In this document: piece by piece, positions 1 to 64,000 of the stretch
Position numbering within the stretch: position 1 is the first letter of the stretch
How the letters are laid out: each line of letters opens with the position of its first letter
From: Macrostomum lignano
Taxonomy: Eukaryota
Length of the DNA stretch: 64,000 nt
Assembly: GCA_002269645.1 (NCBI GenBank)
Contig: NIVC01000232.1
Coordinates: forward strand, 133,684-197,683
Direction: 5' to 3'
The notes under the pieces: model-generated
What the model was told of the DNA's origin: nothing
What the model saw: the letters and a program-made list of their open reading frames with translations, nothing else
Databases searched by the model: none
Translations under genes and position numbers: made by a program

Positions 1-374
1 AGAGGATTCATGTTCTATAAGATCGGAAAATATCAAGTAGCCATTTACTATCGAAATCTTAAAGGAAGCCGATCTCGTCATGACAATGTTGTAACTCTGT
101 AGAGTGAAATCAACCACTGAAGGAACTCCTGACTACACCACTCAAAAATTCCCATCTCGCTAATGCATTTTTGTCGAAAATCGGCCTTCAACTATTTTTC
201 CACGAATCGTGAGTTTTACGTCCTCTTATATGCTAGTGGTACTTGGCTTGCTTGAGCTCAGGAGTCAGTGGAGTCAGAATCGGTAGAATTGTGTGGTGTT
301 TTTATCTGTAGATTGCGTCCCTATTTTATTTCATCCGCATTCAACTCCCTCCCTAAAAACGCTACTCCACCGCA

Positions 375-3992
<3,618 letters not shown>

Positions 3993-4454
3993 GATGAAGA
4001 AAGTACACTTGATTTGAGACTCATAGTAGTGCGCTAAAAATGTCTTTGAACCAAACGAACGCATCAAAATAAAGTTCCATAATCAGCTCTCATTGTTCGT
4101 CATTACGCTCTGTGAATGTTTCCAAAAGAGATTGTGCATTGAAGTTGACTTATTGGATTTTGTTATTTTTCAAGCAAAATCAACTGGATAGTCCATACGG
4201 TAGGAATTGATGTCAACTGGGACGCCTGCGTCAGCCAGCAGGCAGTCGTAGGGTGCATGCAGCGAGATTTTAACCAACGTTACTTTCGAAACATGTCTTG
4301 ACCATAGAATCCATGCTTGTAGAGATTAGTTCATTAATTAATACATCAATATGCTTAATTATTGTAACATACGCGCATTATAAACAGCTATGCGATGCAG
4401 ATAGTGGCCAGTTTTAACAAATGCTTCGACTGAAATACAAGGTCAATCGGGACA

Positions 4455-7400
4455 ATGACGCCAAACTGGAGTCTGGCCAGACAGTTGAACGAATGGACCC
4501 GCGCTCTACTGCACTTGAAAGCCTGGCGTCTCGTCTTTCTCATACCGTCAGCTGTGCTGCTGTTCTCCGGCGCTTACCTGTCAATCATTCTGAGCAGATT
4601 CGATCTGGACGCTGACTCGGAGCTGCGGTTCTATCGGACTGTGGATATTGGAACTGCCTGGAAACTTCAGGTGGGAAAACAGGCCAGCGAAAGCGACACT
4701 CTGCAGCTTGAAACCGTCAGCGGCATACGCTGGGACAGTCAGCTTGACCTCTTCTGCACTGTTCCCGCAAGGACTTGCATTGAGCAGTTGCTAACCAGAG
4801 CGAATAATAACAAAGGTAAACTACTTCTGCAGACGGTTGCCAAGGCTAAGTCTTCCCCAATAATGCTGGAGTGCTTAGCAGAGAACTCCAGCAGCTTTGA
4901 CTGCAGTCTTCTCTACCAGCCGAAAAAAGCCAAGCCTAGTCAGCTAAGCGCGCTGAAAGAAATCAATCTGCTTTACTTTGAAACTTATGCCAACGGTAGC
5001 GTGAACAGCACTTACAGAAATCCGCAGGTCCCAGTTTCAACCGACACTGTACAGCTAGGCCCCAAGCGAAAGAGCAAAAGTTATGCAACTCAAGCAACAA
5101 GCTGTTTCGCGCAGTTGTAGCAGTTTCTTTCTCGATCAGTACCATGGCTGTAATTCTCTACTTCAGCTTATCCACAGCGTACTGTATCCATCGGCTTAAG
5201 ATGCATAATTTTCTAAAGCTACAACACCTCAGCGGTTTGTGTGCGACGGCTTTCTGGCTACCAACGTTTGTCATCACTATCGTCGAGTGTCTGGTACTGT
5301 CAGGGTGTTTGTGGCTGGCCAGGTTATCAATGCCCAGAATTGAGACTGGCATCTCATAGGGCTTTTCGAGTATTGATTGTATACTTTTTGCATAGCATTA
5401 GCCTGGCTATGCTGGCAATACTTTGCGCTACAGTTTTGACTTACGCAGCGGCTTGCACTCTGATGATGCTGCTGAACATGGCATTGATAGGGGTTTCGCG
5501 TACGCGCCAGGCCTCCTCGAAAGCGGAGCCACCGCTGTCCTGTACCTTTACCCGCCTATTAGCAGTCTGCAAGTTGTGGAAAGTCACGTAGCATCCGATG
5601 GCATTGAGCTGCTGACCCATCAGGCTGCAGCTCATCACAGGAGCATTTTTCCCTGCATGTTCGCGACACCCATCATAATAGCGATTGCTATTCTTTACCT
5701 GGACTTCATCCTACCAGATGGTAACGGACTCTGTCTGCCAGTTTATTTTCCAATCACTAAACGATTTTGGATGCCGGACAAATTGGAGCAGACAGACACA
5801 ACAAATCTCATCGATGGTGGGGTGACAGTAGACAAGAAAGAACGTTGCGCTTTCGTTGAAGACATGCCCTCTGGCTCAGTTCCGATTGCTGTGGTGGATC
5901 AAGTCAGCGTTGCTTACCGCGACAGTGGAGACTGCTGCTGCTGCTGCTGCTGCTCCTGCAGTGCCAGCCAGGCTCTGAGACAGGTTTCATGTGAGTACTG
6001 AGAATTTCCTGTGGGAAGTTTTCTCGCCGTGGTTTGCCCGCGGGAGGTTTTCAAGTCAAATCTAGTCTATAGACAATGCTGGACTAGATTAGAACTAGAC
6101 TAGACTAGACTAGACTAGGCTAGACGAGATTTCAAATCTGATTAAATTTCATTTGAAATTCCGACTGGAAAAAAGGCTCGGTGGGAAAACATCGCTGCAG
6201 GAAAACTTTCTTTGGGAAATAAATTTAGTTTATTAGTTTAGTTTAATTTATTTAGTTTATCAGAAACCTGAAAGCGGCTTAATTAAGTGTGCTTTTTGTC
6301 TAGCTGGTAAAAAAACATTTGCGTTTGCCACCCTCTAGTTAAGATCTACCCCGGTCACATTACCTGGCTCCTTGGCAACAGTGGTAGCGGCAAGTCCACA
6401 CTGCTCGACTTCTTTCCGGATTTCATCAGCGAGCAGCCGCCCCGTCAGTTGTCTGCGGATCCGTCACGATGCTTAATGGCTTCCAGGCTACGGAGCCACT
6501 GGACAGACTTCTCGTTCGTAGAAAAGTGGCCGCCAATCTCAGCCAGAACGCAAACGACGGCATCTGCACCTGCCTGACCGTGCGGCGAGGCCTGTCACTG
6601 ACGCTGGCCAGTCGGGGCTGCGTCATCGGCTCCGATACCACAGCAACGCCACGCGAGTTGCTGACCCGTCTTGGCCTGGCCGGGGTTGAAGACCAGACGC
6701 CGGCGGATCTGAATCTCTGCCAGCGAAAGCTGCTGAGCCTCGCCAACTGTTTAGCCGGATGCGCTCAGCTGGTGCTGCTTGACGAGCCGACCAAAGGCCT
6801 GGAGGCGGCGGCGAAGCAGCGCGTCTGGCGTCTTCTCCGAGACATCTGTCGACAGACAGCTTCGGTGTCTATTGTGGTAGCCAGCAGTCAAAATGACATG
6901 CCAACGATTGCGCCAGACGAGCGAATAGTCTACCTGTCTGGCGGTCAGGTTGCCGGGGTTGGCACCAAGAATTTTCTAGCGCAAGCGTTCAACTGCAGAC
7001 GATATTGCGTGTCTGCGACTCTGCTGCAGCCGGTGGAGAATTCAGCTGCCGCTGTGCAAAATCTGCTGAATCGCCTGCCAAACGGTGTTGTGGAAAGATC
7101 ATCTGGGCAAAGAGGAAGCAAGCTTAGCTTGCTGGTTGAACCCGAACTTTTGCTAGGCTGTGTTCGAACCCTAGAGTCAGCTGTGGGCCAGGTAATAACT
7201 CATGGAGGTATTCAACTCGGACCGATGCAGCCTCTGAGATTGCCAAAGCGTTGGCTAGCCCGAGACAATGTCAGCAGACTCAATTTTAACGAACTCAACG
7301 AATCCGATATACTCGTTGCGGATAGCAACAGTACTGACAATGGAAACAACAATAATAAGAGCAGCAGCAGCGCCAGTGAGAGCGGCAAAACTCCCTTGCA

Positions 7401-10400
7401 GCCTAAAAGAAACCATCAGACAATGAGAAAGTGAAAATTAATCGAGAGCGCCTGCATGTTTCGCCATTCACTCGGATTTGCACTCTCGGCAGTGTCCACG
7501 CTAAGCGCCTAGTCCGAAGCCGGTGTGATTTCGTCACTCGCCTAGTGGTGCCTATTTTGCTGTTAATCTCCTTGCTATTAGCGACAGCCTATGAGAGGGC
7601 ATTGTATCGAACTTCAGCACCAGATTATTTAATAAAATCAAGAAAAGTTCCGACTACAGTTAATTTGTCCGCGAAAATGTCTAATCCAATGGAGGAAGCA
7701 CTTGTGCCGAACATCTGCGTGGTTGACGAACTGGAAGGTGAACAGGAGGCAGCTTTAAAATATCAAGACTGTTCAGGTTCAAACTCGATAGTTCTTAGAA
7801 AATCTGGTCAATTAAATCTGCTGGAATTTCTGCTAGTTCAAAGCCCAAATTTCAAACTGAACGACTCTTGTCTTCAAAGCTGTTTAGTAATTTATTGTCA
7901 GCCATGGAATCGTGTCTCCAGTGACAACGGCAACAGAACGGTCACGATTGCTGTGCTAGACGGCTTGCTGGCTGCCAACAGCACACCGGCTAAGAGTAGC
8001 CATGTACACTTGTATCGCACAGCAGTTGCTAAGGTTTTCAAGCATTTTGATGCTCAGTTGGATCTCAGCGATTTGAAGCTTGCGCAGCAGACGCAGCAGT
8101 ACTTGCCTGGCGGATTCTTAGCCAAGTGCAGTGGTCTTATTTTTCTTCTAACCGCTTTTTCTGTATTTCCAGCCTCGTTTTTTAACCAGGTGGCTGACGA
8201 CATGGACTCGAATGTTTATCGATATCTCACCTCATTGGGAATGAGCCGACTGGGCTATTGGCTTTGCACCTTTGTAATTCATTGGCTGCAATACGGAGTC
8301 TATTTTTTGCTGTTGACATTGGCACAAAACACGTGGGACCGATTTCGCAATCAATACTACCTGTCCTGCATCTTTGTGCCAGTATTAATATTCGGGACGT
8401 CATCCAACTTGCTCTCCGTGTACACAACAGTAGCGCTAACAGGTAGGCAAAGCAACACTATGAAGTTTGCTTACTTTGTACTGGTCATAATAACACCATG
8501 GACCTTGAATGGAGTGTCGAAGCTAGGAAATATTCCTGTTCTAGCACTAAACTGGTTGGTTCCTCAGGCGGCCCCATTGTCACTCATTCTATTCGGAATG
8601 AATCTGGCTGGTCAGACTATCACGCACGAGCATGATGCTGGCGAACTGATCCTGTATCGACTATGGGACATGCAGGAAGGACTGTGGAATTATGCTTTAG
8701 TCATTAACTCTCTAATCGCTATGCCAACTCATGTAATCATATTGAGCTTGCTATTAGCCTGTTCAGTTTGCGATGTACATCGGTGCCTTGGCCAGCATTT
8801 GGATTGCGTTGGTAAAGGCTTGTTCGGTCGCAAGCGAGAAACCAACAGGGAGATGCAGCCAATGTCCTCTAGGCTCGGGCCCGCTGCATCGTCAAGTCAC
8901 CACTGCATTCTGGACGTGCGCAGCCTGTGGAAAACTTGTCCGGTCAGCGGCTTCCCGCTTGTTAAAGGAATCGGATTTCGTCTGGCGGAGGGCCAAAGCT
9001 TCAGTCTGGTCGGCCCTGGCGGCTCCGGCAAGTCAATAACTGCCGCCATTGCTGCTGGCGAAGTGATGCCAACGTCTGGCGAATGTCGCGTGTTCTGCGA
9101 CGGCAGCCTGTGCAAGTTCGGTGCCCAGCCTTGGAGGCATCGGCCGAGCTGCGGCGCCATCGGCTACTGCCCGCAGTACAGTCCGCTGTTCAAGTGGCTC
9201 ACCGTACAAGAGCATCTGTTTTTCTATGCTCAACTCCGCGGCCTCAAGTCCTGTATTGCGGGAAAGCGGATTCGAGAACTGCTGTTGAATCTGGGCCTGA
9301 TAGAATACCAGCAGCTGCGCATTGGCGGACTGGACCGTCGAACTCGCAGCTTGGTTTGCTTGGCAGCCTCTCTATTATCCAAGCCTTTGTTGCTGGTAAT
9401 TGATAACGACTTCCTCGGCAACGCTCGGGCTTATCTGCGCAAGCATGCAGTGAAATCTGTCTCGAATTATTCAGACACTCGAACTAGTCTGACAATTGTA
9501 GCTACAGCGGAGTCTGTCAAGCAGACCTTTACTCACTTCAGCAGCTCTGACGGAGATTCTAACGAGTTTCAAACTAACGACAGCGATGGAGAGGAGGAAA
9601 AGGATGACGCGGCCAGCGGCGAGGTGGGTTCGGTCCGAGGATCAAACGATGGAGAAATTTCCAAGCCCGCCAGCGAAGTGTTCGGCGTGCTGCATCGCGG
9701 GCGAATCGTTGCCATGGGAACGCGTAGTCAGCTAAGAAGCATGTAAGACAACTTGCTACAGTATTTTTCAATTTTCTCTTACTAAAGCGCCCTGATAGAG
9801 AGGTTCTAAAAGTTTGAAATCGATGCATCAAATTTTTTTCCAAGTAAAACAAACAATGACTGAGATATATACATTCATTCAAAATCGTAAGCCTAAAAAA
9901 TGGTTATCAATTATGCTCGTAATAATCGTTTTATTTAATAGTCTAATGATAAGTTAGCAAAGTTTGTTTTAAGAAATAAGCTTACCATCATGCAGAAACC
10001 TCTGTCAATCAAAATTACGCAACACTGATAAAACAAATGCAAAACGTACTTTTTTACCCAGTTACGGCAATTGGTTCGTTCTCGACATCACATTGGACAC
10101 CAATCCTTCAAGTGTTGGCTTCAGGATCGAGGAACTATATTTGAAAGTTACTAGTGCCATACTGACTCATTTTAAAGGCGCATTGCTTCTAGAGGAGACC
10201 CATTGCTGGCTGCAGTTCTGCTTACCGTCTGGTTCTGTTGGTCGATTATCGAATGCGCTAAGCTGGTTGGCCAACTCACTGACTGTGGAGCAGGCGGTCC
10301 TGTACACGATGCCTTTGGACCAGGCAATGGCTCTGCAACAATTAAGCATCATTAAGCAACATGTACAAGACGAAGATATCGCAACGCGAAGCGCGCATCA

Positions 10401-10407
10401 ATCTTAA
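4455..10407 (+). CDS. ABCA-subfamily full transporter (TMD-NBD-TMD-NBD), highly divergent. Exons ~4455-5990, 6339-9742, 10062-10407, with about 5 frameshifts
   Basis: Splicing gives ALRQVSFKIYPGHITWLLGNSGSGKST (Walker A 1), then LVLLDEP, LPVYFPITKRFW before NBD1, Walker A 2 GPGGSGKS, GYCPQ Q-loop and a C-terminal regulatory-like exon (IYGNWFVLDI). Introns 5991-6338 and 9743-10061 are GT-AG and in phase. Confidence 0.85.
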
Positions 10408-10894
10408 AACTGTATGCAAGATTTTATGCTGATTGTCTTTAACAAGTGCTACCTTTTTAGTTGCTTCTGGCATAAAAAACTGAAATTCTTCTTTTCTGAG
10501 GTCACAATGAGGTTGCATGTAAATAAAGTTGTGCCAAATTAAATTTTCGGCTTATCTTTCAAGCGAAATTGTCTCTTATTCATTCTACTTGATTCTGCTT
10601 AAATTTCCAACTAATCAAAATAAAACATTAGTCTTCTGTAGCCTCCTTTTAAAAAGGGTTAAGTTTGCTCGTAGAAGAGGATATATTTCAATAGTCTCTA
10701 TATGCAAACAATGGCAATGAACGAACGGTGTTCTTTGAAGAAGGATCTTTTCCACAGTAGCAATAAGAGCTGAGCAAACAGAGCGCGGGAGCTTTTGTCT
10801 TTAGTGTATGTGGTCTCAGGTGGATCGAGTGAAAATGTACAAAAAATCCAGAGTTGATAAAAGAAAATCTCTACTTGGCTGACGGGGCACATAT

Positions 10895-12601
10895 ATGGCT
10901 CTGAGAATCTTAGAGGAAACCAGAGCGGATATCATGGAGCAAGTAAAAAATGCTCTGGAGGCAACATCACTTCATGGCTTGCCCAGAGTAGCGTCAAACA
11001 AGCCGATCTATATCCGCATCCTGTGGCTGCTCCTGTTCCTGTTCATGCTTTCCCTGTTTCTTAAAGGCTTTATTGAGTTCATCAACAAGCTGCAATCTCA
11101 TCAGGTGACCACGTCCTTCGAAGCGAATTCGCTGCCATTCCAGTTTCCCGATGTCTACGCCTGCTACGAGAACGCTCTGTCTGGAAGCTATGCGTCGAAC
11201 GTTGACTCGAAATCGGCTCAGTTAATCAACGACAAGCTGCTCAATGCCAGTAGCGTTTTGAAGTCGTTTTTAATGCAGAGAAACTTATCTAGCACAGAAA
11301 TGTTGGCGAAAGAGCGCGAGTTGAGCTTCTTTTATCCGCAGTCGCTGCCTTTTAAACTACTGGTTGACTCGCTAAGCCACAGAATCGAACAGGGAGTTCT
11401 GAGCAGTGGAATTGTCTTCATGGAGAGCGGCGGCTCTCCGGACTACACTAACGTCCATGCCACGGTGTTCTATCATCCGCTTTACCTCCAGTGCTTCAAG
11501 TGGTCGTTGGATAGAGCTACGCAGAAAAAGTTGGCCAAAAGTGGTTTATCAACTGGACTCGCTGTGACACTTTTAATTGACGGGAACTCCACTGAGGTGA
11601 CTTCTGGAGGCACGAAAATTCTTCCGATGGTTTACACCGTTGGTGAAGAAGCTGCTCTACCTGTTTCGGACTGGACCATGCTGTCGAACGACTTTTTCGG
11701 ACCCGACCGAACTTCCGGCGTTCGAGTGTTCCTGACCCCTCCAGGAGAGTACCCGTCCGACTTTGTGAACTCGTTCTCGCTGAGCCCTGGTATGCATCAC
11801 AAAGTTGAAATTAGCATGACTCAGCAAGAGTACAAGGCGGGTCAGTTCAACTGTCGCGCGGAGACCCCCGCGGTCCAGTTCGTGAACCCATACGACCAGA
11901 CTCCTTACAATCACATCTACAGCTTTTCCTATTGCTACTACTACGAGTACCATAAACAGTTCCAAGCGCTCTTCAATCTATCTGGAGACGTTAGTCCTCT
12001 GCCCTGGCCATTGGTTGGGAAGAAGTATCTGCTTAATGTGACTGGCGAGCCAAACTTTTTAGCAATGAGCCTCGATCCGCTGTCCGACTTTAGCGCTGTT
12101 GAAGATGCTTACGAAGTTGCACAAGATAAATGTGGGTCACAGCGGCCCTGCACTACCCGGGACTACAAGGTGAGCATCTCAAGTTCCGATTGGCCTAGTC
12201 AGAGCTCTCTGATGCCTTTCATCCAAAGCACGGTCAGACAGGCCTGGTTGCGGGCCAAATCCAAAAACCAAAGCGTGCCAGCGCTTGACTTCCTATTGAC
12301 TGGGAACAGTTCTAGTGTGACCAGCTACGTGCGTCAAAACATGCTAAAGGTGAATTTTAAGCCGCGCAGCGCTTTGTCCGACAAAGTGACATTCTCCAAG
12401 GACTACGGTATTTCTAACTTCATCTCGGACGTTGGTGGAATCATGGGCATCTATTTGGGCATGTCGCTGCTCACACTGTGCGAGCTGATAGAGCTTTTCT
12501 ACGACTTGATCACGGCTTGGAACACTCAGAGACGACCGAAGACGGTTGAACCTGACAAAACAATGTGTAAAGAGCCGACTTTCGTGGAAAGCAGTCAGTG
12601 A
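10895..12601 (+). CDS. DEG/ENaC family sodium channel subunit, copy 1 (intronless, 568 aa)
   Basis: N-terminal TSLHGLPR (HG motif), TM1, FPDVYAC, GVRVFL..PPGEYP, DWPS, and TM2 ISDVGGIMGIYLGMSLLTLCEL. Confidence 0.95.
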   Translation: MALRILEETRADIMEQVKNALEATSLHGLPRVASNKPIYIRILWLLLFLFMLSLFLKGFIEFINKLQSHQVTTSFEANSLPFQFPDVYACYENALSGSYASNVDSKSAQLINDKLLNASSVLKSFLMQRNLSSTEMLAKERELSFFYPQSLPFKLLVDSLSHRIEQGVLSSGIVFMESGGSPDYTNVHATVFYHPLYLQCFKWSLDRATQKKLAKSGLSTGLAVTLLIDGNSTEVTSGGTKILPMVYTVGEEAALPVSDWTMLSNDFFGPDRTSGVRVFLTPPGEYPSDFVNSFSLSPGMHHKVEISMTQQEYKAGQFNCRAETPAVQFVNPYDQTPYNHIYSFSYCYYYEYHKQFQALFNLSGDVSPLPWPLVGKKYLLNVTGEPNFLAMSLDPLSDFSAVEDAYEVAQDKCGSQRPCTTRDYKVSISSSDWPSQSSLMPFIQSTVRQAWLRAKSKNQSVPALDFLLTGNSSSVTSYVRQNMLKVNFKPRSALSDKVTFSKDYGISNFISDVGGIMGIYLGMSLLTLCELIELFYDLITAWNTQRRPKTVEPDKTMCKEPTFVESSQ

Positions 12602-13307
12602 ATTACAGGCATGTTCTACTATTTCTCAAGCAAACACTAATTGAAAACAAAAAAATTTGAAATCGGACTGTGAATTTATCTTTCGAATCCGTGGTGTTCC
12701 TTGGTTTTACTATTTGCATTGATAATCTCATAGCTACATTTTCATATTTATGCAGATCATGCAGTCATGACTAAGCTCTTGTGCATAACATTTAATTGAG
12801 TCTATCGAATATTTACCATTGAATACATGTATACGAATTCTATAAATTATCAGACATAAAAAGATTACATACTCGTAGCTAGATACTTGCTTCATTTTCA
12901 GATCAAAATTCTAAAGGAGATAGGGCAAAACAATACAATTTCTATCTCGTTATAGAATTTTGCAGTAAAACAAATCTACAGTTAAAAATTGCTACGTGAT
13001 TAATTACTATACGCTCGTCCGCCTGCTTGCGAAAGCAAGTTGACTTATGAGCGCGTAGATAAAGCCTATGCAAACGGTGTGAGCTCACACAAAACCAATA
13101 TGAGTCTATGATTTGCGCAATGGTTCAGCAATACATGTACATTCCCACTGCAGCAGTCTGTCTAGTTTGATTACTAAGTCTGTCAACTTCCCGATACGCA
13201 ACCAATCGATATCAACCAGCGTATTTGAGTATATAACCAATTAACTGTCCAACACACAAGTTAGCCAGACGCTTTATCCTCCTAGGCTCGCAATATTACC
13301 GAACAAA

Positions 13308-14923
13308 ATGAAGCAGCAAGTAAAGGCGGCCTTAGAATCGACCTCGGCTCACGGTCTACCGAGAACCGTGAGCAGTAAACCGCTGCTCATCCGTCTAATA
13401 TGGGTGGCTTTATTTCTTCTCATGGCCGGCTGCTTTTTGCGAGGATTGTTTCTGTTTTCAATAAAGTTTGCTGCAAATCCGCAAACTAGCACTTTGGAAG
13501 CGAACAAAGTGGTGTTCCAGTTTCCCGATATTTACGCCTGTCACGAGACTCCTTTCTCTGCCAGCTACGCAGTCAATGTGGACAGGATTGCTGCAAATGC
13601 GATTAATTCAATAATGAACTCCACAACGCCATCCATACGGGAATACTTAGCAAAAAATATCTAAACGAGACAGACGAAAGCAAAACCATGCCGCCAAATA
13701 CATTCTTCTATGTATTCTCTCTACCATACTCGCTTATGGTCGACGCGCTGGCCCACAGGGCCGAGCAATCTGTCATCTCAAGTGGTGTCCTGTACAGGGA
13801 AAAACGTGGCACTCCCCACTACGAACATATTGAAGCGACCAGCTTCTTTCACCCGATTTACCTTCGGTGCTTCAAGTGGACCCTGGACAAAGAATTTCAG
13901 ACTGCTGTGTTGAAGTCCGGCTCGTGGGCCGGCATCACTGCAACGCTGCTCATCGACTCGAGCGCATCGGAGATCGAATCCAATGGCGCACCAATTCAGC
14001 GCATGGTGTACTCAAACTACAGCTTGCTCTCAGTCTGGGAGTGGTCTCTTTCGCTGCGCGACTACTTCGAGGCCGACAGGAGCGCCGGAATTCGAGTATT
14101 CCTCGCACCGCAAGGCGAATACCCGTCCGAGTTCGTGAGCTCGTTCGTCCTGGGTCCGGGAAAGCACCACACAGTCGAAATCGAGATGCTGCAGCAGGAG
14201 TACACAGCTGGCCAGTTCTCGTGTCGCGGTGACAGTCCCGCAGTGCAGTTTGTGAATCCGTACGATGACACTCCGTACAATCACACCTACAGCTATTCCT
14301 ACTGCTTCTACAAGTCATATCATGAAATCATTCAAAGATTGTATAATCTCTCGGGCGATATAGGACCTTTGCCATGGCCTCTTCGGGGTAAAAAATATGT
14401 CTTTAACCTGACTGGAGAGCCAAACTTTGCCAGTCTGAAGTTGAACCATTCTGACTATTCGACTATAGAAGACGCCATTGCTAATGTCGAGGAAAACTGC
14501 CAGTTGGATCGGCCGTGCAGCAGCCTTCAGTACCGCTCGAGTGTCTCCAGCGCTGACTGGCCCATAGACAGCTCCATCTTCTCCTTCATCAACAGCACGG
14601 TCAGGGAGGCCTGGACTCAAGCCAACGCCAGGAACCTCAGCGTGCCTGCTCTGGACTTTCTAATGACTGGAAACGATTCGGTTGTGTCATTGTATGTTCG
14701 CAAGAACCTGCTTAAAGTGCACTTTAAACCGTCGCAAACGCTAAGCGATAAAATTGTGTTCTCAAGGGACTATGGACTGGAGAACTTTGTTGCAGAAATT
14801 GGCGGCACTATGGGAATCTACCTGGGCATGTCGCTGCTCACCTTGTGCGAACTATTCGAACTAATTTACAATATTGTCGCTATCTACAAGTCGAAGAAGT
14901 CGCAGCAACAAGTTGAAAACTGA
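13308..14923 (+). CDS. DEG/ENaC subunit, copy 2 (one -1 frameshift in an A-run at ~13655)
   Basis: ORFs 13308-13664 and 13688-14923 join as LAKKYLNETDESKTMPP if one A is added to AAAAAA. All family motifs are present (SAHGLPR, FPDIYAC, AEIGGTMGIYLGMS). Confidence 0.9.
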
Positions 14924-15545
14924 GTAGGGCAATAATGTCACGAGGCAATAAAATACAATATTTGTATTTTCAAGTATTTTCAAAACGAATGTCGTCACTA
15001 TATTGATCATATGCCGGACTTCATCATTCATATTTTAATATTTCACAGGTAAAATTACGTAAGAGTAATTATAAAGACAAAACTTGCTAATCATTAAAAG
15101 TCACTCGTATAGAATTGTATTTCTGTAACATAAGTCAAAGTTTTGTTATTATTTGCCTCCTAACATTAATGGGAAATTTCGTTCGTGTTTTCTACCACTC
15201 ACGAACAGTGGCCAGTGCAATAAAGGTTTATCGCGTCCTTTTCAAGCCATAGTCCTGTGACATACGGCAGTTATGTTGCTAAGCAACGATTAGGCAAACA
15301 ATAGACGCTCCCGACAATAATTGAGAGATCGAGACAATGCTGGGATTAAGTGAAGAGGGAAATTGGCGTTCCTAATTTGGCACCGAGTGGGCATCGGTCG
15401 ATTGATTACTAACTCTAATGAGGCAAATTACTCACATCAGCCTCGCAGAGAGATACGAGTACAAAGCAAGCCAGTTCATCTGCTAATATATTTGAGTCAG
15501 GCATACTCTGAGCAACCTTGTCGCTAAAGACCCAGAACAGAAGGC

Positions 15546-17186
15546 ATGCATCACCTGAGAGCTGCTCTCGAGACCACTACGGCTCACGGCCTGTCGCGCC
15601 TTGTCACCGGCAAGCCCCTGTACGTGAGAGTCGCCTGGCTACTGCTGTTCTGCGTCACCATGGCGCTGTTTCTCCGCGGTTTCGTCGAGTTTGTTGGGAA
15701 GCTTCGATCCAATCCGGCAACAAACTCGCTGGAAGTGAACGGCGCCAGCTTCCAGTTTCCTGACGTGTACGTCTGCTTTGAAAATCCGATCTCGGGCAGC
15801 TATGCCGCTAATCTCCATCCACATTCAGCTGCCGAAATTAACAACCGAATCAATCGGACCTTTGATATACTGTCAGCATACAGCTTTGGATACGGTAACC
15901 AAGATTTGTTCATTAGAGGCTTTTCGTTTGTTCAGCCTCACTCTTTACCGTATCAACTGCTGGTGGATACTTTAGGAAAAAGGCATGAGCAGAGCATTTT
16001 AGTCGGCGGCATAGTTTACAAAGACTCGGCTGGAATGCCGCACTACCGTAAGTTGAATAGCAGTATATTCTATCACCCGATCCACCTGGGATGCGCCAAA
16101 TTCGTACTCAGTGGCGCCGAAGCCGAGCTTTTAGGAAGAAGCGGAGCCAATTCCGGACTGCTACTCAAAGTTCTACTCGATGAAAACTCCTCATATATAC
16201 CGGCGAACGGAGCGCCCATCAGAGACGCAGTGTATACGATGGAGTCTGCAATACCGGTCTCCGACTGGAGCCTCTCGTCCGGCGATCTCTTAGCCCCGGA
16301 CCGAGCATCGGGACTTCGAATCTACTTGGCACCTCCCGGCGAGTACCCGACCGACTTTGTGACCTCATTTTCACTCGGCCCGGGAAAGTATCACACCGTG
16401 GAGATTGACATGAAGCAGCAGGAGTACAAGGCTGGCCAGTTCGACTGCCTGAGCCCGATGCCGGATGTGCAGTTCTTGAATCCGTACCACCGGACGCCGT
16501 ACAATCATTCTTACAGCTACTCATACTGTTTCTACTATGAGTACCAAAGTCTCTACCAGAGAGCGCTGAACATGTCCGGGGATAAGACCCCGATGCCTTG
16601 GGAACTGAGACACAAAGATTACATGTTCAATGTCACTTCAACGCCGAATGTTCTTGATATTTACCCGAACTCAGAGTTAATGAATAATATTGACGATGTT
16701 CAACAGCATGCAACAAAAGCTTGCGAGTCCAAGCGACCCTGTAGCACTATTGAATACAGCGTGAGAATATCCAGCTCCGACTGGCCAACACAAGGATCGC
16801 TCACTGGATTCGTCAACAGCACAGTAGGAGCCGTGTGGCTCCAAGCAAAGATGTTTCACCTGGACGTGCCAGTGCTTGACTTTTTATTCAACGGTAGTGA
16901 CGTTGACGTGCTCACTTACCTGAGAAAGAATCTTCTTAAAGTGTTTTTCAAGCCGAAGAGTCTGCAATGCGACAAGGTCAGCTTTTCTAGAGACTACGGA
17001 GTGTCAAACTTCATATCGGACGTTGGCGGAATCATGGGCATCTACTTGGGAATGTCGATTCTGACTCTGTGCGAGGTTTTCGAACTAATCTACGATCTGA
17101 TTAGCTATTGCAACTCACAGCGCAAAGCAAAGAGTTCCACTTCGGTGGCAGCTTCGTCCGAGATGTCAGTCAAAACACTGCATTGA
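15546..17186 (+). CDS. DEG/ENaC subunit, copy 3 (546 aa, intact)
   Basis: TAHGLSR, FPDVYVCFEN, GLRIYLAPPGEYP, SDVGGIMGIYLGMS. Confidence 0.95.
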   Translation: MHHLRAALETTTAHGLSRLVTGKPLYVRVAWLLLFCVTMALFLRGFVEFVGKLRSNPATNSLEVNGASFQFPDVYVCFENPISGSYAANLHPHSAAEINNRINRTFDILSAYSFGYGNQDLFIRGFSFVQPHSLPYQLLVDTLGKRHEQSILVGGIVYKDSAGMPHYRKLNSSIFYHPIHLGCAKFVLSGAEAELLGRSGANSGLLLKVLLDENSSYIPANGAPIRDAVYTMESAIPVSDWSLSSGDLLAPDRASGLRIYLAPPGEYPTDFVTSFSLGPGKYHTVEIDMKQQEYKAGQFDCLSPMPDVQFLNPYHRTPYNHSYSYSYCFYYEYQSLYQRALNMSGDKTPMPWELRHKDYMFNVTSTPNVLDIYPNSELMNNIDDVQQHATKACESKRPCSTIEYSVRISSSDWPTQGSLTGFVNSTVGAVWLQAKMFHLDVPVLDFLFNGSDVDVLTYLRKNLLKVFFKPKSLQCDKVSFSRDYGVSNFISDVGGIMGIYLGMSILTLCEVFELIYDLISYCNSQRKAKSSTSVAASSEMSVKTLH

Positions 17187-18159
17187 AATGTCAATTGAAG
17201 AGACTCTGCTTTTAATTAATCAATTACCTCTGAAAATCAATGCGTCAATAATTCTCTTATAATCAAGATTCGTGTGCGCAGGAATTAATTTTTACGAAAA
17301 CTAAATTCAAAGCGTTTGTTCAGAAAATGTAACCAGTGGTTCGAACGAGTCTGTTGGAGTGCCCTTTAATTTCATTAATTCAAAAGTGCAAACTTATTCA
17401 GCCGTGGATACGTCGCTCTAATCATCACGGCTTGTTCCTAACTTTTCATGGGAATTAGGCGTCAAGTCACTTTACATGAAGTATCCCCAGTTTTTACTTG
17501 CATGTGAGCACTTCCTTGGGCACCGATATGTATTGTTGAAGTCTGGGTTATTTTGTGTCCTAAATGCGAACTCTACTAGATTGTTCGATTCCTTAATTTG
17601 CATCCCAGCGACTTCGCACACTTTTGTCTCGTTATTTCCTTTATGCAACGATTACTCTTCATTTAGGCCTTGCTATAATTAACTATTGCTGTAGCCTACA
17701 CTAAGCAACAGTATCAATTTTCTTAGAATGCTTTTCTAATACAGTAAATTTACTCTGCACCCTGTAATTCAGGTATTTTCCTTCTACATGCTAAAGCAAT
17801 TTCGATAAAAGACTATTTTTAGAGAACAGTTTGATTCACTCGTACATTGCAAGTTCCTCAGTAGCATACAAATGTTTAACAATGAAGATGCTTTCTACAT
17901 GTTTTTGACGACGATAATATAATATAACAAAGACCATAACGACAAAGACGATGTCCATGTTTTCAAATTAACCTTTCGACTCATTGGCTCATTGGACATT
18001 ATTTTGTCAACTAGCTCGTACAGCTAGTGACGACCTTTTCTAAAAGTGTTCTTTGTTACATTTATAAATTTGCTTAAGGGATGAGGGTTTACAGGAATCA
18101 TATCCGAGCTGGATAAACACTCAATAGATAGTTCATACTTTAATTTTACATGTTGCCAA

Positions 18160-18420
18160 ATGCAAGCTACCGTTGCAACAGCAGTCAGGTCACCGACATC
18201 ATACGGACTGTCGCTTGTTAGTCACCAGCACACCAGTTTTCGTGTGTTTGTTTTGCTCATTATTCATCTCGCAATGCTAGAATTATTTGCCAGGGCCCTC
18301 CGGGAGCTCTTGAGCAAACTAAAGTTAAATCCGACGACAACCTTCTTGTAACTGAGTAGTGCAACAAGTTCCAGTTTTCCCGATGTTCCTATGTACGCCT
18401 GCTTTGAAAATCTGCTTTAA
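18160..18420 (+). pseudogene. Truncated DEG/ENaC relic (N-terminus, TM1 and beta1 only)
   Basis: Translates as MQATVATAVRSPTSYGLSLV...ELFARALRELLSKLKLNPTTTFL*LSSATSSSFPDVPMYACFENLL*, colinear with the first ~85 aa of the other copies. HG is changed to YG, there is an internal stop, and homology ends at TTAA 18417-18420. Confidence 0.8.
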
Positions 18421-18837
18421 ATCCTATCGCATTCATGGTTAAAGGTACATACGTAGCCATGATTACCGGAGACAAGCTGATCTGAGACGCCGTAGGGCAC
18501 GGAGTACCTTTAACCTTATGATTACCAGTGGCATGCTGTGCATGCCATCGTTCATTCTGTCAATTGACCATAGACAGATTTGAAGTCGATGGGAAAGCGA
18601 GTTTAGACAGAATCATTGTCTGACTCAACCAAATGGAATGCTATGCATGCCAAGGCCAAAAAACTGTTTGTATTATCATACTGCGTCGGAGTGTCACAAA
18701 ACAAATAGAAAACGACATACATTGCATGCACAAAGGTAAATCTTGAGAACATAAGGGCAAATGAAGCTAGCTGCATGCAAGTGAATGAAAATAATTTTAG
18801 CAACAGTTCGATTACAGTTTCAGCAAAGCGCCAGCAA

Positions 18838-19300
18838 TCAGTTAGCCGAGTGCCACTCAAAGAAGCACGGCTCCAGGCAAAGCCCAGGCTGACCGTCACA
18901 GCCTTGGCAGAAGTAGACGGTCCGCTTTTTCAGTCTGCGCTGGTAACAAACTCGGCAACGCTTGGTAGGCCGTTATTGTGCTGCGGTAGCGGGTAGCTTT
19001 TCCAGCCGGTGATGAATGTCGCCTGGCTGACGGGGAAGAGCCTGACGCTTAACTCTCGATCGACCATTTCCGCTGCTTTCAATCAAGTGCTTTACACACC
19101 TTTCAGTGTAGCTGAGAAAGCTCATGGATCCACCTAGATGTCGGTACACAATCCAGGAGTTGCGAACCAGCTGCTGTAGCAGAAACACCGCCAACTTTAC
19201 GAACCATTTGTGCGTTCGGCGGCATGCGCTGTTAGGCTGGGCTGCGGCATCCATCCGATCCACACCTCCCATGTTGTGATTATATTGCTTTACGACCGAG
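18838..19300 (-). mobile_element. piggyBac transposase C-terminal relic
   Basis: The minus strand reads VKQYNHNMGGVDRMD...RRTHKWFVKL, then after one premature stop the Cys-rich domain RCRVCYQRRLKKRTVYFCQGCDGQPGLCLEPCFFEWH. Confidence 0.88.
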
Positions 19301-19660
19301 CCGAATGTCTCCTCGAAATCTATGAATAGACAATCAGGATCGTCTGGCGTATCGGCATCTCATCAATGACTCGGCGAAGAGCTAGGATCTGCGTCACTGT
19401 GCCGCAATGGGGCCAGAAGACGTTCTGCTCAGAGCGCAGGTTCGAATCCAGCACCGACTGCAACTGCGATTACAGCGCCCGATCAAACAGATTCGCAGCG
19501 GAAGATTGAAGGCAGATGCCTCGGTCCTCTTCTAGTAATGTGGTACCCCGCTTCTTTGGAATAGCAACGATGTGTCTCCGTCGGCAGCGTCAGATCGTCT
19601 GGTAGCGGGGGGATGTCAGCGCGTTAACAATGGCGTCGAAGTCAATAATCTGAGGTAGAG
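19300..19660 (-). mobile_element. Decayed RTE-type reverse transcriptase fragment (N-terminal RT motifs)
   Basis: The minus strand reads IVAIPKKRG...RGICLQSSAANLFDRAL*...LRSEQNVF...VTQILALRRVIDE...IDFEETFGSV, matching the LINE RT pattern IPKK/RGI.L/EQ.GF/QI.ALRR/FIDF..AFDSV, with stops and a frameshift. Confidence 0.72.
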
Positions 19661-20454
19661 GTTGATTCATTCATAAAATGCTACTGTGAGTGAGTAATAA
19701 AACACTCGAAGTACAAACTCCGTTATTTCTAAAAGAAGACGTCCTTTCTGTTTTTTCTTGTATTATTAGGCCACATCTCTGATTTCGCTTACTGAACTCA
19801 AAGAATAACGCTAACGCCGACGAGTTGAACTGTTTCGTAAACTAACATCGGTCTTGTATACGGCAACTGTCAGAATTGAAGAAGAGAACACCGCAAGCAG
19901 AAAAACCGGAACAACAGGAAGAGGAGCACGCAATACTACTCGTAGAATTAGGTGATTACAAAATTTTGTTCCCAGACTTGCGGTCTGAAAGTGGGAGTTC
20001 GTGCGTTTGGACATTCTTACATAATTCGCTCTCTCTCTCTTCTCACTCTCCGGTGTGCTAAAGCGATCTCTTCATAGCCACTTTTAAATACTGCTGAAAG
20101 CGAATGATACGACAGAGCAATAGAAGATGTAGCTGACCAGTCTGCAAAATAGGTTCATCACTGACACACAGGTGTTTTATTTCTACAATAATGGAAATCA
20201 ATTAGCTGCACTGACACACGCTTTTGCTTGTGATTTGGCAAACAATACGGTAGATTTGATGAGTATTTTATGCTATTAACTGAGCTGGTCATTAATTAGC
20301 ATTACATTAGCTCAACAAATAAATCCTTTCAACTGAACTTTTCGCAAATAGATTGTTTGCAATCAGCCAGAAAACCGGGGCTAAAAAGTATAACCGATCT
20401 GTAGAGCAAGCAGTTAAGTAGATTTGTTCCTAGCAAAAACCTCAACTGAGCAGC

Positions 20455-22116
20455 ATGAAGCAGCTGTTTCGATCAGCGCTGGAGTCCAGCAGCGCTCATG
20501 GACTGCCGAGAACCGTCAGCAGCGAGAAACCACTGTTTGTCAGGCTGATCTGGTTGGCTCTGTTCTCCTTCATGCTTGTCTTGTTTTTAAACAGCCTAGT
20601 TCGATTCACTGAGAAACTCATCGCGAATCCGCAAACCAGCTCGATTGAGGCGAACTCCGTCACCTTCCAGTTTCCGGATATTTACGCCTGCCATGAAACT
20701 CCCGTGTCGGCCAGCTACGCGGTAAATGTAGACAAGAAGATGGCACTGGAGATCAACTCTCTATTAAGTAATACAACAAGGAAAATTCGACAATTTTTTA
20801 CAACTAGAAATCAGTCTGGTAGGGACGAAAACATTCGGCCGGTTACATTCGTTTACGTGCATTCGCTTCCCTACTCGCTTCTGGTTGACGCGCTGGCCCA
20901 CAGGGCCGAGCAATCTGTCATCTCAAGTGGCGTCCTGTATAGAGGAAAACGCAGCACTCCCCAGTACAAACATATTGAAGCGACCAGCTTCTTTCATCCC
21001 ACGTACCTTCGGTGCTCGAAGTGGACCCTGGACAAAGACTGGCAGAAAACCGTGTTGAAGTCCGGCTCGTGGGCCGGCATCACTGCAACGCTGCTCATCG
21101 ACTCGAGCGCATCGGAGATCGAATCCAATGGCGCGCCAATTCAGCGCATGGTGTACTCAAACTACAGCTTGCTCTCAGTCTGGGAGTGGTCTCTATCAAT
21201 GCGTGACATCTTTGAGCCAGACAGGAGCGCCGGAATTCGAGTATTCCTCGCACCGCAAGGCGAATACCCGTCCGAGTTCGTGAGCTCGTTCGTCCTGGGT
21301 CCGGGAAAGCACCACACAGTCGAAATCGAGATGCTGCAGCAGGAGTACACAGCTGGCCAGTTCTCGTGTCGCGGTGACAGTCCCGCCGTGCAGTTTGTGA
21401 ATCCGTACGATGACACTCCGTACAATCACACCTACAGCTATTCCTACTGCTACTACGCGTTGTATAACAAAGGTCTTCAAGAAACGCTTAACATGTCCGG
21501 AGGGATCGGTCCTCTGCCGTGGCCTTTGAGAGGGAAGAACCATGCATTCAATTTTACCGGCGAGCCCAGCCTGGCAGACACGTCCGCGGCTGAGGTGAAT
21601 CCCGACTTTTTTACTGAACTGCTTGACAATATCGATAAATACTGTCAGCTGCAACGTCCGTGCACCAGCCAGCAGTACAAGGCGAGCATCACCAGTGCCA
21701 AATGGCCAACTCAAAGCTCGCTTGCTTCCTTCATCAACAGCTCGGTGAAGCAGACCTGGACTCAAGCCAAGGCCAGGAACCTCAGTGTACCTGCGCTAGA
21801 CTTTCTGATGACAGGAAACGCATCCAGTGTCGCTTCGTTTATTCAAGAGAATGTTTTGAAAGTGCAGTTTAAGCCGCTTGCTGTACTCTGCAATAAAGTG
21901 GTGTTCTCAAGGGAATACGGCTTGGAAAACTTTGTATCGGATATCGGAGGCGTCATGGGAATTTACCTGGGCATGTCACTACTAACTCTTTGCGAACTGC
22001 TTGAGCTGCTGTACGACACTCTTGCTTGGTGCACTTCAAAGAGTAGACATTCCGCGAATGCAGTTGGGAGTCATGTCGCCTCCTCGAAAGCTACGTCTGT
22101 TGTAGAGATAAGCTGA
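20455..22116 (+). CDS. DEG/ENaC subunit, copy 4 (553 aa, intact; closest to copy 2)
   Basis: SAHGLPR, FPDIYACHE, SDIGGVMGIYLGMS. Near-identical central block shared with copy 2. Confidence 0.95.
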   Translation: MKQLFRSALESSSAHGLPRTVSSEKPLFVRLIWLALFSFMLVLFLNSLVRFTEKLIANPQTSSIEANSVTFQFPDIYACHETPVSASYAVNVDKKMALEINSLLSNTTRKIRQFFTTRNQSGRDENIRPVTFVYVHSLPYSLLVDALAHRAEQSVISSGVLYRGKRSTPQYKHIEATSFFHPTYLRCSKWTLDKDWQKTVLKSGSWAGITATLLIDSSASEIESNGAPIQRMVYSNYSLLSVWEWSLSMRDIFEPDRSAGIRVFLAPQGEYPSEFVSSFVLGPGKHHTVEIEMLQQEYTAGQFSCRGDSPAVQFVNPYDDTPYNHTYSYSYCYYALYNKGLQETLNMSGGIGPLPWPLRGKNHAFNFTGEPSLADTSAAEVNPDFFTELLDNIDKYCQLQRPCTSQQYKASITSAKWPTQSSLASFINSSVKQTWTQAKARNLSVPALDFLMTGNASSVASFIQENVLKVQFKPLAVLCNKVVFSREYGLENFVSDIGGVMGIYLGMSLLTLCELLELLYDTLAWCTSKSRHSANAVGSHVASSKATSVVEIS

Positions 22117-22949
22117 GTTTTTTTGCAGCTGAAATTCAAGTTTTAATCAGCTTTTTAAACTTATTATACGACTCATTAATGCCGTAATGAGCCCATGCAG
22201 CGCTGCATCCTTTATACTTATTTTTATAGCCTTTAACTTTGCAATGTTTATCATTGACAAGGCCTTTAATAAAGCATTAAGTGGTTTTTTTATTGTTTAT
22301 CGATGCTACCCTAACTACTCTGACGAGACTTTATATTCAAGAATTGTGTGACGAAAAATGTACTGTTTTCTATTTACGTATATATATTATCCAAACAATG
22401 GTTTTTCCCAACAAAAGTGTAATTGTAGCAACAATCGTGTGTATCAGACCTGATGTGATGCGAGCCAGTGAAATTTACTTTCTATCCTGACTTACTGATC
22501 ACAAATGTCGAAAGATTTAATAATACTACTAAAGCTGTACAGGAAAAGATGAAGTTAATGCAATGAGTTTGGCAAACATATTCCATCAACTGCCAATCTA
22601 TCAAATCTATTGCCGAGGCCGCTTCTGTCGGCAGTAAATTCGATTATTGGCAATAAAAAATGAGCTATTATCAGAAAGGCAGACCAGCAAACAGGAAATG
22701 TTTGACGTATAAATCAAAGCCATTATTTATTCAGTAAATATACGCTTACAAGGAATTGATTGCAAAGCACTCAAGGCCCTCGTATGTGAATGTAACATTG
22801 ATAAGTTTCTGTTCATGCTAATTCCGATTAATTTAAGCACTGGCTCAAAACGAGAACCGTTGGTGTGCGCAGTATTAGTACAACTCATTGACACATCATC
22901 AGTTTCTCTCCTAGAATCAAAGTATTAAATACACTGCGCCAAGAGAAAT

Positions 22950-24635
22950 ATGCAGCAAGTGAGAATAGCTGTGAGCTCTACGACTTCGCACGGACTGCCA
23001 AGAGTCGTGTCGAACAAGCCTGTGTATGTGCGGATAGCCTGGCTCCTGCTGTATCTGCTCATGCTCAGCCTGTTTCTCAAGAGCTTCTTTGAATTCGTTC
23101 AAAAGCTACAGTCGCAGAAGGTGACAACCTCAATAGAATCGGGCGTTGAGACTATCCGTTTCCCGGATGTGTGCATTTGCTTTGAAAATCCGATATCGGG
23201 GAGCTACTCCAGCGTCATTGACAACAGCACCGCGGCAACAATTAATGCTACCTTCAGCGTTGTGGACGAAGAAATTAGAAGTTTTGCGATCAGGCATAAC
23301 TATACTGAAAAGAAGCTTCAAGAGCTAAAAGTAGAAAGCAGCTTCTTATATGTGTTCGGTCTGCCCTACACGATTTTATTTGACAGTCTGTCTCATAGAG
23401 TCGAACAGAGCGTCATATCGAGCAGCATCATCTATATTAACGACGTTGGTGAGCCAACTTATGCTCAGATTGACACAAGAGCTTTTAACCATCCGCAGTA
23501 CCTTCGATGTCTACAGTGGACAATCAACAGCACCTGGCAAGAGAAAATGACCACGACCGAGTCGTGGGCTGGACTCACCGTCACCTTGCTGTTGGACACT
23601 GACTCGTCATTCTTCGAGCAGAATGGCTCTCCAATAAAGAAGCGGACATTCATTCCAGATGGCACTGAAGTCCCGATGTCCGATTGGACCTTCTCAATTA
23701 GCGGCTACAGAGAGTCGGACAGACTTGCCGGACTGAAGGTGTTCCTGACTCCGCCTGGCGAGTATCCATCGGACTTCGTGCACTCGTTCTCTCTCGGTCC
23801 GGGTAAATATTATACAGTTGAAATTGGCATGAACCGGCATTGCCTAACTGAAAATCAGTTCGACTGTGTTGGAAGCGGCCATCCAGAAGTCCAGTATGTC
23901 GATCCGTACGATATGTCACCGATCAGCCATGCCTACAGCTATTCCTACTGCTTTTACGAGGCTTACCACCGCTTGACCCAGCAGCTTTTTAATCTGTCCG
24001 GGCATATTGGTCCGCTGCCATGGCCCCTGAGAAGTCGGAAGTATCTGTACAATATCTCTGCCCGACCGCACTTTGCCAGCGTTGACCACGACAGCTCAGT
24101 ATGGCTTGAACAGACAAAACTAACGGAAAAGATCCAACAAGCTTGCAAACAGAAGCGGCCCTGCAGCACACTGGACTATGCTGCCAGCATCTCCAGTACC
24201 AACTGGCCGACCCAGAACTCCCTCTTTTCCTTCATCAACAGCTCAGTAAGGCGGACTTGGACTAGAGCCAAATCCAGGAACCTTAGCGTACCAGCGCTCG
24301 ACTTCCTCATGACCGGAAATGCGTCCAGTGTGGCGTCGTATGTTCGCAACAATTTGCTGAAGGTGCACTTCAAAGCAAAAAGCGTCAGTGGCGACAGGAT
24401 CGTTTTTTCTATCGACTATGGATTCTCGAATTTTGTTTCTGAAGTAGGCGGCGTCATGGGTATCTACTTGGGCATGTCACTATTGACATTATGCGAGCTG
24501 CTGGAGCTGCTGCACGACTTTGTTGCCCGGTTTTGCCGACGGCGCGATGCAGACACATCTCATGGAAGTACTAGTAACGTCGAAGTGTGTAATGTACATG
24601 TACAATCGCCTAATTGTAAAATTTCTCCTCAGTGA
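22950..24635 (+). CDS. DEG/ENaC subunit, copy 5 (561 aa, intact)
   Basis: TSHGLPR, FPDVCICFEN, GLKVFLTPPGEYP, SEVGGVMGIYLGMS. Confidence 0.95.
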   Translation: MQQVRIAVSSTTSHGLPRVVSNKPVYVRIAWLLLYLLMLSLFLKSFFEFVQKLQSQKVTTSIESGVETIRFPDVCICFENPISGSYSSVIDNSTAATINATFSVVDEEIRSFAIRHNYTEKKLQELKVESSFLYVFGLPYTILFDSLSHRVEQSVISSSIIYINDVGEPTYAQIDTRAFNHPQYLRCLQWTINSTWQEKMTTTESWAGLTVTLLLDTDSSFFEQNGSPIKKRTFIPDGTEVPMSDWTFSISGYRESDRLAGLKVFLTPPGEYPSDFVHSFSLGPGKYYTVEIGMNRHCLTENQFDCVGSGHPEVQYVDPYDMSPISHAYSYSYCFYEAYHRLTQQLFNLSGHIGPLPWPLRSRKYLYNISARPHFASVDHDSSVWLEQTKLTEKIQQACKQKRPCSTLDYAASISSTNWPTQNSLFSFINSSVRRTWTRAKSRNLSVPALDFLMTGNASSVASYVRNNLLKVHFKAKSVSGDRIVFSIDYGFSNFVSEVGGVMGIYLGMSLLTLCELLELLHDFVARFCRRRDADTSHGSTSNVEVCNVHVQSPNCKISPQ

Positions 24636-25250
24636 ATTTTTATTAGGAAATTATAGCAGAACGTTTAAACAAAAAAGCTATCTATGTGTCAGAGAATTAG
24701 TGTCCGTTATATACTCTCGTACGTTGTTTTGATTGTAAACGCGTAAAATTTAGGCTTGTATTTTATACTGATAAGAACTTTAGTAATGTAATTTTAAAAA
24801 CAAAAAAATCAATAGAAATTCTATTTTAAAGAATTTGAAGCGATTCAAGGTGTCGCATATTTAACGTTTTATACACTATAGTCTCTAGTTAGTTTCACTT
24901 TAGCTTACCTGTCAATCATCTGCCTACTGTGTATTAAGTAGAAGTGTATATAAAAGCGTATTGCAAAAATTAGCAGCTCATGTTGACATAGATTTGAGAA
25001 TCAAAGTCCATTTGCTTTGCCAACATTGCGCTAGCAGTTTAAAATTCGCTAAAACTTTGCTATGACACCTCAGTGCAGATAGCTGTTTGCTCGGCTTATG
25101 CAAACAGAAGATAGGTAAATGAGTCAGCAAATTCTGATATTTGCATCACAAAGCAAACGTAAATGGGATTATTAAATAGACCAAAAACCGTTAGAGAAGC
25201 TAAAGTTAAACCAGCTTGTGTTTCACGAACAGCCTTGGAGAGGCCACAGC

Positions 25251-26888
25251 ATGCAGAAGTTGCAACTAGCGCTCACTCAGTCCACATCTCACGGACTGCC
25301 TAGAGTGGTCTCAAACAAGCCCGTCTACGTGAGAATAGCCTGGCTGTTACTCTTTCTGCTCATGTTTAGCCTCTTCCTAAAGAGCTTCTTCGACTTTGTC
25401 AACAAACTTAAATCTCAGTTGGTGACGTCTTCTATTGAATCGCGGAGCGAGAAGTTCCAGCTCCCGGATGTGTACGCTTGCTTTGAGAATCCTGTGTCTG
25501 GAAGCTATTCCGGTAACATTGGTGGCAGCACCGCCAGAGCCATCAATGACAGCTTCAATAGTCTAGATGAAGAGCTAAGGAACATTAAAGTTAAACACGG
25601 ATTTACTCAGAAGCAGCTGCAAGCGCTTGTCATGCAAAACAGTTTCGCCTACGTGTTTAGTCTGCCCTACAAACTGCTATTCGACAGTCTGACTCACCGA
25701 GTCGAGCAGAGCGTCATATCTAGCAGTGTCAGCTTCATCAGCGCCAACGGAGAGCTGAGACGAGCTGAATTGGAAGCCAATGAGTTCAACCATCCGCAGT
25801 ACCTTCGCTGTCTGCAGTGGGCCATCAACAGCACCTGGCAGGAGAAAATTATCTCAGACGAGTCGTGGGCCGGACTCACGGTCACTTTGCTTCTAGATAA
25901 CAACTCGTCCTTCGTAAAGTCAGGAGGATACCCGATTCCGCTGAAGGCTTTTCGACAAGACGGCACAGGCGTACCAGTCTCTGACTGGACTATGTCAGAG
26001 AAAGGTTACTCAGAAGCTGACAGAGTGGCAGGGCTGAGGGTGTTTTTGAGTCCAGCTGGAGAGTACCCGTCGGATTTTGTGAACTCATTCGTTTTAAGTC
26101 CAGGAAAATTCCACTTGATCAAGATAGAACAGATTCGGAACGTACTCGCCGAAAATCAGTTCGATTGTGTTAAAAGCCGGCACGAAGTTCAGTTCGCCAA
26201 CCCGTACGATCTCTCAAAGTACAGTCACTCGTACAGCTACTCCTACTGCTACTACTATGAGTACCACAAGCTTTTCCAGCAGTTCTTCAATCTGTCTGGC
26301 GAAATAAGTCCACTTCCGTGGCCTCTAAGAAGTAGGAAGTATCTATACAACTTTTCTAGTTCACCAAATTACATGGATTTGGATCCGTCTGTGTTGATCA
26401 ATCAGGCAACCATTACAGAAAAGGTTCGACAAACCTGTTTGACAAAACAGCCTTGCAGCACACTGGACTACAGCACCAGCATCTCTGGCGCTGACTGGCC
26501 TACTCAGAGCTCCCTTGCTTCCTTCATCAACAGCTCAGTGAGACAGGCCTGGACTCGAGCGAATTCCAGGAACCTCAGTGTACCTGCGCTTGACTTTCTG
26601 ATGAATGGGAAGGCATCCGATGTGGCCGCATATGCTCGAGAAAACCTGTTGAAGGTGCACTTTAAACCTAAGAGCATTAGAAGTGACAAGATAACTTTCT
26701 CCATTGACTACGGTGTTTCTAACTTTGTATCGGATGTTGGCGGCATCATGGGGATCTATTTGGGCATGTCGCTGCTGACTCTTTGCGAACTGCTAGAGCT
26801 GCTGTTCGACCTTGCTGCCTGGAGTTACTCAAAGAGCGATAAATTCAAGTCGGCTTCGGAAGAAACTGATCCTGAGACAGCGACTTGA
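25251..26888 (+). CDS. DEG/ENaC subunit, copy 6 (intact; ATG at 25251)
   Basis: TSHGLPR, LPDVYACFEN, SDVGGIMGIYLGMS. The ORF track starts at an upstream GTG (25218). Confidence 0.95.
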   Translation: MQKLQLALTQSTSHGLPRVVSNKPVYVRIAWLLLFLLMFSLFLKSFFDFVNKLKSQLVTSSIESRSEKFQLPDVYACFENPVSGSYSGNIGGSTARAINDSFNSLDEELRNIKVKHGFTQKQLQALVMQNSFAYVFSLPYKLLFDSLTHRVEQSVISSSVSFISANGELRRAELEANEFNHPQYLRCLQWAINSTWQEKIISDESWAGLTVTLLLDNNSSFVKSGGYPIPLKAFRQDGTGVPVSDWTMSEKGYSEADRVAGLRVFLSPAGEYPSDFVNSFVLSPGKFHLIKIEQIRNVLAENQFDCVKSRHEVQFANPYDLSKYSHSYSYSYCYYYEYHKLFQQFFNLSGEISPLPWPLRSRKYLYNFSSSPNYMDLDPSVLINQATITEKVRQTCLTKQPCSTLDYSTSISGADWPTQSSLASFINSSVRQAWTRANSRNLSVPALDFLMNGKASDVAAYARENLLKVHFKPKSIRSDKITFSIDYGVSNFVSDVGGIMGIYLGMSLLTLCELLELLFDLAAWSYSKSDKFKSASEETDPETAT

Positions 26889-28171
26889 CAGTCTTTGCCT
26901 AATATTTGCTACCATGACGGGTGGCCTTGGTATTGTATAAATAATTTGTTTATTGTGTACGAATCCTTGACTAAAATTTGATGTAAAATGAGCTGGAAGA
27001 GGCCTGCTTTTGACCTCTTTTGTAACTCAGAATGTATGCATTCTGATGCTGATGTCAGCATTCTCGGAGCCTACCGACAGTAGTGACTGTTGTTGCGGTT
27101 TCGATTCGGACATGTTGGACTCTCATCCCAGACCAGTTGTAGCATAAATGAAAAAAGTAGTGCGATGCGGTGGTTTTGTTGTTTGTCGAGTCTTGTGTGA
27201 AATTTGAAAGATTGCGTGAGGATCTTGAAGATTTCGGTGGCATGTGCTGGTTAATAATACATTGTAAATCAGCTCACTGAAATTTTCTGAAGTTTGTGGG
27301 CGTTATAACAAAATACTCCTTTGTTAAAACGAATTAACATACGGTAAGTAATATGAAATGTCAATATGTCATACTAATTAAATGCTGATAAACTAATGAT
27401 GCCGTATTATTTTTGAGGAACTTGCAAAATAATCTCATGACACACATTCTAGGAAAGTTTTTAAATTTAACGTGGTACTTTGGTGAGATTTTTCTTAAAT
27501 TGTACAGTACGGTACGCCACAAAATAAAGTACAGCAAGGTACGAGTAAAGCAATATACTAAAAATAAAAAGAAGATATTACTGTATACTAATAAACGCAA
27601 GCAGACTGACGCTCCTTACCTATTATTTTTGCTTTCTTTTTTCTTCTCTACTAGTAGACAATAGGTCTTAACAGAAGTTTAAAAAGCTCGAAATTTCACA
27701 CCGGTCAAAAGGAAGAATCGTTCATAAGCTAGAGACTTCGCTTGGTCCAAATGTCTTGCTAGTTTCTTCCGTTAACGAAATTAACGAAATTTTGGGCTTG
27801 TAAAAGCAACTCGCCTAAATGAGTATTACATTTGCCATGTGACTTGGGCTCCAGAAACTTGTGTTAGCTAACTAGCAATAATATCAATCAAACAAATTGG
27901 TTTACCAAAATGAAACTCATAGATGGAACTTAAGACGTCAGCACACAGCATCTGTTAGTCTAGATAATACTATACAAATATACTAGACGTTGTTCGCGGA
28001 TGTAATTAATATTTGGCTATAGATACCCTGACTGCAGGCTAATCAAATTCTCGAGAGTACCAAAGCAGACAAGCAGAGCAAACATTGTTGACCCTATAAG
28101 AGAAAACCCTAGGATCAAAATGAGACAGAATATAATATATCGAATTCGTGGAAACAGAGTCTGCCGAAATT

Positions 28172-31100
28172 ATGCAGCAGGTTAAGCTCGCCCTAACTCA
28201 AACGACTGCTCACGGACTGCCAAGAGTTCTCTCAAGCAAGCCAATCTATGTTAGAGTGGCTTGGCTACTTCTGTTCCTGCTCATGTTTGGTTTGTTTCTA
28301 GAGAGCTTCTGCAAGTTTGTCACTAAGCTGAGGTCCCGAAAAGTGACGAGTTCAATCGAATGGGAAGGCGAGAAGTTCCAGTTCCCGGATGTGTACATGT
28401 GCTTTGAGAATCCAGTGTCGGGCAGCTACTCCAGTTTCATGGACAGCGACACTGTGGTGGCAATCAATGATAGCTTTAGCCAATGCGTGGCCCAGCTGAA
28501 GCAGTTTGCGAATAAGCATAATTTCAGCGACGAATACACGGATCAAATAATCGCTAGTAGCAGCTTAATGTTTTTACAAGGTCTACCATACAAGTTGCTA
28601 TTCGACAAGCTGGCTCACAGAGTCGAACAAAGCGTCATTTCAAGCAGCATAATGTATCTACACGAAACTGGACTGCCAACTTCTGTTTCAGTAGAAACCA
28701 AGGCATTCAACCATCCGCTGTATCTTCGCTGCCTAAAGTGGACTATCAACAGTACACTGCAAGATAAAGTGACCGCGTCCGAGTACTGGGCGGGACTCAC
28801 TGTTACTCTGCTATTGGACACAAACTCGTCCTTTGTAAAACCTAGCCGTAGTCATCTTTCTTCGTGGAAAACCGGCTTCCCAGACGGCACAGAGATCCCA
28901 GTGTCCGACTGGCTGCTGTCAGTGAACGGCTTTGCAGAACCGGACAGATTGGCTGCAGTGAAGCTTTTTCTAAGCCCACCTGGCGACTATCCGTCTGAAT
29001 TTGTGAGCTCCTTCTCGCTGAGTCCTGGGAAATATCACACCGTCGAAATTGAAATGGTTAGAAAGGGGATGTCAACTTAAGCACCAGAATGGAGCCCGAA
29101 GTTCAGCTCCGGCCCAAACCGACTGCAATCGATAACTTGTCGGCCCAGACGACTAGAATCGCCGAGACATCCCATCCGGCTCCCTTCCTTGGGGTCCCAG
29201 GGGATAAAGGGGATAAAATGGGGATCTCATGTCAACTTAAGGCTCTGGAATGGAGCCCGAAGTTCAGCTCCGGACCAAACCGACTGCAATCGATAACTTG
29301 TCGGCCCAGACGACTAGAATCGCCGAGACATCCCATCCGGCTCCCTTCCTTGGGGTCCCAGGGGATAAAGGGGATAAAATGGGGATCTCATGTCAACTTA
29401 AGGCTCTGGAATGGAGCCCGAAGTTCAGCTCCGGCCCAAACCGACTGCAATCGATAACTTGTCGGCCCAGACGACTAGAATCGCCGAGACATCCCATCCG
29501 GCTCCCTTCCTTGGGGTCCCAGGGGATAAAGGGGATAAAATGGGGATCTCATGTCAACTTAAGGCTCTGGAATGGAGCCCGAAGTTCAGCTCCGGCCCAA
29601 ACCGACTGCAATCGATAACTTGTCGGCCCAGACGACTAGAATCGCCGAGACATCCCATCCGGCTCCCTTCCTTGGGCTGACTGAAACTCCTCTCGCTGGC
29701 CCCTAAACTGTTGCTCAGTAGGCTTTCGCTGCTGTGGTAAAGCGTTTTCTCTAGCATAAAGTCTGGCAACAAGGCTGCGTGGAAGAGCGAAATCAACAAA
29801 GCGAAGGCCGGCACCAGACCTTCGATAGCTACATATGTATCTTGGTGGTAAGCGTAGCAGCCCAGGAGTTTGAGCACTGCCATTACGCTCGTACATGACA
29901 ATCGCAGCCTGCAGTCCTACTTCCTGCTTTTGCTGACGAGTAGAAGCCAGGAAGAAGTTGCAATCCTGGATCTCTAAAACCAAAGCGATTGTCCGCTGCT
30001 GTCACACACTCTAAGAATCACGCGGTAGGATTTTGAATTATGGCGCGAGAAAACGACAGCTAGAAAAATCAAGACGGATGCCACCGACCGAATCGGTTGC
30101 TCCAGTTTTCTAGCGGCGTCGCTTGCCGAAACTTCCAACACTCCCGGCGGCTTGGATGTGTAACTCAAAGTCTCTCCAGGAGTCACCTTCGTAGCTATCG
30201 AGAACCTCCTTGACACGAATGTTTTGAATGTAATAATCGGCTTGATTTAGTTGATACGGATCCACCGAAACCTCTGACAAATTCACTGTGTGAATTCGGG
30301 GGAACCCCGAGCTTTTTGGATCCAGCGGGTTGACAGCAATCCATGCCCTTGTGTTAGCAGGGGGGCACGCTTCAGATCACAGTTGAAGTGCAGCTGCTCA
30401 ATTTCGTCAAGTTCGTTGGACAAGAGCACTCGGCGCATGAAATTCTGCCCGAATTCGAACAACGATAGCCCTGTCCATGACGGTGGAGCTGTTTAAATGA
30501 TTCAAAACCTGGATGCGCCCGGTTGTACTTTGCCATCGAGGTCTCGATAACAACGTCTAATCGGCAGGGCTCACTGAAGCCGGCTGACGGCAGCCACTGA
30601 TACGGTTTGTGCCTCTCGTTAAAACATTTGTCCTGCTTAATGGCAGCAAAGCAGCACATAGCGGAACATAGTGGCACAGCGGATGTCTCGGCGATTCTAG
30701 TCGTCTGGGCCGACAAGTTATCGATTTCAGTCGGTTTGGGCCGGAGCTGAACTTCGGGCTCCATTCCAGAGCCTTAAGTTGACATGAGATCCCCATTTTA
30801 TCCCCTTTATCCCCTGGGACCCCAAGGAAGGGAGCCGGATGGGATGTCTCGGCGATTCTAGTCGTCTGGGCCGACAAGTTATCGATTGCAGTCGGTTTGG
30901 GCCGGAGCTGAACTTCGGGCTCCATTCCAGAGCCTTAAGTTGACATGAGATCCCCATTTTATCCCCTTTATCCCCTGGGACCCCAAGGAAGGGAGCCGGA
31001 TGGGATGTCTCGGCGATTCTAGTCGTCTGGGCCGACAAGTTATCGATTGCAGTCGGTTTGGTCCGGAGCTGAACTTCGGGCTCCATTCCAGAGCCTTAAG

Positions 31101-32222
31101 TTGACATGAGATCCCCATTTTATCCCCTTTATCCCCTGGGACCCCAAGGAAGGGAGCCGGATGGGATGTCTCGGCGATTCTAGTCGTCTGGGCCGACAAG
31201 TTATCGATTGCAGTCGGTTTGGGCCGGAGCTGAACTTCGGGCTCCATTCCAGAGCCTTAAGTTGACATGAGATCCCCATTTTATCCCCTTTATCCCCTGG
31301 GACCCCAAGGAAGGGAGCCGGATGGGATGTCTCGGCGATTCTAGTCGTCTGGGCCGACAAGTTATCGATTGCAGTCGGTTTGGTCCGGAGCTGAACTTCG
31401 GGCTCCATTCTGGTGCTTAAGTTGACATCCCCTTTATTCACAGAGAACCAGTTTGACTGTCTGCCCCAACTGTCCGAAGTTCATTTTACGAATCCTTACG
31501 ACCTGTCTGCGCACAGCCATGCGTACAGTTATTCTTACTGCTACTACTATGAGTACCATCGGCAGTTTCAATCGACTTACAATATCTCTGGCTTAATAAA
31601 CCCTCTACCATGGCAACTAAGGAATCGTAACTATTTGTATAATTGTTCGGCTACGATAAACTATTTGACGATGGATGTCAAAAACGGTTCCCTTTCAGCA
31701 GCGATCCAGAGTGTGTCAGGCAATGTTCGGACTGCATGCAAAGGAAAACGACTTTGCAGCACACTGGACTACAGTGCCAGCATCTCCAGTGCCGACTGGC
31801 CGACTCAAAGCTCTCTGAATTCGTTTATCAGTTTCTCTGTGAGGCAGGCCTGGTCAAGAGCCAAGGCCAGAAACCTTAGCGTACCTGCGCTCGACTTTCT
31901 CATGACTGGCAACGCATCGAGTGTTGCCACCTATGTTCGCGACAACTTGCTTAAAGTTCACATTAAACCAGGTTGCGTTATGTGCAATAAGATCACGTTT
32001 TCTATTGACTATGACTTCTCAAGTTTCGTCTCAGAGGTAGGCGGCATCATGGGGATTTATCTGGGCATGTCGCTGCTGACTCTGTGCGAACTGCTCGAGC
32101 TGCTTCACGACATTATTGTATGGTATTGTAAAAGGGTCGATCGGGTGTCTTCTGAGGAGCGAGATTCTGATGGCAAAACTTCTGCATCATCCGTATCTGT
32201 TGTTGAAATCGACATGGACTGA
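28172..32222 (+). pseudogene. DEG/ENaC copy 7, interrupted by a 2368-bp transposon. Coding halves 28172-29064 and 31433-32222
   Basis: Removing 29065-31432 restores ATG GTT AGA AA|T TTA TTC ACA GAG = MVRNLFTENQFDC, colinear with paralogs (MIRSAFKEDQFDC). Both halves are otherwise stop-free. Confidence 0.92.
29065..31432. mobile_element. Non-autonomous foldback DNA transposon with modular 161-bp-repeat TIRs, inserted at AAA|TTT with no TSD (Spy-like)
   Basis: Termini GGGGATGTCAACTTAAGCACCAGAATGGAGCCC... and its reverse complement. Left arm 29065-29676 (~4 units), right arm 30681-31432 (~5 units), ~1 kb unique core. Flanks AGAAA and TTTATT rejoin in frame. Confidence 0.85.
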
Positions 32223-32486
32223 CGGCCAAATACGAGCGTTCCTTCGATTTAAAAAATCGAAGATATACATTCAACTAATACTACTTCTTTTGAAGCGAAA
32301 AATACAAATTAGATTGATGCATTGCAATTTTATGAAATTGCTCATGGTTTCAAACTCGCATTACGCAACAGAGAAAAAATTTCGAGCAGCTTTTAACTTT
32401 TTTTTGCTCACACGTTATGGAGACTAGGTTTCATGAAGTAAGATATCTGTAAAGTTTAAGGTTTGTGTGGTTTTGAGTATGTGAAT

Positions 32487-33053
32487 TTTAGGGTTTGTGA
32501 ATCTAGTGGTTTGTGAATCTAGTGGTTTGTGAAGTCTAGGGTTTGTGAAGTCTAGGGTTTGTGAAGAATAGGGTTTGTGAAGAATAGGGTTTGGTAAGTC
32601 TAGGGTTTGTGATGTCTATGGTTTGTGAAGAATAGGGTTTGTTAAGTCTAGGGTTTGTGAAGAATAGGGTTTGTGAAGGCTTGGGTTTGTGAAGTCTAGG
32701 GTTTGTGAAGAATATGGTTTGTGAAGTCTAGGGTTTGTAAAGTCTAGGGTTTGTGAAGTCTAGGGTTTGTGAAGAATAGGGTTTGTGAAGAATAGGGTTT
32801 GTTAAGTCTAGGGTTTGTAAAGTCTAGGGTTTGTGAAGAATAGGGTTTGTGAAGTCTACGGTTCGTGAAGTCTAGGGTTTGTGAAGAATAGGGTTTGTGA
32901 AGGCTTGGGTTTGTGAAGTCTAGGGTTTGTGAAGAATAGGGTTTGTGAAGTCTACGGTTCGTGAAGTCTAGGGTTTGTGAAGAATAGGGTTTGTGAAGGC
33001 TTGGGTTTGTGAAGGCTAGGGTTTGTGAAGTCTAGGGTTTGTGAAGTTTAGGG
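32487..33053. repeat. 16-bp minisatellite TAGGGTTTGTGAAG(TC/AA), telomere-like core
   Basis: Direct tandem units, with TTTAGGG at both array ends. Confidence 0.93.
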
Positions 33054-33109
33054 CCGTGCCATCTATCGCCCATCTCCTCACAAAAACAGGCCCTCTCAAA
33101 AAACCAAGA

Positions 33110-33340
33110 GATTGGGACGCCCACCAAGAGACAGGGGCGCCCACCATGAGACAGGGACGCCCACCAAGAGACAGGGACGCGCGCCCACCAAGAGACAGGG
33201 GTGCCCACCAAGAGACAGGGGCGCCCACCAGAGACAGGGGCGCCCACCAAGAGACAGGGGCGCCCACCAAGAGCTGTCAAACAAAAGGCAGGGATGCCCA
33301 ACAAGAGACTGAGCCGCTCACCATAAAGAGACAGGGTCGC
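33110..33340. repeat. ~20-bp minisatellite GGGCGCCCACCAAGAGACAG
   Basis: About ten imperfect tandem units. Confidence 0.85.
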
Positions 33341-33920
33341 CCATCTGTCTTTAATCTTCGCCCTACAAACTTTTAGAAGATTCAATAAAACAAGATAAGA
33401 AAGCTTTAGATTCTTGAGGTCTGAAGACTATAATTTAATATAATGTTGAGAAAATACAGCTATGAAGTTTCATGTAACCAGGAATAATGTCGACTGCGAT
33501 TCCCTCAGAAAAAAATTCAAACAGGTGTTTTATTGCAATCTTTTTTGTTGACACGCGTGTTAATTATTATAGCTCATGATTAGTGAGTCCATAGCCAGAC
33601 ATATCAGGCTCTTAAAGTGTAACATTGATGCTTTACATAAGCAGCTAATTGGGAAAGGTTTCTGCATTATCATAAAGCAAACAAGGGCGAAATTAATTAA
33701 ACTGGCTCATAGGAAAAAAGTAAATTTGTTCTTATCAATTACATGGCTCATGGATTGGATCAAGCTTGATTGCCTGCCCAACTTGAATGAGTTATGGTCT
33801 GGCGTTTATTAGTTCTATCTAGAGCAGCAAGCAAATAATCGAAGTCGTTGGAACTGTGTCCACACACACGGAGAGTTGACACAGTGGATAGAAAACTAGA
33901 CGTAAAAATCCCATGACTGC

Positions 33921-35684
33921 ATGGTTGAGAGGAACTCGCAGCAGACGCAATATAACTGCATTAGTGTAGCCCTTGAAAAACTGAACACGACAGACGACAT
34001 GCAACAGCTAAAGAGTGCTTTGAGCTCTACGACGTCACATGGACTGCCTAGAATTGTCTCGAACAGGCCTGTCTATGTCAGGGTTGCCTGGCTTCTTCTG
34101 TTTCTGCTCATGTTCAGCCTGTTTCTCAAGAGCTTCTCCGAGTTTGTCATCAAGCTGAAATCGCATAAAGTGACCAGCTCTATTGAATCGGAGAGCGAGA
34201 AGTTTCAATTCCCGGACCTGTACATGTGTTTTGAAAACCCGTTCTCTGCCAGCTACTCGGGAAATATTGATCTCAGCACTGCGGCAGCTATCAATTATAC
34301 ATTTAACCGCTGGGAGAGTCAGTATCGAGCTTTATTAGAATACTTTAATATAACTGGACCAGATGCGGCAGAAAAAGTCCGGGACTATAGTCTGCTGGCC
34401 CTGCAAGGTCTGCCCTACAAGCTGCTTTTCGACAAGTTCGCTCACAGAGTCGAACAGAGCGTCATCGAAAGCAACATTATCTACATTCAGGAAAATGGAA
34501 CTCCAGGTTCCGCAGCCATAAAATCTACTGAGTTCAATCATCCGATGTACCTCCGGTGTCTCCAATGGACCATTAACAGTACCTGGCAGGGGAAAATGAC
34601 AACAGCTGAGTCTTGGGCGGGACTTACAGTCACCATTCTGTTGGACACTAATTCGTCTTTATTGGAGTCTGCAGGTTATCCACCGATCCCAAGGACTTAT
34701 TTCAAAGGCGGCACGGAGATCCCAGTATCTGACTGGCTCTTGTCGATGAATGGCTACACACAGGCGGACAGAGTCACTGGACTAAAGGTGTTCTTGAGCC
34801 CGCCTGGCGAGTACCCGTCCGACTTTGTGAGTTCATTCTCATTGGGACCTGGAAAATTTCACTCTGTGGAGATCGAAATGATTCGAAGTGCTTTCAAAGA
34901 GGATCAGTTCGACTGTCTTACCAAGCAACCTGAAGTTGAGTTTACGAATCCTTACGATCTGTCTGCGTACAGCCATGCGTACAGTTATTCTTACTGCTAC
35001 TACTATGAGTACCATAAGCAAGCGCAACAGCTTTACAACCTATCCGGCAACATTAACCCGTTACCGTGGCCTCTGAGGCATAAGAAATACTTTTACAACG
35101 TAACAAATACACCAAATTGTTTTACATACTATTTTTTGGGAAAATTTTACGAAGAGGATCCTAATTTTTCGGATAAAATCCGAATTGCCTGCAAAGGGAG
35201 GCGACTTTGCGAAGCAACGGATTACAGTGCCAGCATCTCCAGCGCTGACTGGCCTACACAGAGCTCTCTGTCTGCTTTCATCAACACCTCAGTGAGGCAT
35301 GCGTGGGCAACAGCAAAGTCCAGGAACCTCAGCGTACCTGCACTCGACTTTCTCATGACTGGCAACGCATCGAGCGTAGCCTCGTATGTGCAGAGCAACC
35401 TTCTCAAAGTCTATTTCAAGCCAAGATGCCTGATGTGCAACAGAATCTTTTTCTCTATTGACTACGGATTCTTGAATTTTGTCTCAGAGGTAGGCGGCGT
35501 GATGGGCATCTACTTGGGCATGTCGCTGCTGACACTGTGCGAGCTGCTTGAGCTGCTCTACAGCATTATTGCCAGCCGTTATTGTGCGAAAGGCGACAAT
35601 GCTTCGTTAGAAAAAGCTCGGGAACAAACCAACGATAGAACCGTAATGCAGTCGTCATCGAGTTCTACTGTTTTACCGGCTTAG
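33921..35684 (+). CDS. DEG/ENaC subunit, copy 8 (intact; alternative ATG at 33999)
   Basis: TSHGLPR, FPDLYMCFEN, GLKVFLSPPGEYP, SEVGGVMGIYLGMS. Confidence 0.95.
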   Translation: MVERNSQQTQYNCISVALEKLNTTDDMQQLKSALSSTTSHGLPRIVSNRPVYVRVAWLLLFLLMFSLFLKSFSEFVIKLKSHKVTSSIESESEKFQFPDLYMCFENPFSASYSGNIDLSTAAAINYTFNRWESQYRALLEYFNITGPDAAEKVRDYSLLALQGLPYKLLFDKFAHRVEQSVIESNIIYIQENGTPGSAAIKSTEFNHPMYLRCLQWTINSTWQGKMTTAESWAGLTVTILLDTNSSLLESAGYPPIPRTYFKGGTEIPVSDWLLSMNGYTQADRVTGLKVFLSPPGEYPSDFVSSFSLGPGKFHSVEIEMIRSAFKEDQFDCLTKQPEVEFTNPYDLSAYSHAYSYSYCYYYEYHKQAQQLYNLSGNINPLPWPLRHKKYFYNVTNTPNCFTYYFLGKFYEEDPNFSDKIRIACKGRRLCEATDYSASISSADWPTQSSLSAFINTSVRHAWATAKSRNLSVPALDFLMTGNASSVASYVQSNLLKVYFKPRCLMCNRIFFSIDYGFLNFVSEVGGVMGIYLGMSLLTLCELLELLYSIIASRYCAKGDNASLEKAREQTNDRTVMQSSSSSTVLPA

Positions 35685-36166
35685 ATAAATCCATAACCGT
35701 CGCATAGCTACTTACAATATTCAAACTGATCTTGAATCTGTTGTAACGGTGTATTGATTTTTTTCAAAGTCTACGTTGGGATTCGAAGGCATGTGCATGT
35801 ACTACGCGTATCTACAATGAATTACATGTACATGTACGAATTAGTATGATGCACGCGGTTTCTACAATGATAAAAGGCGATCGTTTTTCCTATGTAAAAA
35901 TAAATTTCTTCTATTAACAGCGAACTTTTTAAAAGGAATACTTTTAACTGGACTTTAAAATAATATCTAAAAACACAGTACATGCACGTTCATTTTACGT
36001 GCAACTTTCAAATGCCACGGCTTCTTTTTCCTTTAAGCTACTAGAAACCGTTACGACTCGTAAATGGCACACGTGTGCATGTATCATACATGTACGTTAG
36101 CAAGCACAAAATTCTTCATGTTTGTTCTTGATTTTAAATAGCTAATTAAAACCGAAAGTGCCTTTA

Positions 36167-36690
36167 GCACCAAGGGGCGCCAAGCACCAAGGGGCGCCAA
36201 GCACCAAGGGGCGCCAAGCACCAAGGGGCGCCAAGCACCAAGGGGCGCCAAGCACCAAGGGGCGCCAAGCACCAAGGGGCGCCAAGCACCAAGGGGCGCC
36301 AAGCACCAAGGGGCGCCAAGCACCAAGGGGCGCCAAGCACCAAGGGGTGCCAAGCACCAAGGGGCGCCAAGCACCAAGGGGCGCCAAGCACCAAGGGGCG
36401 CCAAGCACCAAGGGGCGCCAAGCACCAAGGGGCGCCAAGCACCAAGGGGCGCCAAGCACCAAGGGGCGCCAGCACCAAGGGGCGCCAGCACCAAGGGGCG
36501 CCAGCACCAAGGGGCTCCAGCACCAAGGGGCGCCAGCACCAAGGGGCGCCAGCACCAAGGGGCGCCAGCACCAAGGGGCGCCAGCACCAAGGGGCGCCAG
36601 CACCAAGGGGCGCCAGCACCAAGGGGCGCCATCACCAAGGGGCGCCAGCACCATGCAATAGCACCATGCAATAGCACCATGCAATAGCAC
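36167..36690. repeat. 17-bp minisatellite GCACCAAGGGGCGCCAA, switching to a 16-bp unit at ~36466, then 3x GCACCATGCAATA
   Basis: Direct tandem units visible. The overlapping LAPLGAW-type ORFs are by-products. Confidence 0.97.
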
Positions 36691-36703
36691 CATATAGTCA
36701 ACC

Positions 36704-37632
36704 TAATGGTGATGGACTGGGTGCTCAGGACCGGCCTGCCGACATCAGAGGACGGCTTTCTGCTGCAAAGGCGCACCAGTAGACGGCACCCGGAGAAGAA
36801 ACTGTCTGTCCTTGGCTACGCGGACGACCTCGCCCTGCTGTCTTCCACGGCCGAAGGCGCCCAACGGCTGCTGGACGGCCTGACTGCGGCGGCGGCGAGG
36901 GTCGGTCTCGTCATCAACGCCAGGAAGACCGAGGTGCTGACGGTGCCGCATGATCTACCCGCCGAGATTCGACTTCGAGACGGCGACGGCCCCGGGACGG
37001 CGCTCCCGAAGTGCCTTCAGTTCGTCTACCTCGGCGGACTGGTGCCGGACATCGGTGACGACCTAGCGAGACGGCGCGGCAAGGCCTGGGCTGCCTTCCG
37101 ATCTGTGCGGGCGGTGCTGCTCTCCGAGGCCCTGTCCGACGGCGCCAGGTCCCAGCTGTTCCAGGCGGTTGTTGAGACCGCCCTGCTGTACAATGCTGAG
37201 ACCTGGACGCTGACCGGGGCGCTTGAGGCGCAGCTCGACGCGGCGCATGCGGCCCTAGTCCGCGCCGCTTTCGGCGCCCGCCGCGGCCCTGGCAGCGAGA
37301 CAACCGAGTCCCTGTACAAACGCACAGGCCTGACGCGGCCTTCTGCCCTGCTGAGTCAGCGGCGCCTGCGGCTTGCCGGACATGTCATCCGGGCCGAAGC
37401 CTACTGCCCAGAGCCGCTGCAGGACGTCCTGCTGTGGACCCCGCAGGGACCGCGCAGGCGTGGTCAGGGACGATCAGCCCGCTACGTCGACCGCCTTTTT
37501 GAAGATGCGCGAGCACCCAGCCAGACGGCCGGTGTGAAGCACATTAGAGACCTGGCTCTGAAACGCGCGATTTGACGCTCCCCCCTCTTGGCCACTCCCG
37601 TGGCTGGCGTGGGGCGTAACTATTATTATTAT
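36704..37632 (+). mobile_element. 5'-truncated RTE-clade LINE (RT C-terminal part, ORF 36706-37575)
   Basis: LGYADDLALL (YADD), ALLYNAETWTL and RLRLAGHVIR motifs. GC-rich, (ATT)n tail, 9-bp TSD TAGTCAACC at 36695-36703 and 37633-37641. Confidence 0.93.
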
Positions 37633-39974
37633 TAGTCAACCCCAATTAGGTGCAGCGAACCCATTGTGGACTGGAACTCGTGTCACAATCATACGGTGGC
37701 TTGACAAGCCTTTTTCTTCACGAAAAAACGGCATATAGTAAGCCAAATTCTGCATGCAAATTTGCATTTTCGGCATGTATTTTTTGATTTGCTGGAAGGC
37801 GTGGCGGGACCCACACTGCCTAAAATTACCTAAATAAATATCAGTGCTTTAAAACTAACAAGGCTGCACTTGCGATAAAAAAAATTGTTTGTTTCTTAGG
37901 CAATTGTCAGTCAGCATGTTGCTCCGAATGGTTTGTTTTAATAGTAATAAGTTACTCTCCTAATATTTAAATTTATCGTTTTCCTAGACTTCAGGAATTA
38001 GTCGACACCACTGTATTTATATGGTAGTAGATTCAGGACATCTTTAAAAAACCGTTAGGTGAATTCATGGATTTATCTTCCGTTTAGAATAGCTAAAATT
38101 TAAAACATTGAATTGTGTTTAATTACGCTTAATATTCTTGCAGCTTTGTTTTACATTGCTAGATAAATCCAAAATATCAACATGATGTGATTGTGATGTA
38201 CAAATCTTATCATATAAGTTAAATTCATTACATGAAATTAAAAAATGCTGTACTTGACCTATCTATATACATATTATTTGAAACTTTTTGAATCTATAAA
38301 TTATAATAATTCTAGCAAATATAAAGTAATGGACCATCTAGACTATGTCTATAGATAACTATTTTGTGTGTGCTGCTGTGCAGTGTGTGTGTGTGTGTGT
38401 TTCTGTATGTGTGCTGTGTGTGTTTTGTGCTGTGTGTCTATTGTAATAGTCGTTTATTTGTGTCAAGGTTTAACTAGCAATAACAATTAGTCTATATTTA
38501 TTTGTAAATGAGAATCTTATTTTTACATTATAATGCCTTTTCTTTATATATTGTATTTGAAGAACCATTTTGTTGAATTGTTGGTTTAGTTTAGACAATA
38601 TATTTATTTTGTTTCTTTTTTATTTCTTGTGGCTTAATGTTTTATAATAATTTACCTTTAGAAAAAATATATATTTGACTTGAGACAGACTATACTATAG
38701 CTATATAATATATTTTAAACCACAAGCCAATTAGTATGCCTAGTTATATAAATAATAGGGTATTTTGTTTGAATGGATCTTCGTTTAAGTAGGCTATTTT
38801 GTTATAAATAAAAAACACATAGTTATACTGATGAGAATTTTTTATGCAAATAAATTTTGTTGAAACTGATAGATAGTGTGAATTTTTGTTTTGACTTGTC
38901 CTTTGCATCCCAACCTTTTTCAAGCTATAAATAAAAATGGTTTTGCTGCATTGGGTTTTTTGCCTGCCATTTTTTTAATTCAGTTCAAGAAAGCAAATCA
39001 TTTTGACTTAATACTCTAGAAAGCGAAATAAATAAAAGGAAGGAGAAACCCATGAGAGGACAGCAAACAAAGGAAAAATGGTCAGCTAGTTGGGCAACTC
39101 CAGTCCCAGGATAGCCTAATTTAGGACTGGATGAATTAGAAGTCTGAATATAGTTATTAAGGAAATTAGATCAATGTTTGCCACTCGAAACTGCTACTAG
39201 GACAACTTCAATGTGTAAGGAGTCCTTTGACTAAATTTTGGATAAGAAACCTAGGCTACAATAACTTGGTTGCTAACCAGTGGAACTTTGATTAGACAGA
39301 GAGAAACGCTGGAATATACTTAAACTCATATTGTTTTTTTCTTAGTTATATTTGTTTTATCTGTTTATAAATATTTTAACTTTTATTAATCACTGCTTCT
39401 ATATATAACACTAAGACCAAAGTATTTCAAGGGGTTGGATTCTGTTTATAGCCAGGTACTAACTTAGGGTTCATATATAAAATTTCCCTAGAGCTTATAT
39501 CCTAAATTCCCATGAACCTACTAAAACCTACTAATGATGATAAATAAGTCAGGGCCATTATATTATGCCTAGTGATACTATATATCAAAAAATATGCATG
39601 TCTGTTTGGGAGGTCACAATAACAGGAGGCATAATTGCTTGCCCTCTTGCTAACTTGATTTACTCCCAAACCCAATGAACCTTTGAACTAATTAACCAAC
39701 TATTAGCGCCTTCTATGTAATTTAAAAAATTCTAATATTTCTATGCTACAAAGTAACTATAATGACATTAAGTGAATTAATAATAAACTTATCAGATGAC
39801 GAGGCATTCACTATTTACAGTTGACAAAAGTTGCTCCTGCTATTTACCCAGTACTCCCGCTTTTCAGTCCAACATTTACAAGTGCTTGAAACTTGCTATG
39901 GTAGCTATGGCAATGGTTGCTATGGTAGGGTTTTAAATTGTAACATTATTGTAGCTTATGCTTTACACTGTCAA

Positions 39975-40280
39975 GGTTGTAGCCCAGTGGTTAGAGAGTC
40001 GGACTCACAACTTGAAGTTCGGGAGTTCAATTCTGAACCCAGTCAAAAAAATTTGTGTCCTTGAGCAATAACACTTAAATCTGCATTGCTTCAGCTCACC
40101 CAGCTGTAAAATGGGTGCCAGCATTACCTGGGGTAATTGAGGGTGTGTGTGGCGACCCCCCAGTCCTTGGACTGAACAGCCTTACGCAGCCTTCAGATCC
40201 GCTGTGCAATAGCTGCGGCTGAGCTGTCGGTTGCACATCTGGCCCAATAGGGGGCAGGTGTAATCAATTATTATTATTAT
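39975..40280 (+). mobile_element. tRNA-derived SINE with CORE/Meta-like central domain and (ATT)n tail
   Basis: A box TAGCCCAGTGG, B box GGGAGTTCAATTC, then GTGTCCTTGAGCAA..CACTTAA...CAGCTGTAAAATGGG resembling the CORE-SINE domain. Ends in AATTATTATTATTAT. Confidence 0.75.
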
Positions 40281-40781
40281 CTGCACTATGCATATACGAG
40301 TACTAAATTCACTGCACCTACTATCTTAAATGCTATATTGTTTAGTGGAACACTGGATATCAGGATCTAGATTTCCCAATGCTTTACCAGTCCCTTCGTG
40401 TGCTCTCGCTCGTGTTCAGGTTAGAAAAAAATTGATTAAAAAATTCTGCGATAAAGCCAATATGCATGTCCATTCGTTTCTTTTTGTAATTTCCTCCCAA
40501 AGACTGCACTTCCGTTCACCCCCACTATGCGTTTGCAAATTTGCTGTCGAACTCCCGGTCGAACCGAGAAGATTTATTCGAGCCAATCGATTGTCAGCCT
40601 TATAAGGACGAGAGGAAAAAGGGACGAAAAAATAGTAATTTTTAATCAAACGAACACGACTAAAAAAGTCTACTTTAATAAAAATATATAAAAGAGATTC
40701 ATTCTGGCACGAAGGCGAAGCAGAGCCGGTAGCAGTTCCACTGGAGTGTTTGCAAAACTGCAGCAACGAACCGGATCAATC

Positions 40782-43213
40782 ATGGCAGCGTCTGTATTTG
40801 TGGCTGTGCTTGTCGCTACTCTCCTGTACAGCGGCCTGTGGTCCAGCAGCCGCTCAGTAAACGGCATCACAGGCTGTCCTGACGTAACAACCTTTGCATC
40901 GGCTGTTGAACCATTCGATTCATCCCAGATGAGAGCTTTACGCAATCTGTCGACGAAAGATCGTTTGATTCAACTGGCTCAACCGTTGCTAGTTGAACGT
41001 CCAGTCGGATCGAAGAATCATGATATTGTTCGCGATTATTTAGTTAGTAGTATGCGCAAACTGAGCTGGTCCGTTAGCTTTGATAGCTTCGAACAGGACA
41101 CTGTAGATGGCCGTCACAAGTTCGATAATATCATTGCTTCTCTGCATCCGAATGCACCTAGGAAGTTGGTTCTGGCTGCTCATTTTGAGTCGAAGAAAAT
41201 GCCCGGGTTTATTGGTGCGATTGATTCAGCGGTGCCGTGCGCGATCCTGCTGCAGCTAGCGGAAGCTCTGACCCCGTTGGTTCGAAGAAACGGTTCCTCG
41301 GCTAAGGCGGAGCTGGGACTGCAGTTTGTGTTCTTCGATGGTGAGGAGGCGTTTCAAGCTTGGACTGCTACCGATTCTATCTACGGGGCCAGGCACTTGG
41401 CGGCCAGGTGAGAAAAGGGGGTTGTAGACTGGCTGTTTCAAGTGAAACACAAAAATAGGGTCAAGGAGAGAGGACAAGCTAGGTGGGGAAGAGAGGGGAA
41501 TCTATCTGGTTGGAAAGAAATTGAATGTAAGGAAAGGAAAAAGAATCTAGATGGGAGAGAGAGAGGGAGGAATCTATTTAGGAGAGAAGGGAATCTAGGT
41601 GGAAGAGAGGGGATGGAAATCTAGGTGGGAGAGAGGAGATGGAAATCTAGGTGTGGGAGAGAGGGGAATCTATGTGGGAGAGAGGAGATGGAAATCTATG
41701 TGGGAGAGAGGAGATGGAAATCTAGGTGGGAGAGAGGAGATGGAAATCTAGGTGGGAGAGAGGAGATGGAAATCTAGGTGTGGGAGAGAGGGGAATCTAT
41801 GTGGGAGAGAGGAGATGGAAATCTATGTGGGAGAGAGGAGATGGAAATCTAGGTGGGAGAGAGGAGATGGAAATCTAGGTGTGGGAGAGAGGGGAATCTA
41901 TGTGGGAGAGAGGAGATGGAAATCTATGTGGGAGAGAGGAGATGGAAATCTAGGTGGGAGAGAGGAGATGGAAATCTAGGTGGGAGAGAGGAGATGGAAA
42001 TCTAGGTGGGAGAGAGGAGATGGAAATCTAGGTGTGGGAGAGAGGGGAATCTATGTGGGAGAGAGGAGATGGAAATCTAGGTGGGGGAGAGGAGATGGAA
42101 ATCTAGGTGGGAGAGAGGAGATGGAAATCTAGGTGGGGGAGAGGGGGAATCTAGGTGGGGGAGAGGGGGAATCTAGGTGGGGGAGAGAGGGGAATCTAGG
42201 TGGGAGAGAGGGAAATCTAGGTGTGGGAGGGAGGGGAATCTAGGTGGGGGAGAGGGCGAAATCTAGGTGGGGGAGAGAGGGGAATCTAGGTGTGGGAGAG
42301 AGGAATCTAGGTGGGGGAGAGGGGAATCTAGGTGTGGGAGAGAGGGGAATCTAGGTGGGGGAGTGAGGGGAATCTAGGTGGGGGAGAGGGGAATCTAGGT
42401 GTGGGAGAGAGGGGAATCTAGGTGTGGGAGAGAGGAATCTAGGTGGGGGAGAGGGGAATCTAGGTGTGGGAGAGAGGAATCTAGGTGGGGGAGAGGGGAA
42501 TCTAGGTGTGGGAGAGAGGGGAATCTAGGTGGGGGAGTGAGGGGAATCTAGGTAAAAGAAAAAAAATAAATTAGGTGGGAGTGAGAAATAGGGGAATCAA
42601 GGAGACGTAGGGGAATTCCAAAACAGATAAATCTATACAGGAAGCGGAACCAGGACAGCAGAGAGATAGAGAGAGGAATACTCGTAGGGAAGAGTTAAGT
42701 AGCAGCTGAACAGTCGCAAACTGAACTCTTCTGCACAGATGGTCAGCTGAGAAGGGCGTCTCACCCGAATGCACCGTACTGAAGGAGATGGACAGCTTGG
42801 TACTGCTAGACCTGATCGGCCACAAAAACACACACTTTTGCTATCTGTCGCACGGTAGCAGCAATCGAGCTCTGGTTGACAAAGAGAAAGCCCTATTTTC
42901 CGGTTTAGTTTCCGCTGAGACTCGGCTTAGAAACGCCGGTCTCCTGTCTGACTCAAAGGGCGCAACGTTTTTTCAACCGGTAGTTCGATACGGTCAAATC
43001 GAAGACGATCACGTGCCATTTCGTCAACGCAAGGTGCCAGTAGTTCACATTATTGCTGTGCCATTTCCACCTGTGTGGCATAATATTAATGACAATGCGG
43101 ATAATATCAATTGGGATCAGTCTGAAGATATTGGGGCGATTGTGCAGCTGTGGACTGCCGAGATGCTTCATCTGAGACCGATTGTCAACGGTAGCGGTGG
43201 CAAAGAGTTGTGA
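40782..43213 (+). CDS. QPCT: Glutaminyl-peptide cyclotransferase (QPCT/QPCTL, M28 family). Exons 40782-41407 and 42739-43213
   Basis: Hydrophobic N-terminal signal/anchor; LAAHFESK, GAIDSAVPCA, FFDGEEAF, SIYGARHLA, LLDLIG, IEDDHVPF, WHNINDN. Phase-2 GT-AG intron (AG|A = Arg). Confidence 0.95.
41590..42553. repeat. Purine-rich ~26-bp minisatellite (GGAAATCTAGGTGGGAGAGAGGAGAT) filling the QPCT intron
   Basis: Tandem units whose length and G content drift along the array. Confidence 0.93.
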
Positions 43214-43604
43214 CTAGTTGACGGAGGGTCTCCTGGCAGCGACTCTCCTATTAGTGAAGCCAAGTCTGCCAGTGTTTTGCTGTCATCTGGTGTCGGTTCG
43301 ATGTTGTGCCTAATTATTTGGCAACCGTGGCTGTTAAACTTGCAACTGCTCTGGATGGCCGGTTTGAGATTGAGCTGTTTGTTTAAGCTAACATGAGGAC
43401 AATAAACTTGATCGATCTTAAAGAAGACTTAAAGACTGAAAGCTGTTTTTCTTGAAGTACACTTTTTACGCTATGTTCGTTTTCAATATGAAGTAAAGAT
43501 CTGTTGAAATTATGTTTCTTCACAATTTATGCCGTCCACTTGAGTCTTAATGTATATCCTCCATCTGGGTCACTGGAATCTGGGAGGTCACCATCCTTCC
43601 AAAA

Positions 43605-44230
43605 CCTCAGTTGATGGGCCAGCTTTCCAGATTTCTCTTCATTTGCTGGGCTAGCCTCGCAGATCCTCAGTTGCTGGGCCCGCTTCCCAGATTCTCAGTT
43701 GCTGGGCCAGCTTCCCAGATTCTCAGTTGCTGGGCCAGCTTCCCAGATTCTCAGTTGCAGCCTTCCAGATCCTCAGTTGCTGGGTGGACCAGCCTCCCTG
43801 CAGATCCTCAGTTGCTGGTCCAGCCTCCCAGATCTTCGATCAGTTGCAGGGCCAGCCTCCCAGATCTTCGATCAGTTGCAGGGCCAGCCTCCCAGATCCT
43901 CAGTTGCTGGGCCAACAGCCTCCCAGATCCTCGGTTGCTGGCCAGCCTCCCAGATCCCCAGTTGCTGGGCCAGCTTCCCAGTGTCAGTTGCTGGGCCAGC
44001 CTCCCAGATCCTCGGTTGCTGGCCAGCCTCCCAGATCCCCAGTTGCTGGGCCAGCTTCCCAGTGTCAGCTGCTGGGCCAGCTTCCCAGAGTGTCAGTTGC
44101 TGGGCCAGCCTTCTAGATCCTCCCTCGATCAGTTGCTGGGCCAGCCTCCCAGATCCTCAGTTGCTGGGCCAGCCTCCTAGATCCTCGATCAGTTGCAGAG
44201 CCAGCCTCCCGGTGTCAGTTGCTGGGCCAC
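43605..44230. repeat. ~28-bp minisatellite GTTGCTGGGCCAGCCTCCCAGATCCTCA downstream of QPCT
   Basis: Imperfect tandem units. Confidence 0.9.
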
Positions 44231-45975
44231 CGGCACTCTCCCATATTATACTTCTTGACTAGGCCATCCTGAGTCCTGACTTATTAAATACAATTTTTTA
44301 TGGCTTTTTTCAGAATTTTCTTTGCGTGTGGACACTGAATAGTAACAAAAGATATTTTATGTATCATTCATTCGCTGATATTTAATTGTCATGAATGCTT
44401 AGCTTCTATTGTCACTAAAGTTGCACTACATGCTTAGCTTTTATAGACTACAGGGTTTTCCATTTGTCAATGTAACAGTACATTTATATGCATGTCACGA
44501 CCAGTGACTCTTGCACTATGACAAATCAACTAGTACTTGGTTGTCAATTCACCTTCGAGATGCAACAGTAAGTGTAAATGTAATACAAACTACATGTATT
44601 ATCATGCCAGACTGATATTAACAGATCTAAGACTTAGCTGAAGTAATGCATATCCCTTTGATCCTTCAGGAATGGATTGATTCCACTACTCCTGATTATT
44701 TAGTAGCAGACACAAACTATTTTATTGGCTTTACCATAGCGTGCTAAAATTATTTAATTTGGCAGTATGTTTTTTCGTATATCAGAAACTTTGCAGTTAT
44801 CGCAAAATATCGAAGCTGCTAGAACTATAGTTTATTATTGGCTGTACACCATTTTTATCAGGTTTGTTTATTTGAAGTCACAGTTTTTGTTTTTCTAGTG
44901 TCAAGCGGTAATCATAAACTCGTATGTACTATATAACGCTACTGTAATGAATTGTTTTTTATTTATAAACTTGTAATCATCCGTTGATGCATCGCACCCT
45001 TAAACAGCTATTTACTAAACTAACAACATCATTTTAATTTCATATCGATATTAATATTCTAACGTTCTGACTGCCTGAAATATTTCAGCTTCTAAAAATG
45101 TATCAGCTATTGCTATTGCCTTTACTAAAGACAACATATAAATGCTATAGAAACTAGAACCTATTCTAAAATATAAAATCAATTCCTGACAATTACTGCT
45201 TCTTTGTGCCAATAAAAACTCATGTTGAAATACTTAGCGGAAGTGCTGATTTTTATGTTTTGAATTGATTTGACTTTGGATCGCAATTTGAAACTACGCT
45301 CGAATTATTACAATGGGTTACTATGAATACTGGCATCATTTACAACTTAATTTAAAATTAGGCAGTTAATAAAGCACACATTATTAATGTAAAATTTCCT
45401 TCAAAGTTCAATTGAAACATTATTCTGTAGTATCATTTTTGTTATTTATGTTTAAATTTTAACGTAACATATTTTTATTTATGACTACAAGTCATTCAGC
45501 GTCGCATGGCAAAACGAGTTTGGATATTTTGCAGTGAGCAGAACTAAAATTACAAAATCAGTGATAGCAAATAGTGCAATTATAAAGCCAACATATCATA
45601 AGCCTCTGAGTCACAAAAGAATGCTCTAAAATACACTGCAAATTTCTTTACATAGTAATAACAAGACTGGCACTAAAACGCGTGAGAAATGTGTTGAAGC
45701 CTTTTAAAGTACAAAAAGACTAAATAATGTAAGGGGCCAAATCACACTGAAAAATATTCTTAATATTTCTAGCTCGCAAATATACCGCTACGAACTACTT
45801 ATCTTTAAGTAACAATTGAAGAGAAAACTGCCTAAATGGATATAGTATAGAATACACAGTGATTAAGATTAAAGACAAGTATCTAAATTGGCTTGCGGCT
45901 TTGTCAGCAATCTGTAATTATAATTATATTGAGTATTACTTGAATACACACAAAGAATGATAGAGAAGACTATCT

Positions 45976-47361
45976 CTACACATTCTCAGGCCGAAGACGA
46001 AGGTGTTTAGTCAGTGTGTTCTTTTCAACTACAGGTGTCTGATTGACAATATTGCCAGCATAATTGGCACGCTTATTCTTCAGCTCATTCGTCACAATCA
46101 TTCGCAGACATTCCAAATCCATGCGAATGGGCCGCTCAAGAACGTCGCACATTGTTTGTATAAACCAAGAGCCACTGTCCCCCACTCGGATAGCGGCAAA
46201 ACCCTGGAAGGTGGCATGGCACACGTACAGATCGCAGTTATCCTGCTGACTAGTAGGGGGACTCTCGCGGGGCGCCGGACCGTCCGCATAGACTTCCCGC
46301 GGCGCACTAGTAACAGCCTGTTGAAGTAAGTCGCCTCTGCAGCATTGGAAGAAAAAGATCTTCGGTCGGTCGCGCATGCAACCGTCAAGGAAGGGCAGAA
46401 CGATGTCATCCCAATACTTCAACTTTTGTCCGTCGGCGAGTTCAATGCAGTCCTCAATGCCGTGTGACATAACGAAAACAACTAGGCAGCTAAATTTTTT
46501 ATTTGCCTCCATCATCTCTTTGATAAGTTTAAGAATTTTTTTTACTTCTTGAACATCCGGATCGATTCGGCAGCAGAAGTGGTACCGAAAACTATTTTGA
46601 AACAACTCTTTCAACCGCTGAACATCCTTCTCCGAGCCGACACGAACCTCCCTACCGGGAATACGGTGCACATTGATGACGGCGCATACAGAATCAGCCA
46701 TAGGATACTCGCCAATCTGTGATAGTGCATTGTAATGCGCTGATGGACTTTCCCCTATATGAGCCGTAGAAGATGGGTCAATGGCAGTAACAGCAGCAGG
46801 AGCAAAAGCAGTTGGAGCCACTGTAACACTAGCAAATCTCTGGGAGTATCCCTGGATTAAGCTGTTCACGTTTGGCGACATATCGCCAAGAAAAAGGAGA
46901 GCTTTTACATTATCATCAGTGACAACTTTTTCCTCGATTAATTGCATCATCAAATCCAGAGCATCAGTCTCAATCAATTTTCCTGTGTCTGTCAGCTTCT
47001 GCTGCAGCAGTTTGCACAGTCTGGGCACATCTCCATCAGGGAACTGGACGGCAATGTTGAATAGCAGACTTCGTAGTGGTTTAATTCGTTTTTGTGACTC
47101 TTTTACTTCTGGCAGTGTGTTTAGAATGCAACTAGCAAGCAAGGGTATGTTAGCCGCCAGCACTGCCTCATAGAGCACACCAGGAGCAGCCGATCTGCCA
47201 TACCAGCGCTGCACAGCTGCCAGTAGCTGTTCACTGCTTCGAATCTCCAACAAAGTCTTGCAGCTTGGCTCAACTGCTAATAGGAAAACAATGTCCTTGA
47301 TATCCTTCAGAGATAGGAATGCCAGAAATGGTCTAATCTTGTTTCCTTGAGGATCAGGCAT
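45976..47361 (-). CDS. Initiator-type caspase with death-fold (probably tandem DED) prodomain; single coding exon; likely ATG at 47361
   Basis: RVGSEKD, CLVVFVMSHG (catalytic His), KIFFFQCCRG (catalytic Cys), linker EVYADG, DLYVCHAT, GSWFIQ. The N-terminal helical region PLRSLLFNIA...ALDLMMQLIEE resembles DED. Confidence 0.9.
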   Translation of the reverse strand: MPDPQGNKIRPFLAFLSLKDIKDIVFLLAVEPSCKTLLEIRSSEQLLAAVQRWYGRSAAPGVLYEAVLAANIPLLASCILNTLPEVKESQKRIKPLRSLLFNIAVQFPDGDVPRLCKLLQQKLTDTGKLIETDALDLMMQLIEEKVVTDDNVKALLFLGDMSPNVNSLIQGYSQRFASVTVAPTAFAPAAVTAIDPSSTAHIGESPSAHYNALSQIGEYPMADSVCAVINVHRIPGREVRVGSEKDVQRLKELFQNSFRYHFCCRIDPDVQEVKKILKLIKEMMEANKKFSCLVVFVMSHGIEDCIELADGQKLKYWDDIVLPFLDGCMRDRPKIFFFQCCRGDLLQQAVTSAPREVYADGPAPRESPPTSQQDNCDLYVCHATFQGFAAIRVGDSGSWFIQTMCDVLERPIRMDLECLRMIVTNELKNKRANYAGNIVNQTPVVEKNTLTKHLRLRPENV

Positions 47362-47493
47362 TGGGAAATATGCTGGTTTTAATTGCAATAACAGTAAAAT
47401 AAATTTTGGTTGAGTTTTTGTAGATTCATTAGCTTGATATTTAATATTTAAGCTCAACAAAGCAAAGCAAAAACATAATAAACTTAATTTTAA

Positions 47494-47935
47494 TGCCTGC
47501 TACAGAGGAGGCGCCAGCTACAGAGGGGTGCCAGCTATAGAGGGGTGCCAGCTACAGAGGGGTACCAGATTCAGAGGGGTGCCAGATACAGAGGGGTGTC
47601 AGATACAGAGGGGTGCCAGCTACAGAGGGGTGCCAGATACAGAGGGGTGCCAGCTATAGAGGGGTGCCAGCTACAGAGGGGTACCAGATTCAGAGGGGTG
47701 CCAGATACAGAGGGGTGTCAGATACAGAGGGGTGCCAGCTACAGAGGGGTGCCAGATACAGAGGGGTGCCAGCTACAGAGGGGTGCCAGATACAGAGGGG
47801 TGCAAGATATAGAAAGGCGCCAGATACAGAAGGGTGCCAGCTATAGAGGGGTGCCAGCTACAGAGGGGTGCCAAATATAGAGGGTGCAAGCTACAAAAGG
47901 GGTGCTAAATACCAAGGGGTGCTAGCTATAGAGGG
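47494..47935. repeat. 17-bp minisatellite GGGTGCCAG(C/A)TACAGAG just upstream of the caspase
   Basis: Tandem units visible. Confidence 0.92.
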
Positions 47936-48390
47936 GGCAATCAATAGAAAGGGTACCAAAGAAGGGAAAATAAAAGCAATCAAGCAAACCAATATTTTGA
48001 CAGGGGCTATGGCTACTTGGTTTGGCCTTCTAAGATATATTTACTTTTTGAATACAAAATAACTTAAAATACTCATATTGAATATTATATTATATATATA
48101 TATATATATATAATTATACATAGAGAGGTACTCCTTTTATACCTTAAATATATAGGGCCCTGTATTTATATATACAGTCATGCACAAAAGTAAGTACACC
48201 CCAAGCAAAAATTGAGAAAAACTGTTAAAATTTCTGAACCGTCAGCTGTATTACAACAAAACTGCATCACAATGATCCTTATTGACTGGCATTTATTTTG
48301 ACACATCAAGCTTTGAAAAACTCGTTGTGGCTACGGAGCTATGGCAAAAAATGCTCAAACACACCTGTGCAAAAGTAAGTACACCCTGTC

Positions 48391-49413
48391 TTAATACTTT
48401 GTAGCTCCACCTCGTGCAGCCACCACAGCCAAGAGCCGCTTGCGGTAGCCATTCACCAGCGCAGCGCACCTCTCAGCGGGCACTTTCCGCCACTCCTCGA
48501 TGCAGAATTCGGCCAATTCCCGCAGATTCTTCGGCTTCCTTGCGTGAACCATCTTCTTGAGATCCGTCCACAGCATCTCGATCGGATTCAGGTCAGGGCT
48601 CTGGCTTGGCCACTCCATGACCTTGATGCGCCTCTGCTGCAGCCATCGCCGAGTTGCAGCGCTCGTGTGCTTGGGGTCATTGTCCTGCTGCAGTGTCCAA
48701 GCTCGTCCAAGACCGAGGTCATGCACTGATGGCTGCAGGTTTTCATCAAGGATCTGCTGATACACAGCCGAATTCATCTTCTCGGTGATGTGCATCAGCC
48801 TGCCGGTGCCAGCAGCTGCAAAGCAGCCCCACAGCATGATGCTGCCGCCTCCGTGCTTGACTGTCGGCTTCAGGTGTTTCTGCTCAAATGCGGTGTTCGG
48901 CTTGCGCCACACGCGCTGCTTCTCATTCCTGCCGAACAGCTCAATCTTGGTTTCATCAGTCCAAAGCACTGACTGCCAGTAGCTGTCTGGCTTGCTCAGC
49001 ATCGCATTAGCAAACTGCAGCCTGGCATCGCGATGTCGCTGCTGCAGCAGAGGCTTTTTTCTTGGAATGCAGCTGCGGAGGCCCGCGCGGTTCAGGGCTC
49101 GGCGAACAGTAGTCCTGTGCGGCAATAAGCCAGCTGCATTCAGCATCTGCTGCAGCTCGCCTGATGTTGCATTCGGGTTTTGGCTGACCTCTTGCGTGAG
49201 TTTGCGCAGCGCGCGAGCTGAAATTTTACTTGGCCGGCCACTGCGAGGCAGAGATGCTGTGGTGCCGTGCTGCTTGTACTTTGCGATGATGCGCCTAACC
49301 GTTGATACATGCACATTGAAGGCAGTCGATATCCGCTTGTAGCCATCGCCACTATTGTGAGCTGCTACAATGCGATTTCTTAACTGAACTGACAGCTCCT
49401 GGCCTCTTGGCAT
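48391..49413 (-). CDS. Intact Tc1 DD34E transposase, 340 aa
   Basis: MPRGQELS... paired-like HTH, GRPSK, WTDETK, TVKHGGGSIMLWGCF, QQDNDPKH-(34 aa)-SPDLNPIE. No stops or frameshifts. Confidence 0.97.
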   Translation of the reverse strand: MPRGQELSVQLRNRIVAAHNSGDGYKRISTAFNVHVSTVRRIIAKYKQHGTTASLPRSGRPSKISARALRKLTQEVSQNPNATSGELQQMLNAAGLLPHRTTVRRALNRAGLRSCIPRKKPLLQQRHRDARLQFANAMLSKPDSYWQSVLWTDETKIELFGRNEKQRVWRKPNTAFEQKHLKPTVKHGGGSIMLWGCFAAAGTGRLMHITEKMNSAVYQQILDENLQPSVHDLGLGRAWTLQQDNDPKHTSAATRRWLQQRRIKVMEWPSQSPDLNPIEMLWTDLKKMVHARKPKNLRELAEFCIEEWRKVPAERCAALVNGYRKRLLAVVAARGGATKY

Positions 49414-49617
49414 TGTCCTGGCGTGTATCAAGTCAATGACGAAGCGGCTGCATTGCACATAAGCTTTATAGTAGCATGAAAACCAGTAGCTGAGCCGATT
49501 GAGGGCAAGGGCAAGCAGGACTAAAGTCGCTGGTGACGTAACAGGCAATGAGGCGGCTGGCAATGTACTTATGGTGGCTCGCATCTGCACAGAGGAGGTT
49601 ATACTGGTAGTAAAGGG

Positions 49618-50721
49618 CAGTGTTGGGCACTTCCGTTACCGAGTAACTTGCAAATGGTAACGCAAGTTACTTTTTCGTAAAGCGTTCCTTACGCAAGTTA
49701 CTTTTTTATTTTAGTAACGGAGTAACGGTAAGTTACTCAAATTTCGGAAGTCCGTTACAGTTACTTTGCAACAATCGCAATATTTAAATTAAAAACTGAA
49801 ATGCTTAGCTAGTACGCCGGTTGTCACATGTTTTTGCATTTTTCATTCATAAATTCAAAATTAAGTGAATAGTATCATATGGTATTGCGTTTAATTAATG
49901 AAGAAATACTTGAAACATGTTTTACTTTGTTAATATTGGTAAAATATTTTCGCCTTTCATTGAGGCTTTTCATATTACCAATTCCAGAATCAGAATCGGT
50001 TCGGATCTTCCAAGAAAAACAGCAGTATAACTATTTAATTCTGTTGAATGTTTGACTGCCTTAACAACCTCACATAGCACAATTTTTCACTTTCTTCTTA
50101 GCGATTTTCATTCAATAATAAAAACTTTATAGCACGTATCTCCCTCTAGTTATGGAGACAAAAAGTTATACTTCACAAATTGGTTCTGATTCTGGAACCA
50201 GAACTAGCTATATGAAAAGGCCCATTTTCGTTACTAAAAATTTTCAAGTTTGATTCAAACAAACAACCAAAGAAAGAAATTCATCTGTAGCCTCCACAAG
50301 TCCCTCCACTGGCACTGCAGTACACTACACCATTTTATACAGTTCTATTTATTTTACTCTATTGAATTATTGATATTCGTTTATTTTATCATTTATAATT
50401 TTAATTATTGATTGCCATTGCCCATTGGTCCTTCTATTTGCCTCACATCGTGTCGCCAATTCCTGTCTCTGTCTGTTAATCGGTTAATCCCAATGCCCAA
50501 TGGCAAATTTCGGTAACAACAATGTGAAAAAATGTGCAATGTGAAAAAAGCAGAAAATTTTGTTAATAACATGGGTAACGGAAGTGAGTAACGGACAGTA
50601 ACTTAAAAGTTACCAGGTTTTTGTCTAAAGTTACTAGGCTAACGTAAGTTACTTTTTAAAAATTGGTAACTTAAGTTACAGTAACGCAAGTTACTTTTTT
50701 TAAGTAACTTGCCCAACACTG
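49618..50721. mobile_element. Non-autonomous hAT element nested in the Tc1
   Basis: TIR CAGTGTTGGGCA / TGCCCAACACTG, exact 8-bp TSD GTAAAGGG (49610-49617 and 50722-50729), and subterminal clusters of GTAAC/GTTAC motifs. Confidence 0.92.
49962..50223. mobile_element. ~262-bp PIF/Harbinger-like MITE nested in the hAT
   Basis: Termini G(A)GGCTTTTCATAT and ATATGAAAAGGCCC, 3-bp TSD ATT. A second copy lies at 52433-52692. Confidence 0.82.
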
Positions 50722-52432
50722 GTAAAGGGCAGGGTGTACTTACTTTTGCACAGGTGTGTTTGAGCATTTTTTGCCATAGCTCCGTAGCCACAAAGAGTTT
50801 TTCAAAGCTTGATGTGTCAAAATAAATGCCAGTCAATAAGGATCATTGTGATGCAGTTTTGTTGTAATACAGCTGACGGTTCAGAAATTTTAACAGTTTT
50901 TCTCAATTTTTGCTTGGGGTGTACTTACTTTTGTGCATGACTGTATATACATATATTTATATTTACTAATATGATTATTTATATTTAAAACTTTCAACAA
51001 TTATTAAAATTTTAAATAAAAAAACTTTGATTAGTATGAAATCTAATTTGAATAACTTAATCAAAGCTAGTTCATTTATATATATTATTAGGCCTTAAAA
51101 ATTGTGCAAGTTATATCCAATTGACCAAATTTAGACTAAGCCTAAAAGGAGCCTATTTAGTTTAGTAATTTACTTTACATTACTTTACTTAACAATAGTA
51201 GAAAATCCACATGAGGCATGGGAGGGCCACAAGTGGGAGGGATAGCCACTTCCTTTTTTGCTATGGCTAGACTTGCATATAAAGAAGATAAGCTCCTAGG
51301 GCTTTATTATAATTTTAGGCCTATTTTAAGCCTATCCAAAAAGTTAGACTTAAAAAATCCTAGATCCCTCATTATTACTGGTATTGATGATAATATAGTA
51401 AGTATATCTATGGCCTTGACTTAAAGGCTACATGCATGCTAAGAGGCAGAGCAAGAATATATATAAAATCAACTTGGCTTGCTATTAGAGCAAGCCTAAC
51501 ATTGAAATAGATATACTAATTATAGATAGGCCCTAAAACTCTTTAAAAGTCTAGGCTCATTGTATTATATATATTATTTATACAAACAAACTTTCAAATA
51601 ATTATTGAAATCTAATTTGCCTTTAGCTTTACTAGATCTAGGCCTTACTTTAAAAATAATAGGCTTACCTATAATGGTATAAGACCAACCCACAGCAAAG
51701 ATAGTAGATACAAATCTAATAGAAAGTTAGACATCTCTGATATATAACTTTTTTGGTTATAGGAACATTCTTAATATATATCCAATTTTGATGATCCTCT
51801 GAAGAATCCCTTTTTAAAAAAATGGTAGAAATAATAAAACATAATACAAGCATTATCTGTTTACTATTTTTGTTATCATTATCAATTTAGACATTTAGAG
51901 CTATGGCCTAGGCCATCTTGGTCATGTACCCCTACAACTAGGGCATACTGGCATAGGACCTAGGCCTTGAGTCTTGAGCATCCAACCAAAGCCTAGGCCA
52001 ATATTTCTTAGTGTAAAAAATTAATAAATTAATAAATAGGCCTAGGCTTATCCCTTAATTCTTTGAACCATTTTTATTTCATTTTATCTCAATCAGAACT
52101 ATCAATCAAATCAAACTGTCAGTATCAGTATAACTAGTCTTAATCACATTATTATCATGCCTTACTTATCATTTCAGAAGCATGCATTATGGGATCTAGT
52201 CACCTAGCCAAACATTACATAACAATCTGCAATCAGTCAGTGGGCTGATGGTCTGACTACTGTTGAAATGCAAACAAATTTGTCACGAGCTTCAATTATT
52301 TAAATACAAACAAACACAATTAAGTTCGAAATTAAAAATGCTCCTCAATTTACATCGACATGATAAATGCACGTAACGCTTATTGTAATTGATCATGACG
52401 ATAAATCATAAATCTATCAATTAGAGATCACA

Positions 52433-52692
52433 GGGCCTTTTCATATTGCTTGCTCTGGTTCCAGAACCAGAACCAATTTGTGAAGTATAACTTTTTGTCT
52501 CCATAACTAGAGGGAGATACGTGCTATAAAGTTTTTATTATTGAATGACAATCGCCAAGAAGAAAGTGAAAAATTGTGCTAAGTTAGGTTGTTAAGGCAG
52601 TCAAATATTAACAGAGTTTAATAGTTATACTGCTGTTTTTCTTGGAATTCCGAACCGATTCTGGTTCTGGAATTGGTAATATGAAAAGGCCC
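52433..52692. mobile_element. Second copy of the same MITE, in opposite orientation
   Basis: GGGCCTTTTCATATT...AATATGAAAAGGCCC with 3-bp TSD ACA. The body is the reverse complement of 49962-50223 with scattered substitutions. Confidence 0.88.
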
Positions 52693-54185
52693 ACAGTGTG
52701 AGGCTGTGCCTGTGAGGTAACTGCTGGTTGCTGCTGGTGCATGCTGAAAAAAACTTAGGCCTACCCTAGGTAATATTATTATATCTATCTCGTAAGTCTT
52801 TTCAGTGTTTTTTAGTTTCTATAAAATCTAGCTGGATGCATTTAAAACATATGCTATTGTGCAGTATTGCAAAGTTTGTTTTACTGTGCACGTTGCTTTA
52901 TTCTGGAGATCGTACATTTTTAGTTTCTTTAAACCGTGGAATTTTTATCATCGTATTTCGTGCTTTTACTATTTGCTTATATAACTCGTAGAAAATTGTA
53001 TAGTTCATCCGATAAAATTATCAAGAAGCAGCAAGCAGAGGCAAAGTATTTTACTGGGTAAGTTAAAACAGCGTAATTCTCTGGCAGCAATAGCAGAGCG
53101 ATAGTGCATTTTTTTATGTCAACATTTCATTATTAATATTAGACGACGTAGTATCAGTACGACAGTATCTCAGACGCAAAAACCACGGGCAGACGTTTGC
53201 TACAGCGTATTAGGCCTATTATTAACTTCTTTTTCGAACAAATTTATTTTGCAGTCGTCAGTCTGCAAAATTAGAAAAGTGCGCATTGCTTTTTGAAAAA
53301 CAACCTATCTATTTCATTTGATGAAAATTATTCAAAGCATTAATCATTATTAATTGTAATTAATAAAGCGATGCTATTCCTAATCTAATTATTGTTAATT
53401 AAAAGGCAGTTTTTTAAAACAAATACTTTAAACAGGTAAATTGAAGGATTTGAGTCACAAATCAGAATCACTGTAAAGGTGGCTGATGTTTTGTTTTTAT
53501 TTAGGTATAGCTATTTTTCATTTCTATACCTCGTGCCAAGGAATTTACACTTAAACAGTAAAATGCGAGATGGTATTTGCCACTAAACGGCAATCAAACG
53601 AACGTCTTGCTTGTCTAGACGTCTTACTCGTGAGCTCAGCACCAAAATTGATTGATTGAAACTAGTAACACAGTTAATGAATAATGTATAAAGATTAAAG
53701 CGCGCTGAGCTGGAATCAGTGCACTTTGCTGCAACTTAATTTTAATCTCATTATTGATTTAGTTCTTCTATAGTGTGCCCATGCAATGTAGTCAATGATT
53801 GGTCCCTGCTGACCTACTTGAGACAGACAAACTAGGCATGTGACATTAGGTTTTTAAAATCAATGTTGAATAGAAAACGTTTAAAACGTTCTACAGCTTC
53901 TCTATTCAACACGACTATCTTACTATCCCTTTCTGTCTATCATTTTCTCAGATTATATAAAGACTTCACTATATTCTTTCCTCTGGCGGACTTTTACGTA
54001 TTCATCTCCAATCTACCTTAGTTCGTTTACTGTTTTTTTCCTTCTTGCTCCCCGTTTCTCCGCCTCCGCCTTCCCTTTTCTCGCCGCGTTTAGTCTCGAT
54101 CTTTTTCAAAACTACCAAATAGTTTGAAGCCAACAAATTCGTTTTTTTTTCATTTTTTCGACATCTCACAACCGGGCACTTTAGC

Positions 54186-57100
54186 ATGTCTACAGCGGGC
54201 TCCGTGTACGCCGCCGACAGCGCCCGCGGCGCTCCATCTTCGAGCGTCGGTCGCAAAACGTCGATGGCGACCTCGGCTGACAGCCTTAGCGCTCGAGTTA
54301 TGACAGAGATAAGCGTCATCGGTAGTCTGACTTTAAACAGCGTTGTGTGAGTTAGCTTTTAAAGATATTTAAATGCATTTAGAAAGTCAGTGATACGCAT
54401 AGTTGATGACAGATTAGAAAATTTATTCAAAGAAACAAAAATAGCCCCAGCTAACACAGCCCTAGATAACAAAGCCCCAGATAACACAGCCCTAGATAAC
54501 ACGGCCCTAGATAACACAGCCCAAGATAACACAACCCTAGATAACGCAGCGCTAGATAACACAGCGCTAGATAACGCAGCGCTAGATAACACAGCCCTAG
54601 ATAACGCAGCCCTAGATAACACAGCCCTAGATAACACAGCCCTAGATAACGCAGCCCTAGATAACGCAGCGCTAGATAACACAGCCCTAGATAACGCAGC
54701 CCTAAATAACACAGCCCTAGATAACACAGCCCTAGATAACACAGCTCTAGATAATACAGCCCTAGATAACACAGCCCTAGATAACACAGCCCTAGATAAC
54801 ATAGCCCTGGATAACACAGCCATAGAATATACGCAGCCTTAGATAACAACAACCCTAGATAACACAACCCTAGATAACACAACCCTAGATAACATCAATG
54901 GATAACACAGCCCTAGATAACACAGCCCTAGATAACGCAGCGCTAGATAACACAGCCCTAGATAACGCAGCCCTAGATAACACAGCCCTAGATAACACAG
55001 CCCTAGATAACGCAGCCCTAGATAACGCAGCCCTAGATAACGCAGCGCTAGATAATACAGCACTAGATAACGCAGCCCTAAATAACACAGCCCTAGATAA
55101 CACAGCCCTAGATAAAAAAAGCTCTAGATAATACAGCCCTAGATAACACAGCCCTAGATAACACAGCCCTAGATAACACAGCCCTGGATAACACAGCCAT
55201 AGAATATGCGCAACCCTAGAAAACACAGCGCTAGATAACACAGCCCTAGATAGCGCAGCCCTAGATAACACAGCCCTAGATAACACAGCCCTAGATAACG
55301 CAGCCCTAGATAACGCAGCCCTAGATAACGCAGCGCTAGATAATACAGCACTAGATAACGCAGCCCTAAATAACACAGCCCTAGATAACACAGCCCTAGA
55401 TAAAAAAGCTCTAGATAATACAGCCCTAGATAACACAGCCCTAGATAACACAGCCCTAGATAACACAGCCCTGGATAACACAGCCATAGAATATGCGCAA
55501 CCCTAGAAAACACAGCCCTAGATAACATAGCCCTGGATAACAGCCTAGATAACATAGCCCTGGATAACACAGCCATAGAATATACGCAGCCCTAGATAAC
55601 AACAACCCTAGATAACACAACCCTAGATAACATCAATGGATAACACAGCCCTAGATAATACAGCCATAGAATATACACAACCCTAGATAACACAGCCATA
55701 GAATATACGCAACCCTAGATAACACTGCCCTAGATAACACAGTCATAGAACATATGCAACCCTAGATAACACTGCCCTAGATTCAGAAGATAACAATATG
55801 ACCAATCCTTTGTAGTAGCTATACTGCTCTACTCCTCATATTCCCTGATTTTCAGCGAGTTCCCAGACGAAGAATGCATGGTAGTCCGTCTGTCGCACGA
55901 CAAAGCCCTATGGGCTGTGGGCCTCAGCTCTGGCAAAATCCAGTTCTTTACAACAGAAAGCTGCACTCTGGTCTATTCGTTGGACCCACCGGAGAGGAAG
56001 GAGAACGAGACGGTCACTGGACTGGTCTTCGTTCCGCCCGATCCCAGCTCGCAGAAGACCGAGCGCCAGCATCTGATCCTAGCCTGCTACGCCACAGGAC
56101 AAGTTCGCCTGTGGCACTACACAGGCGTTGCTAATCCGTTGCTATGGACGCTGCAAGTTGAAGCTCTACCGCAGGAGGGCGAGTCGCACCCCCAGCAGCA
56201 GTCGGAAAAGTCCCGACAACGCGGCGGCAAAGCCAAGGAGTCTGAGAACCAGCAGTTGCTCTGCCTGGCCTGTTCGCCGGACTCTCAGCGTTTCGTTGTT
56301 GGCGGAGTCGGCGGAGAGATTCGAGTGTACGAATTCCGCCGGCACAACCTCATCAATGTGTGCCAGTCGAGCTATTCGGTCAACCGAGTCGATGGTCACA
56401 GGAATCGAGTCTGCGCACTGCTCTACCACCCGCTGGGCAGGCAGATGCCGGCAGACTATGGTCACGTGTTCCTGTCAGGCGGCTGGGACAACACCGTGCA
56501 GATCTGGGACGACAGGCGAGGCCACAGCCTCTGGGTGTACTTTGGCCCGCACGTCTGCGGCACTGACGCCTTGGACATTGATCCTCTGCAGAATCACATC
56601 CTCACCAGCAGCTGGGAGAGGCACAGGGCTCTGCTGCAGGTAAGCTGTGGAATGCATTTGGATCTCTGACCCTGCATTCTCTGACCCTGCATTCTCTGAC
56701 CCTGCATTCTCTGACCCTGCATTCTCTGACCCTGCATTCTCTGACTCTGCATTCTCTGACCCTGCATTCTCTGACCCTGCATTCTCTGACCCTGCATTCT
56801 CTTACCCTGCATTCTCTGACCCTGCATTCATCTCTGACCCTGCATTCTCTGACCCTGCATTCTCTGACCCTGCATTCTCTGACCCTGCATTCTCTGACCC
56901 TGCATTCTCTGACCCTGCATTCTCTGACCCTGCATTCTGTGACCCTGCATTCTCTGACCCTGCATTCTCTGACTCTGCATTCTCTGACCCTGCATTCATC
57001 TCTGACCCTGCATTCTCTGACCCTGCATTCTCTGACCCTGCATTCTCTGACCCTGCATTCTCTGACCCTGCATTCTCTGACCCTGCATTCTCTGACCCTG

Positions 57101-60100
57101 CATTCTCTGACCCTGCATTCTCTGACCCTGCATTCTCTGACCCTGCATTCTCTGACCCTGCATTCTCTGACCCTGCATTCATCTCTGACCCTGCATTCTC
57201 TGACCCTGCATTCTCTGACCCTGCATTTTCCGAATCCTGCTCACTGATTGCAATTAATAGAAATGGAAGTAAAGTAATTTTTGAAAAATGCTACACAACG
57301 TGTGAAACAATGTTTATCGATAAAGTTCAACGTCCTTGACATTGAAAATGTGCATCAAAAATTTACCTCTGAGATCGTCAACTCCTCAGTGGTATTTGAC
57401 GCTTGTCAATCTTGTTATAAAATGTGCAACTTTAACTGACTGACTGACACTGCATAGCCTTCCACAAAAAGGTGTTGTGACTAACAGCGCGATTAGCATT
57501 GCACAGATAACAAGTGTGATAAAATTGGCGGTAAAAAACACATTTTGCCAAAACTGTACTCACTTTTATTACCCTACTCGGTAGATTTGGGGTTTTATGA
57601 TTGAATCTTTCTACATTTTTGGTTTAGTCTGTTCTTGATAGTTGAGAAGACATTTTGGTTTCATTCTGAATTTTTTGTGACTAATAATATTTTTTATCTT
57701 TAGTATTTGATAGCCGGTTTGTGTGTGATTGTGTATAAACTCATCTGACTTAAGCACATGTAATGACCTACTCCATGACCCAAGCGTGACCTACTCCATG
57801 ACCCAGGCGTGACCTACTCCATGACCCAAGCGTGACCTACTCCATGACCTAAGCGTGACCTACTCCATGACCTAAGCGTGACCTACTCCATGACCCAGGC
57901 GTGACCTACTCCATGACCCAAGCGTGACCTACTCCATGACCCAAGCGTGACCTACTCCATGACCCAAGCGTGACCTACTCCATGACCCAAGCGTGACCTA
58001 CTCCATGACCCAAGTGTGACCTACTCCATGACCCAAGTGTGACCTACTCCATGACCCAAGCGTGACCTACTCCATGACCCAAGCGTGACCTACTCCTTGA
58101 CCCAAGCGTGACCTACTCCATGACCCAATCTAACATCTTTACCAGGTATGGAAATTTCAAGACGAAGCCGCCAGAGGCCGCGTTGATCTGGACGAGCCTG
58201 GCGTCCAAGAGGACATGCTAAAAGGCCGTCCGCTGGGTGAACTTCAACAGGACCCGCTGACCGCACCGTCCATGGGCTACGTGGCCCAGTGGCTGGGCGA
58301 TCAGTACATGCTGTTCGCGGGGAGCAATGCAAACCTGCTCAAAATTGTCGACAGAGGCACGCTTAATGTGAGATTATGCATTAGTTAATCTTTGTTTGAG
58401 TCTTGGTATGACTCACTGTGTCTCAATGTTTGTCTCACTTGTGTGTCTCAATGTTTATCTCACTGTGTGTCTCAATGTTTATCTCACTGTGTGTCTCAAT
58501 GTTTATCTCACTGTCTGTCTCAATGTTTATCTCACTGTGTGTCTCAACGTTTATCTCACTGTGTGTCTCAATGTTTATCTCACTGTGTCTCAATGTTTAT
58601 CTCACTGTGTCTCAATGTTTATCTCACTGTGTGTCTCAACGTTTATCTCACTGTGTGTCTCAACGTTTATCTCACTGTGTGTCTCAACGTTTATCTCACT
58701 GTGTGTCTCAACGTTTATCTCACAGTGTTCCTCGGCTTATCTCGTCTTAAAATTTAATAATTTTTGACATTTGCGTTCAAACTCTGGCAAGCTGTCTCAG
58801 AAATGTAATTTCTCACGGAATTTTTTTTGTCTAATTTTGACACAACAATAAACCATATCGTGGGTGCTGTCTTGTGTGGCAACAAACCGCGTATTGCCTC
58901 AACTGAGTCTAATATTCTCAAGCATGAAAATTCTCGGGTTTCACAAATACGTGCCTTCGCATTATGCAAAGAGCCTGAGCTTTCTTAGAAATAAATCTAC
59001 ATCTGATGTGAAATTTCATTTCTCTCCAGTTTCATCTTATAGAGTTGAGCCAAAATGCTTTTTGAGTTTGGAATTGTCTAATTTATTGAAAACTGCTAAC
59101 TAAAAACTTAGGGTCAGAATTTGCATAGTAATACGAGCTAAAACAGGGTGAATACTTTTACAGCCTTTTTCAATTGACAGAGTTTCATTTCTGAGACCGC
59201 TGCAGTAGTTTTGCTTTGTTGCTTTAATTAGAAAAAGTTTGAAAATACCGCTTCATACAGTCAGCTAAGAAAGAGACTGGGCCTTCTATCACCTTCTCAT
59301 CACACTATCCCCTGTCTAACAGGTGTGACACTATCCCCTGTCTAACAGGTGTGACACTATCCCCTGTCTAACAGGTGTGACACTATCCCCTGTCTAACAG
59401 GTGTGACTCTATCCCCTGTCTAACAGGTGTGACACTATCCCCTGTCTAACAGGTGTGACACTATCCCCTGTCTAACAGGTGTGACACTATCCCCTGTCTA
59501 ACAGGTGTGACTCTATCCCCTGTCTAACAGGCGTGACACTATCCCTTGTCTAACAGGTGTGACACTATCCATTGTCTAACAGGTGTGACACTATCCCCTG
59601 TCTAACAGGTGTGACACTATCCCCTGTCTAACAGGTGTGACTCTATCCCCTGTCTAACAGGTGTGACACTATCCCCTGTCTAACAGGTGTGACACTATCC
59701 CCTGTCTAACAGGTGTGACTCTATCCCCTGTCTAACAGGTGTGACTCTATCCCCTGTCTAACAGGTGTGACACTATCCCCTGTCTAACAGGTGTGACACT
59801 ATCCCCTGTCTAACAGGTGTGACACTATCCCCTGTCTAACAGGTGTGACTCTATCCCCTGTCTAACAGGCGTGACACTATCCCTTGTCTAACAGGTGTGA
59901 CACTATCCCTTGTCTAACAGGTGTGACACTATCCCCTGTCTAACAGGTGTGACACTATCCCCTGTCTAACAGGTGTGACTCTATCCCCTGTCTAACATGT
60001 GTGACACTATCCCCTGTCTAACAGGTGTGACACTATCCCCTGTCTAACAGGTGTGACACTATCCCCTGTCTAACAGGTGTGACTCTATCCCCTGTCTAAC

Positions 60101-61256
60101 AGGCGTGACACTATCCCTTGTCTAACAGGTGTGACACTATCCCTTGTCTAACAGGTGTGACACTATCCCCTGTCTAACAGGTGTGACTCTATCCCCTGTC
60201 TAACAGGCGTGACACTATCCCTTGTCTAACAGGTGTGACACTATCCCTTGTCTAACAGGTGTGACACTATCCCCTGTCTAACAGGTGTGACACTATCCCC
60301 TGTCTAACAGGTGTGACTCTATCCCCTGTCTAACATGTGTGACACTATCCCCTGTCTAACAGGTGTGACACTATCCCCTGTCTAACAGGTGTGACACTAT
60401 CCCCTGTCTAACAGGTGTGACACTATCCCCTGTCTAACAGGTGTGACACTATCCCCTGTCTAACAGGTGTGACACTATCCCCTGTCTAACAGGTGTGACA
60501 CTATCCCCTGTCTAACAGGTGGCACTATCCCCTGTCTAACAGGTGACACTATCGATCCTGTCTAACAGGTGTGACTCTATCCCCTGTCTAACAGGTGTGA
60601 CACTATCCCCTGTCTAACAGGTGTGACACTATCCCCTGTCTAACAGGTGTGACACTATCCCCTGTCTAACAGGTGGCACTATCGATCCTGTCTAACAGGT
60701 GTGACACTATCCCCTGTCTAACAGGTGAGACACTATCCCCTGTCTAACAGGTGACTGTATTCCCTGTCTAACAGGTAGCACTCTGCCCTGTTTAACAGGT
60801 GGAACTCTTCCCTGTCTAACAGGTGTGGCACTACCCCCTGTCTAACAGCTGTGGCTCTTCCCTGTCTAACAGCTGTGGCACTACCCCCTGTCTAACAGCT
60901 GTGGCTCTTCCCTGTCTAACAGCTGTGGCACTACCCCCTGTCTAACAGCTGTGGCTCTTCCCTGTCTAACAGGTGATACTCTGTCCCTGCATGTTCAGGT
61001 TAACATATAATCTAAAGTCTGAATTTGATTCTAAAATACATATGAAAATCACGTTACATTTCAAACTCAGAAAAAATATATTTGTTAAAATGAAACAACC
61101 GAACCTCAACAGATGGTTGCCAGTGTCTCCGACCTGCCCAAGGGTGTGTACTCGGTCGCTCCTCTGCTCCCAGACAGCTCCGACTCACGCAAGCCAGCCA
61201 AGCTGTCAGTGTGCTCAGGTAACCGGCTCTATACTTTCCGGTTTGAACGGAAATAA
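54186..61256 (+). CDS. WD40-repeat protein (~436 aa). Exons 54186-54346, 55856-56639, 58146-58367, 61113-61256
   Basis: The phases join exactly (GT|C, Q|V, N|M) into one open frame with GHRNRVCALLYHP, VFLSGGWDNTVQIWD, YFGPHVCGTDALDI, HILTSSWE and LLQVWKF. Confidence 0.88.
54443..55782. repeat. 15-bp minisatellite CTAGATAACACAGCC with higher-order blocks (WD40 intron 1)
   Basis: Tandem units. Variant blocks (ATAGAATAT.CGCA.CC, CATCAATGGATAAC) recur several hundred bp apart. Confidence 0.95.
56663..57228. repeat. 15-bp minisatellite CTGACCCTGCATTCT (WD40 intron 2)
   Basis: Tandem units with a periodic +3 variant (CATTCATCT). Confidence 0.96.
57764..58127. repeat. 23-bp minisatellite TGACCTACTCCATGACCCAAGCG (WD40 intron 2, next to the acceptor)
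   Basis: Tandem units ending just before CTAAC...CCAG|GTATGG. Confidence 0.96.
58412..58722. repeat. 24-bp minisatellite TGTGTCTCAA(T/C)GTTTATCTCACTG (WD40 intron 3)
   Basis: Tandem units. Confidence 0.94.
59301..60975. repeat. 26-bp minisatellite CACTATCCCCTGTCTAACAGGTGTGA, 60+ units (WD40 intron 3)
   Basis: Highly homogeneous tandem units that degenerate at the 3' end. Confidence 0.97.
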
Positions 61257-62523
61257 AGATCTCGAAGCTCTTTAACGAAACAAAAGTTACGTACATTTTT
61301 TACTTAGAATTTGACACTTCCGGATATTTAGTGAAACAGTCGTGATAAATTAAATGTATTTCAAACGCATGTCAGCAAATTATTAATTCGTCCTCTTACT
61401 TTCGTTTTACAACTTTCCTGAATTTTTCAGTTTTTTTGTCGAATAATGTGAACTTTGTTTAAATTTGTTTTTATTGGATTTTTTGTTTAATTAAGTCGCT
61501 GTTCTATTATTGTTTTAATTTTTTTCGGTGTAAAATATGTTCCATTTGATTTAAAGTGATTTTTTTAGCGTTTTGTTTCGTGTTCAGCCTTGACAAGAAA
61601 ATATTATAAATTGTCACACAAACTTGTCCACAAACTTGTTTTAATTTGGGGGCCAGATGTCATATTACGAGCTACTGGAAAGTTTTAATTACGAGCAATG
61701 TATTTTGTTGAAACTATATTAAATTTCTCATTATCTGTAATCGTTTTTATCTACCATAATTCACACCTGTATTCGTTTGCAGCTAATAAATATGTATAAT
61801 CTAAAATCATTTTTCCTTGTCACTACTTTCCACGACTTTACTTACAGTATAGTAGCACCCACGTGTGCCTTTGATTTCTCTGCTGAGCCAATATAAATTT
61901 TATCATAAAGCTCCTATTCATTTTCTTAATTTAAATTCTGTAAAAATATAAACTTTTAAACAAATAAATCGTTTTGTTTATGTGCAAAGTTTTTGTTATA
62001 TCATGTGTCTACTTTTTAATATTAATAAAAAATATTGTTCAAATTCTACAAAAACTACTACAGAATGTATAGAAAAGTAGCAAGTTGAATTTTTTCCTAG
62101 ACATTTTTTCGTAGGTTTGACGTAGGTTTAAGCGTAGCTAAAAGCGTATAAAAGGTATAAAAATGTCAAAACACAAAAATTTCATGCACTTTTAAACGAT
62201 CGCTATAAAGTTCGTGGAATGCGACGCTGCAATAAAGTTTTGGTCCAAGTATTAATCGTTGTAGCGAAATGCCTATCAGGTGGCCATAAAGTATTTGTTC
62301 GACTACTTAACCTATCTATAAATATCTTATTATGATGCTTGCATGTATTTTGCCATTTTAGAAAATTGTTTCGTCTGTCTAATAAAACCTTGCGAGCGCA
62401 GCCATCCATTCCACAATAATTATTGTATTGCTCTGGAATTTATCCCTTTAGCTGTGCGATTTGCATAAAATGGGACATTGCCATGGTAGGGAAACCGTTT
62501 TCTTGCGCCAGGGTGGCCAGACT

Positions 62524-63210
62524 CCCCTTGGTGCTTGGCGCCCCTTGGTGCTTGGCGCCCCTTGGTGCTTGGCGCCCCTTGGTGCTTGGCGCCCCTTGGT
62601 GCTTGGCGCCCCTTGGTGCTTGGCGCCCCTTGGTGCTTGGCGCCCCTTGGTGCTTGGCGCCCCTTTGTGCTTGGCGCCCCTTGGTGCTTAGCGCCCCTTG
62701 GTGCTTGGCGCCCCTTGGTGCTTGGCGCCCATTGGTGCTTGGCGCCCCTTGGTGCTTGGCGCCCCTTGGTGCTTGGCGCCCCTTGGTGCTTGGCGCCCCT
62801 TGGTGCTTGGCGCCCCTTGGTGCTTGGCGCCCCTTGGTGCTTGGCGCCCCTTGGTGCTTGGCGCCCCTTGGTGCTTGGCGCCCCTTGGTGCTTGGTGCCC
62901 CTTGGTGCTTGGCGCCCCTTGGTGCTTGGCGCCCCTTGGTGCTTGGCGCCCCTTGGTGCTTGGCGCCCCTTGGTGCTTGGCGCCCCTTGGTGCTTGGCGC
63001 CCCTTGGTGCTTGGCGCCCCTTGGTGCTTGGCGCCCCTTGGTGCTTGGCGCCCCTTGGTGCTTGGCGCCCCTTGGTGCTTGGCGCCCCTTGGTGCTTGGT
63101 GCCCCTTGGTGCTTGGCGCCCCTTGGTGCTTGGCGCCCCTTGGTGCTTGGCGCCCCTTGGTGCTTGGCGCCCCTTGGTGCTTGGCGCCCTTGGCGCCCTT
63201 GGCGCCCCTA
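62524..63210. repeat. 17-bp minisatellite CCCTTGGTGCTTGGCGC, reverse complement of the 36167 array
   Basis: The unit is the exact reverse complement of GCGCCAAGCACCAAGGG. Confidence 0.97.
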
Positions 63211-63714
63211 GGTGTTTTGGTGAATTTTGAATTTTCTATTCCAACTGTAGAAATTGACGATGGGAAACTGGAGTCAGTTTTACTGAATTATTTGACAATT
63301 TGAGGAAGTTGGAAAAGCTTATATATATAATTGTCAAATACGAGCGTACTTTAAATGCATTCATGTTACGCTCTGTAAAAAATGTCGACTCTCAAGTGGT
63401 ATCCGCTTGGTATAACTTTGACTCTCTGGCGGCACAACACTTCAAAAAATTGTATCAAAATAACCCAAAACTAAAACCGGTACTACAGAATAGAATTTTT
63501 GTTTAACTAAATTAAATTGTATCAAAAGATTGGCACACGTTTTTGCATCTAAAATTGGATACTTTCTGTTAAAGTCACAGCTGTATAATTTCGTGACAGT
63601 GAATTGCATTATGGTAATGAATGGGTTTGGCTTTTTAGAGGATTTTTTCGTTAAAACAATTTTTTTAATTGAAAATTTGTAGGTTTAGATGCTAGAAAAA
63701 CTGACGGTCTTTTC

Positions 63715-64000
63715 TGTCAGAGATGCTGACAATATTCAGTGTCAGAGAGATGCTGACAGTATTCTGTGTCAGAGAGATGCTGACAGTATTCAGTGTCAGA
63801 GAGATGCTGACAATATTCTGTGTCAGAGAGATGCTGACAATATTCTGTGTCAGAGAGATGCTGACAATATTCAGTGTCAGAGAGATGCTGACAATATTCA
63901 GTGTCAGAGAGATGCTGACAATATTCAGTGTCAGAGAGATGCTGACAATATTCAGTGTCAGAGAGATGCTGACAATATTCTGTGTCAGATATGCTGACAG
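63715..64000. repeat. 27-bp minisatellite TCAGAGAGATGCTGACAATATTC(A/T)GTG running to the window end
   Basis: About ten tandem units. Confidence 0.93.

What the first reader, a model, noticed from the sequence alone, without database searches (positions are those of the whole stretch)
11860..12160. Minimal cysteine-poor thumb shared by all array channels
Copy 1 has only six extracellular Cys: FPDVYAC, YLQCFKW, QFNC, YSFSYC and DKCGSQRPC (two). The same six recur in every full-length copy. Established: ASIC1 has 14 extracellular Cys, with five disulfides in the thumb. Here the usual CxC and following Cys are replaced by a Cys-free LFNLSG-x-PLPWPL segment with N-glycan sequons, leaving probably three disulfides. 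The thumb couples ligand sensing to gating, so this implies a different gating mechanism.
Basis: partly seen in the sequence, partly recalled or inferred. Interest (0 to 1): 0.7.

Follow-up and report, generated by a model that had tools for sequence, protein, structure and literature searches.

The report
Flatworm sodium channels with few disulfides
A tandem cluster of eight sodium-channel genes in the flatworm Macrostomum lignano has lost four of the seven disulfide bridges that are otherwise almost universal in this channel family. The overall fold appears to be kept, so this is an unusual lineage-specific variant and not evidence of a new way of opening the channel.

Summary
Copy 1 (10895-12601, 568 aa, Pfam ASC/PF00858) has six extracellular Cys: C90, C200, C320, C347, C413 and C419. 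All eight array copies and the paralogue P0001 keep these six. They sit in the alignment columns of chicken ASIC1 C94, C195, C291, C309, C360 and C366. The finger pair (C173/C180) and six of the ten thumb Cys are missing.

The window is Macrostomum lignano contig NIVC01000232.1. Among 68 aligned relatives the Cys count falls 14 to 12 to 10 to 8 to 6, on nested branches of a tree. Known ASIC1 disulfide partners are always lost together. The six-Cys state arose twice within the M. lignano clade.

The thumb is not small: 100 residues against 76 in ASIC1. A high-confidence AlphaFold model (pLDDT 91) keeps both thumb helices. The Cys-free NLSG..PLPWPL segment is among the best conserved extracellular stretches and carries two conserved N-glycan sequons. 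Pore motifs are intact and dN/dS is 0.1-0.3.

The step from fewer disulfides to a different gating mechanism is not supported. The thumb lever and its two basal disulfides remain; the distal staples are what was lost. I classify this as a new variant of a known kind, of moderate interest. The ligand is unknown.

The parts
10895..12601 (+). Copy 1 of the DEG/ENaC array: intronless ORF of 568 aa
   Evidence: ORF. Pfam PF00858 E=2.3e-45 covering residues 21-534. AlphaFold model pLDDT 91.3. Best fold matches are FaNaC1, FaNaC, ASIC1 and ENaC.
11006..11095 (+). TM1 (residues 38-67), preceded by the HG motif (H27 G28)
   Evidence: Helix 38-67 in the model. H27 and G28 are invariant.
11162..11164 (+). 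C90, in the column of ASIC1 C94; inferred partner is C200
   Evidence: Invariant in 68 of 68 sequences.
11492..11494 (+). C200, in the column of ASIC1 C195
11852..12151 (+). Thumb domain (residues 320-419): helices 344-360 and 395-414, only four Cys
   Evidence: The finding's coordinates 11860-12160 fall within this span.
11852..11854 (+). C320, in the column of ASIC1 C291 (thumb base); inferred partner is C419
11933..11935 (+). C347, in the column of ASIC1 C309 (start of alpha4); inferred partner is C413
11969..12019 (+). Conserved Cys-free segment LFNLSGDVSPLPWPLVG (residues 359-375). F360 and L362 occupy the ASIC1 C322 and C324 columns. The N361-L-S sequon lies between them.
   Evidence: Mean identity 0.80 for residues 361-375. 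Column mapping. Alignment.
12035..12043 (+). N381-V-T sequon, two residues after L379 (ASIC1 C336 column)
   Evidence: Conserved in all copies and P0001. The same sequon follows the Cys in the 8- and 10-Cys relatives.
12131..12133 (+). C413, in the column of ASIC1 C360 (end of alpha5). S415 occupies the C362 column.
12149..12151 (+). C419, in the column of ASIC1 C366
   Evidence: Invariant in 68 of 68 sequences.
12410..12532 (+). TM2 (residues 506-546), with degenerin-position S511 just upstream. The helix breaks at the G522-M523-S524 selectivity-filter motif.
   Evidence: Helices 506-522 and 525-546 in the model. S511, G522, M523 and S524 are invariant.
13308..14923 (+). Copy 2: same six Cys, reading frame changes near 13650-13688
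15546..17186 (+). Copy 3 (546 aa)
20455..22116 (+). Copy 4 (553 aa)
22950..24635 (+). Copy 5 (561 aa)
25251..26888 (+). Copy 6 (545 aa from the first ATG)
28148..32222 (+). Copy 7, split into 28148-29080 and 31413-32222 by an inserted element (29062-31435)
33996..35684 (+). Copy 8 (562 aa from the aligned ATG; the ORF opens at 33921)

Best explanation
The window holds a tandem array of eight intronless DEG/ENaC channel genes of Macrostomum lignano. They belong to a lineage-restricted subfamily that has lost four of the seven ancestral extracellular disulfides, pair by pair. The losses are the finger pair C173-C180, the distal thumb pairs C322-C344 and C324-C336, and one rung of the basal ladder (C313 and C362), in chicken ASIC1 numbering. 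Three disulfides probably remain: C90-C200, C320-C419 at the thumb base, and C347-C413 linking the two thumb helices.

The thumb fold is kept, with two long helices. The inter-helix loop that used to be stapled is now a strongly conserved Pro/Trp-rich segment carrying two conserved N-glycan sequons. I infer that hydrophobic packing and glycans replace the lost covalent staples.

The proteins most likely still assemble as trimeric sodium channels. I expect them to gate by the usual finger-to-thumb-to-wrist lever, in response to a stimulus that is not yet known.

Shown here: the Cys pattern, its homology to ASIC1 positions, the nested paired losses, family membership, the fold, purifying selection and intact pore motifs. 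Inferred: the actual disulfide pairing, especially the re-paired C347-C413; stabilisation by glycans; channel function; and the gating route.
For: - **Family and fold.** PF00858 match. Profile hits to FaNaC, ENaC and ASIC structures at E 1e-131 to 1e-84. AlphaFold model with pLDDT 91.3 and pTM 0.83, with thumb helices 344-360 and 395-414 and a TM2 break at GMS. Foldseek top hits are FaNaC1 and FaNaC, then ASIC1.
- **Cys mapping.** The 14 canonical Cys columns were identified in the 68-sequence alignment, with window residues at each. ASIC1 numbering was verified on 6ave.
- **Paired loss.** C173/C180 are both present in 47 sequences and both absent in 20. C322/C344 are 57 and 11. C324/C336 are 60 and 8. 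There are no single losses apart from one alignment gap. C313 is lost together with either C362 (22 sequences) or C360 (6).
- **Nested series.** The NJ tree places the 14-Cys sequences outside a 12-Cys grade. Inside that lies a 10-Cys clade (100% bootstrap), sister (89%) to an M. lignano clade (98%). The M. lignano clade contains 8-Cys and 6-Cys members. Window copies plus P0001 form a 100% clade.
- **Constraint.** dN/dS is 0.10-0.30 for pairs whose dS is not saturated. Residues 361-375 have 0.80 mean identity. HG, S511, GMS and E530 are invariant. The sequons at N361 and N381 are in every copy.
- **Source.** The window is 100% identical to M. lignano NIVC01000232.1. The nearest relatives P0001-P0007 are all M. 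lignano.
- **Gating comparison.** In FaNaC1 the ligand binds the finger and the thumb alpha5 helix is a lever coupled to the wrist beta-turn (PMC11026163).
Against: - No functional data exist for any member. Three other M. lignano DEG/ENaCs near the FaNaC branch gave no peptide-evoked current in oocytes (PMC9234716). I could not tell whether those include this subfamily.
- The disulfide pairing was not measured.
- The C347-C413 pair requires a one-rung shift relative to ASIC1, where the pairs are C309-C362 and C313-C360.
- The AlphaFold confidence partly reflects an alignment dominated by canonical 14-Cys homologues. With the shallow seven-sequence alignment the model failed (pLDDT 40.6).
- The residue at the ASIC1 Y71 / FaNaC1 Y59 position is variable here (H, N, Q or R at position 69 by my hand alignment). 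Wrist coupling may therefore differ in detail.
- No gene is on record at copies 1-3 in the public annotation that was retrieved, and I have no expression evidence.
Confidence: 0.65

Rival explanations
1. The Cys-poor thumb is a functional redesign: a more flexible, glycan-covered thumb that senses or transmits a different stimulus, so the channels gate by a mechanism unlike ASIC or FaNaC.
For: - The thumb loop sequence is strongly conserved within the subfamily (0.80 identity), which suggests a specific role and not mere tolerance of loss.
- The N361 sequon is new in this clade and sits exactly between the lost C322 and C324 positions.
- The ten thumb Cys are more than 90% conserved even across all 31 Drosophila ppk genes (PMC3583452), so their loss is a real departure.
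- The wrist residue at position 69 is not the conserved aromatic of ASIC or FaNaC (hand alignment).
Against: - Both thumb helices and the two basal disulfides are kept.
- The loss is gradual across relatives (14-12-10-8-6) and occurred twice. That pattern looks like tolerated erosion of redundant staples.
- Losing disulfides says nothing by itself about the stimulus or the coupling path.
- No functional data exist.
Confidence: 0.15
2. The subunits are not independent channels. They are obligate heteromeric or modulatory partners. The eight diverged paralogues would combine with each other or with canonical 14-Cys subunits, and the thumb changes would tune assembly or modulation.
For: - Eight paralogues at about 45-73% identity lie side by side.
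- DEG/ENaC heteromers are common, for example ENaC alpha-beta-gamma and the PPK1/PPK26 complex in PDB 9pzn.
- M. lignano DEG/ENaCs expressed alone or in a few combinations gave no current (PMC9234716).
Against: All copies keep the full set of pore and gate motifs: HG, S511, GMS and E530. Nothing in the sequence marks them as non-conducting. This reading is compatible with the best explanation and is not exclusive of it.
Confidence: 0.15
3. The array is decaying. Cys loss would reflect relaxed selection on pseudogenes or annotation artefacts, with missing exons holding the other Cys.
For: - Copy 2 has a frame change and copy 7 is interrupted by a 2.4-kb element.
- A fragment lies at 18148-18417.
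- No gene is on record over copies 1-3 in the retrieved annotation.
Against: - Six copies are intact ORFs of 545-568 aa, despite synonymous divergence at or near saturation.
- dN/dS is 0.1-0.3.
- The six Cys and the pore motifs are invariant.
- The ORF covers the whole fold from TM1 to TM2 at pLDDT 91, which leaves no room for missing exons.
- Unlinked paralogues P0001, P0002, P0005 and P0006 share the four-Cys thumb.
Confidence: 0.05

Closest known systems
FMRFamide-gated sodium channels (Malacoceros FaNaC1, PDB 8on7-8ona; Aplysia FaNaC, 7yvb/7yvc)
   Same: Best sequence and fold matches among solved structures. Same two-TM plus palm, finger, thumb and knuckle subunit. A GxS filter (GIS against GMS here). 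The S-x-S-x-WP motif after the thumb. Both are spiralian.
   Different: Only 16-19% identity. FaNaCs keep the full CxxxC, CxC and CxCxxxC thumb set. Peptide gating has not been shown here. The M. lignano genes near the FaNaC branch that were tested did not respond to peptides (PMC9234716).
Acid-sensing ion channel 1 (chicken ASIC1, PDB 2qts/6ave)
   Same: Same fold. The six retained Cys lie in the ASIC1 C94, C195, C291, C309, C360 and C366 columns.
   Different: ASIC1 has 14 extracellular Cys and five thumb disulfides (PMC13134594). By hand alignment the proton-sensor H73 position is Val here and the Y71 position is variable. ASICs are reported absent from the platyhelminths examined (PMC9949801).
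Drosophila pickpocket (ppk) family
   Same: Large, lineage-specific, partly tandem expansions of DEG/ENaC genes with diverse sensory roles.
   Different: All 31 ppk proteins keep the ten thumb Cys at more than 90% conservation (PMC3583452). The window family keeps four.
Other M. lignano DEG/ENaC paralogues and unnamed environmental relatives (P0003/P0004/P0007 with 8 Cys; P0008-P0019 with 10 Cys; P0021/P0056/P0085 with 12 Cys)
   Same: Same clade (98% bootstrap for all sequences with 12 or fewer Cys). They share the loss of C313 plus one of C360/C362. From the 10-Cys level down they also share loss of the finger pair. The P-x-P/W loop motif and the N-x-S/T sequon after the C336 position are shared.
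   Different: They retain one or both distal thumb disulfides. None has been characterised.

Membership tests
DEG/ENaC superfamily (Pfam ASC, PF00858) | Significant match to the family profile over the full length | tested here: met
   E=2.3e-45, 156 bits against a cutoff of 23.6, residues 21-534 on profile positions 2-455.
DEG/ENaC superfamily (Pfam ASC, PF00858) | Two transmembrane helices flanking a large extracellular domain with palm, finger, thumb, knuckle and beta-ball fold | tested here: met
   AlphaFold model pLDDT 91.3. Foldseek E=5.8e-22 to FaNaC1, with 83 PDB matches at E<=1e-3; all 50 listed are DEG/ENaC chains.
DEG/ENaC superfamily (Pfam ASC, PF00858) | N-terminal HG motif, small residue at the degenerin position, G/S-x-S selectivity filter in TM2 | tested here: met
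   H27-G28, S511 and G522-M523-S524 are invariant in all aligned copies.
DEG/ENaC superfamily (Pfam ASC, PF00858) | Cys-rich extracellular domain: 14 conserved Cys, ten of them in the thumb forming five disulfides | tested here: not met
   Only 6 of the 14 canonical columns hold Cys, and 4 of the 10 in the thumb. This is the feature in which the subfamily departs from the family norm. The other defining features are met, so it remains a member.
DEG/ENaC superfamily (Pfam ASC, PF00858) | Trimeric assembly; amiloride-sensitive, Na+-selective current | not testable with these tools
   No multimer prediction was available and there is no electrophysiology.
FaNaC / peptide-gated branch | Activation by FMRFamide-type peptides through a pocket formed by finger helices alpha1-alpha3 | not testable with these tools
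   The finger region is the least conserved part of the window alignment (0.36-0.50 identity) and diverges even within FaNaCs (PMC11026163). Three M. lignano genes near FaNaC were unresponsive (PMC9234716). It is unknown whether they belong to this subfamily.
ASIC (proton-gated) branch | Conserved H73 and K211 and the Y71-W287 aromatic pair (PMC9949801; 10.1101/2022.06.28.497943) | tested here: not met
   By hand alignment, the H73 position is V71 and the Y71 position is H, N, Q or R at residue 69. The W287 region holds an invariant Q317-F318. K211 was not examined.

The most novel reading that the evidence does not exclude
These channels would be a natural minimal-disulfide DEG/ENaC. They would show that only three disulfides (equivalents of C94-C195, C291-C366 and C309-C360/362) are indispensable for the fold. 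The glycosylated Pro/Trp-rich loop that replaces the distal thumb staples would form a new, more mobile sensing or interaction surface. That surface would give the subfamily a stimulus or coupling mode not seen in ASIC, ENaC or FaNaC, for example insensitivity to redox or a mechanical or thermal modality.
Probability: 0.15. Interest if true: 0.6.

Novelty: new variant of a known kind. Interest (0 to 1): 0.35.

Why it matters
The ten-Cys thumb is treated as a hallmark of DEG/ENaC channels. It is more than 90% conserved across all Drosophila ppk genes. Cys make up 11 of the 33 extracellular residues that are identical between placozoan, nematode and vertebrate channels (PMC3583452, PMC6827283).

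A natural series running 14-12-10-8-6 Cys within one clade gives three things:
- It shows which disulfides are dispensable and in what order. Partners are always lost together.
- It points to a three-disulfide core.
- It provides ready-made scaffolds for testing what the thumb staples contribute to folding, redox sensitivity, toxin or ligand binding, and gating.

It also flags an unannotated eight-gene channel cluster in a laboratory model flatworm where RNAi and in situ hybridisation are routine. The scope is modest. This is a structural variant of a well-known family with no function assigned yet.

Tried and rejected
- **Word-indexed protein search.** Run with copy 1 and then with the seven-sequence alignment, it returned only P0001 both times. 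Relatives came from the exhaustive representative search instead.
- **First AlphaFold run.** The seven-sequence alignment gave an unusable model (pLDDT 40.6). It was replaced by the 68-sequence run.
- **First NJ tree.** produced a comb in input order because saturated Kimura distances became NaN. I discarded it and recomputed with Poisson distances and shuffled input order.
- **First dN/dS script.** It timed out on mafft and was redone with a pairwise aligner. Most pairs are saturated at synonymous sites, so only the closer pairs are informative.
- **Missing exons or an intron in copy 2.** There is no GT..AG across the frame change at about 13650-13688. The change sits next to an A6 run, so it is a 1-nt indel. 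That could be a real frameshift or an assembly homopolymer error.
- **Literature.** I looked for a described DEG/ENaC with a reduced thumb and found none. The centipede PDPNaC1 lacks the knuckle, not the thumb (PMC12714832). Its Cys content and that of BRTNaC1 could not be checked, because only TM2 aligned.
- **Gene identifiers.** I could not map the M. lignano gene IDs tested by Dandamudi et al. (Mlig049925.g2, Mlig051885.g1, Mlig041003.g1) onto the NCBI BOX15 identifiers of P0001-P0007.
- **Cys-Cys distances.** Model coordinates are not exposed, so these could not be measured.
Full report
**What is at the coordinates.** The finding (11860-12160) lies inside a single uninterrupted ORF, 10895-12601 on the + strand, encoding 568 aa. 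The protein matches Pfam ASC (PF00858, amiloride-sensitive sodium channel) at E=2.3e-45 over residues 21-534. The flagged interval encodes residues about 323-422. This is the thumb domain between the first and last thumb cysteines.

**The array.** A tblastn search of copy 1 against the window finds eight copies on the + strand:
- 10895-12601
- 13308-14923, with a frame change
- 15546-17186
- 20455-22116
- 22950-24635
- 25251-26888
- 28148-29080 plus 31413-32222, interrupted
- 33996-35684

There is also an N-terminal fragment at 18148-18417. Pairwise protein identity among the copies is 41-73%.

**Source organism.** The upstream ABC-transporter ORF is 100% identical to a Macrostomum lignano protein. 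The contig fetched for it, GCA_002269645.1 NIVC01000232.1, is 100% identical to window 1-20407. The window is therefore M. lignano, a free-living flatworm. In that record no gene is on record across window 10408-20407, which holds copies 1-3.

**Checking the observation.**
- Copy 1 has eight Cys. Six lie between TM1 and TM2: C90, C200, C320, C347, C413 and C419. C529 is in TM2 and C557 is in the C-terminal tail.
- In the alignment of six intact copies plus the unlinked paralogue P0001, these six are invariant. They are also present in the two broken copies.
- Copies 1, 2 and 6 have exactly six extracellular Cys. The others carry one to four additional, non-conserved ones.
- The ASIC1 comparison is correct. 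The profile alignment to chicken ASIC1 (6ave) shows 14 extracellular Cys at 94, 173, 180, 195, 291, 309, 313, 322, 324, 336, 344, 360, 362 and 366. Five thumb disulfides are stated in PMC13134594.
The thumb is Cys-poor but not small: 100 residues from C320 to C419, against 76 from C291 to C366 in chicken ASIC1.

**Which cysteines are kept.** An exhaustive profile search of 1.84 billion representatives gave 2208 hits. I aligned 62 full-length hits with the window copies (A2). Fourteen columns carry Cys in at least 57% of sequences, and these are the 14 ASIC1 positions. The window proteins keep Cys only in the C94, C195, C291, C309, C360 and C366 columns. The other eight columns hold S171, Y184, E351, F360, L362, L379, D398 and S415 in copy 1.

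The ASIC1 pairing, from my knowledge of Jasti et al. 2007 and the UniProt annotation, is C94-C195, C173-C180, C291-C366, C309-C362, C313-C360, C322-C344 and C324-C336. On that basis the inferred remaining bonds are C90-C200, C320-C419 and a re-paired C347-C413.

**A graded, paired loss.** Across the 68 sequences the presence and absence patterns follow the ASIC1 partners exactly:
- C173/C180 are both present in 47 sequences and both absent in 20.
- C322/C344 are both present in 57 and both absent in 11.
- C324/C336 are both present in 60 and both absent in 8.
- There are no unpaired losses apart from one alignment gap.
- C313 disappears together with either C362 (22 sequences) or C360 (6), which always leaves C309 a partner.

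The patterns form a series:
- 14 Cys: 36 sequences, including Lingula and Owenia proteins.
- 12 Cys: this level includes another M. lignano paralogue (P0085).
- 10 Cys: unnamed Logan and ENA contigs (P0008-P0019).
- 8 Cys: M. lignano P0003, P0004 and P0007.
- 6 Cys: the window copies and P0001 (P0005 is a separate 6-Cys case, below).

P0002 and P0006, both M. lignano, also have four-Cys thumbs.

A bootstrapped NJ tree places these groups in nested order. All sequences with 12 or fewer Cys form a clade at 98%. The 10-Cys group (100%) is sister at 89% to an M. lignano clade (98%). Inside the M. lignano clade, window copies plus P0001 form a 100% clade. P0005 (6 Cys, keeping the C362 and not the C360 position) groups at 100% with the 8-Cys P0003 and P0004. 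The six-Cys state was therefore reached twice.

**Is the thumb still a thumb?**
- A shallow alignment gave an unusable model (pLDDT 40.6).
- With the 68-sequence alignment, AlphaFold gives pLDDT 91.3 and pTM 0.83.
- The thumb has helices 344-360 and 395-414, the alpha4 and alpha5 equivalents. Its pLDDT is 92-98, except for residues 391-400 at 74.
- TM2 is broken at G522-M523-S524, as in solved family members.
- Foldseek's best matches are Malacoceros FaNaC1 (E=5.8e-22) and Aplysia FaNaC, then ASIC1, ASIC5 and ENaC.
- Caveat: the high confidence draws on many canonical homologues, and I could not read coordinates to measure Cys-Cys distances.

**What replaced the staples.**
- The former CxC region is now F360-N361-L362-S363. 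The Asn between the two lost Cys positions has become an N-x-S sequon.
- The sequon N381-V-T sits two residues after the lost C336 position. The same sequon already follows that Cys in the 8- and 10-Cys relatives.
- Both sequons are present in every window copy and in P0001.
- The segment NLSGDVSPLPWPLVG (residues 361-375) has 0.80 mean identity. That places it among the best conserved extracellular stretches, while the finger (106-150) is only 0.36-0.50.
- I infer that proline- and tryptophan-rich packing plus glycans substitute for the lost disulfides. This is inference and was not tested.

**Are the genes functional?**
- Six copies are intact, even though synonymous divergence is at or near saturation.
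- Where dS can be estimated, dN/dS is 0.10-0.30. For example, copies 2 and 4 give dS 0.62 and dN/dS 0.30.
- The HG motif (H27-G28), the small degenerin-position residue S511, the GMS filter and E530 are invariant.
- Copy 2 has a frame change beside an A6 run with no splice signals. This is either a real frameshift or an assembly error.
- Copy 7 is interrupted by a 2.4-kb foldback-type element.

**How it most likely works.** In the closest solved relative, FaNaC1, the peptide binds the finger helices alpha1-alpha3. The long thumb helix alpha5 is pulled about 3 A inward and 2 A upward. It acts as a lever that drags the beta-turn at the thumb base and wrist outward to open the pore (PMC11026163). 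A similar thumb-towards-finger movement is described for ASIC1 in the same paper.

The window proteins keep that lever, its anchoring disulfide at the thumb base, and one link between the two helices. What they lost are the distal loop staples and the finger pair. I therefore expect ordinary trimeric Na+ channels gating by the canonical lever. The altered peripheral surface more plausibly changes what binds or modulates the channel than how the pore is opened.

One detail that may differ is wrist coupling. By hand alignment, the residue at the ASIC1 Y71 / FaNaC1 Y59 position is variable (H, N, Q or R). An invariant Q317-F318 sits where ASIC1 has W287.

**Comparison with what is known.** Published work emphasises how conserved these cysteines are:
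- The ten thumb Cys are more than 90% conserved in all 31 Drosophila ppk proteins (PMC3583452).
- Cys account for 11 of the 33 identical extracellular residues in an alignment spanning Trichoplax, C. elegans and vertebrates (PMC6827283).

M. lignano DEG/ENaCs appear in published trees as uncharacterised branches, near TadNaC10 and near FaNaCs (10.1101/2022.06.28.497943; PMC9234716). Three of them gave no peptide responses, and I could not map their identifiers to this subfamily. I found no paper describing a reduced-Cys thumb. ASICs are reported absent from the platyhelminths examined (PMC9949801), and the ASIC proton-sensor H73 is not conserved here.

**Verdict.** The claim of a different gating mechanism does not follow from it. 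This is a new variant of a known kind, restricted so far to M. lignano and possibly a few environmental relatives, and the end point of a gradual, pairwise erosion of disulfides. Interest is moderate. The channels are useful as a natural experiment on which DEG/ENaC disulfides matter, and as an unannotated channel cluster in a tractable model flatworm. No function is assigned.

Noticed in passing
window 29062-31435: Copy 7 of the array is interrupted by a foldback-type element of about 2.37 kb. It has 615-nt perfectly complementary terminal inverted repeats, themselves built from 161-nt tandem subrepeats. No transposase ORF was recognised inside it.
   Followed up: partly
window 13640-13690: Copy 2 changes reading frame beside an A6 run (gcaaaaaata), with no GT..AG. 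One extra A would give a continuous protein that aligns with copy 4. This is either a recent frameshift or a long-read homopolymer assembly error.
   Followed up: partly
window 10408-20407 (= L002 12732-22731): In the public M. lignano record NIVC01000232.1, the retrieved gene list shows nothing across copies 1-3 of the channel array. The window's channel proteins were also not found in the protein collection. The array appears to be unannotated.
   Followed up: partly
window 18148-18417: An isolated N-terminal DEG/ENaC fragment (30% identity to residues 9-95 of copy 1) lies between copies 3 and 4.
   Followed up: no
residue column about 495-497 of copy 1 (nt about 12377-12385) and the equivalent position in other copies: A seventh Cys recurs just before TM2, in the last palm strand, in copies 3, 4, 7 and 8 and in P0001 (SLQCDK, VLCNK, VMCNK, LMCNR, VLCDR). 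Copies 1, 5 and 6 have Ser or Gly there. It has no evident partner, and it sits near the wrist and vestibule.
   Followed up: no
L003 1978-3711 (JGI metagenome 3300040801, contig Ga0450804_1308438): This environmental contig (GC 37%) encodes a relative about 35% identical to copy 1. It has the C94, C195, C291 and C309 equivalents, a Cys-free segment with an NWS sequon where the CxC would be, and broken frames. The alpha5/CxxxxxC part seems truncated. It may be a member outside M. lignano or a pseudogene.
   Followed up: partly
L001 (Logan DRR639838) and P0008-P0019: The 10-Cys sister group comes only from unnamed short Logan and ENA contigs. The one contig fetched (L001) carries an uninterrupted 524-aa ORF. 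The source organism is unknown.
   Followed up: no
window 7431-10407: An ABC-transporter gene lies directly upstream of the array. It is identical to M. lignano BOX15_Mlig034033g2, and its last exon reaches about 10407.
   Followed up: yes
window 36084-37575, 45976-47460 (-), 48391-49590 (-), 40746-41411: Downstream of the array are a GC-rich (0.595) reverse-transcriptase fragment, a caspase-domain ORF, an apparently intact Tc1/mariner-type transposase (HTH plus DDE_3) and an M28 peptidase exon that looks like a glutaminyl cyclase (my reading of the sequence).
   Followed up: no
window 54000-62000: This stretch has strong GC and AT skew (GC skew -0.26, AT skew +0.28 at 54-56 kb). It contains a 200-aa ORF on the - strand (54885-55487) matching pentapeptide repeats at E=8e-25, which is unusual in an animal genome and may be a translated simple repeat.
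   Followed up: no

Follow-up and report, generated by a model that had tools for sequence, protein, structure and literature searches.

An old tandem array of DEG/ENaC channel genes in the flatworm Macrostomum lignano

In the 64,000-nucleotide stretch of the Macrostomum lignano genome analyzed here (contig NIVC01000232.1, hereafter the window), eight genes of the DEG/ENaC superfamily lie in tandem between 10.9 and 35.7 kb, all on the plus strand and each with one open reading frame (ORF) that matches the Pfam ASC profile (E 1e-15 to 1e-45). Six copies are intact, c2 is frameshifted, c7 is split by an insertion, and a further unit persists as an N-terminal relic of about 90 codons (Table 1). 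The original prediction had described eight tandem copies plus a relic; every one was confirmed at its position and on the plus strand, and its count of six intact, one frameshifted, one transposon-disrupted, and one relic unit was borne out by the ORF and profile analysis. The gene starts are spaced 2.2-2.9 kb apart, except for the 5.8 kb between c7 and c8, which is due to the insertion in c7. The six intact copies match the ASC profile (PF00858) over its full length (E 1e-35 to 1e-45, from profile position 2 or 3 to 455 of 455), so their coding regions are free of introns. The partial matches of c2 and of both c7 halves also exceed the Pfam cut-off of 23.6 bits.

Table 1. Features of the DEG/ENaC array, in window coordinates.
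Feature	Position	Strand	Description
c1	10895..12601	+	Intact single-exon gene, 568 aa; conserved Met at 10934; Pfam ASC E 2.3e-45, profile 2-455 of 455
c2	13308..14923	+	Full-length, with one 1-nt frameshift in the A6 run at 13652-13657
c2 gene-conversion tract (approximate)	13724..14311	+	~600 nt; partner in c4 at about 20869-21456
c3	15546..17186	+	Intact, 546 aa; Pfam ASC E 9.8e-39
Relic	18160..18420	+	N-terminus, TM1, and post-TM1 motif only; stop codons; HG changed to YG
piggyBac-type transposase C-terminal fragment (lead only)	18973..19272	-	Pfam DDE_Tnp_1_7 E 0.017; just downstream of the relic
c4	20455..22116	+	Intact, 553 aa; Pfam ASC E 3.4e-35
c5	22950..24635	+	Intact, 561 aa; Pfam ASC E 4.8e-42
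c6	25251..26888	+	Intact, 545 aa from the conserved ATG; ORF opens at 25218; Pfam ASC E 1.3e-35
c7 5' half	28172..29064	+	N-terminus to beta9; Pfam ASC profile 3-261, E 1.7e-15
Foldback-type insertion in c7	29065..31432		2.37 kb; splits c7
c7 3' half	31433..32222	+	Thumb to C-terminus; Pfam ASC profile 291-455, E 3.6e-17
c8	33999..35684	+	Intact, 561 aa from the conserved ATG; ORF opens at 33921; Pfam ASC E 5.1e-37

The reading frame of c2 changes from frame 3 to frame 2 inside the A6 run, and the addition of one A yields an uninterrupted 538-codon ORF with zero further stops. The insertion in c7 has inverted arms of 615 nt that are 100% complementary and composed of 161-bp tandem units; a domain search of its 1.1-kb core recognized none, and no target-site duplication was found at the insertion. 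When the c7 halves are joined without it, an in-frame product with the normal spacing of the family is obtained. Since c2 and c7 carry one lesion each and the insertion arms are identical throughout, the damage appears to be recent. The relic (translation MQATV..YGLS..FPDVPMYACFENLL, stop codons included) was matched by the family HMM in a six-frame translation at profile positions 3-60 (E 2.6e-4), with a weak further match at 67-81. The match of the putative piggyBac-type fragment is weak and under the curated cut-off.

The lack of introns had been regarded as a feature that sets the array apart from its flanking genes. This does not hold, as the adjacent caspase gene is also intronless (a single 494-codon ORF) and so is a dispersed M. 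lignano paralog; further paralogs contain short introns only. The flanks of the array are colinear with M. lignano contig NIVC01000105.1 at 94-98.6% identity (99% for the flanking caspase), which makes the window M. lignano itself or a near-identical haplotype or homeolog.

Synonymous sites are saturated in every pair of copies except c2/c4 (pS 0.66-0.85; pN 0.19-0.39), and where dN/dS could be computed for a pair, it lies at 0.11-0.27. Six ORFs, 545-568 codons long, have thus remained open at saturated synonymous divergence and low dN/dS, which indicates long-term purifying selection on duplicates that, by the same sequence comparison, are ancient. A young c2/c4 duplicate pair was considered and rejected because their similarity is confined to one tract, with a pS of 0.03-0.38 inside versus 0.66-0.85 outside and a nucleotide identity of 82-100% inside versus about 50-70% outside. 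The apparent youth of this pair evidently reflects gene conversion over ~600 nt and not recent duplication. The array had been proposed to undergo active birth-and-death; recent-looking losses are indeed seen in c2 and c7, but the saturated pS and the c2/c4 conversion lend no support to active birth.

The AF2 model of c1 (pLDDT 92.5, pTM 0.85) adopts the DEG/ENaC fold, with two transmembrane (TM) helices, the second of which is broken at G-M-S, and with recognizable palm, finger, thumb, and knuckle. The top Foldseek matches of this model were FaNaC1 (8on9, E 1.9e-24), ASIC1a, and Aplysia FaNaC with a probability of 1.00, and TM-scores ranged from 0.40 to 0.63 over the best 50 matches in either length normalization. 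HGLPR, FPDVYAC, and the G-M-S filter vary little or not at all across the eight copies, the Deg position is occupied by serine (alanine in c2), and the amiloride-site position is G518. Judged by these motifs, the intact copies retain the parts for a working pore and gate (HG, TM1, FPDVxxC, Deg, the amiloride-site glycine, and G-M-S), and ion selectivity, trimer formation, and amiloride block are predicted from the same conserved residues. ASICs, the second-best structural matches, share the fold, and their Deg-site, amiloride-site, and G-x-S residues align with those of the array; in a single-sequence query with c1, ASIC chains are significantly similar only over beta11-TM2 (residues 462-541).

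The ASIC1 ectodomain has about 14 conserved cysteines that form seven disulfides. Only six cysteines are conserved in the array (positions 90, 200, 320, 347, 413, and 419), and the disulfide equivalents kept are C90-C200, C320-C419, and C347-C413, that is, three of the usual seven. The ASIC thumb disulfide ladder is absent, with only two basal pairs of the thumb disulfides remaining. Overall, 6-10 extracellular cysteines are present, and the window copies have 6-9 of them; the 61 other representatives range from 10 to 20, with a median of 14. This shortage is a derived loss inside the DEG/ENaC superfamily and no ground for exclusion from it. Each ectodomain carries 7-11 N-glycosylation sequons. 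Furin sites conserved across the eight copies were not found: R-x-[KR]-R is absent from six, and c2 and c4 each carry one such site inside their conversion tract.

Sequence conservation is distributed unevenly. In the eight-copy alignment, the mean pairwise identity is 0.20 for the distal thumb (loop and alpha5, residues 381-412), 0.34 for the beta6-beta7 loop, which is about 48 residues long in the c1 model, and 0.37 for the finger. The palm strands, by comparison, reach 0.54-0.63, the knuckle 0.64, and the TM segments 0.58-0.74. The finger and thumb had been described as hypervariable in sequence and length. This is correct for sequence but not for length, as there are few gap columns, and it applies to the thumb only in part, because alpha4 and the first thumb half are conserved at 0.59. 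The peptide pocket of FaNaC1 is built from alpha1-alpha3, the beta6-beta7 loop, and alpha6, and finger divergence is general across DEG/ENaCs (PMC11026163). The latter makes the variability pattern weak evidence for ligand diversification.

In a bootstrapped neighbor-joining tree of DEG/ENaC representatives, none of them a functionally labeled FaNaC, the array grouped with the paralog P0001 (bootstrap 85), then with P0002 (100), and within a clade in which every named member is from M. lignano (97) and which in turn joined an unlabeled clade (77). The earliest-branching copy is c3, with 91% bootstrap for the node of all other copies plus P0001, and c5-c8 form a subclade with 100%. Moreover, the top seven profile matches are all from M. 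lignano, the nearest sequences are uncharacterized proteins of this species, and the closest solved relatives, FaNaC and ASIC, are only 17-20% identical. The copies thus appear to lie outside the characterized subfamilies, in line with the original prediction. The term "new family", however, goes too far, as the array is a subclade of a flatworm DEG/ENaC radiation already noted in published trees. The WP motif after beta10 had been taken to link the array to the ENaC/FaNaC/degenerin branch rather than to ASICs. As 81 out of 84 diverse representatives of the DEG/ENaCs carry it, the motif is a superfamily default that diagnoses nothing. Where the array genes have WPS or WPT, chicken ASIC1 presumably has IPS.

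We consider it likely that this old tandem array encodes subunits of trimeric, amiloride-type cation (probably Na+) channels, that the genes belong to a clade in which all named members come from M. lignano and four of the seven usual extracellular disulfides have been lost, and that a chemical ligand acts on these channels. The paralogs would assemble as homo- or heterotrimers, and the outer upper corner of the protein (finger alpha1-alpha2, the long beta6-beta7 loop, and thumb alpha5), which would differ between paralogs, may tune each channel to another extracellular stimulus. This stimulus would most likely be a small molecule or peptide and not protons or protease cleavage. A chemosensory or peptide-gated role, as put forward originally, may be suggested only by analogy with other systems, and the beta9 glycine that serves as a FaNaC determinant is absent.

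Leak or mechanosensitive channels are numerous among the DEG/ENaCs, and M. lignano inhabits intertidal sand with changing salinity. Together with the canonical pore and gate motifs, this is consistent with constitutive or mechanically or osmotically regulated Na+ channels of epithelia or neurons, in which tissue or partner, and not ligand, would set the paralogs apart. Such a function is conceivable but on balance improbable, since the variability is concentrated at the ligand-accessible corner, the paired furin sites and inhibitory tract of the ENaC type are absent, and the degenerin-type extra cysteine-rich domain is missing as well from this cysteine-poor clade. The vertebrate ENaC type itself was rejected; c1 matched solved ENaC chains with E values no better than 0.1-6.

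Insect PPKs are, like the array, a lineage-specific DEG/ENaC radiation, of which some members have been implicated in taste, pheromone detection, and mechanosensation and for which heteromeric assembly has been proposed. No phylogenetic link of the array to insect-specific PPKs was seen, and solved PPK26 is only a distant match (E 2.3e-6). Furthermore, the spider mite Tetranychus urticae has 106 divergent ENaCs, 92.5% of them intronless, in clusters with pseudogenes and transposable element (TE) insertions (PMC5203786). As in the array, these genes are lineage-specific, and near-full-length pseudogenes occur among them. The M. lignano copies might likewise be environmental chemoreceptors (taste or pheromone-like): the genomic pattern fits these published candidate chemoreceptor clusters, and the single-lesion pseudogenes and variable exposed loops are consistent with it. 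Nevertheless, this role is unlikely. Typical chemoreceptor arrays turn over fast, and the short branches among the mite genes reflect recent bursts, whereas the array comprises only eight old and stable copies with no recent duplications (dS saturated) and dN/dS low throughout. In addition, the mite ENaCs are themselves candidates only, and their expansion arose independently in a different phylum.

The array shares its superfamily, fold, WP motif, and G-x-S filter with the FaNaC/WaNaC channels (Aplysia 7yvb; Malacoceros FaNaC1 8on7-8ona), which rank first among solved proteins both by sequence (7yvb E 9.7e-13 and 8on7 E 2.6e-12 with c1 as query) and by structure. The walls of the FaNaC peptide pocket correspond to the finger and the beta6-beta7 loop, which are variable in the array, and R288 (beta7), which is required for peptide activation of Aplysia FaNaC, corresponds to R or K in all copies. 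It could hence be argued that the copies are neuropeptide-gated channels, each for a different flatworm peptide. We find this quite doubtful. A basic residue at the R288 position is widespread in DEG/ENaCs and thus does not discriminate FaNaCs, whereas G316 (beta9), required for FMRFa gating in Aplysia FaNaC, is replaced by glutamate in seven copies (E305 in c1) and by lysine in c6. The array also has three conserved disulfides compared with about seven in FaNaCs, a much longer beta6-beta7 loop, and the low identity given above, and it groups with M. lignano sequences apart from the functionally unlabeled, FaNaC-like lophotrochozoan representatives in the tree. Moreover, the only M. lignano DEG/ENaCs tested in oocytes, three channels nearer to FaNaC (Mlig049925.g2, Mlig051885.g1, and Mlig041003.g1), gave no response when FMRFa, YMRFa, or Wamides were applied (Dandamudi et al. 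2022). These channels are of the same superfamily and, like the array, without known activator. They belong to other clades, with best matches to P0138/P0083, P0048 (99%), and P0037/P0026 and not to the array or P0001-P0007, and their TM2 reads GLW-G-[IM]-S compared with GIYLGMS in the array.

That the array is a decaying, unexpressed cluster of dead or dying genes is highly improbable: three of nine units are damaged, a shared upstream motif was searched for across the copies and not found, a canonical poly(A) signal lies downstream of just three copies out of eight, and a protein collection of which the transcript-based NCBI M. lignano genes are a part contained no exact match of any intact copy and, in a word-indexed search with c1, nothing closer than P0001 (52% identical), but the six open frames under constraint and the recent single lesions of c2 and c7 speak against decay.

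The array does not stand alone, as similar lineage-specific clusters are known in other animals, the intronless ENaC clusters of T. urticae being a close precedent.

The locus holds a genuine tandem array with clean limits, whose genes belong to a cysteine-depleted DEG/ENaC clade so far recorded from Macrostomum alone. Eight DEG/ENaC-type genes (c1–c8), every one on the plus strand, were located at 10.9–35.7 kb by an ORF list, Pfam scans, and tblastn, which, together with a family HMM, confirm the inventory of the original prediction (six intact copies, one frameshifted, one disrupted, and one relic). The six intact copies are uninterrupted ORFs of 545–568 codons if read from a conserved Met, and of up to 587 if the earliest in-frame Met is taken; each covers nearly the full Pfam ASC profile, at E values of 1e-35 to 1e-45, so that its coding region is without introns. 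In c2, one additional A in the A6 run delivers a clean 538-codon ORF; since a homopolymer is a classic site of both, the frame change may be either a sequencing error or real slippage. The relic between c3 and c4 is an N-terminus that reads MQATV..YGLS..FPDVPMYACFENLL and is interrupted by stop codons, and a piggyBac-type transposase fragment (weak match) is located downstream of it. No upstream 9-mer was shared by four or more of the eight copies, and canonical poly(A) signals are present downstream of only three of the eight.

Array copies and further features of the window (window positions)
Feature	Position	Strand	Description
c1	10895-12601	+	intact ORF, Pfam ASC
c2	13308-14923	+	one frame change in A6 run 13652-13657
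c3	15546-17186	+	intact ORF, Pfam ASC
Relic	18160-18420	+ (as array)	family HMM on six-frame translation, E 2.6e-4
c4	20455-22116	+	intact ORF, Pfam ASC
c5	22950-24635	+	intact ORF, Pfam ASC
c6	25251-26888	+	intact ORF, Pfam ASC
c7	interrupted between 29064 and 31433	+	2368-bp insertion
Foldback core in c7	29677-30820	-	several 70-130-codon open segments in differing frames
16-bp and 20-bp arrays	32448-33273		16-bp unit TGTGAAGTCTAGGGTT, 38 copies, then 20-bp array
c8	33999-35684	+	intact ORF, Pfam ASC
17-bp satellite	36166-36653		AGCACCAAGGGGCGCCA, ~29 copies
Reverse transcriptase fragment	36706-37575	+	non-LTR type, RVT_1 E 1.7e-6, C-terminal part only, GC ~60%
Caspase	45976-47460	-	single 494-codon ORF, no intron, long N-terminal extension
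Tc1/mariner transposase	48391-49590	-	intact, 399 aa; HTH_Tnp_Tc3_2, Sleeping-Beauty-type HTH, DDE_3
Coding-like repeats around WD40 gene	54359-57339	LSRAV-type -, DPAFS-type +	long, short-unit
17-bp satellite, apparent second array	62423-63303		inverted

The insertion in c7 carries arms of 615 nt that are 100% complementary and composed of 161-bp tandem units, and its removal restores both the frame and the seven-residue spacing that is the family norm. A target-site duplication could not be defined at any plausible boundary, and a second copy of the core is absent from the window and the fetched loci. The open segments of the core, none of which matches Pfam, look as if they were parts of a decayed gene. 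The relative P0002 (NIVC01004250.1, fetched locus L001, 10001-11547) shows one intron-like gap of ~50 nt at about residue 290-296 in c1 numbering, close to the c7 insertion point (~residue 305), which is probably a coincidence.

Synonymous differences (Nei–Gojobori) are saturated in every pair of copies but c2/c4 (pS 0.66-0.85), while pN ranges from 0.19 to 0.39 and dN/dS, where computable, from 0.11 to 0.27. The duplications are thus ancient and the genes are under purifying selection, which is the strongest argument in this analysis for a function of the intact copies. The copies c2 and c4 share 70% amino-acid identity and a ~600-nt tract with a pS of 0.03-0.2 that is saturated on both flanks. 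As the similarity is confined to this tract, a recent duplication was rejected, and the sequence pattern identifies gene conversion between two non-adjacent copies. Of the active birth-and-death that had been proposed, the births therefore do not hold, whereas the deaths do look recent, because c2 bears one lesion and c7 one insertion with perfect arms, their frames being otherwise open.

Likewise, the proposed distinction between an intronless array and split neighbours is valid for the array and for the glutaminyl-cyclase gene, whose split structure is clear here as well as on the public contig, but it is no peculiarity of the array, since the neighbouring caspase gene and the dispersed paralog P0004 are also intronless. 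For the WD40 gene, the public gene call extends over much more sequence than a protein of 436 residues requires, and the ABC-transporter region consists of several separate ORFs. Among the other dispersed paralogs, P0002 and P0005 contain ~50-90 nt of intron and P0003 more. Given the intronless caspase and the intron-poor paralogs, intron poverty characterises the clade and, in part, the genome, and is not specific to the array.

An exhaustive profile search retrieved 2208 DEG/ENaCs with an E value of 0.001 or better, of which only 20 reached 1e-30, the best seven matches all being M. lignano proteins. In a neighbour-joining tree with bootstrap, which contains no functionally labelled FaNaC sequence, the eight copies and the closest relative P0001 form a clade (85) with c3 as its first branch (91); with P0002 added, support reaches 100, and the wider clade containing only M. 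lignano proteins is recovered at 97. The automated names of distant representatives ("degenerin deg-1-like", "unc-105-like") are uninformative as tree labels. P0001 (52% identical to c1) was rejected as an ortholog from another species, because the array flanks are those of M. lignano; it is a dispersed paralog at another locus and nests inside the array clade. A sister clade from public read assemblies, with the TM2 motif GLYLGMS in common, joins at 77. It comprises P0008-P0020 and P0029 (e.g., L006, run DRR639838), about 10 or more DEG/ENaCs found in public read assemblies only, in which an SVPAW motif is likewise shared and the extracellular cysteines number 10-12; its source organism would show how far the radiation reaches beyond Macrostomum. 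Separate, highly divergent clusters of some flatworm DEG/ENaCs have been reported in published trees (bioRxiv 10.1101/2022.06.28.497943). Dandamudi et al. found no agonist for three M. lignano channels in oocytes (PMC9234716), all of which fall in clades other than that of the array, so that no member of the array clade was among them. A metagenome scan for relatives delivered no matches, and exact look-ups of the window's proteins in the protein collection were also empty, as expected from the 1.4-6% divergence between the window and the public contig. A word-indexed protein search with c1 or a 32-sequence alignment returned only P0001 and missed even members of the query alignment; its silence is thus no proof that the array is unannotated.

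Among solved structures, the best sequence matches of c1 are FaNaCs (E about 1e-12), followed by ASICs. An AF2 model of c1 based on seven aligned sequences reached a pLDDT of only 40.6, and an 84-sequence alignment was used instead (pLDDT 92.5, pTM 0.85). The resulting model predicts two TM helices with a break in the second at G-M-S, together with palm, finger, thumb, and knuckle. Its best match in Foldseek is Malacoceros FaNaC1 (E 1.9e-24), with human ASIC1a and Aplysia FaNaC next, at 17-20% identity throughout. All eight copies keep HG, FPDVxxC, a small residue at the Deg site (S or A), the glycine of the amiloride site, the G-M-S triplet, and the glutamate of TM2. Of the extracellular cysteines, just six are conserved, which correspond in position to three of the seven ASIC disulfides, and the M. 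lignano clade of the array has 6-10 such cysteines versus a median of 14 in the other representatives. The WP motif, which had been taken as a marker of the ENaC/FaNaC/degenerin branch, follows beta10 in 81 of 84 diverse representatives and is therefore the norm of the superfamily. At the position of the FaNaC beta7 arginine the copies have R or K, but this position is basic in many DEG/ENaCs too. The FaNaC beta9 glycine is replaced by glutamate (lysine in c6). Conserved furin sites of the ENaC type were not found in the array copies, and each ectodomain holds 7-11 N-glycosylation sequons.

The original prediction of hypervariable finger and thumb helices applies to sequence, with a mean pairwise identity among the copies of 0.37 for the finger (mainly alpha1-alpha2) and 0.20 for the thumb loop plus alpha5, but not to length, which differs minimally, nor to the first half of the thumb including alpha4 (0.59). 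The beta6-beta7 loop is similarly variable (0.34), and TM2 (0.74), the knuckle (0.64), and beta7-beta9 (0.63) are conserved. The peptide pocket of FaNaC1 is formed by alpha1-alpha3 of the finger and the beta6-beta7 loop, with alpha6 contributed by the adjacent subunit (PMC11026163); the variable parts of the array thus coincide with the walls of this pocket, and the conserved alpha6 with its static wall. This pattern would fit a diversification of the ligand site, for which it is weak evidence, as the finger is the most divergent region across all DEG/ENaCs (PMC11026163).

Downstream of the array, the caspase is 99% identical to M. lignano BOX15_Mlig032996g1, and its best matches outside Macrostomum are caspase-8-like proteins at ~30% identity. 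On the public contig NIVC01000105.1 (L005), the order of the WD40, caspase, and glutaminyl-cyclase (M28) genes is unchanged, and the contig is colinear with the window at 37.8-58.1 kb (94-98.6% identity), L005 ending ~2 kb short of c8. The window accordingly comes from M. lignano, as a different haplotype, homeolog, or line, or from a very close relative. The Tc1/mariner element sits in ~2.8 kb that are missing from this contig (L005 7664/7679 vs window 50951/48169), so that its insertion looks recent or polymorphic. The 17-bp satellite that directly precedes the reverse transcriptase fragment seems to recur ~26 kb away in inverted orientation, as indicated by identical repeat peptides (APLGAWRPLVLGAPWCL) on opposite strands, and the two arrays flank the QPCT, caspase, and WD40 genes. 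The 16-bp and 20-bp arrays between c7 and c8 cause a strong local GC skew, and the LSRAV/DPAFS repeats coincide with a strongly negative one.

Evolution has repeatedly turned DEG/ENaC channels into receptors, for peptides, protons, salts, and pheromones, and to our knowledge most lineage-specific clades are without an activator. In the favoured mechanism, the array products would be trimeric Na+ channels, their nature as channels being well supported, and their diversified outer corner would confer paralog-specific chemical gating, which is speculative. We consider it rather unlikely that the array is a Macrostomum-specific, cysteine-depleted class of ligand-gated receptors whose paralogs or heterotrimers each detect a different chemical (environmental cues, mating-related cues, or endogenous peptides) through the corner of finger, beta6-beta7 loop, and thumb; if true, this would be a third independently evolved ligand-gated branch beside FaNaC/WaNaC and HyNaC. 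At the genomic level, the nearest precedent comes from spider mites, with an ENaC expansion of 106 divergent lineage-specific genes, 92.5% of them intronless, whose clusters hold near-full-length pseudogenes and TE insertions and for which a chemoreceptor role has been proposed by analogy (PMC5203786); the M. lignano array is smaller and much older. No current view is overturned; divergent flatworm DEG/ENaC clusters and intronless spider-mite expansions have already been described. Transgenesis and RNAi are available in M. lignano, and the array offers a compact set of six intact, selection-maintained paralogs in this genetically tractable flatworm, which can, in the absence of introns, be cloned straight from genomic DNA for oocyte screening. 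Moreover, as most thumb disulfides have been lost, the array is a natural experiment that addresses to what extent the fold depends on the ASIC-type thumb scaffold.

Follow-up and report, generated by a model that had tools for sequence, protein, structure and literature searches.

Mosaic gene conversion between two tandem DEG/ENaC genes of Macrostomum lignano, with a short stretch of the beta6-beta7 loop at the divergence of the flanks

Within a tandem array of channel genes of the flatworm Macrostomum lignano, two members, copies 2 and 4, share a central segment that is nearly identical between them and is bordered on both sides by sequence saturated with differences, and interlocus gene conversion between the two is strongly supported. 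All coordinates refer to the window, i.e. the whole stretch of 64,000 nucleotides that was analysed. The shared feature extends over about 580 bp (13727-14306 in copy 2; 20872-21451 in copy 4; both on the + strand) as a mosaic made up of two age classes and interrupted by four islands at flank-level divergence. The most conspicuous island, a 25-bp patch at 14050-14074, is as old as the duplication itself and was retained in place, not created later. The whole account that we favour, in which conversion between copies 2 and 4 was repeated and the patch was held by selection, has in our judgement an even chance of being correct.

The array comprises eight single-exon DEG/ENaC (Pfam ASC) genes, all on the + strand. 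Copy 1 (10895-12601) is intact and encodes 568 amino acids; copy 2 (13308-14923) was delimited by tblastn with the copy 4 protein, alignment, and translation; copy 3 (15546-17186) is intact and, as a preliminary description of this DNA had stated, is located between copies 2 and 4; and copy 4 (20455-22116) is, by its open reading frame and Pfam match, an intact DEG/ENaC subunit of 553 amino acids. The remainder of the array (22950-35684) consists of copy 5 (22950-24635), copy 6 (25251-26888), copy 7 (28169-29065 plus 31437-32222), and copy 8 (33999-35684); the inverted-repeat insert that splits copy 7 is perfectly palindromic. The Pfam profile ASC (PF00858; cut-off 23.6 bits) matches copy 4 with 122.4 bits (E 3.4e-35) and copy 1 with 156 bits, and is covered end to end (positions 2-455 of 455). 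Copy 4 carries the hallmarks of the family, namely the N-terminal HG (H15-G16), the FPxxxxC motif after TM1 in the form FQFPDIYAC, two transmembrane helices, and the TM2 filter G-x-S within GIYLGMSLLT; the ectodomain cysteines (C79/C187/C305/C332/C397/C403) are invariant. FaNaC and ASIC1 chains align end to end with the array-gene profile (E 2e-111 to 6e-76), the best structural matches being FaNaCs (E 2e-111 and 9e-97), with low confidence for the finger region and for the alignment of the loop. The DEG/ENaC family of M. lignano is large, with many members, and the closest database proteins are paralogs from this species at no more than 50% identity; protein searches with a single sequence, a 7-sequence profile, or a 36-sequence profile each returned one M. 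lignano protein. The proteins of copies 1, 3 and 5 are absent from a collection of 15 billion proteins, and exact-protein contig look-ups (copy 4, the copy 2 open reading frame, and P0001) found no independent assembly; the searches yielded no orthologous locus either.

The recent part of the conversion tract (13907-14306 in copy 2; 21052-21451 in copy 4) was characterized by alignment, a permutation test, an HMM, and NG86 estimates. The two segments can be aligned with no gaps, their offset being 7145 bp throughout, as in the whole mosaic, and they differ at 11 of 400 bases, namely at 13990, at 14242, and at nine positions within 14050-14074, which agrees with the earlier report of near-identity apart from two substitutions and a dense patch of about nine differences. 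Outside the patch, both of the differences (2 in 375 bases) are synonymous, one falling in the 143-bp block to the left of the patch and the other in the 232-bp block to its right; these blocks may derive from one conversion event or from two, as both are compatible with the data. The flanks had been described as much more diverged, and they are: nucleotide identity is 97.2% in the tract vs 61.6% and 63.0% in the flanks, third-position identity is 94.7% vs 40-47%, and pS is about 0.02 vs saturated values of 0.66-0.80. Copies 2 and 4 are mutual closest paralogs along their whole length. Conversion, proposed previously from the letters themselves, was borne out by a GENECONV-like permutation test, in which the longest run shared by the two copies spans 110 polymorphic sites, whereas none of 2000 permutations gave a run of more than 33 (P < 0.0005); additional shared runs span 67, 49, 35 and 32 polymorphic sites. 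Copy 3 is uninvolved, with 58.8-59.0% identity to copies 2 and 4 across the tract, and the other six paralogs together range from 53 to 65%. Furthermore, GC3 reaches 0.72-0.74 in the tract vs 0.55-0.57 in the flanks of the two genes (p = 0.0002 and 0.0025); the value for the remaining paralogs is 0.585 (p = 0.003), and GC-biased conversion would give such an excess. An overlapping gene or RNA element behind the identity was rejected, since the identity is restricted to the copy 2/copy 4 pair. The antisense and alternative-frame open reading frames in the region are by-products.

An assembly or polishing artefact, in which the tract would be a consensus chimera of paralogs that are in fact more different, must also be weighed, as a homopolymer frameshift in copy 2 and the palindromic insert of copy 7 hint at errors of the long-read type. 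However, the tract lies inside both genes, bordered on either side by unique sequence that is about 60% identical, and both reading frames run unbroken through it. Collapse or mis-polishing would predict neither the retention of the two isolated differences and of the patch, nor the graded older zone on the 5' side, nor the excess in GC3, and we regard such an artefact as very unlikely.

High identity between the two copies extends further 5' than had been recognized, to about 13727. In this older part (13727-13906 in copy 2; 20872-21051 in copy 4; + strand) identity is 87% and pS is 0.24, and segmentation by a two-state HMM, preferred by BIC over a three-state HMM, resolved three diverged islands at 13795-13808, 13852-13858, and 13894-13906. 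The last of these, in which 7 of 13 bases differ, ends right before 13907, where the 5' edge of the tract had previously been set; both HMMs alike assign it and the patch to the background class. The picture of a 400-bp tract with one skipped patch is therefore upheld as regards conversion, but has to give way to that of a mosaic, about 580 bp long and broken by four islands. Leaving the islands aside, the 5' part has 7 differences in 146 bp vs 2 in 375 bp of the 3' tract (Fisher p = 0.0026); its blocks are the more diverged, the 5' part is the older one, and conversion would have been recurrent, to which the raised GC3 of the tract also points. The islands fall at positions that are variable among the paralogs (mean identity 0.37 v 0.54 among the other six, p = 0.013) and, by alignment to ASIC1, lie in or beside connecting loops.

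The patch itself (14050-14074 in copy 2; 21195-21219 in copy 4; + strand) covers residues 247-255 of copy 4 and reads LSLRDYFEA(D) in copy 2 and LSMRDIFEP(D) in copy 4, the final D being the residue that follows. Five of its nine differences are synonymous third-position changes, and the other four produce the three amino-acid differences L/M249, Y/I252 and A/P255 (copy 4 numbering). Random placement of the 11 differences, repeated 400,000 times, never put nine or more of them in a 25-bp window (analytic bound about 1e-7). The patch is 36% diverged, with pS 0.79 and pN 0.19, which is the level of the flanks, and it thus forms, with its three amino-acid differences, a peak of divergence inside a zone of low divergence.

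Two explanations would make the patch younger than the conversion. Clustered multi-nucleotide mutation events are known, and paralogs vary in this loop; one copy could have undergone a burst of point mutations after complete conversion, e.g. through error-prone repair synthesis or positive selection on new mutations. Such a burst would, however, have had to place nine changes in 25 bp while the other 375 bp took 2, keep the reading frame, and stop at exactly the divergence of the flanks; moreover, the share of synonymous changes (5/9) exceeds the 23% expected from raw mutation (p = 0.037). This course of events appears extremely improbable. Unlikely, although less remote, is the homogenization of the whole 400 bp followed by a micro-conversion of at most 45 bp from a third paralog outside the window. 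The many synonymous differences look as if they came from another functional gene, and 64 kb of genome were viewed for a family that is large in this species. On the other hand, no copy in the 64-kb window matches CTTTCGCTGCGCGACTACTTCGAGGCC or CTATCAATGCGTGACATCTTTGAGCCA on either strand with 3 mismatches allowed in 20, which leaves neither version of the patch with a donor there; within the patch, copies 2 and 4 are closest to each other, at flank depth (18/27 nucleotides and 6/9 amino acids, against at most 15 nucleotides and 4 amino acids for any other copy), and any donor would thus need to be an unseen member of their own subfamily. A third-paralog donor within the window and a nearby inverted template were both ruled out by the donor search.

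The patch was placed in space by alignment only, and an AlphaFold2 model (7-sequence alignment; mean pLDDT 46, below 50 over residues 216-259) was set aside. In copy 4, the patch lies between the invariant W245 and D256-R257 of the beta6-beta7 loop; the GIRVFL strand that directly follows it aligns with G245-IKVQIH of cASIC1, i.e. beta7, in accordance with the earlier placement just before this strand. Alignment thus locates the patch in the C-terminal half of the loop, where it pairs with D238-T240 of ASIC1 and includes an insertion of six residues that is peculiar to these flatworm genes; it adjoins or overlaps the positions of D238/E239, the loop alignment being ambiguous at such a distance. 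The peptide pocket of FaNaCs is made of alpha1-alpha3, the beta6-beta7 loop, and alpha6. In FaNaC1, residues D234-G241 of this loop form part of the FMRFamide pocket (PMC11026163), and in ASIC1 the acidic-pocket residue D238 sits in the same loop (PMC11474038). The preliminary description was hence right in that the loop lines the acidic pocket of ASIC and contributes to the FMRFamide site. As for the patch, a putative proximity to a ligand pocket would follow from the positions of D238/E239 of ASIC1; the FMRFamide-contact residues of FaNaC1 align upstream of it, in a segment identical between copies 2 and 4. Out of the acidic-pocket set of cASIC1 (E220, D238, E239, D346, D350, D408), the first three were mapped and correspond to T210, F253 and E254 of copy 4; only the counterpart of E239 is acidic, which falls short of the ASIC pattern.

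According to the favoured account, copies 2 and 4 arose by an old tandem duplication of a flatworm-type DEG/ENaC gene; they have the same orientation and are separated by 7.1 kb, copy 3 being located between them. Their central segment, which encodes the core of the beta-ball and upper palm between the motif 'VDALAHRAEQSVISS' and 'YSYSYC', the latter being invariant, would have been overwritten repeatedly by ectopic conversion, that is, by break repair with the paralog as template; the latest conversion, a very recent one, covers 13907-14306, and an older one would cover about 13727-13906. Four short stretches inside the conversion zone are still as diverged as the flanks. Conversion products spanning the patch would have been purged by selection, because the three amino-acid differences within it would matter for what sets the two subunits apart, and the synonymous differences a few bases away would have hitch-hiked with the selected ones. 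Every difference in the patch is in fact within 4 bp of a non-synonymous one. Segments that are still more variable among the paralogs (residues 168-180 and 223-232 of copy 4) were homogenized, and low constraint alone is therefore insufficient for an island to escape. Thus the proposal that selection preserved a specificity determinant gains from the flank-level pS, the three amino-acid differences, and the homogenization of more variable neighbours; selection is the most likely reason for the retention of the patch and the best reading of one genome, although not a proven one. The patch may have a role in ligand or gating specificity, and the island, perhaps with the three smaller ones, could tentatively be taken to mark the residues that determine it in an orphan, flatworm-specific DEG/ENaC clade. 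The island falls where the beta6-beta7 loop is extended in this lineage and where ASIC has its acidic-pocket carboxylates, and concerted evolution would in this sense be a natural 'chimera experiment' pointing to a functional site. Some observations weigh against the favoured account: the patch is not unique, there being three more islands, for which a mechanical cause could yield the same picture, and the residues aligned with the FaNaC1 peptide contacts are the same in both copies.

Such a mechanical cause would be a neutral by-product of repair, whereby conversion is real and the islands arise without selection on the loop, either by rejection of heteroduplex formation or extension at mismatch-dense spots or by short-patch mismatch repair that locally restores the recipient strand. 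It accords with the presence of four islands rather than one, with their location at paralog-variable positions, where mismatches would be densest once divergence began, and with the patchy, discontinuous tracts known in yeast, Drosophila and humans (e.g. PMC4154643, PMC4404656). Nevertheless, synonymous saturation over 25 bp beside 143 bp and 232 bp that were convertible still needs explaining, the homogenized segments named above are equally or more variable, and each edge of the patch is within 4 bp of an amino-acid difference. Neutral repair is accordingly a possibility to be taken seriously, if a doubtful one.

The possibility that copy 2 is a pseudogene would also favour neutral repair. 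An A6 homopolymer at 13652-13657 (+ strand) is followed by an in-frame TAA at 13662-13664, and compared with the other copies the frame is shifted by one base; 13308-13661 is read in frame 3, the part from 13664 onwards in frame 2, and tblastn recovers the gene in two pieces. Copy 2 is therefore broken as assembled, and the frameshift reflects either recent decay into a pseudogene or an assembly error in the homopolymer. An intron as the cause was rejected, as no GT...AG arrangement spans the stop. Counts of derived amino-acid changes in copies 2 and 4 (15 v 12 and 22 v 30) show no excess in copy 2, and any inactivation must therefore be recent; if the frameshift is real, present-day selection on the patch of copy 2 is absent.

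The locus shows in clean form an evolutionary pattern that is already known, the 'peak of divergence', and is not of a new kind; with the principle already established, its value is local to this DEG/ENaC gene family. Should the island be held by selection, it would offer a cheap, sequence-only pointer to the specificity residues of an uncharacterised channel family, nominate M249, I252 and P255 of copy 4, and add an unusually sharp case (25 bp) to the short list of those in which selection resists concerted evolution. Should the islands be mechanical, the locus would be of use as a natural record of the way in which the density of mismatches influences ectopic conversion tracts.

Among known systems, the FaNaC and ASIC structures (PDB 7yvb, 8on7, 6ave) share with the array genes the fold, the HG, FPxxxxC and G-x-S motifs, the cysteine pattern, and a beta6-beta7 loop that precedes a G-[IV]-[RK]-V strand; however, identity is low, phmmer alignment to the solved structures reaches the protein ends only, and the loop of the array genes is about 14-20 residues longer. 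With regard to the tract, unconverted markers interrupt a converted stretch in the patchy tracts of Drosophila (PMC4154643) and humans (PMC4404656) too; those are single-generation allelic events between near-identical homologs, whereas copies 2 and 4 are paralogs and their pattern is fixed in the genome. In the tandem ATP1A1 duplicates of Leptodactylus, selection counters conversion and keeps a few amino-acid differences (Mohammadi et al., bioRxiv 10.1101/2020.08.04.234435). Here, as there, a small set of such differences separates paralogs otherwise in concerted evolution, although protein engineering was used to test the ATP1A1 substitutions, which are common to several species, and copies 2 and 4 are known from the sequence of one genome. 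Finally, conversion is frequent between the primate red/green (L/M) opsin genes, yet their divergence peaks around the exon 5 sites responsible for spectral tuning (Teshima & Innan 2008; PMC3924837). Their functional sites are proven and their differences persist across species by orthologs, in contrast to copies 2 and 4, in which the island is much narrower (25 bp), the outer flanks are saturated, and one partner is perhaps a pseudogene; in both systems, tandem paralogs have been homogenized and a short internal stretch with amino-acid differences has stayed diverged.

Eight single-exon genes, each of ~550 codons, stand in tandem on the + strand at 10.9-35.7 kb of the window and are numbered here from 5' to 3': c1 (10895-12601), c2 (13308-14923), c3 (15546-17186), c4 (20455-22116), c5 (22950-24635), c6 (25251-26888), c7 (28169-29065 plus 31437-32222) and c8 (33999-35684). 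Judged by their sequences, these genes are DEG/ENaC subunits: the whole Pfam ASC (PF00858) profile is matched (c4, E 3.4e-35; c1, E 2.3e-45), and the copies carry the family motifs HG, 'FQFPD.Y.C' after TM1, conserved cysteines and G-M-S in TM2. This last triplet, the selectivity filter, is G-M-S in all eight copies (e.g. c4 residues 506-508) and in the consensus of a 36-sequence alignment, in contrast to G-A-S in ASICs and G-I-S in FaNaCs. An exhaustive profile search retrieved 2206 relatives, the closest five of which are all Macrostomum lignano proteins, with the top one only ~50% identical. On this evidence the window would stem either from a flatworm related to M. lignano or from M. lignano sequence that the protein collections lack.

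The array is bordered 5' by two adjacent ABC-transporter-like ORFs (Pfam check) and 3' by transposon remnants and many minisatellites. The c7 gene is split by an insert of ~2.37 kb (29062-31435), after which its frame continues with one codon absent; the terminal inverted repeats of the insert (29062-29676 and 30821-31435; 615 nt, 100% complementary) are made of 161-bp tandem units, and it looks like either a very young foldback-type mobile element or an assembly-made palindrome. By-eye judgement of translations indicated a Tc1/mariner-transposase-like ORF of 399 aa (48391-49590, -), a reverse-transcriptase-like ORF fragment (36706-37575, +) and a short transposase-tail-like ORF (18973-19272, -). 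Many long minisatellite arrays, with units of 8-27 bp, lie at 32.3-33.1, 36.1-36.7, 41.5-42.6, 47.4-48.0, 54.3-55.5, 56.6-57.3, 57.7-58.8, 59.1-61, 62.4-63.2 and 63.7-64.0 kb and coincide with strong strand-composition skews; the arrays at 36.2, 47.5 and 62.4 kb have a 17-bp unit in common. Additional coding ORFs, found at 45976-47460 (-), 40746-41411 (+), 55878-56669 (+) and 6469-9746 (+), include one of 494 aa bearing a caspase-like 'QCCRG' motif, another that is glutaminyl-cyclase- or peptidase-like and a third that is WD-repeat-like.

In the eight-copy comparison, c2 and c4 are mutual closest paralogs along the whole gene. The preliminary description had reported that a tract shared by the two (13907-14306 in c2 and 21052-21451 in c4) is nearly identical save for two substitutions and a dense patch of about nine differences, some synonymous, and that the flanks are much more diverged; this observation is real and highly significant. 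The alignment needs no gaps, the c4 coordinate being 7145 bp higher throughout, and 11 positions differ: 13990, 14242 and nine inside the patch (14050-14074), a clustering of 9/11 differences in one 25-bp window that was reached in none of 400,000 random placements. The patch codons are CTT TCG CTG CGC GAC TAC TTC GAG GCC in c2 and CTA TCA ATG CGT GAC ATC TTT GAG CCA in c4; five of the changes are synonymous, and the rest account for L/M, Y/I and A/P. At the nucleotide level c2 and c4 are 97.2% identical in the tract but only 61.6% in the 5' flank and 63.0% in the 3' flank (at third positions 95%, 40% and 47%), and by Nei-Gojobori estimates the flanks are saturated at synonymous sites (pS 0.80 and 0.66; pN 0.26-0.29), against a pS of ~0.02 in the tract.

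A GENECONV-style test on the eight-copy codon alignment (1183 polymorphic columns, 2000 permutations) gave a longest c2-c4 run of 110 polymorphic sites (14078-14241), where the permutation maximum was 33, and further runs of 67, 49, 35 and 32 sites. Nucleotide-level constraint is discarded as the cause of the identity because only c2 and c4 show it: in the tract columns, each of the six remaining copies is 53-65% identical to them. Barring an error in the assembly, interlocus gene conversion between c2 and c4 is all but certain, and it is very improbable that the identity of the tract is an assembly artefact. A 47-bp identical run between c7 (31513-31559) and c8 (34969-35015) spans 24 polymorphic sites, above the 95th percentile (21) of permutation maxima, and may mark another, short stretch of conversion between array members.

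The converted segment is a mosaic. Segmentation of the c2-c4 alignment by a two-state HMM, which BIC favours over one or three states (difference rates 0.41 and 0.017), delimited a high-identity zone at 13727-14306 in c2, broken by four islands of background divergence: 13795-13808 (5/14 bases differ), 13852-13858 (4/7), 13894-13906 (7/13) and the patch itself (9/25). The 5' boundary at 13907 first assigned to the tract is therefore only the edge of the third island and not the end of the zone, while the 3' boundary (14306/14307) is sharp and falls immediately after the invariant YSYSYC motif. With the islands excluded, the blocks 5' of 13907 differ at 7/146 bp versus 2/375 bp in the recent tract starting at 13907 (Fisher p = 0.0026), which argues for two or more rounds of conversion of unequal age. 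GC3 reaches 0.72-0.74 in the tract. It is lower in the flanking parts of c2 and c4 (0.55-0.57; p = 0.0002 and 0.0025) and in the corresponding columns of the remaining paralogs (0.585; p = 0.003), and long-running GC-biased conversion would produce such an excess. Sequences that are only ~60% identical are very poor recombination partners owing to mismatch-dependent anti-recombination, so the segment must have stayed similar throughout; recurrent conversion would have kept it so all along, removing this difficulty. For comparison, see PMC6511840 and PMC4663472.

The divergence of the patch (pS 0.79, pN 0.19) is indistinguishable from that of the c2-c4 flanks, and five of its nine differences are synonymous, versus ~23% expected from unfiltered mutation (p = 0.037); on these grounds it is scarcely credible that the patch is a cluster of mutations that arose after conversion. 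Within it c2 and c4 share 18/27 nt and 6/9 aa, whereas no other copy shares more than 15 nt and 4 aa with either, so that the two are nearest relatives here as well, at a depth equal to that of the flanks. Import from a paralog outside the window is unlikely, since the donor would have to be a further, so far unseen gene of the c2/c4 subfamily, and neither version of the patch was found elsewhere in the window on either strand with 3 mismatches in 20 allowed. Most simply read, the patch has never been homogenised since the duplication that gave rise to c2 and c4.

In the protein, the patch corresponds to c4 residues 247-255, flanked by the invariant W245 and D256-R257-x-x-G260. The 36-sequence profile gave end-to-end alignments with Aplysia FaNaC (7yvb, E 2e-111), Malacoceros FaNaC1 (8on7, E 9e-97) and chicken ASIC1 (6ave, E 6e-76), pairing 'AGIRVFL' with cASIC1 A244-G245-IKVQIH and 'GITATLL' with the 'GLEIML' that contains E220; the numbering so derived recovers the known cASIC1 positions R191, E220, D238 and E239. 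As D238 lies in the ASIC1 beta6-beta7 linking loop (PMC11474038) and a low-confidence AlphaFold model has a strand at c4 261-266, the placement of the patch in this loop, just before beta7, holds. Alignment of the loop between subfamilies is ambiguous (PMC11474038). Three MAFFT modes agree in pairing c4 F253, E254 and P255 with cASIC1 D238, E239 and T240, in treating c4 247-252 as a flatworm-clade-specific insertion, and in pairing the conserved flatworm 'PVSDW' with 'LPVW' of cASIC1 and 'LHEW' of FaNaC1. The partners of D238 and E239 in the acidic pocket are D350 and D346 of the thumb (PMC11474038), and a tie of the patch to ASIC pocket positions is reasonable. The proposed link to the FMRFamide site, on the other hand, would hold only at the level of the same loop: FaNaC1 residues D234-G241, which take part in the pocket (PMC11026163), lie N-terminal of the tryptophan and hence align upstream of the patch, pairing in the profile alignment with c4 ~225-232, where c2 and c4 are identical. 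Only 1/3 of the mapped acidic-pocket positions is acidic in c4, and by that criterion the array proteins are predicted not to be ASIC-like proton sensors.

The preliminary description further held that selection had preserved the patch while conversion homogenised its surroundings. A 'peak of divergence' is the pattern predicted when selection guards a small target against ongoing conversion (PMC3924837), and all patch differences lie within 4 bp of an amino-acid difference. In the assembled c2, however, the frame is broken by one base within an A6 run (13652-13657) and soon meets a TAA (13662-13664); if real, this break would speak against present-day selection on the patch. Both halves of c2 are otherwise stop-free and evolving under constraint, and derived amino-acid changes are not in excess in c2 compared with c4 (5' flank, 15 v 12; 3' flank, 22 v 30); together with a flank dN/dS of ~0.23, taken from the 3' flank only because 5' synonymous sites are saturated, this suggests that c2 was constrained until recently, and the break may be either a very young pseudogenisation or a homopolymer assembly error. 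Four islands could also result from a mechanical cause, for example if heteroduplexes are rejected, or short patches restored, where mismatches are dense, and patchy conversion tracts are documented in the literature. Such neutral patchiness is rated doubtful, though worth considering. In favour of selection, the islands tend to fall where the other six paralogs vary (0.37 vs 0.54 mean identity, p = 0.013), and low constraint alone is insufficient, because the at-least-as-variable segments c4 168-180 and 223-232 were homogenised. Retention of the patch by selection against conversion is the leading reading, at about even odds. The earlier interpretation is partly supported, conversion being its firm component.

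The value of the finding is moderate and family-specific, in that it singles out three residues (L/M249, Y/I252 and A/P255) as candidate determinants of specificity in an orphan clade of flatworm channels. The pattern itself belongs to a well-described class of phenomena: it has a tested parallel in the frog ATP1A1 duplicates, and it resembles that of the opsin genes, which likewise show a 'peak of divergence' under conversion (PMC3924837).

Follow-up and report, generated by a model that had tools for sequence, protein, structure and literature searches.

Spy elements, a group of the PHIS superfamily, show terminal inverted repeats (TIRs) ranging from 9 to 1,474 bp and integrate between AAA and TTT of an AAATTT target without a target site duplication (TSD) (PMC4122938), and in human cells the insertion of cgSpy at AAATTT without a TSD has been shown experimentally (PMC11304231). 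In the literature, TIRs combined with an AAA|TTT target and the lack of a TSD are described for Spy only (PMC4122938; PMC11304231). The Spy terminal motif, 5'-GGANNNNG-3', is "relatively well conserved" (PMC4122938); five tested elements, with termini as given by the primers in the supplement of PMC11304231, start with GGGCCTGG, GAGCCAAG, TCGGGATT, GGACCCCG and GGACAATG, and therefore open with GGG, GAG, TCG or GGA. The Spy transposase is defined as a Spy-clade DDE protein with a D(79-80)D(44-62)E motif and an N-terminal HTH. The PIF/Harbinger, ISL2EU, Pangu, NuwaI and NuwaII groups of PHIS have TIRs which often open with GG or GGG, and each shows a defined TSD: TWA, AT in A|AT|T, ANT, CWG or TNA in C|TNA|G (PMC4482050). 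Long TIRs made of tandem repeats are found in the foldback-type elements FB of Drosophila, Tetris (PMC4079207) and Tm1 (PMC3169594), which are assigned to Mutator, generate 8-10-bp TSDs, and are non-autonomous, with a short non-coding middle and an unequal number of repeats in the two arms. In Galileo, of the P superfamily, the tandem repeats in the TIRs bear extra transposase (THAP) binding sites (PMC3688188). "Foldback" is a structural type of repeated origin, not a family. Elements of the P superfamily show 7-8-bp TSDs.

The element analysed here spans 2,368 bp (29065-31432) of a 64-kb stretch of the Macrostomum lignano genome, hereafter the window, and each of its arms repeats a 161-bp unit in tandem, with the two arms in inverted orientation. 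The left arm (29065..29676, + strand) has 612 bp (3.8 units): GGGGAT followed by units of 160, 161, 161 and 124 bp. The right arm (30681..31432, - strand) has 752 bp (4.7 units): GGGGAT followed by units of 160, 161, 161, 161 and 103 bp. TRF detects the two 161-bp arrays at 29069-29676 (3.8 copies, 98% matches) and 30681-31428 (4.7 copies, 98%); they are mutually inverted, and the longest inverted pair, 29062-29676 / 30821-31435, has 615 nt. Compared in register, the arms show 3 mismatches in 612 nt (99.5% identity), and offset by one unit (161 nt) they show one in 569 nt. From outside to inside, unit position 44 is C, A, C, C in the left arm and A, C, A, C, C in the right arm. Both ends carry the 17-mer GGGGATGTCAACTTAAG, at 29065..29081 on the + strand and 31416..31432 on the - strand; a pattern search of the window matched it at these two places only, even with up to three mismatches. 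The element terminus is GGGGATGT. Within each 161-bp unit, GGGGAT occurs three times in direct orientation, the 17-mer once in interrupted form, and the terminal 8-mer, GGGATGTC, once in inverted orientation. Of the 11 occurrences of this 8-mer in the window, 10 are inside the element, one per unit and inverted. In the outermost unit of the left arm a terminal-specific variant, GCACCAG, replaces GGCTCTGG. The 161-bp unit shows no unusual secondary structure (z-score -1.1). The arms flank a unique core of 1,004 bp (29677..30680; 50% GC), in which neither a long ORF (ORF list) nor a domain (six-frame Pfam scan, E<=1) was found, and the element is therefore non-autonomous; blastn gave no match to the core in the rest of the window or in a second M. 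lignano locus of 21 kb (L001). The arrays, the inverted pair and the unique termini bear out the earlier note, which had described a foldback element with tandem-repeat TIRs, about four units on the left and about five on the right, and a SNP pattern mirrored between the arms with a one-unit offset, a description that the states at position 44 show to be correct.

The element interrupts one of eight tandem single-exon DEG/ENaC (ASC) paralogues in the window, seven of which are intact. The 5' part of the gene (28172..29064, + strand) comprises codons 1-297 plus 2 nt and is defined by ORF extension, Pfam and alignments; the 3' part (31433..32222, + strand), which includes the stop codon, is defined by the joined translation, Pfam and the paralogue alignment. 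Neither half of the host ORF contains a stop or a frameshift. When 29065-31432 is cut out, an open frame of 572 codons is obtained (28136-32222), with ...EIEMVR-N-LFTENQFDC... at the junction. The joined gene has 560 codons (CDS of 1,683 nt), and its protein covers the whole Pfam ASC profile (PF00858, E 4e-37), so precise removal restores the channel ORF (R-N-L) as had been claimed. Only the removal of 2,368+3k nt restores the frame, and k is fixed at 0 by eight homologues, namely all seven intact paralogues of the window and one M. lignano database protein (P0001), which align without gaps between HTVEI and QFDC; the paralogue at 25218 likewise shows R-N at the columns aligned with the junction. 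Rescue by splicing, as in an introner-like insertion, was rejected: an in-frame GT (29057)...AG (31421) pair is present, but such pairs are no commoner than chance. The insertion appears to have given one DEG/ENaC paralogue a naturally occurring null allele, which may be reversible.

In this single copy (n=1), the element lies flush between the AAA (29062..29064) and the TTT (31433..31435) of a host AAATTT, and no host bases are duplicated or lost. The inverted repeat runs 3 nt past the element ends (29065/31432), through AAA and TTT, because these are complementary to each other; the boundary is unreadable from the repeat alone and was fixed by the reading frame and the paralogue length. The seven paralogues and the database homologue do not differ in length across the junction; AAA and TTT therefore belong to the host and no TSD is present, in agreement with the earlier claim of an AAA|TTT site without target duplication. 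The 1,683-nt CDS contains a single AAATTT, the one at the insertion point; per position, the hexamer has a frequency of ~0.001 (~0.1%) over the window and 0.0003 over the CDSs of the paralogues. The pre-insertion host site is predicted as ...GTTAGAAATTTATTCAC... / ...GAAATGGTTAGAAATTTATTCACAGAG.... No direct repeats flank the element at any symmetric boundary. Any TSD with a length not divisible by 3 would disrupt the reading frame, and one of 3 or 6 nt is excluded because the eight homologues align gap-free across the junction and no direct repeat flanks the element. The element shares with FB, Tetris and Tm1 the long subrepeat TIRs around a short non-coding middle domain, the non-autonomous state and the unequal repeat number of the arms, but differs from them in the absence of the 8-10-bp TSD: there is no direct repeat at its ends, an 8- or 10-bp TSD would lose the frame, and a 9-bp TSD would leave the protein 3 residues short of all homologues. 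The TSDs of the other PHIS groups are likewise absent here, although their TIRs open similarly. For the TWA of PIF/Harbinger, the flanks are AAA and TTT, and the only TTA...TTA reading takes 8 extra nt and loses the frame; for the AT duplicated by ISL2EU in A|AT|T, there is no AT...AT at the element ends. Galileo resembles the element in its long, internally repetitive TIRs and offers a model for the repeated GGGGAT and GGGATGTC motifs, but shows no sequence relationship to it.

In the window, neither a pattern search (three mismatches) nor blastn (word size 9) found another copy of the element. The 21-kb M. lignano locus contains none, and none came up when metagenome collections were scanned twice and a viral collection once. 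That locus, reached via a caspase neighbour, ends ~6-9 kb short of the insertion site; extrapolated from its offset of 24.6-26.4 kb relative to the window, the allelic site would lie at about 53-56 kb of contig NIVC01000105.1. A protein search with a 122-aa ORF of the repeat array gave no match. A Spy or other PHIS transposase was not found within the element or the 64-kb window, whose sole transposase is Tc1-like. The Tc1-like family generates TA duplications on insertion.

The closest match is with Spy, the family in which flush insertion into an unaltered AAATTT without a TSD is already described; the present evidence is one well-characterised copy that carries this signature. The arm lengths fall within the reported range of Spy TIRs, the active cgSpy terminus, AAA|GGGCCTGG, opens with GGG as this element does, and most described Spy copies are likewise non-autonomous. 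The differences are four: the TIRs are 161-bp tandem arrays, while subrepeats are absent from the long Spy TIRs in the literature; of the 4 bases that GGANNNNG specifies, the terminus GGGGATGT shares 2 (GG agrees, with G instead of A at position 3 and T instead of G at position 8); the host belongs to Platyhelminthes, while the published hosts are Arthropoda, Mollusca, Cnidaria and Rotifera; and no Spy transposase was found in the element or window. Of the Spy-type label given in the earlier note, the AAA|TTT signature without a TSD stands as published for Spy, whereas membership, judged from sequence, is not proven, because there is one copy only, no transposase in the element or window, and a loose terminal fit. 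Should it belong to Spy, it would add an undescribed variant to a known family.

The best explanation of the whole, with a probability of roughly 0.7, is a non-autonomous foldback cut-and-paste DNA transposon inserted at AAA|TTT and mobilised in trans by a Spy-group transposase. This enzyme, a DDE protein of the PHIS superfamily, would be encoded at another genomic location and make flush cuts in both strands at GGGGATG.../...CATCCCC. The 3'-OH ends would join phosphates that lie directly opposite each other, without stagger, in the middle of AAATTT; such joining would leave no gap to fill, and hence no TSD. With Galileo as the model, the 161-bp units may serve as an array of additional transposase-binding sites. 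The length of the array would shift by unequal exchange, and the arms could thereby have become offset by one unit. If the element were excised flush and the host ends joined directly, the gene would be restored, and excision of the element is predicted to be seamless; excision or footprint data were not found in the Spy papers PMC4122938 and PMC11304231.

A rather unlikely, though still credible, alternative is a TSD-less TIR transposon moved by a non-Spy transposase, which would represent either a new group or a PHIS branch convergent on blunt AAATTT integration. No transposase of any kind is linked to the element, its terminal motif is only loosely Spy-like, and both the tandem-repeat TIRs and the flatworm host lie beyond the descriptions of Spy; however, AAA|TTT without a TSD is so far Spy-specific among TIR elements, the remaining PHIS groups have the defined TSDs given above, and the termini of Spy themselves vary, as the five tested elements show. 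A 2,374-bp element (29062-31435) that itself begins with AAA, ends with TTT and inserted bluntly at GTTAG|ATTCAC is very improbable; its target would not be AAATTT. The inverted repeat does run through both triplets, and the authors of Spy faced the same ambiguity (PMC4122938), but this reading was rejected: the empty-site protein would fall 2 residues short of all eight homologues, which are equal in length here, and the paralogue at 25218 keeps R-N at the aligned columns. Hardly any weight falls on an origin without transposition, be it an assembly artefact (palindromic chimera or mis-assembled satellite) or satellite or foldback DNA captured in double-strand-break repair. Assemblies are error-prone at long palindromes and tandem arrays, and the number of units counted in each arm may be off; against this, the termini are sharp, identical and unlike the internal unit junctions, a unique 1-kb core is present, the host sequence is recovered base for base and in frame, and the duplicated flanking genome sequence expected of artefactual foldbacks is not seen. 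A Helitron-type element can practically be dismissed: insertion is between A and T without a TSD, as in Helitrons, but canonical Helitrons have no TIRs, open with TC and carry CTRR at their end, preceded by a 3' hairpin, whereas this element starts with GGGG, ends with CCCC and has 612-bp TIRs at 99.5% identity.

If the Spy assignment is true, the host range of Spy extends to Platyhelminthes, foldback-type repetitive TIRs are also found with TSD-less PHIS-type integration, in a third superfamily after Mutator and P, and M. lignano, a regeneration model wanting transgenesis tools, possibly harbours an active Spy system. More tentatively, and with a low probability, M. lignano may have a currently active TSD-less system which moves foldback elements whose tandem-repeat TIRs act as multi-site landing pads, driven by the first flatworm Spy or by a convergent transposase. 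Such a system would provide an endogenous insertion and excision tool, perhaps scar-free, for a regenerating flatworm, and the foldback architecture would have arisen in the PHIS superfamily too. The idea of a scarless-vector lead adds little and lacks novelty, since cgSpy already serves for gene transfer in human cells (PMC11304231).

The insertion is probably young as well as a null allele. Its recency had been deduced from the near-perfect units, an argument that does not establish it because homogeneous arrays can also reflect concerted evolution, and the undamaged halves of the host ORF support it better. Another transposon of the window shows polymorphism between M. lignano haplotypes, as would fit recent mobility in this genome.

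The element at 29065-31432 (2,368 bp, 53% GC) is inserted flush between the AAA and the TTT of an AAATTT site, without a target-site duplication (TSD), in a DEG/ENaC channel gene (28172-32222) whose ORF is otherwise intact. Deletion of 29065-31432 joins 28136-32222 into one open frame of 572 codons. From its first ATG at 28172 this frame encodes a protein of 560 aa, whose match to Pfam ASC (amiloride-sensitive sodium channel, PF00858) covers the full profile (E 4e-37). The junction reads AGA AA/T TTA (R-N-L); the R is kept in the four closest paralogues, and R-N is also found in the paralogue at 25218. The frame is restored solely by removal of 2,368 + 3k nt, and k is 0 because the segment from HTVEI to QFDC aligns without gaps in the seven intact paralogues and in P0001, a M. 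lignano database protein homologous to the channel. TSDs of 2, 4, 5, 7, 8 or 10 bp and the TTA reading are ruled out by the reading frame, counting AAA and TTT as element bases would leave the protein two residues shorter than every relative, and no direct repeat flanks the element at any symmetric boundary choice. The hexamer AAATTT has a frequency of ~0.1% per position in the window and 0.03% in the paralogue CDSs, with a chance of landing on it of ~10^-3, and its only occurrence in the 1,683-nt CDS is the insertion point. A cryptic in-frame GT...AG pair (29057/31421) has its donor, ATG/GTTAGA, in the host exon and its acceptor, CTTAAG/, in the right terminal repeat; its use may splice the element from the mRNA, changing VRNL to LTSPL. 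The count of in-frame GT...AG pairs is no higher than expected by chance.

The element shows two mutually inverted arrays with a 161-bp period around a unique core of 1,004 bp (29677-30680). The left array contains 3.8 copies (29069-29676) and the right array 4.7 copies (30681-31428), both with 98% matches (Tandem Repeats Finder), and the longest inverted pair is 615 nt (29062-29676/30821-31435). Split at a fixed anchor from outside to inside, the left arm (29065-29676, forward, 612 bp) contains GGGGAT and units of 160, 161, 161 and 124 bp, and the right arm (30681-31432, reverse, 752 bp) contains GGGGAT and units of 160, 161, 161, 161 and 103 bp. An in-register comparison of the arms gives 3 differences over 612 positions, each of them the C/A polymorphism at unit position 44, and a one-unit offset leaves 1 difference over 569; the simplest reading is that one arm lost or gained a unit through unequal exchange. 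The outermost unit of both sides shows a terminal-specific variant, GGGGAT-GTCAACTTAAG-CACCAG. At internal junctions the sequence is GGGGAT-CTCAT-GTCAACTTAAG-GCTCTGG, so that the element ends can be told apart from boundaries between units. In a pattern search of the window, GGGGATGTCAACTTAAG is found only at the two element ends, at up to 3 mismatches. Three GGGGAT motifs in direct orientation are present in every unit, together with the terminal 8-mer GGGATGTC once in inverted orientation; of the 11 occurrences of this 8-mer in the window, 10 are inside the element. No unusual folding is seen for the 161-bp unit (z = -1.1). At 30681, the right arm opens on its inner side with GGATGTC, which nearly repeats the terminal GGGGATGTC, and the inner truncation points of the arms are unequal (unit positions 124 and 103). 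Thus, what the earlier note had described from the sequence, namely inverted arrays of about four and five units, a mirrored SNP pattern with a one-unit offset, exact restoration of the channel ORF, and an AAA/TTT site without TSD, is confirmed in every particular.

The element is non-autonomous, since its core contains only short chance ORFs and has no Pfam match in any frame (E<=1). The further copies and autonomous partner that the earlier note proposed to look for did not appear: there is no second copy in the window (pattern search with 3 mismatches and blastn), in the 21 kb of L001, a M. lignano locus whose nearest end is 6-9 kb from the insertion site, or in the JGI metagenome and IMG/VR collections, and a protein search with the ORF running through the repeats gave no match. 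The single transposase of the window is a Tc1-like gene (48391-49413, reverse) inside its own 226-nt TIRs. The Tc1-like family duplicates TA, which rules out this transposase as the source of a TSD-less insertion.

By definition, Spy elements carry TIRs and encode a single DDE transposase, and they integrate exactly between AAA and TTT, leaving the AAATTT unaltered and making no TSD (PMC4122938); whether AAA and TTT belong to the host or to the TIR was also ambiguous for Spy, and was settled by empty sites (Han et al., 2014, PMC4122938). The insertion signature found here is that of Spy, and no other described TIR family fits: each of the other PHIS groups makes a defined type of TSD (PMC4482050), and this element has none of these. 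Tetris, with 8-10-bp TSDs and assigned to Mutator (PMC4079207), and Galileo, a P-superfamily element whose TIR repeats carry additional THAP-binding sites (PMC3688188), share the foldback architecture but differ in insertion chemistry. The Spy terminal GGANNNNG is "relatively well conserved" (PMC4122938), and this motif appears to be matched only loosely. The termini of five Spy elements, read from the primers of PMC11304231, are AAA/GGGCCTGG (cgSpy), AAA/GAGCCAAG (cvSpy), AAA/TCGGGATT (hsSpy), AAA/GGACCCCG (crSpy) and AAA/GGACAATG (ldSpy); the M. lignano terminus, AAA/GGGGATGT, shares the initial GG(G) and lacks the G at position 8. Published Spy TIRs range from 9 to 1,474 bp with "no apparent subrepeat structure" (PMC4122938), whereas those of this element are tandem repeats, and the host is a flatworm, whereas the Spy hosts listed in PMC11304231 belong to Arthropoda, Mollusca and Cnidaria only, with a rotifer added by PMC4122938. 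The Spy assignment of the earlier note is partly supported, by the insertion signature, and we give mobilisation by a Spy system a probability of about two in three. Movement by a non-Spy system that also leaves no TSD, with which the differences in terminus, TIR structure and host would agree, is a distinctly less probable explanation. The small remainder is shared by a different boundary, which the lengths of the homologues oppose, an artefact or repair capture, and a Helitron. If it is a Spy element, it represents a new variant with tandem-repeat (foldback) TIRs and a flatworm host.

Under the Spy reading, and as the Spy literature suggests, a Spy-clade DDE transposase acting in trans would cut both strands flush at the element ends and join these at the centre of AAATTT to positions without stagger. 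The GGGGAT and GGGATGTC motifs repeated in each unit are, by analogy with Galileo, additional putative binding sites, and array length would drift through unequal exchange. After flush excision, direct joining of the flanks would bring back AAATTT and the gene; "seamless" excision is a hypothesis, since no published footprint data for Spy were found. The scarless-vector lead of the earlier note is not new, as cgSpy already integrates at AAATTT without TSD in human cells (2024, PMC11304231). The near-perfect units, taken in the earlier note as a sign of recent insertion, are weak evidence, because concerted evolution can yield the same homogeneity; the undamaged host ORF is better evidence of recency.

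The interrupted channel is among eight single-exon DEG/ENaC (Pfam ASC) genes in tandem (10895-35684, forward), with pairwise identities of 43-75%. One of them, at 13688-14923, is short at the N terminus (411 aa) and shares 75% identity with the copy at 20455-22116. All eight paralogues appear to be missing from the NCBI M. lignano annotation, because the sole database relative of the interrupted channel (UniRef) is a M. lignano protein with 49% identity. Two repeats follow the interrupted gene, starting about 230 bp downstream of its stop codon: a 16-bp minisatellite (32448-33053, ~38 copies) with a strong skew of G over C, and one with a 20-bp unit (33103-33273). In a GC-rich block (36-38 kb, 60% GC), the ORF 36706-37575 shows a weak RVT_1 match (E 2e-6, below the Pfam cut-off) and is probably a retroelement fragment.

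The caspase ORF 45976-47460 (reverse) is 99% identical to M. lignano BOX15_Mlig032996g1, and the contig of this gene, NIVC01000105.1 (GCA_002269645.1), which contains L001, is colinear with 37805-58128 at 94-98.6% identity; judged by this alignment, the two are different haplotypes, homeologues or assemblies. A Tc1/mariner-like element (48163-50955), which has TIRs of 226 nt and an intact ORF for a 340-aa transposase, is possibly active. It is missing from the colinear contig (L001 7664-7679), and is therefore an insertion polymorphism at a TA-rich site, which points to recent transposon activity in the M. lignano genome. An AT-rich inverted-repeat pair (49961-50223/52433-52693) shows 177 nt at 95% identity and adjoining stretches of 58 and 38 nt; one arm is within the Tc1-like element, suggesting that elements here are nested or have been rearranged. 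A tandem array of ~23-bp period spans ~365 bp in the window (57764-58128) and ~2 kb in NIVC01000105.1 (L001 1-1973). ORFs near this array (54359-55487, reverse) score as pentapeptide repeats, which probably stems from repetitive DNA.
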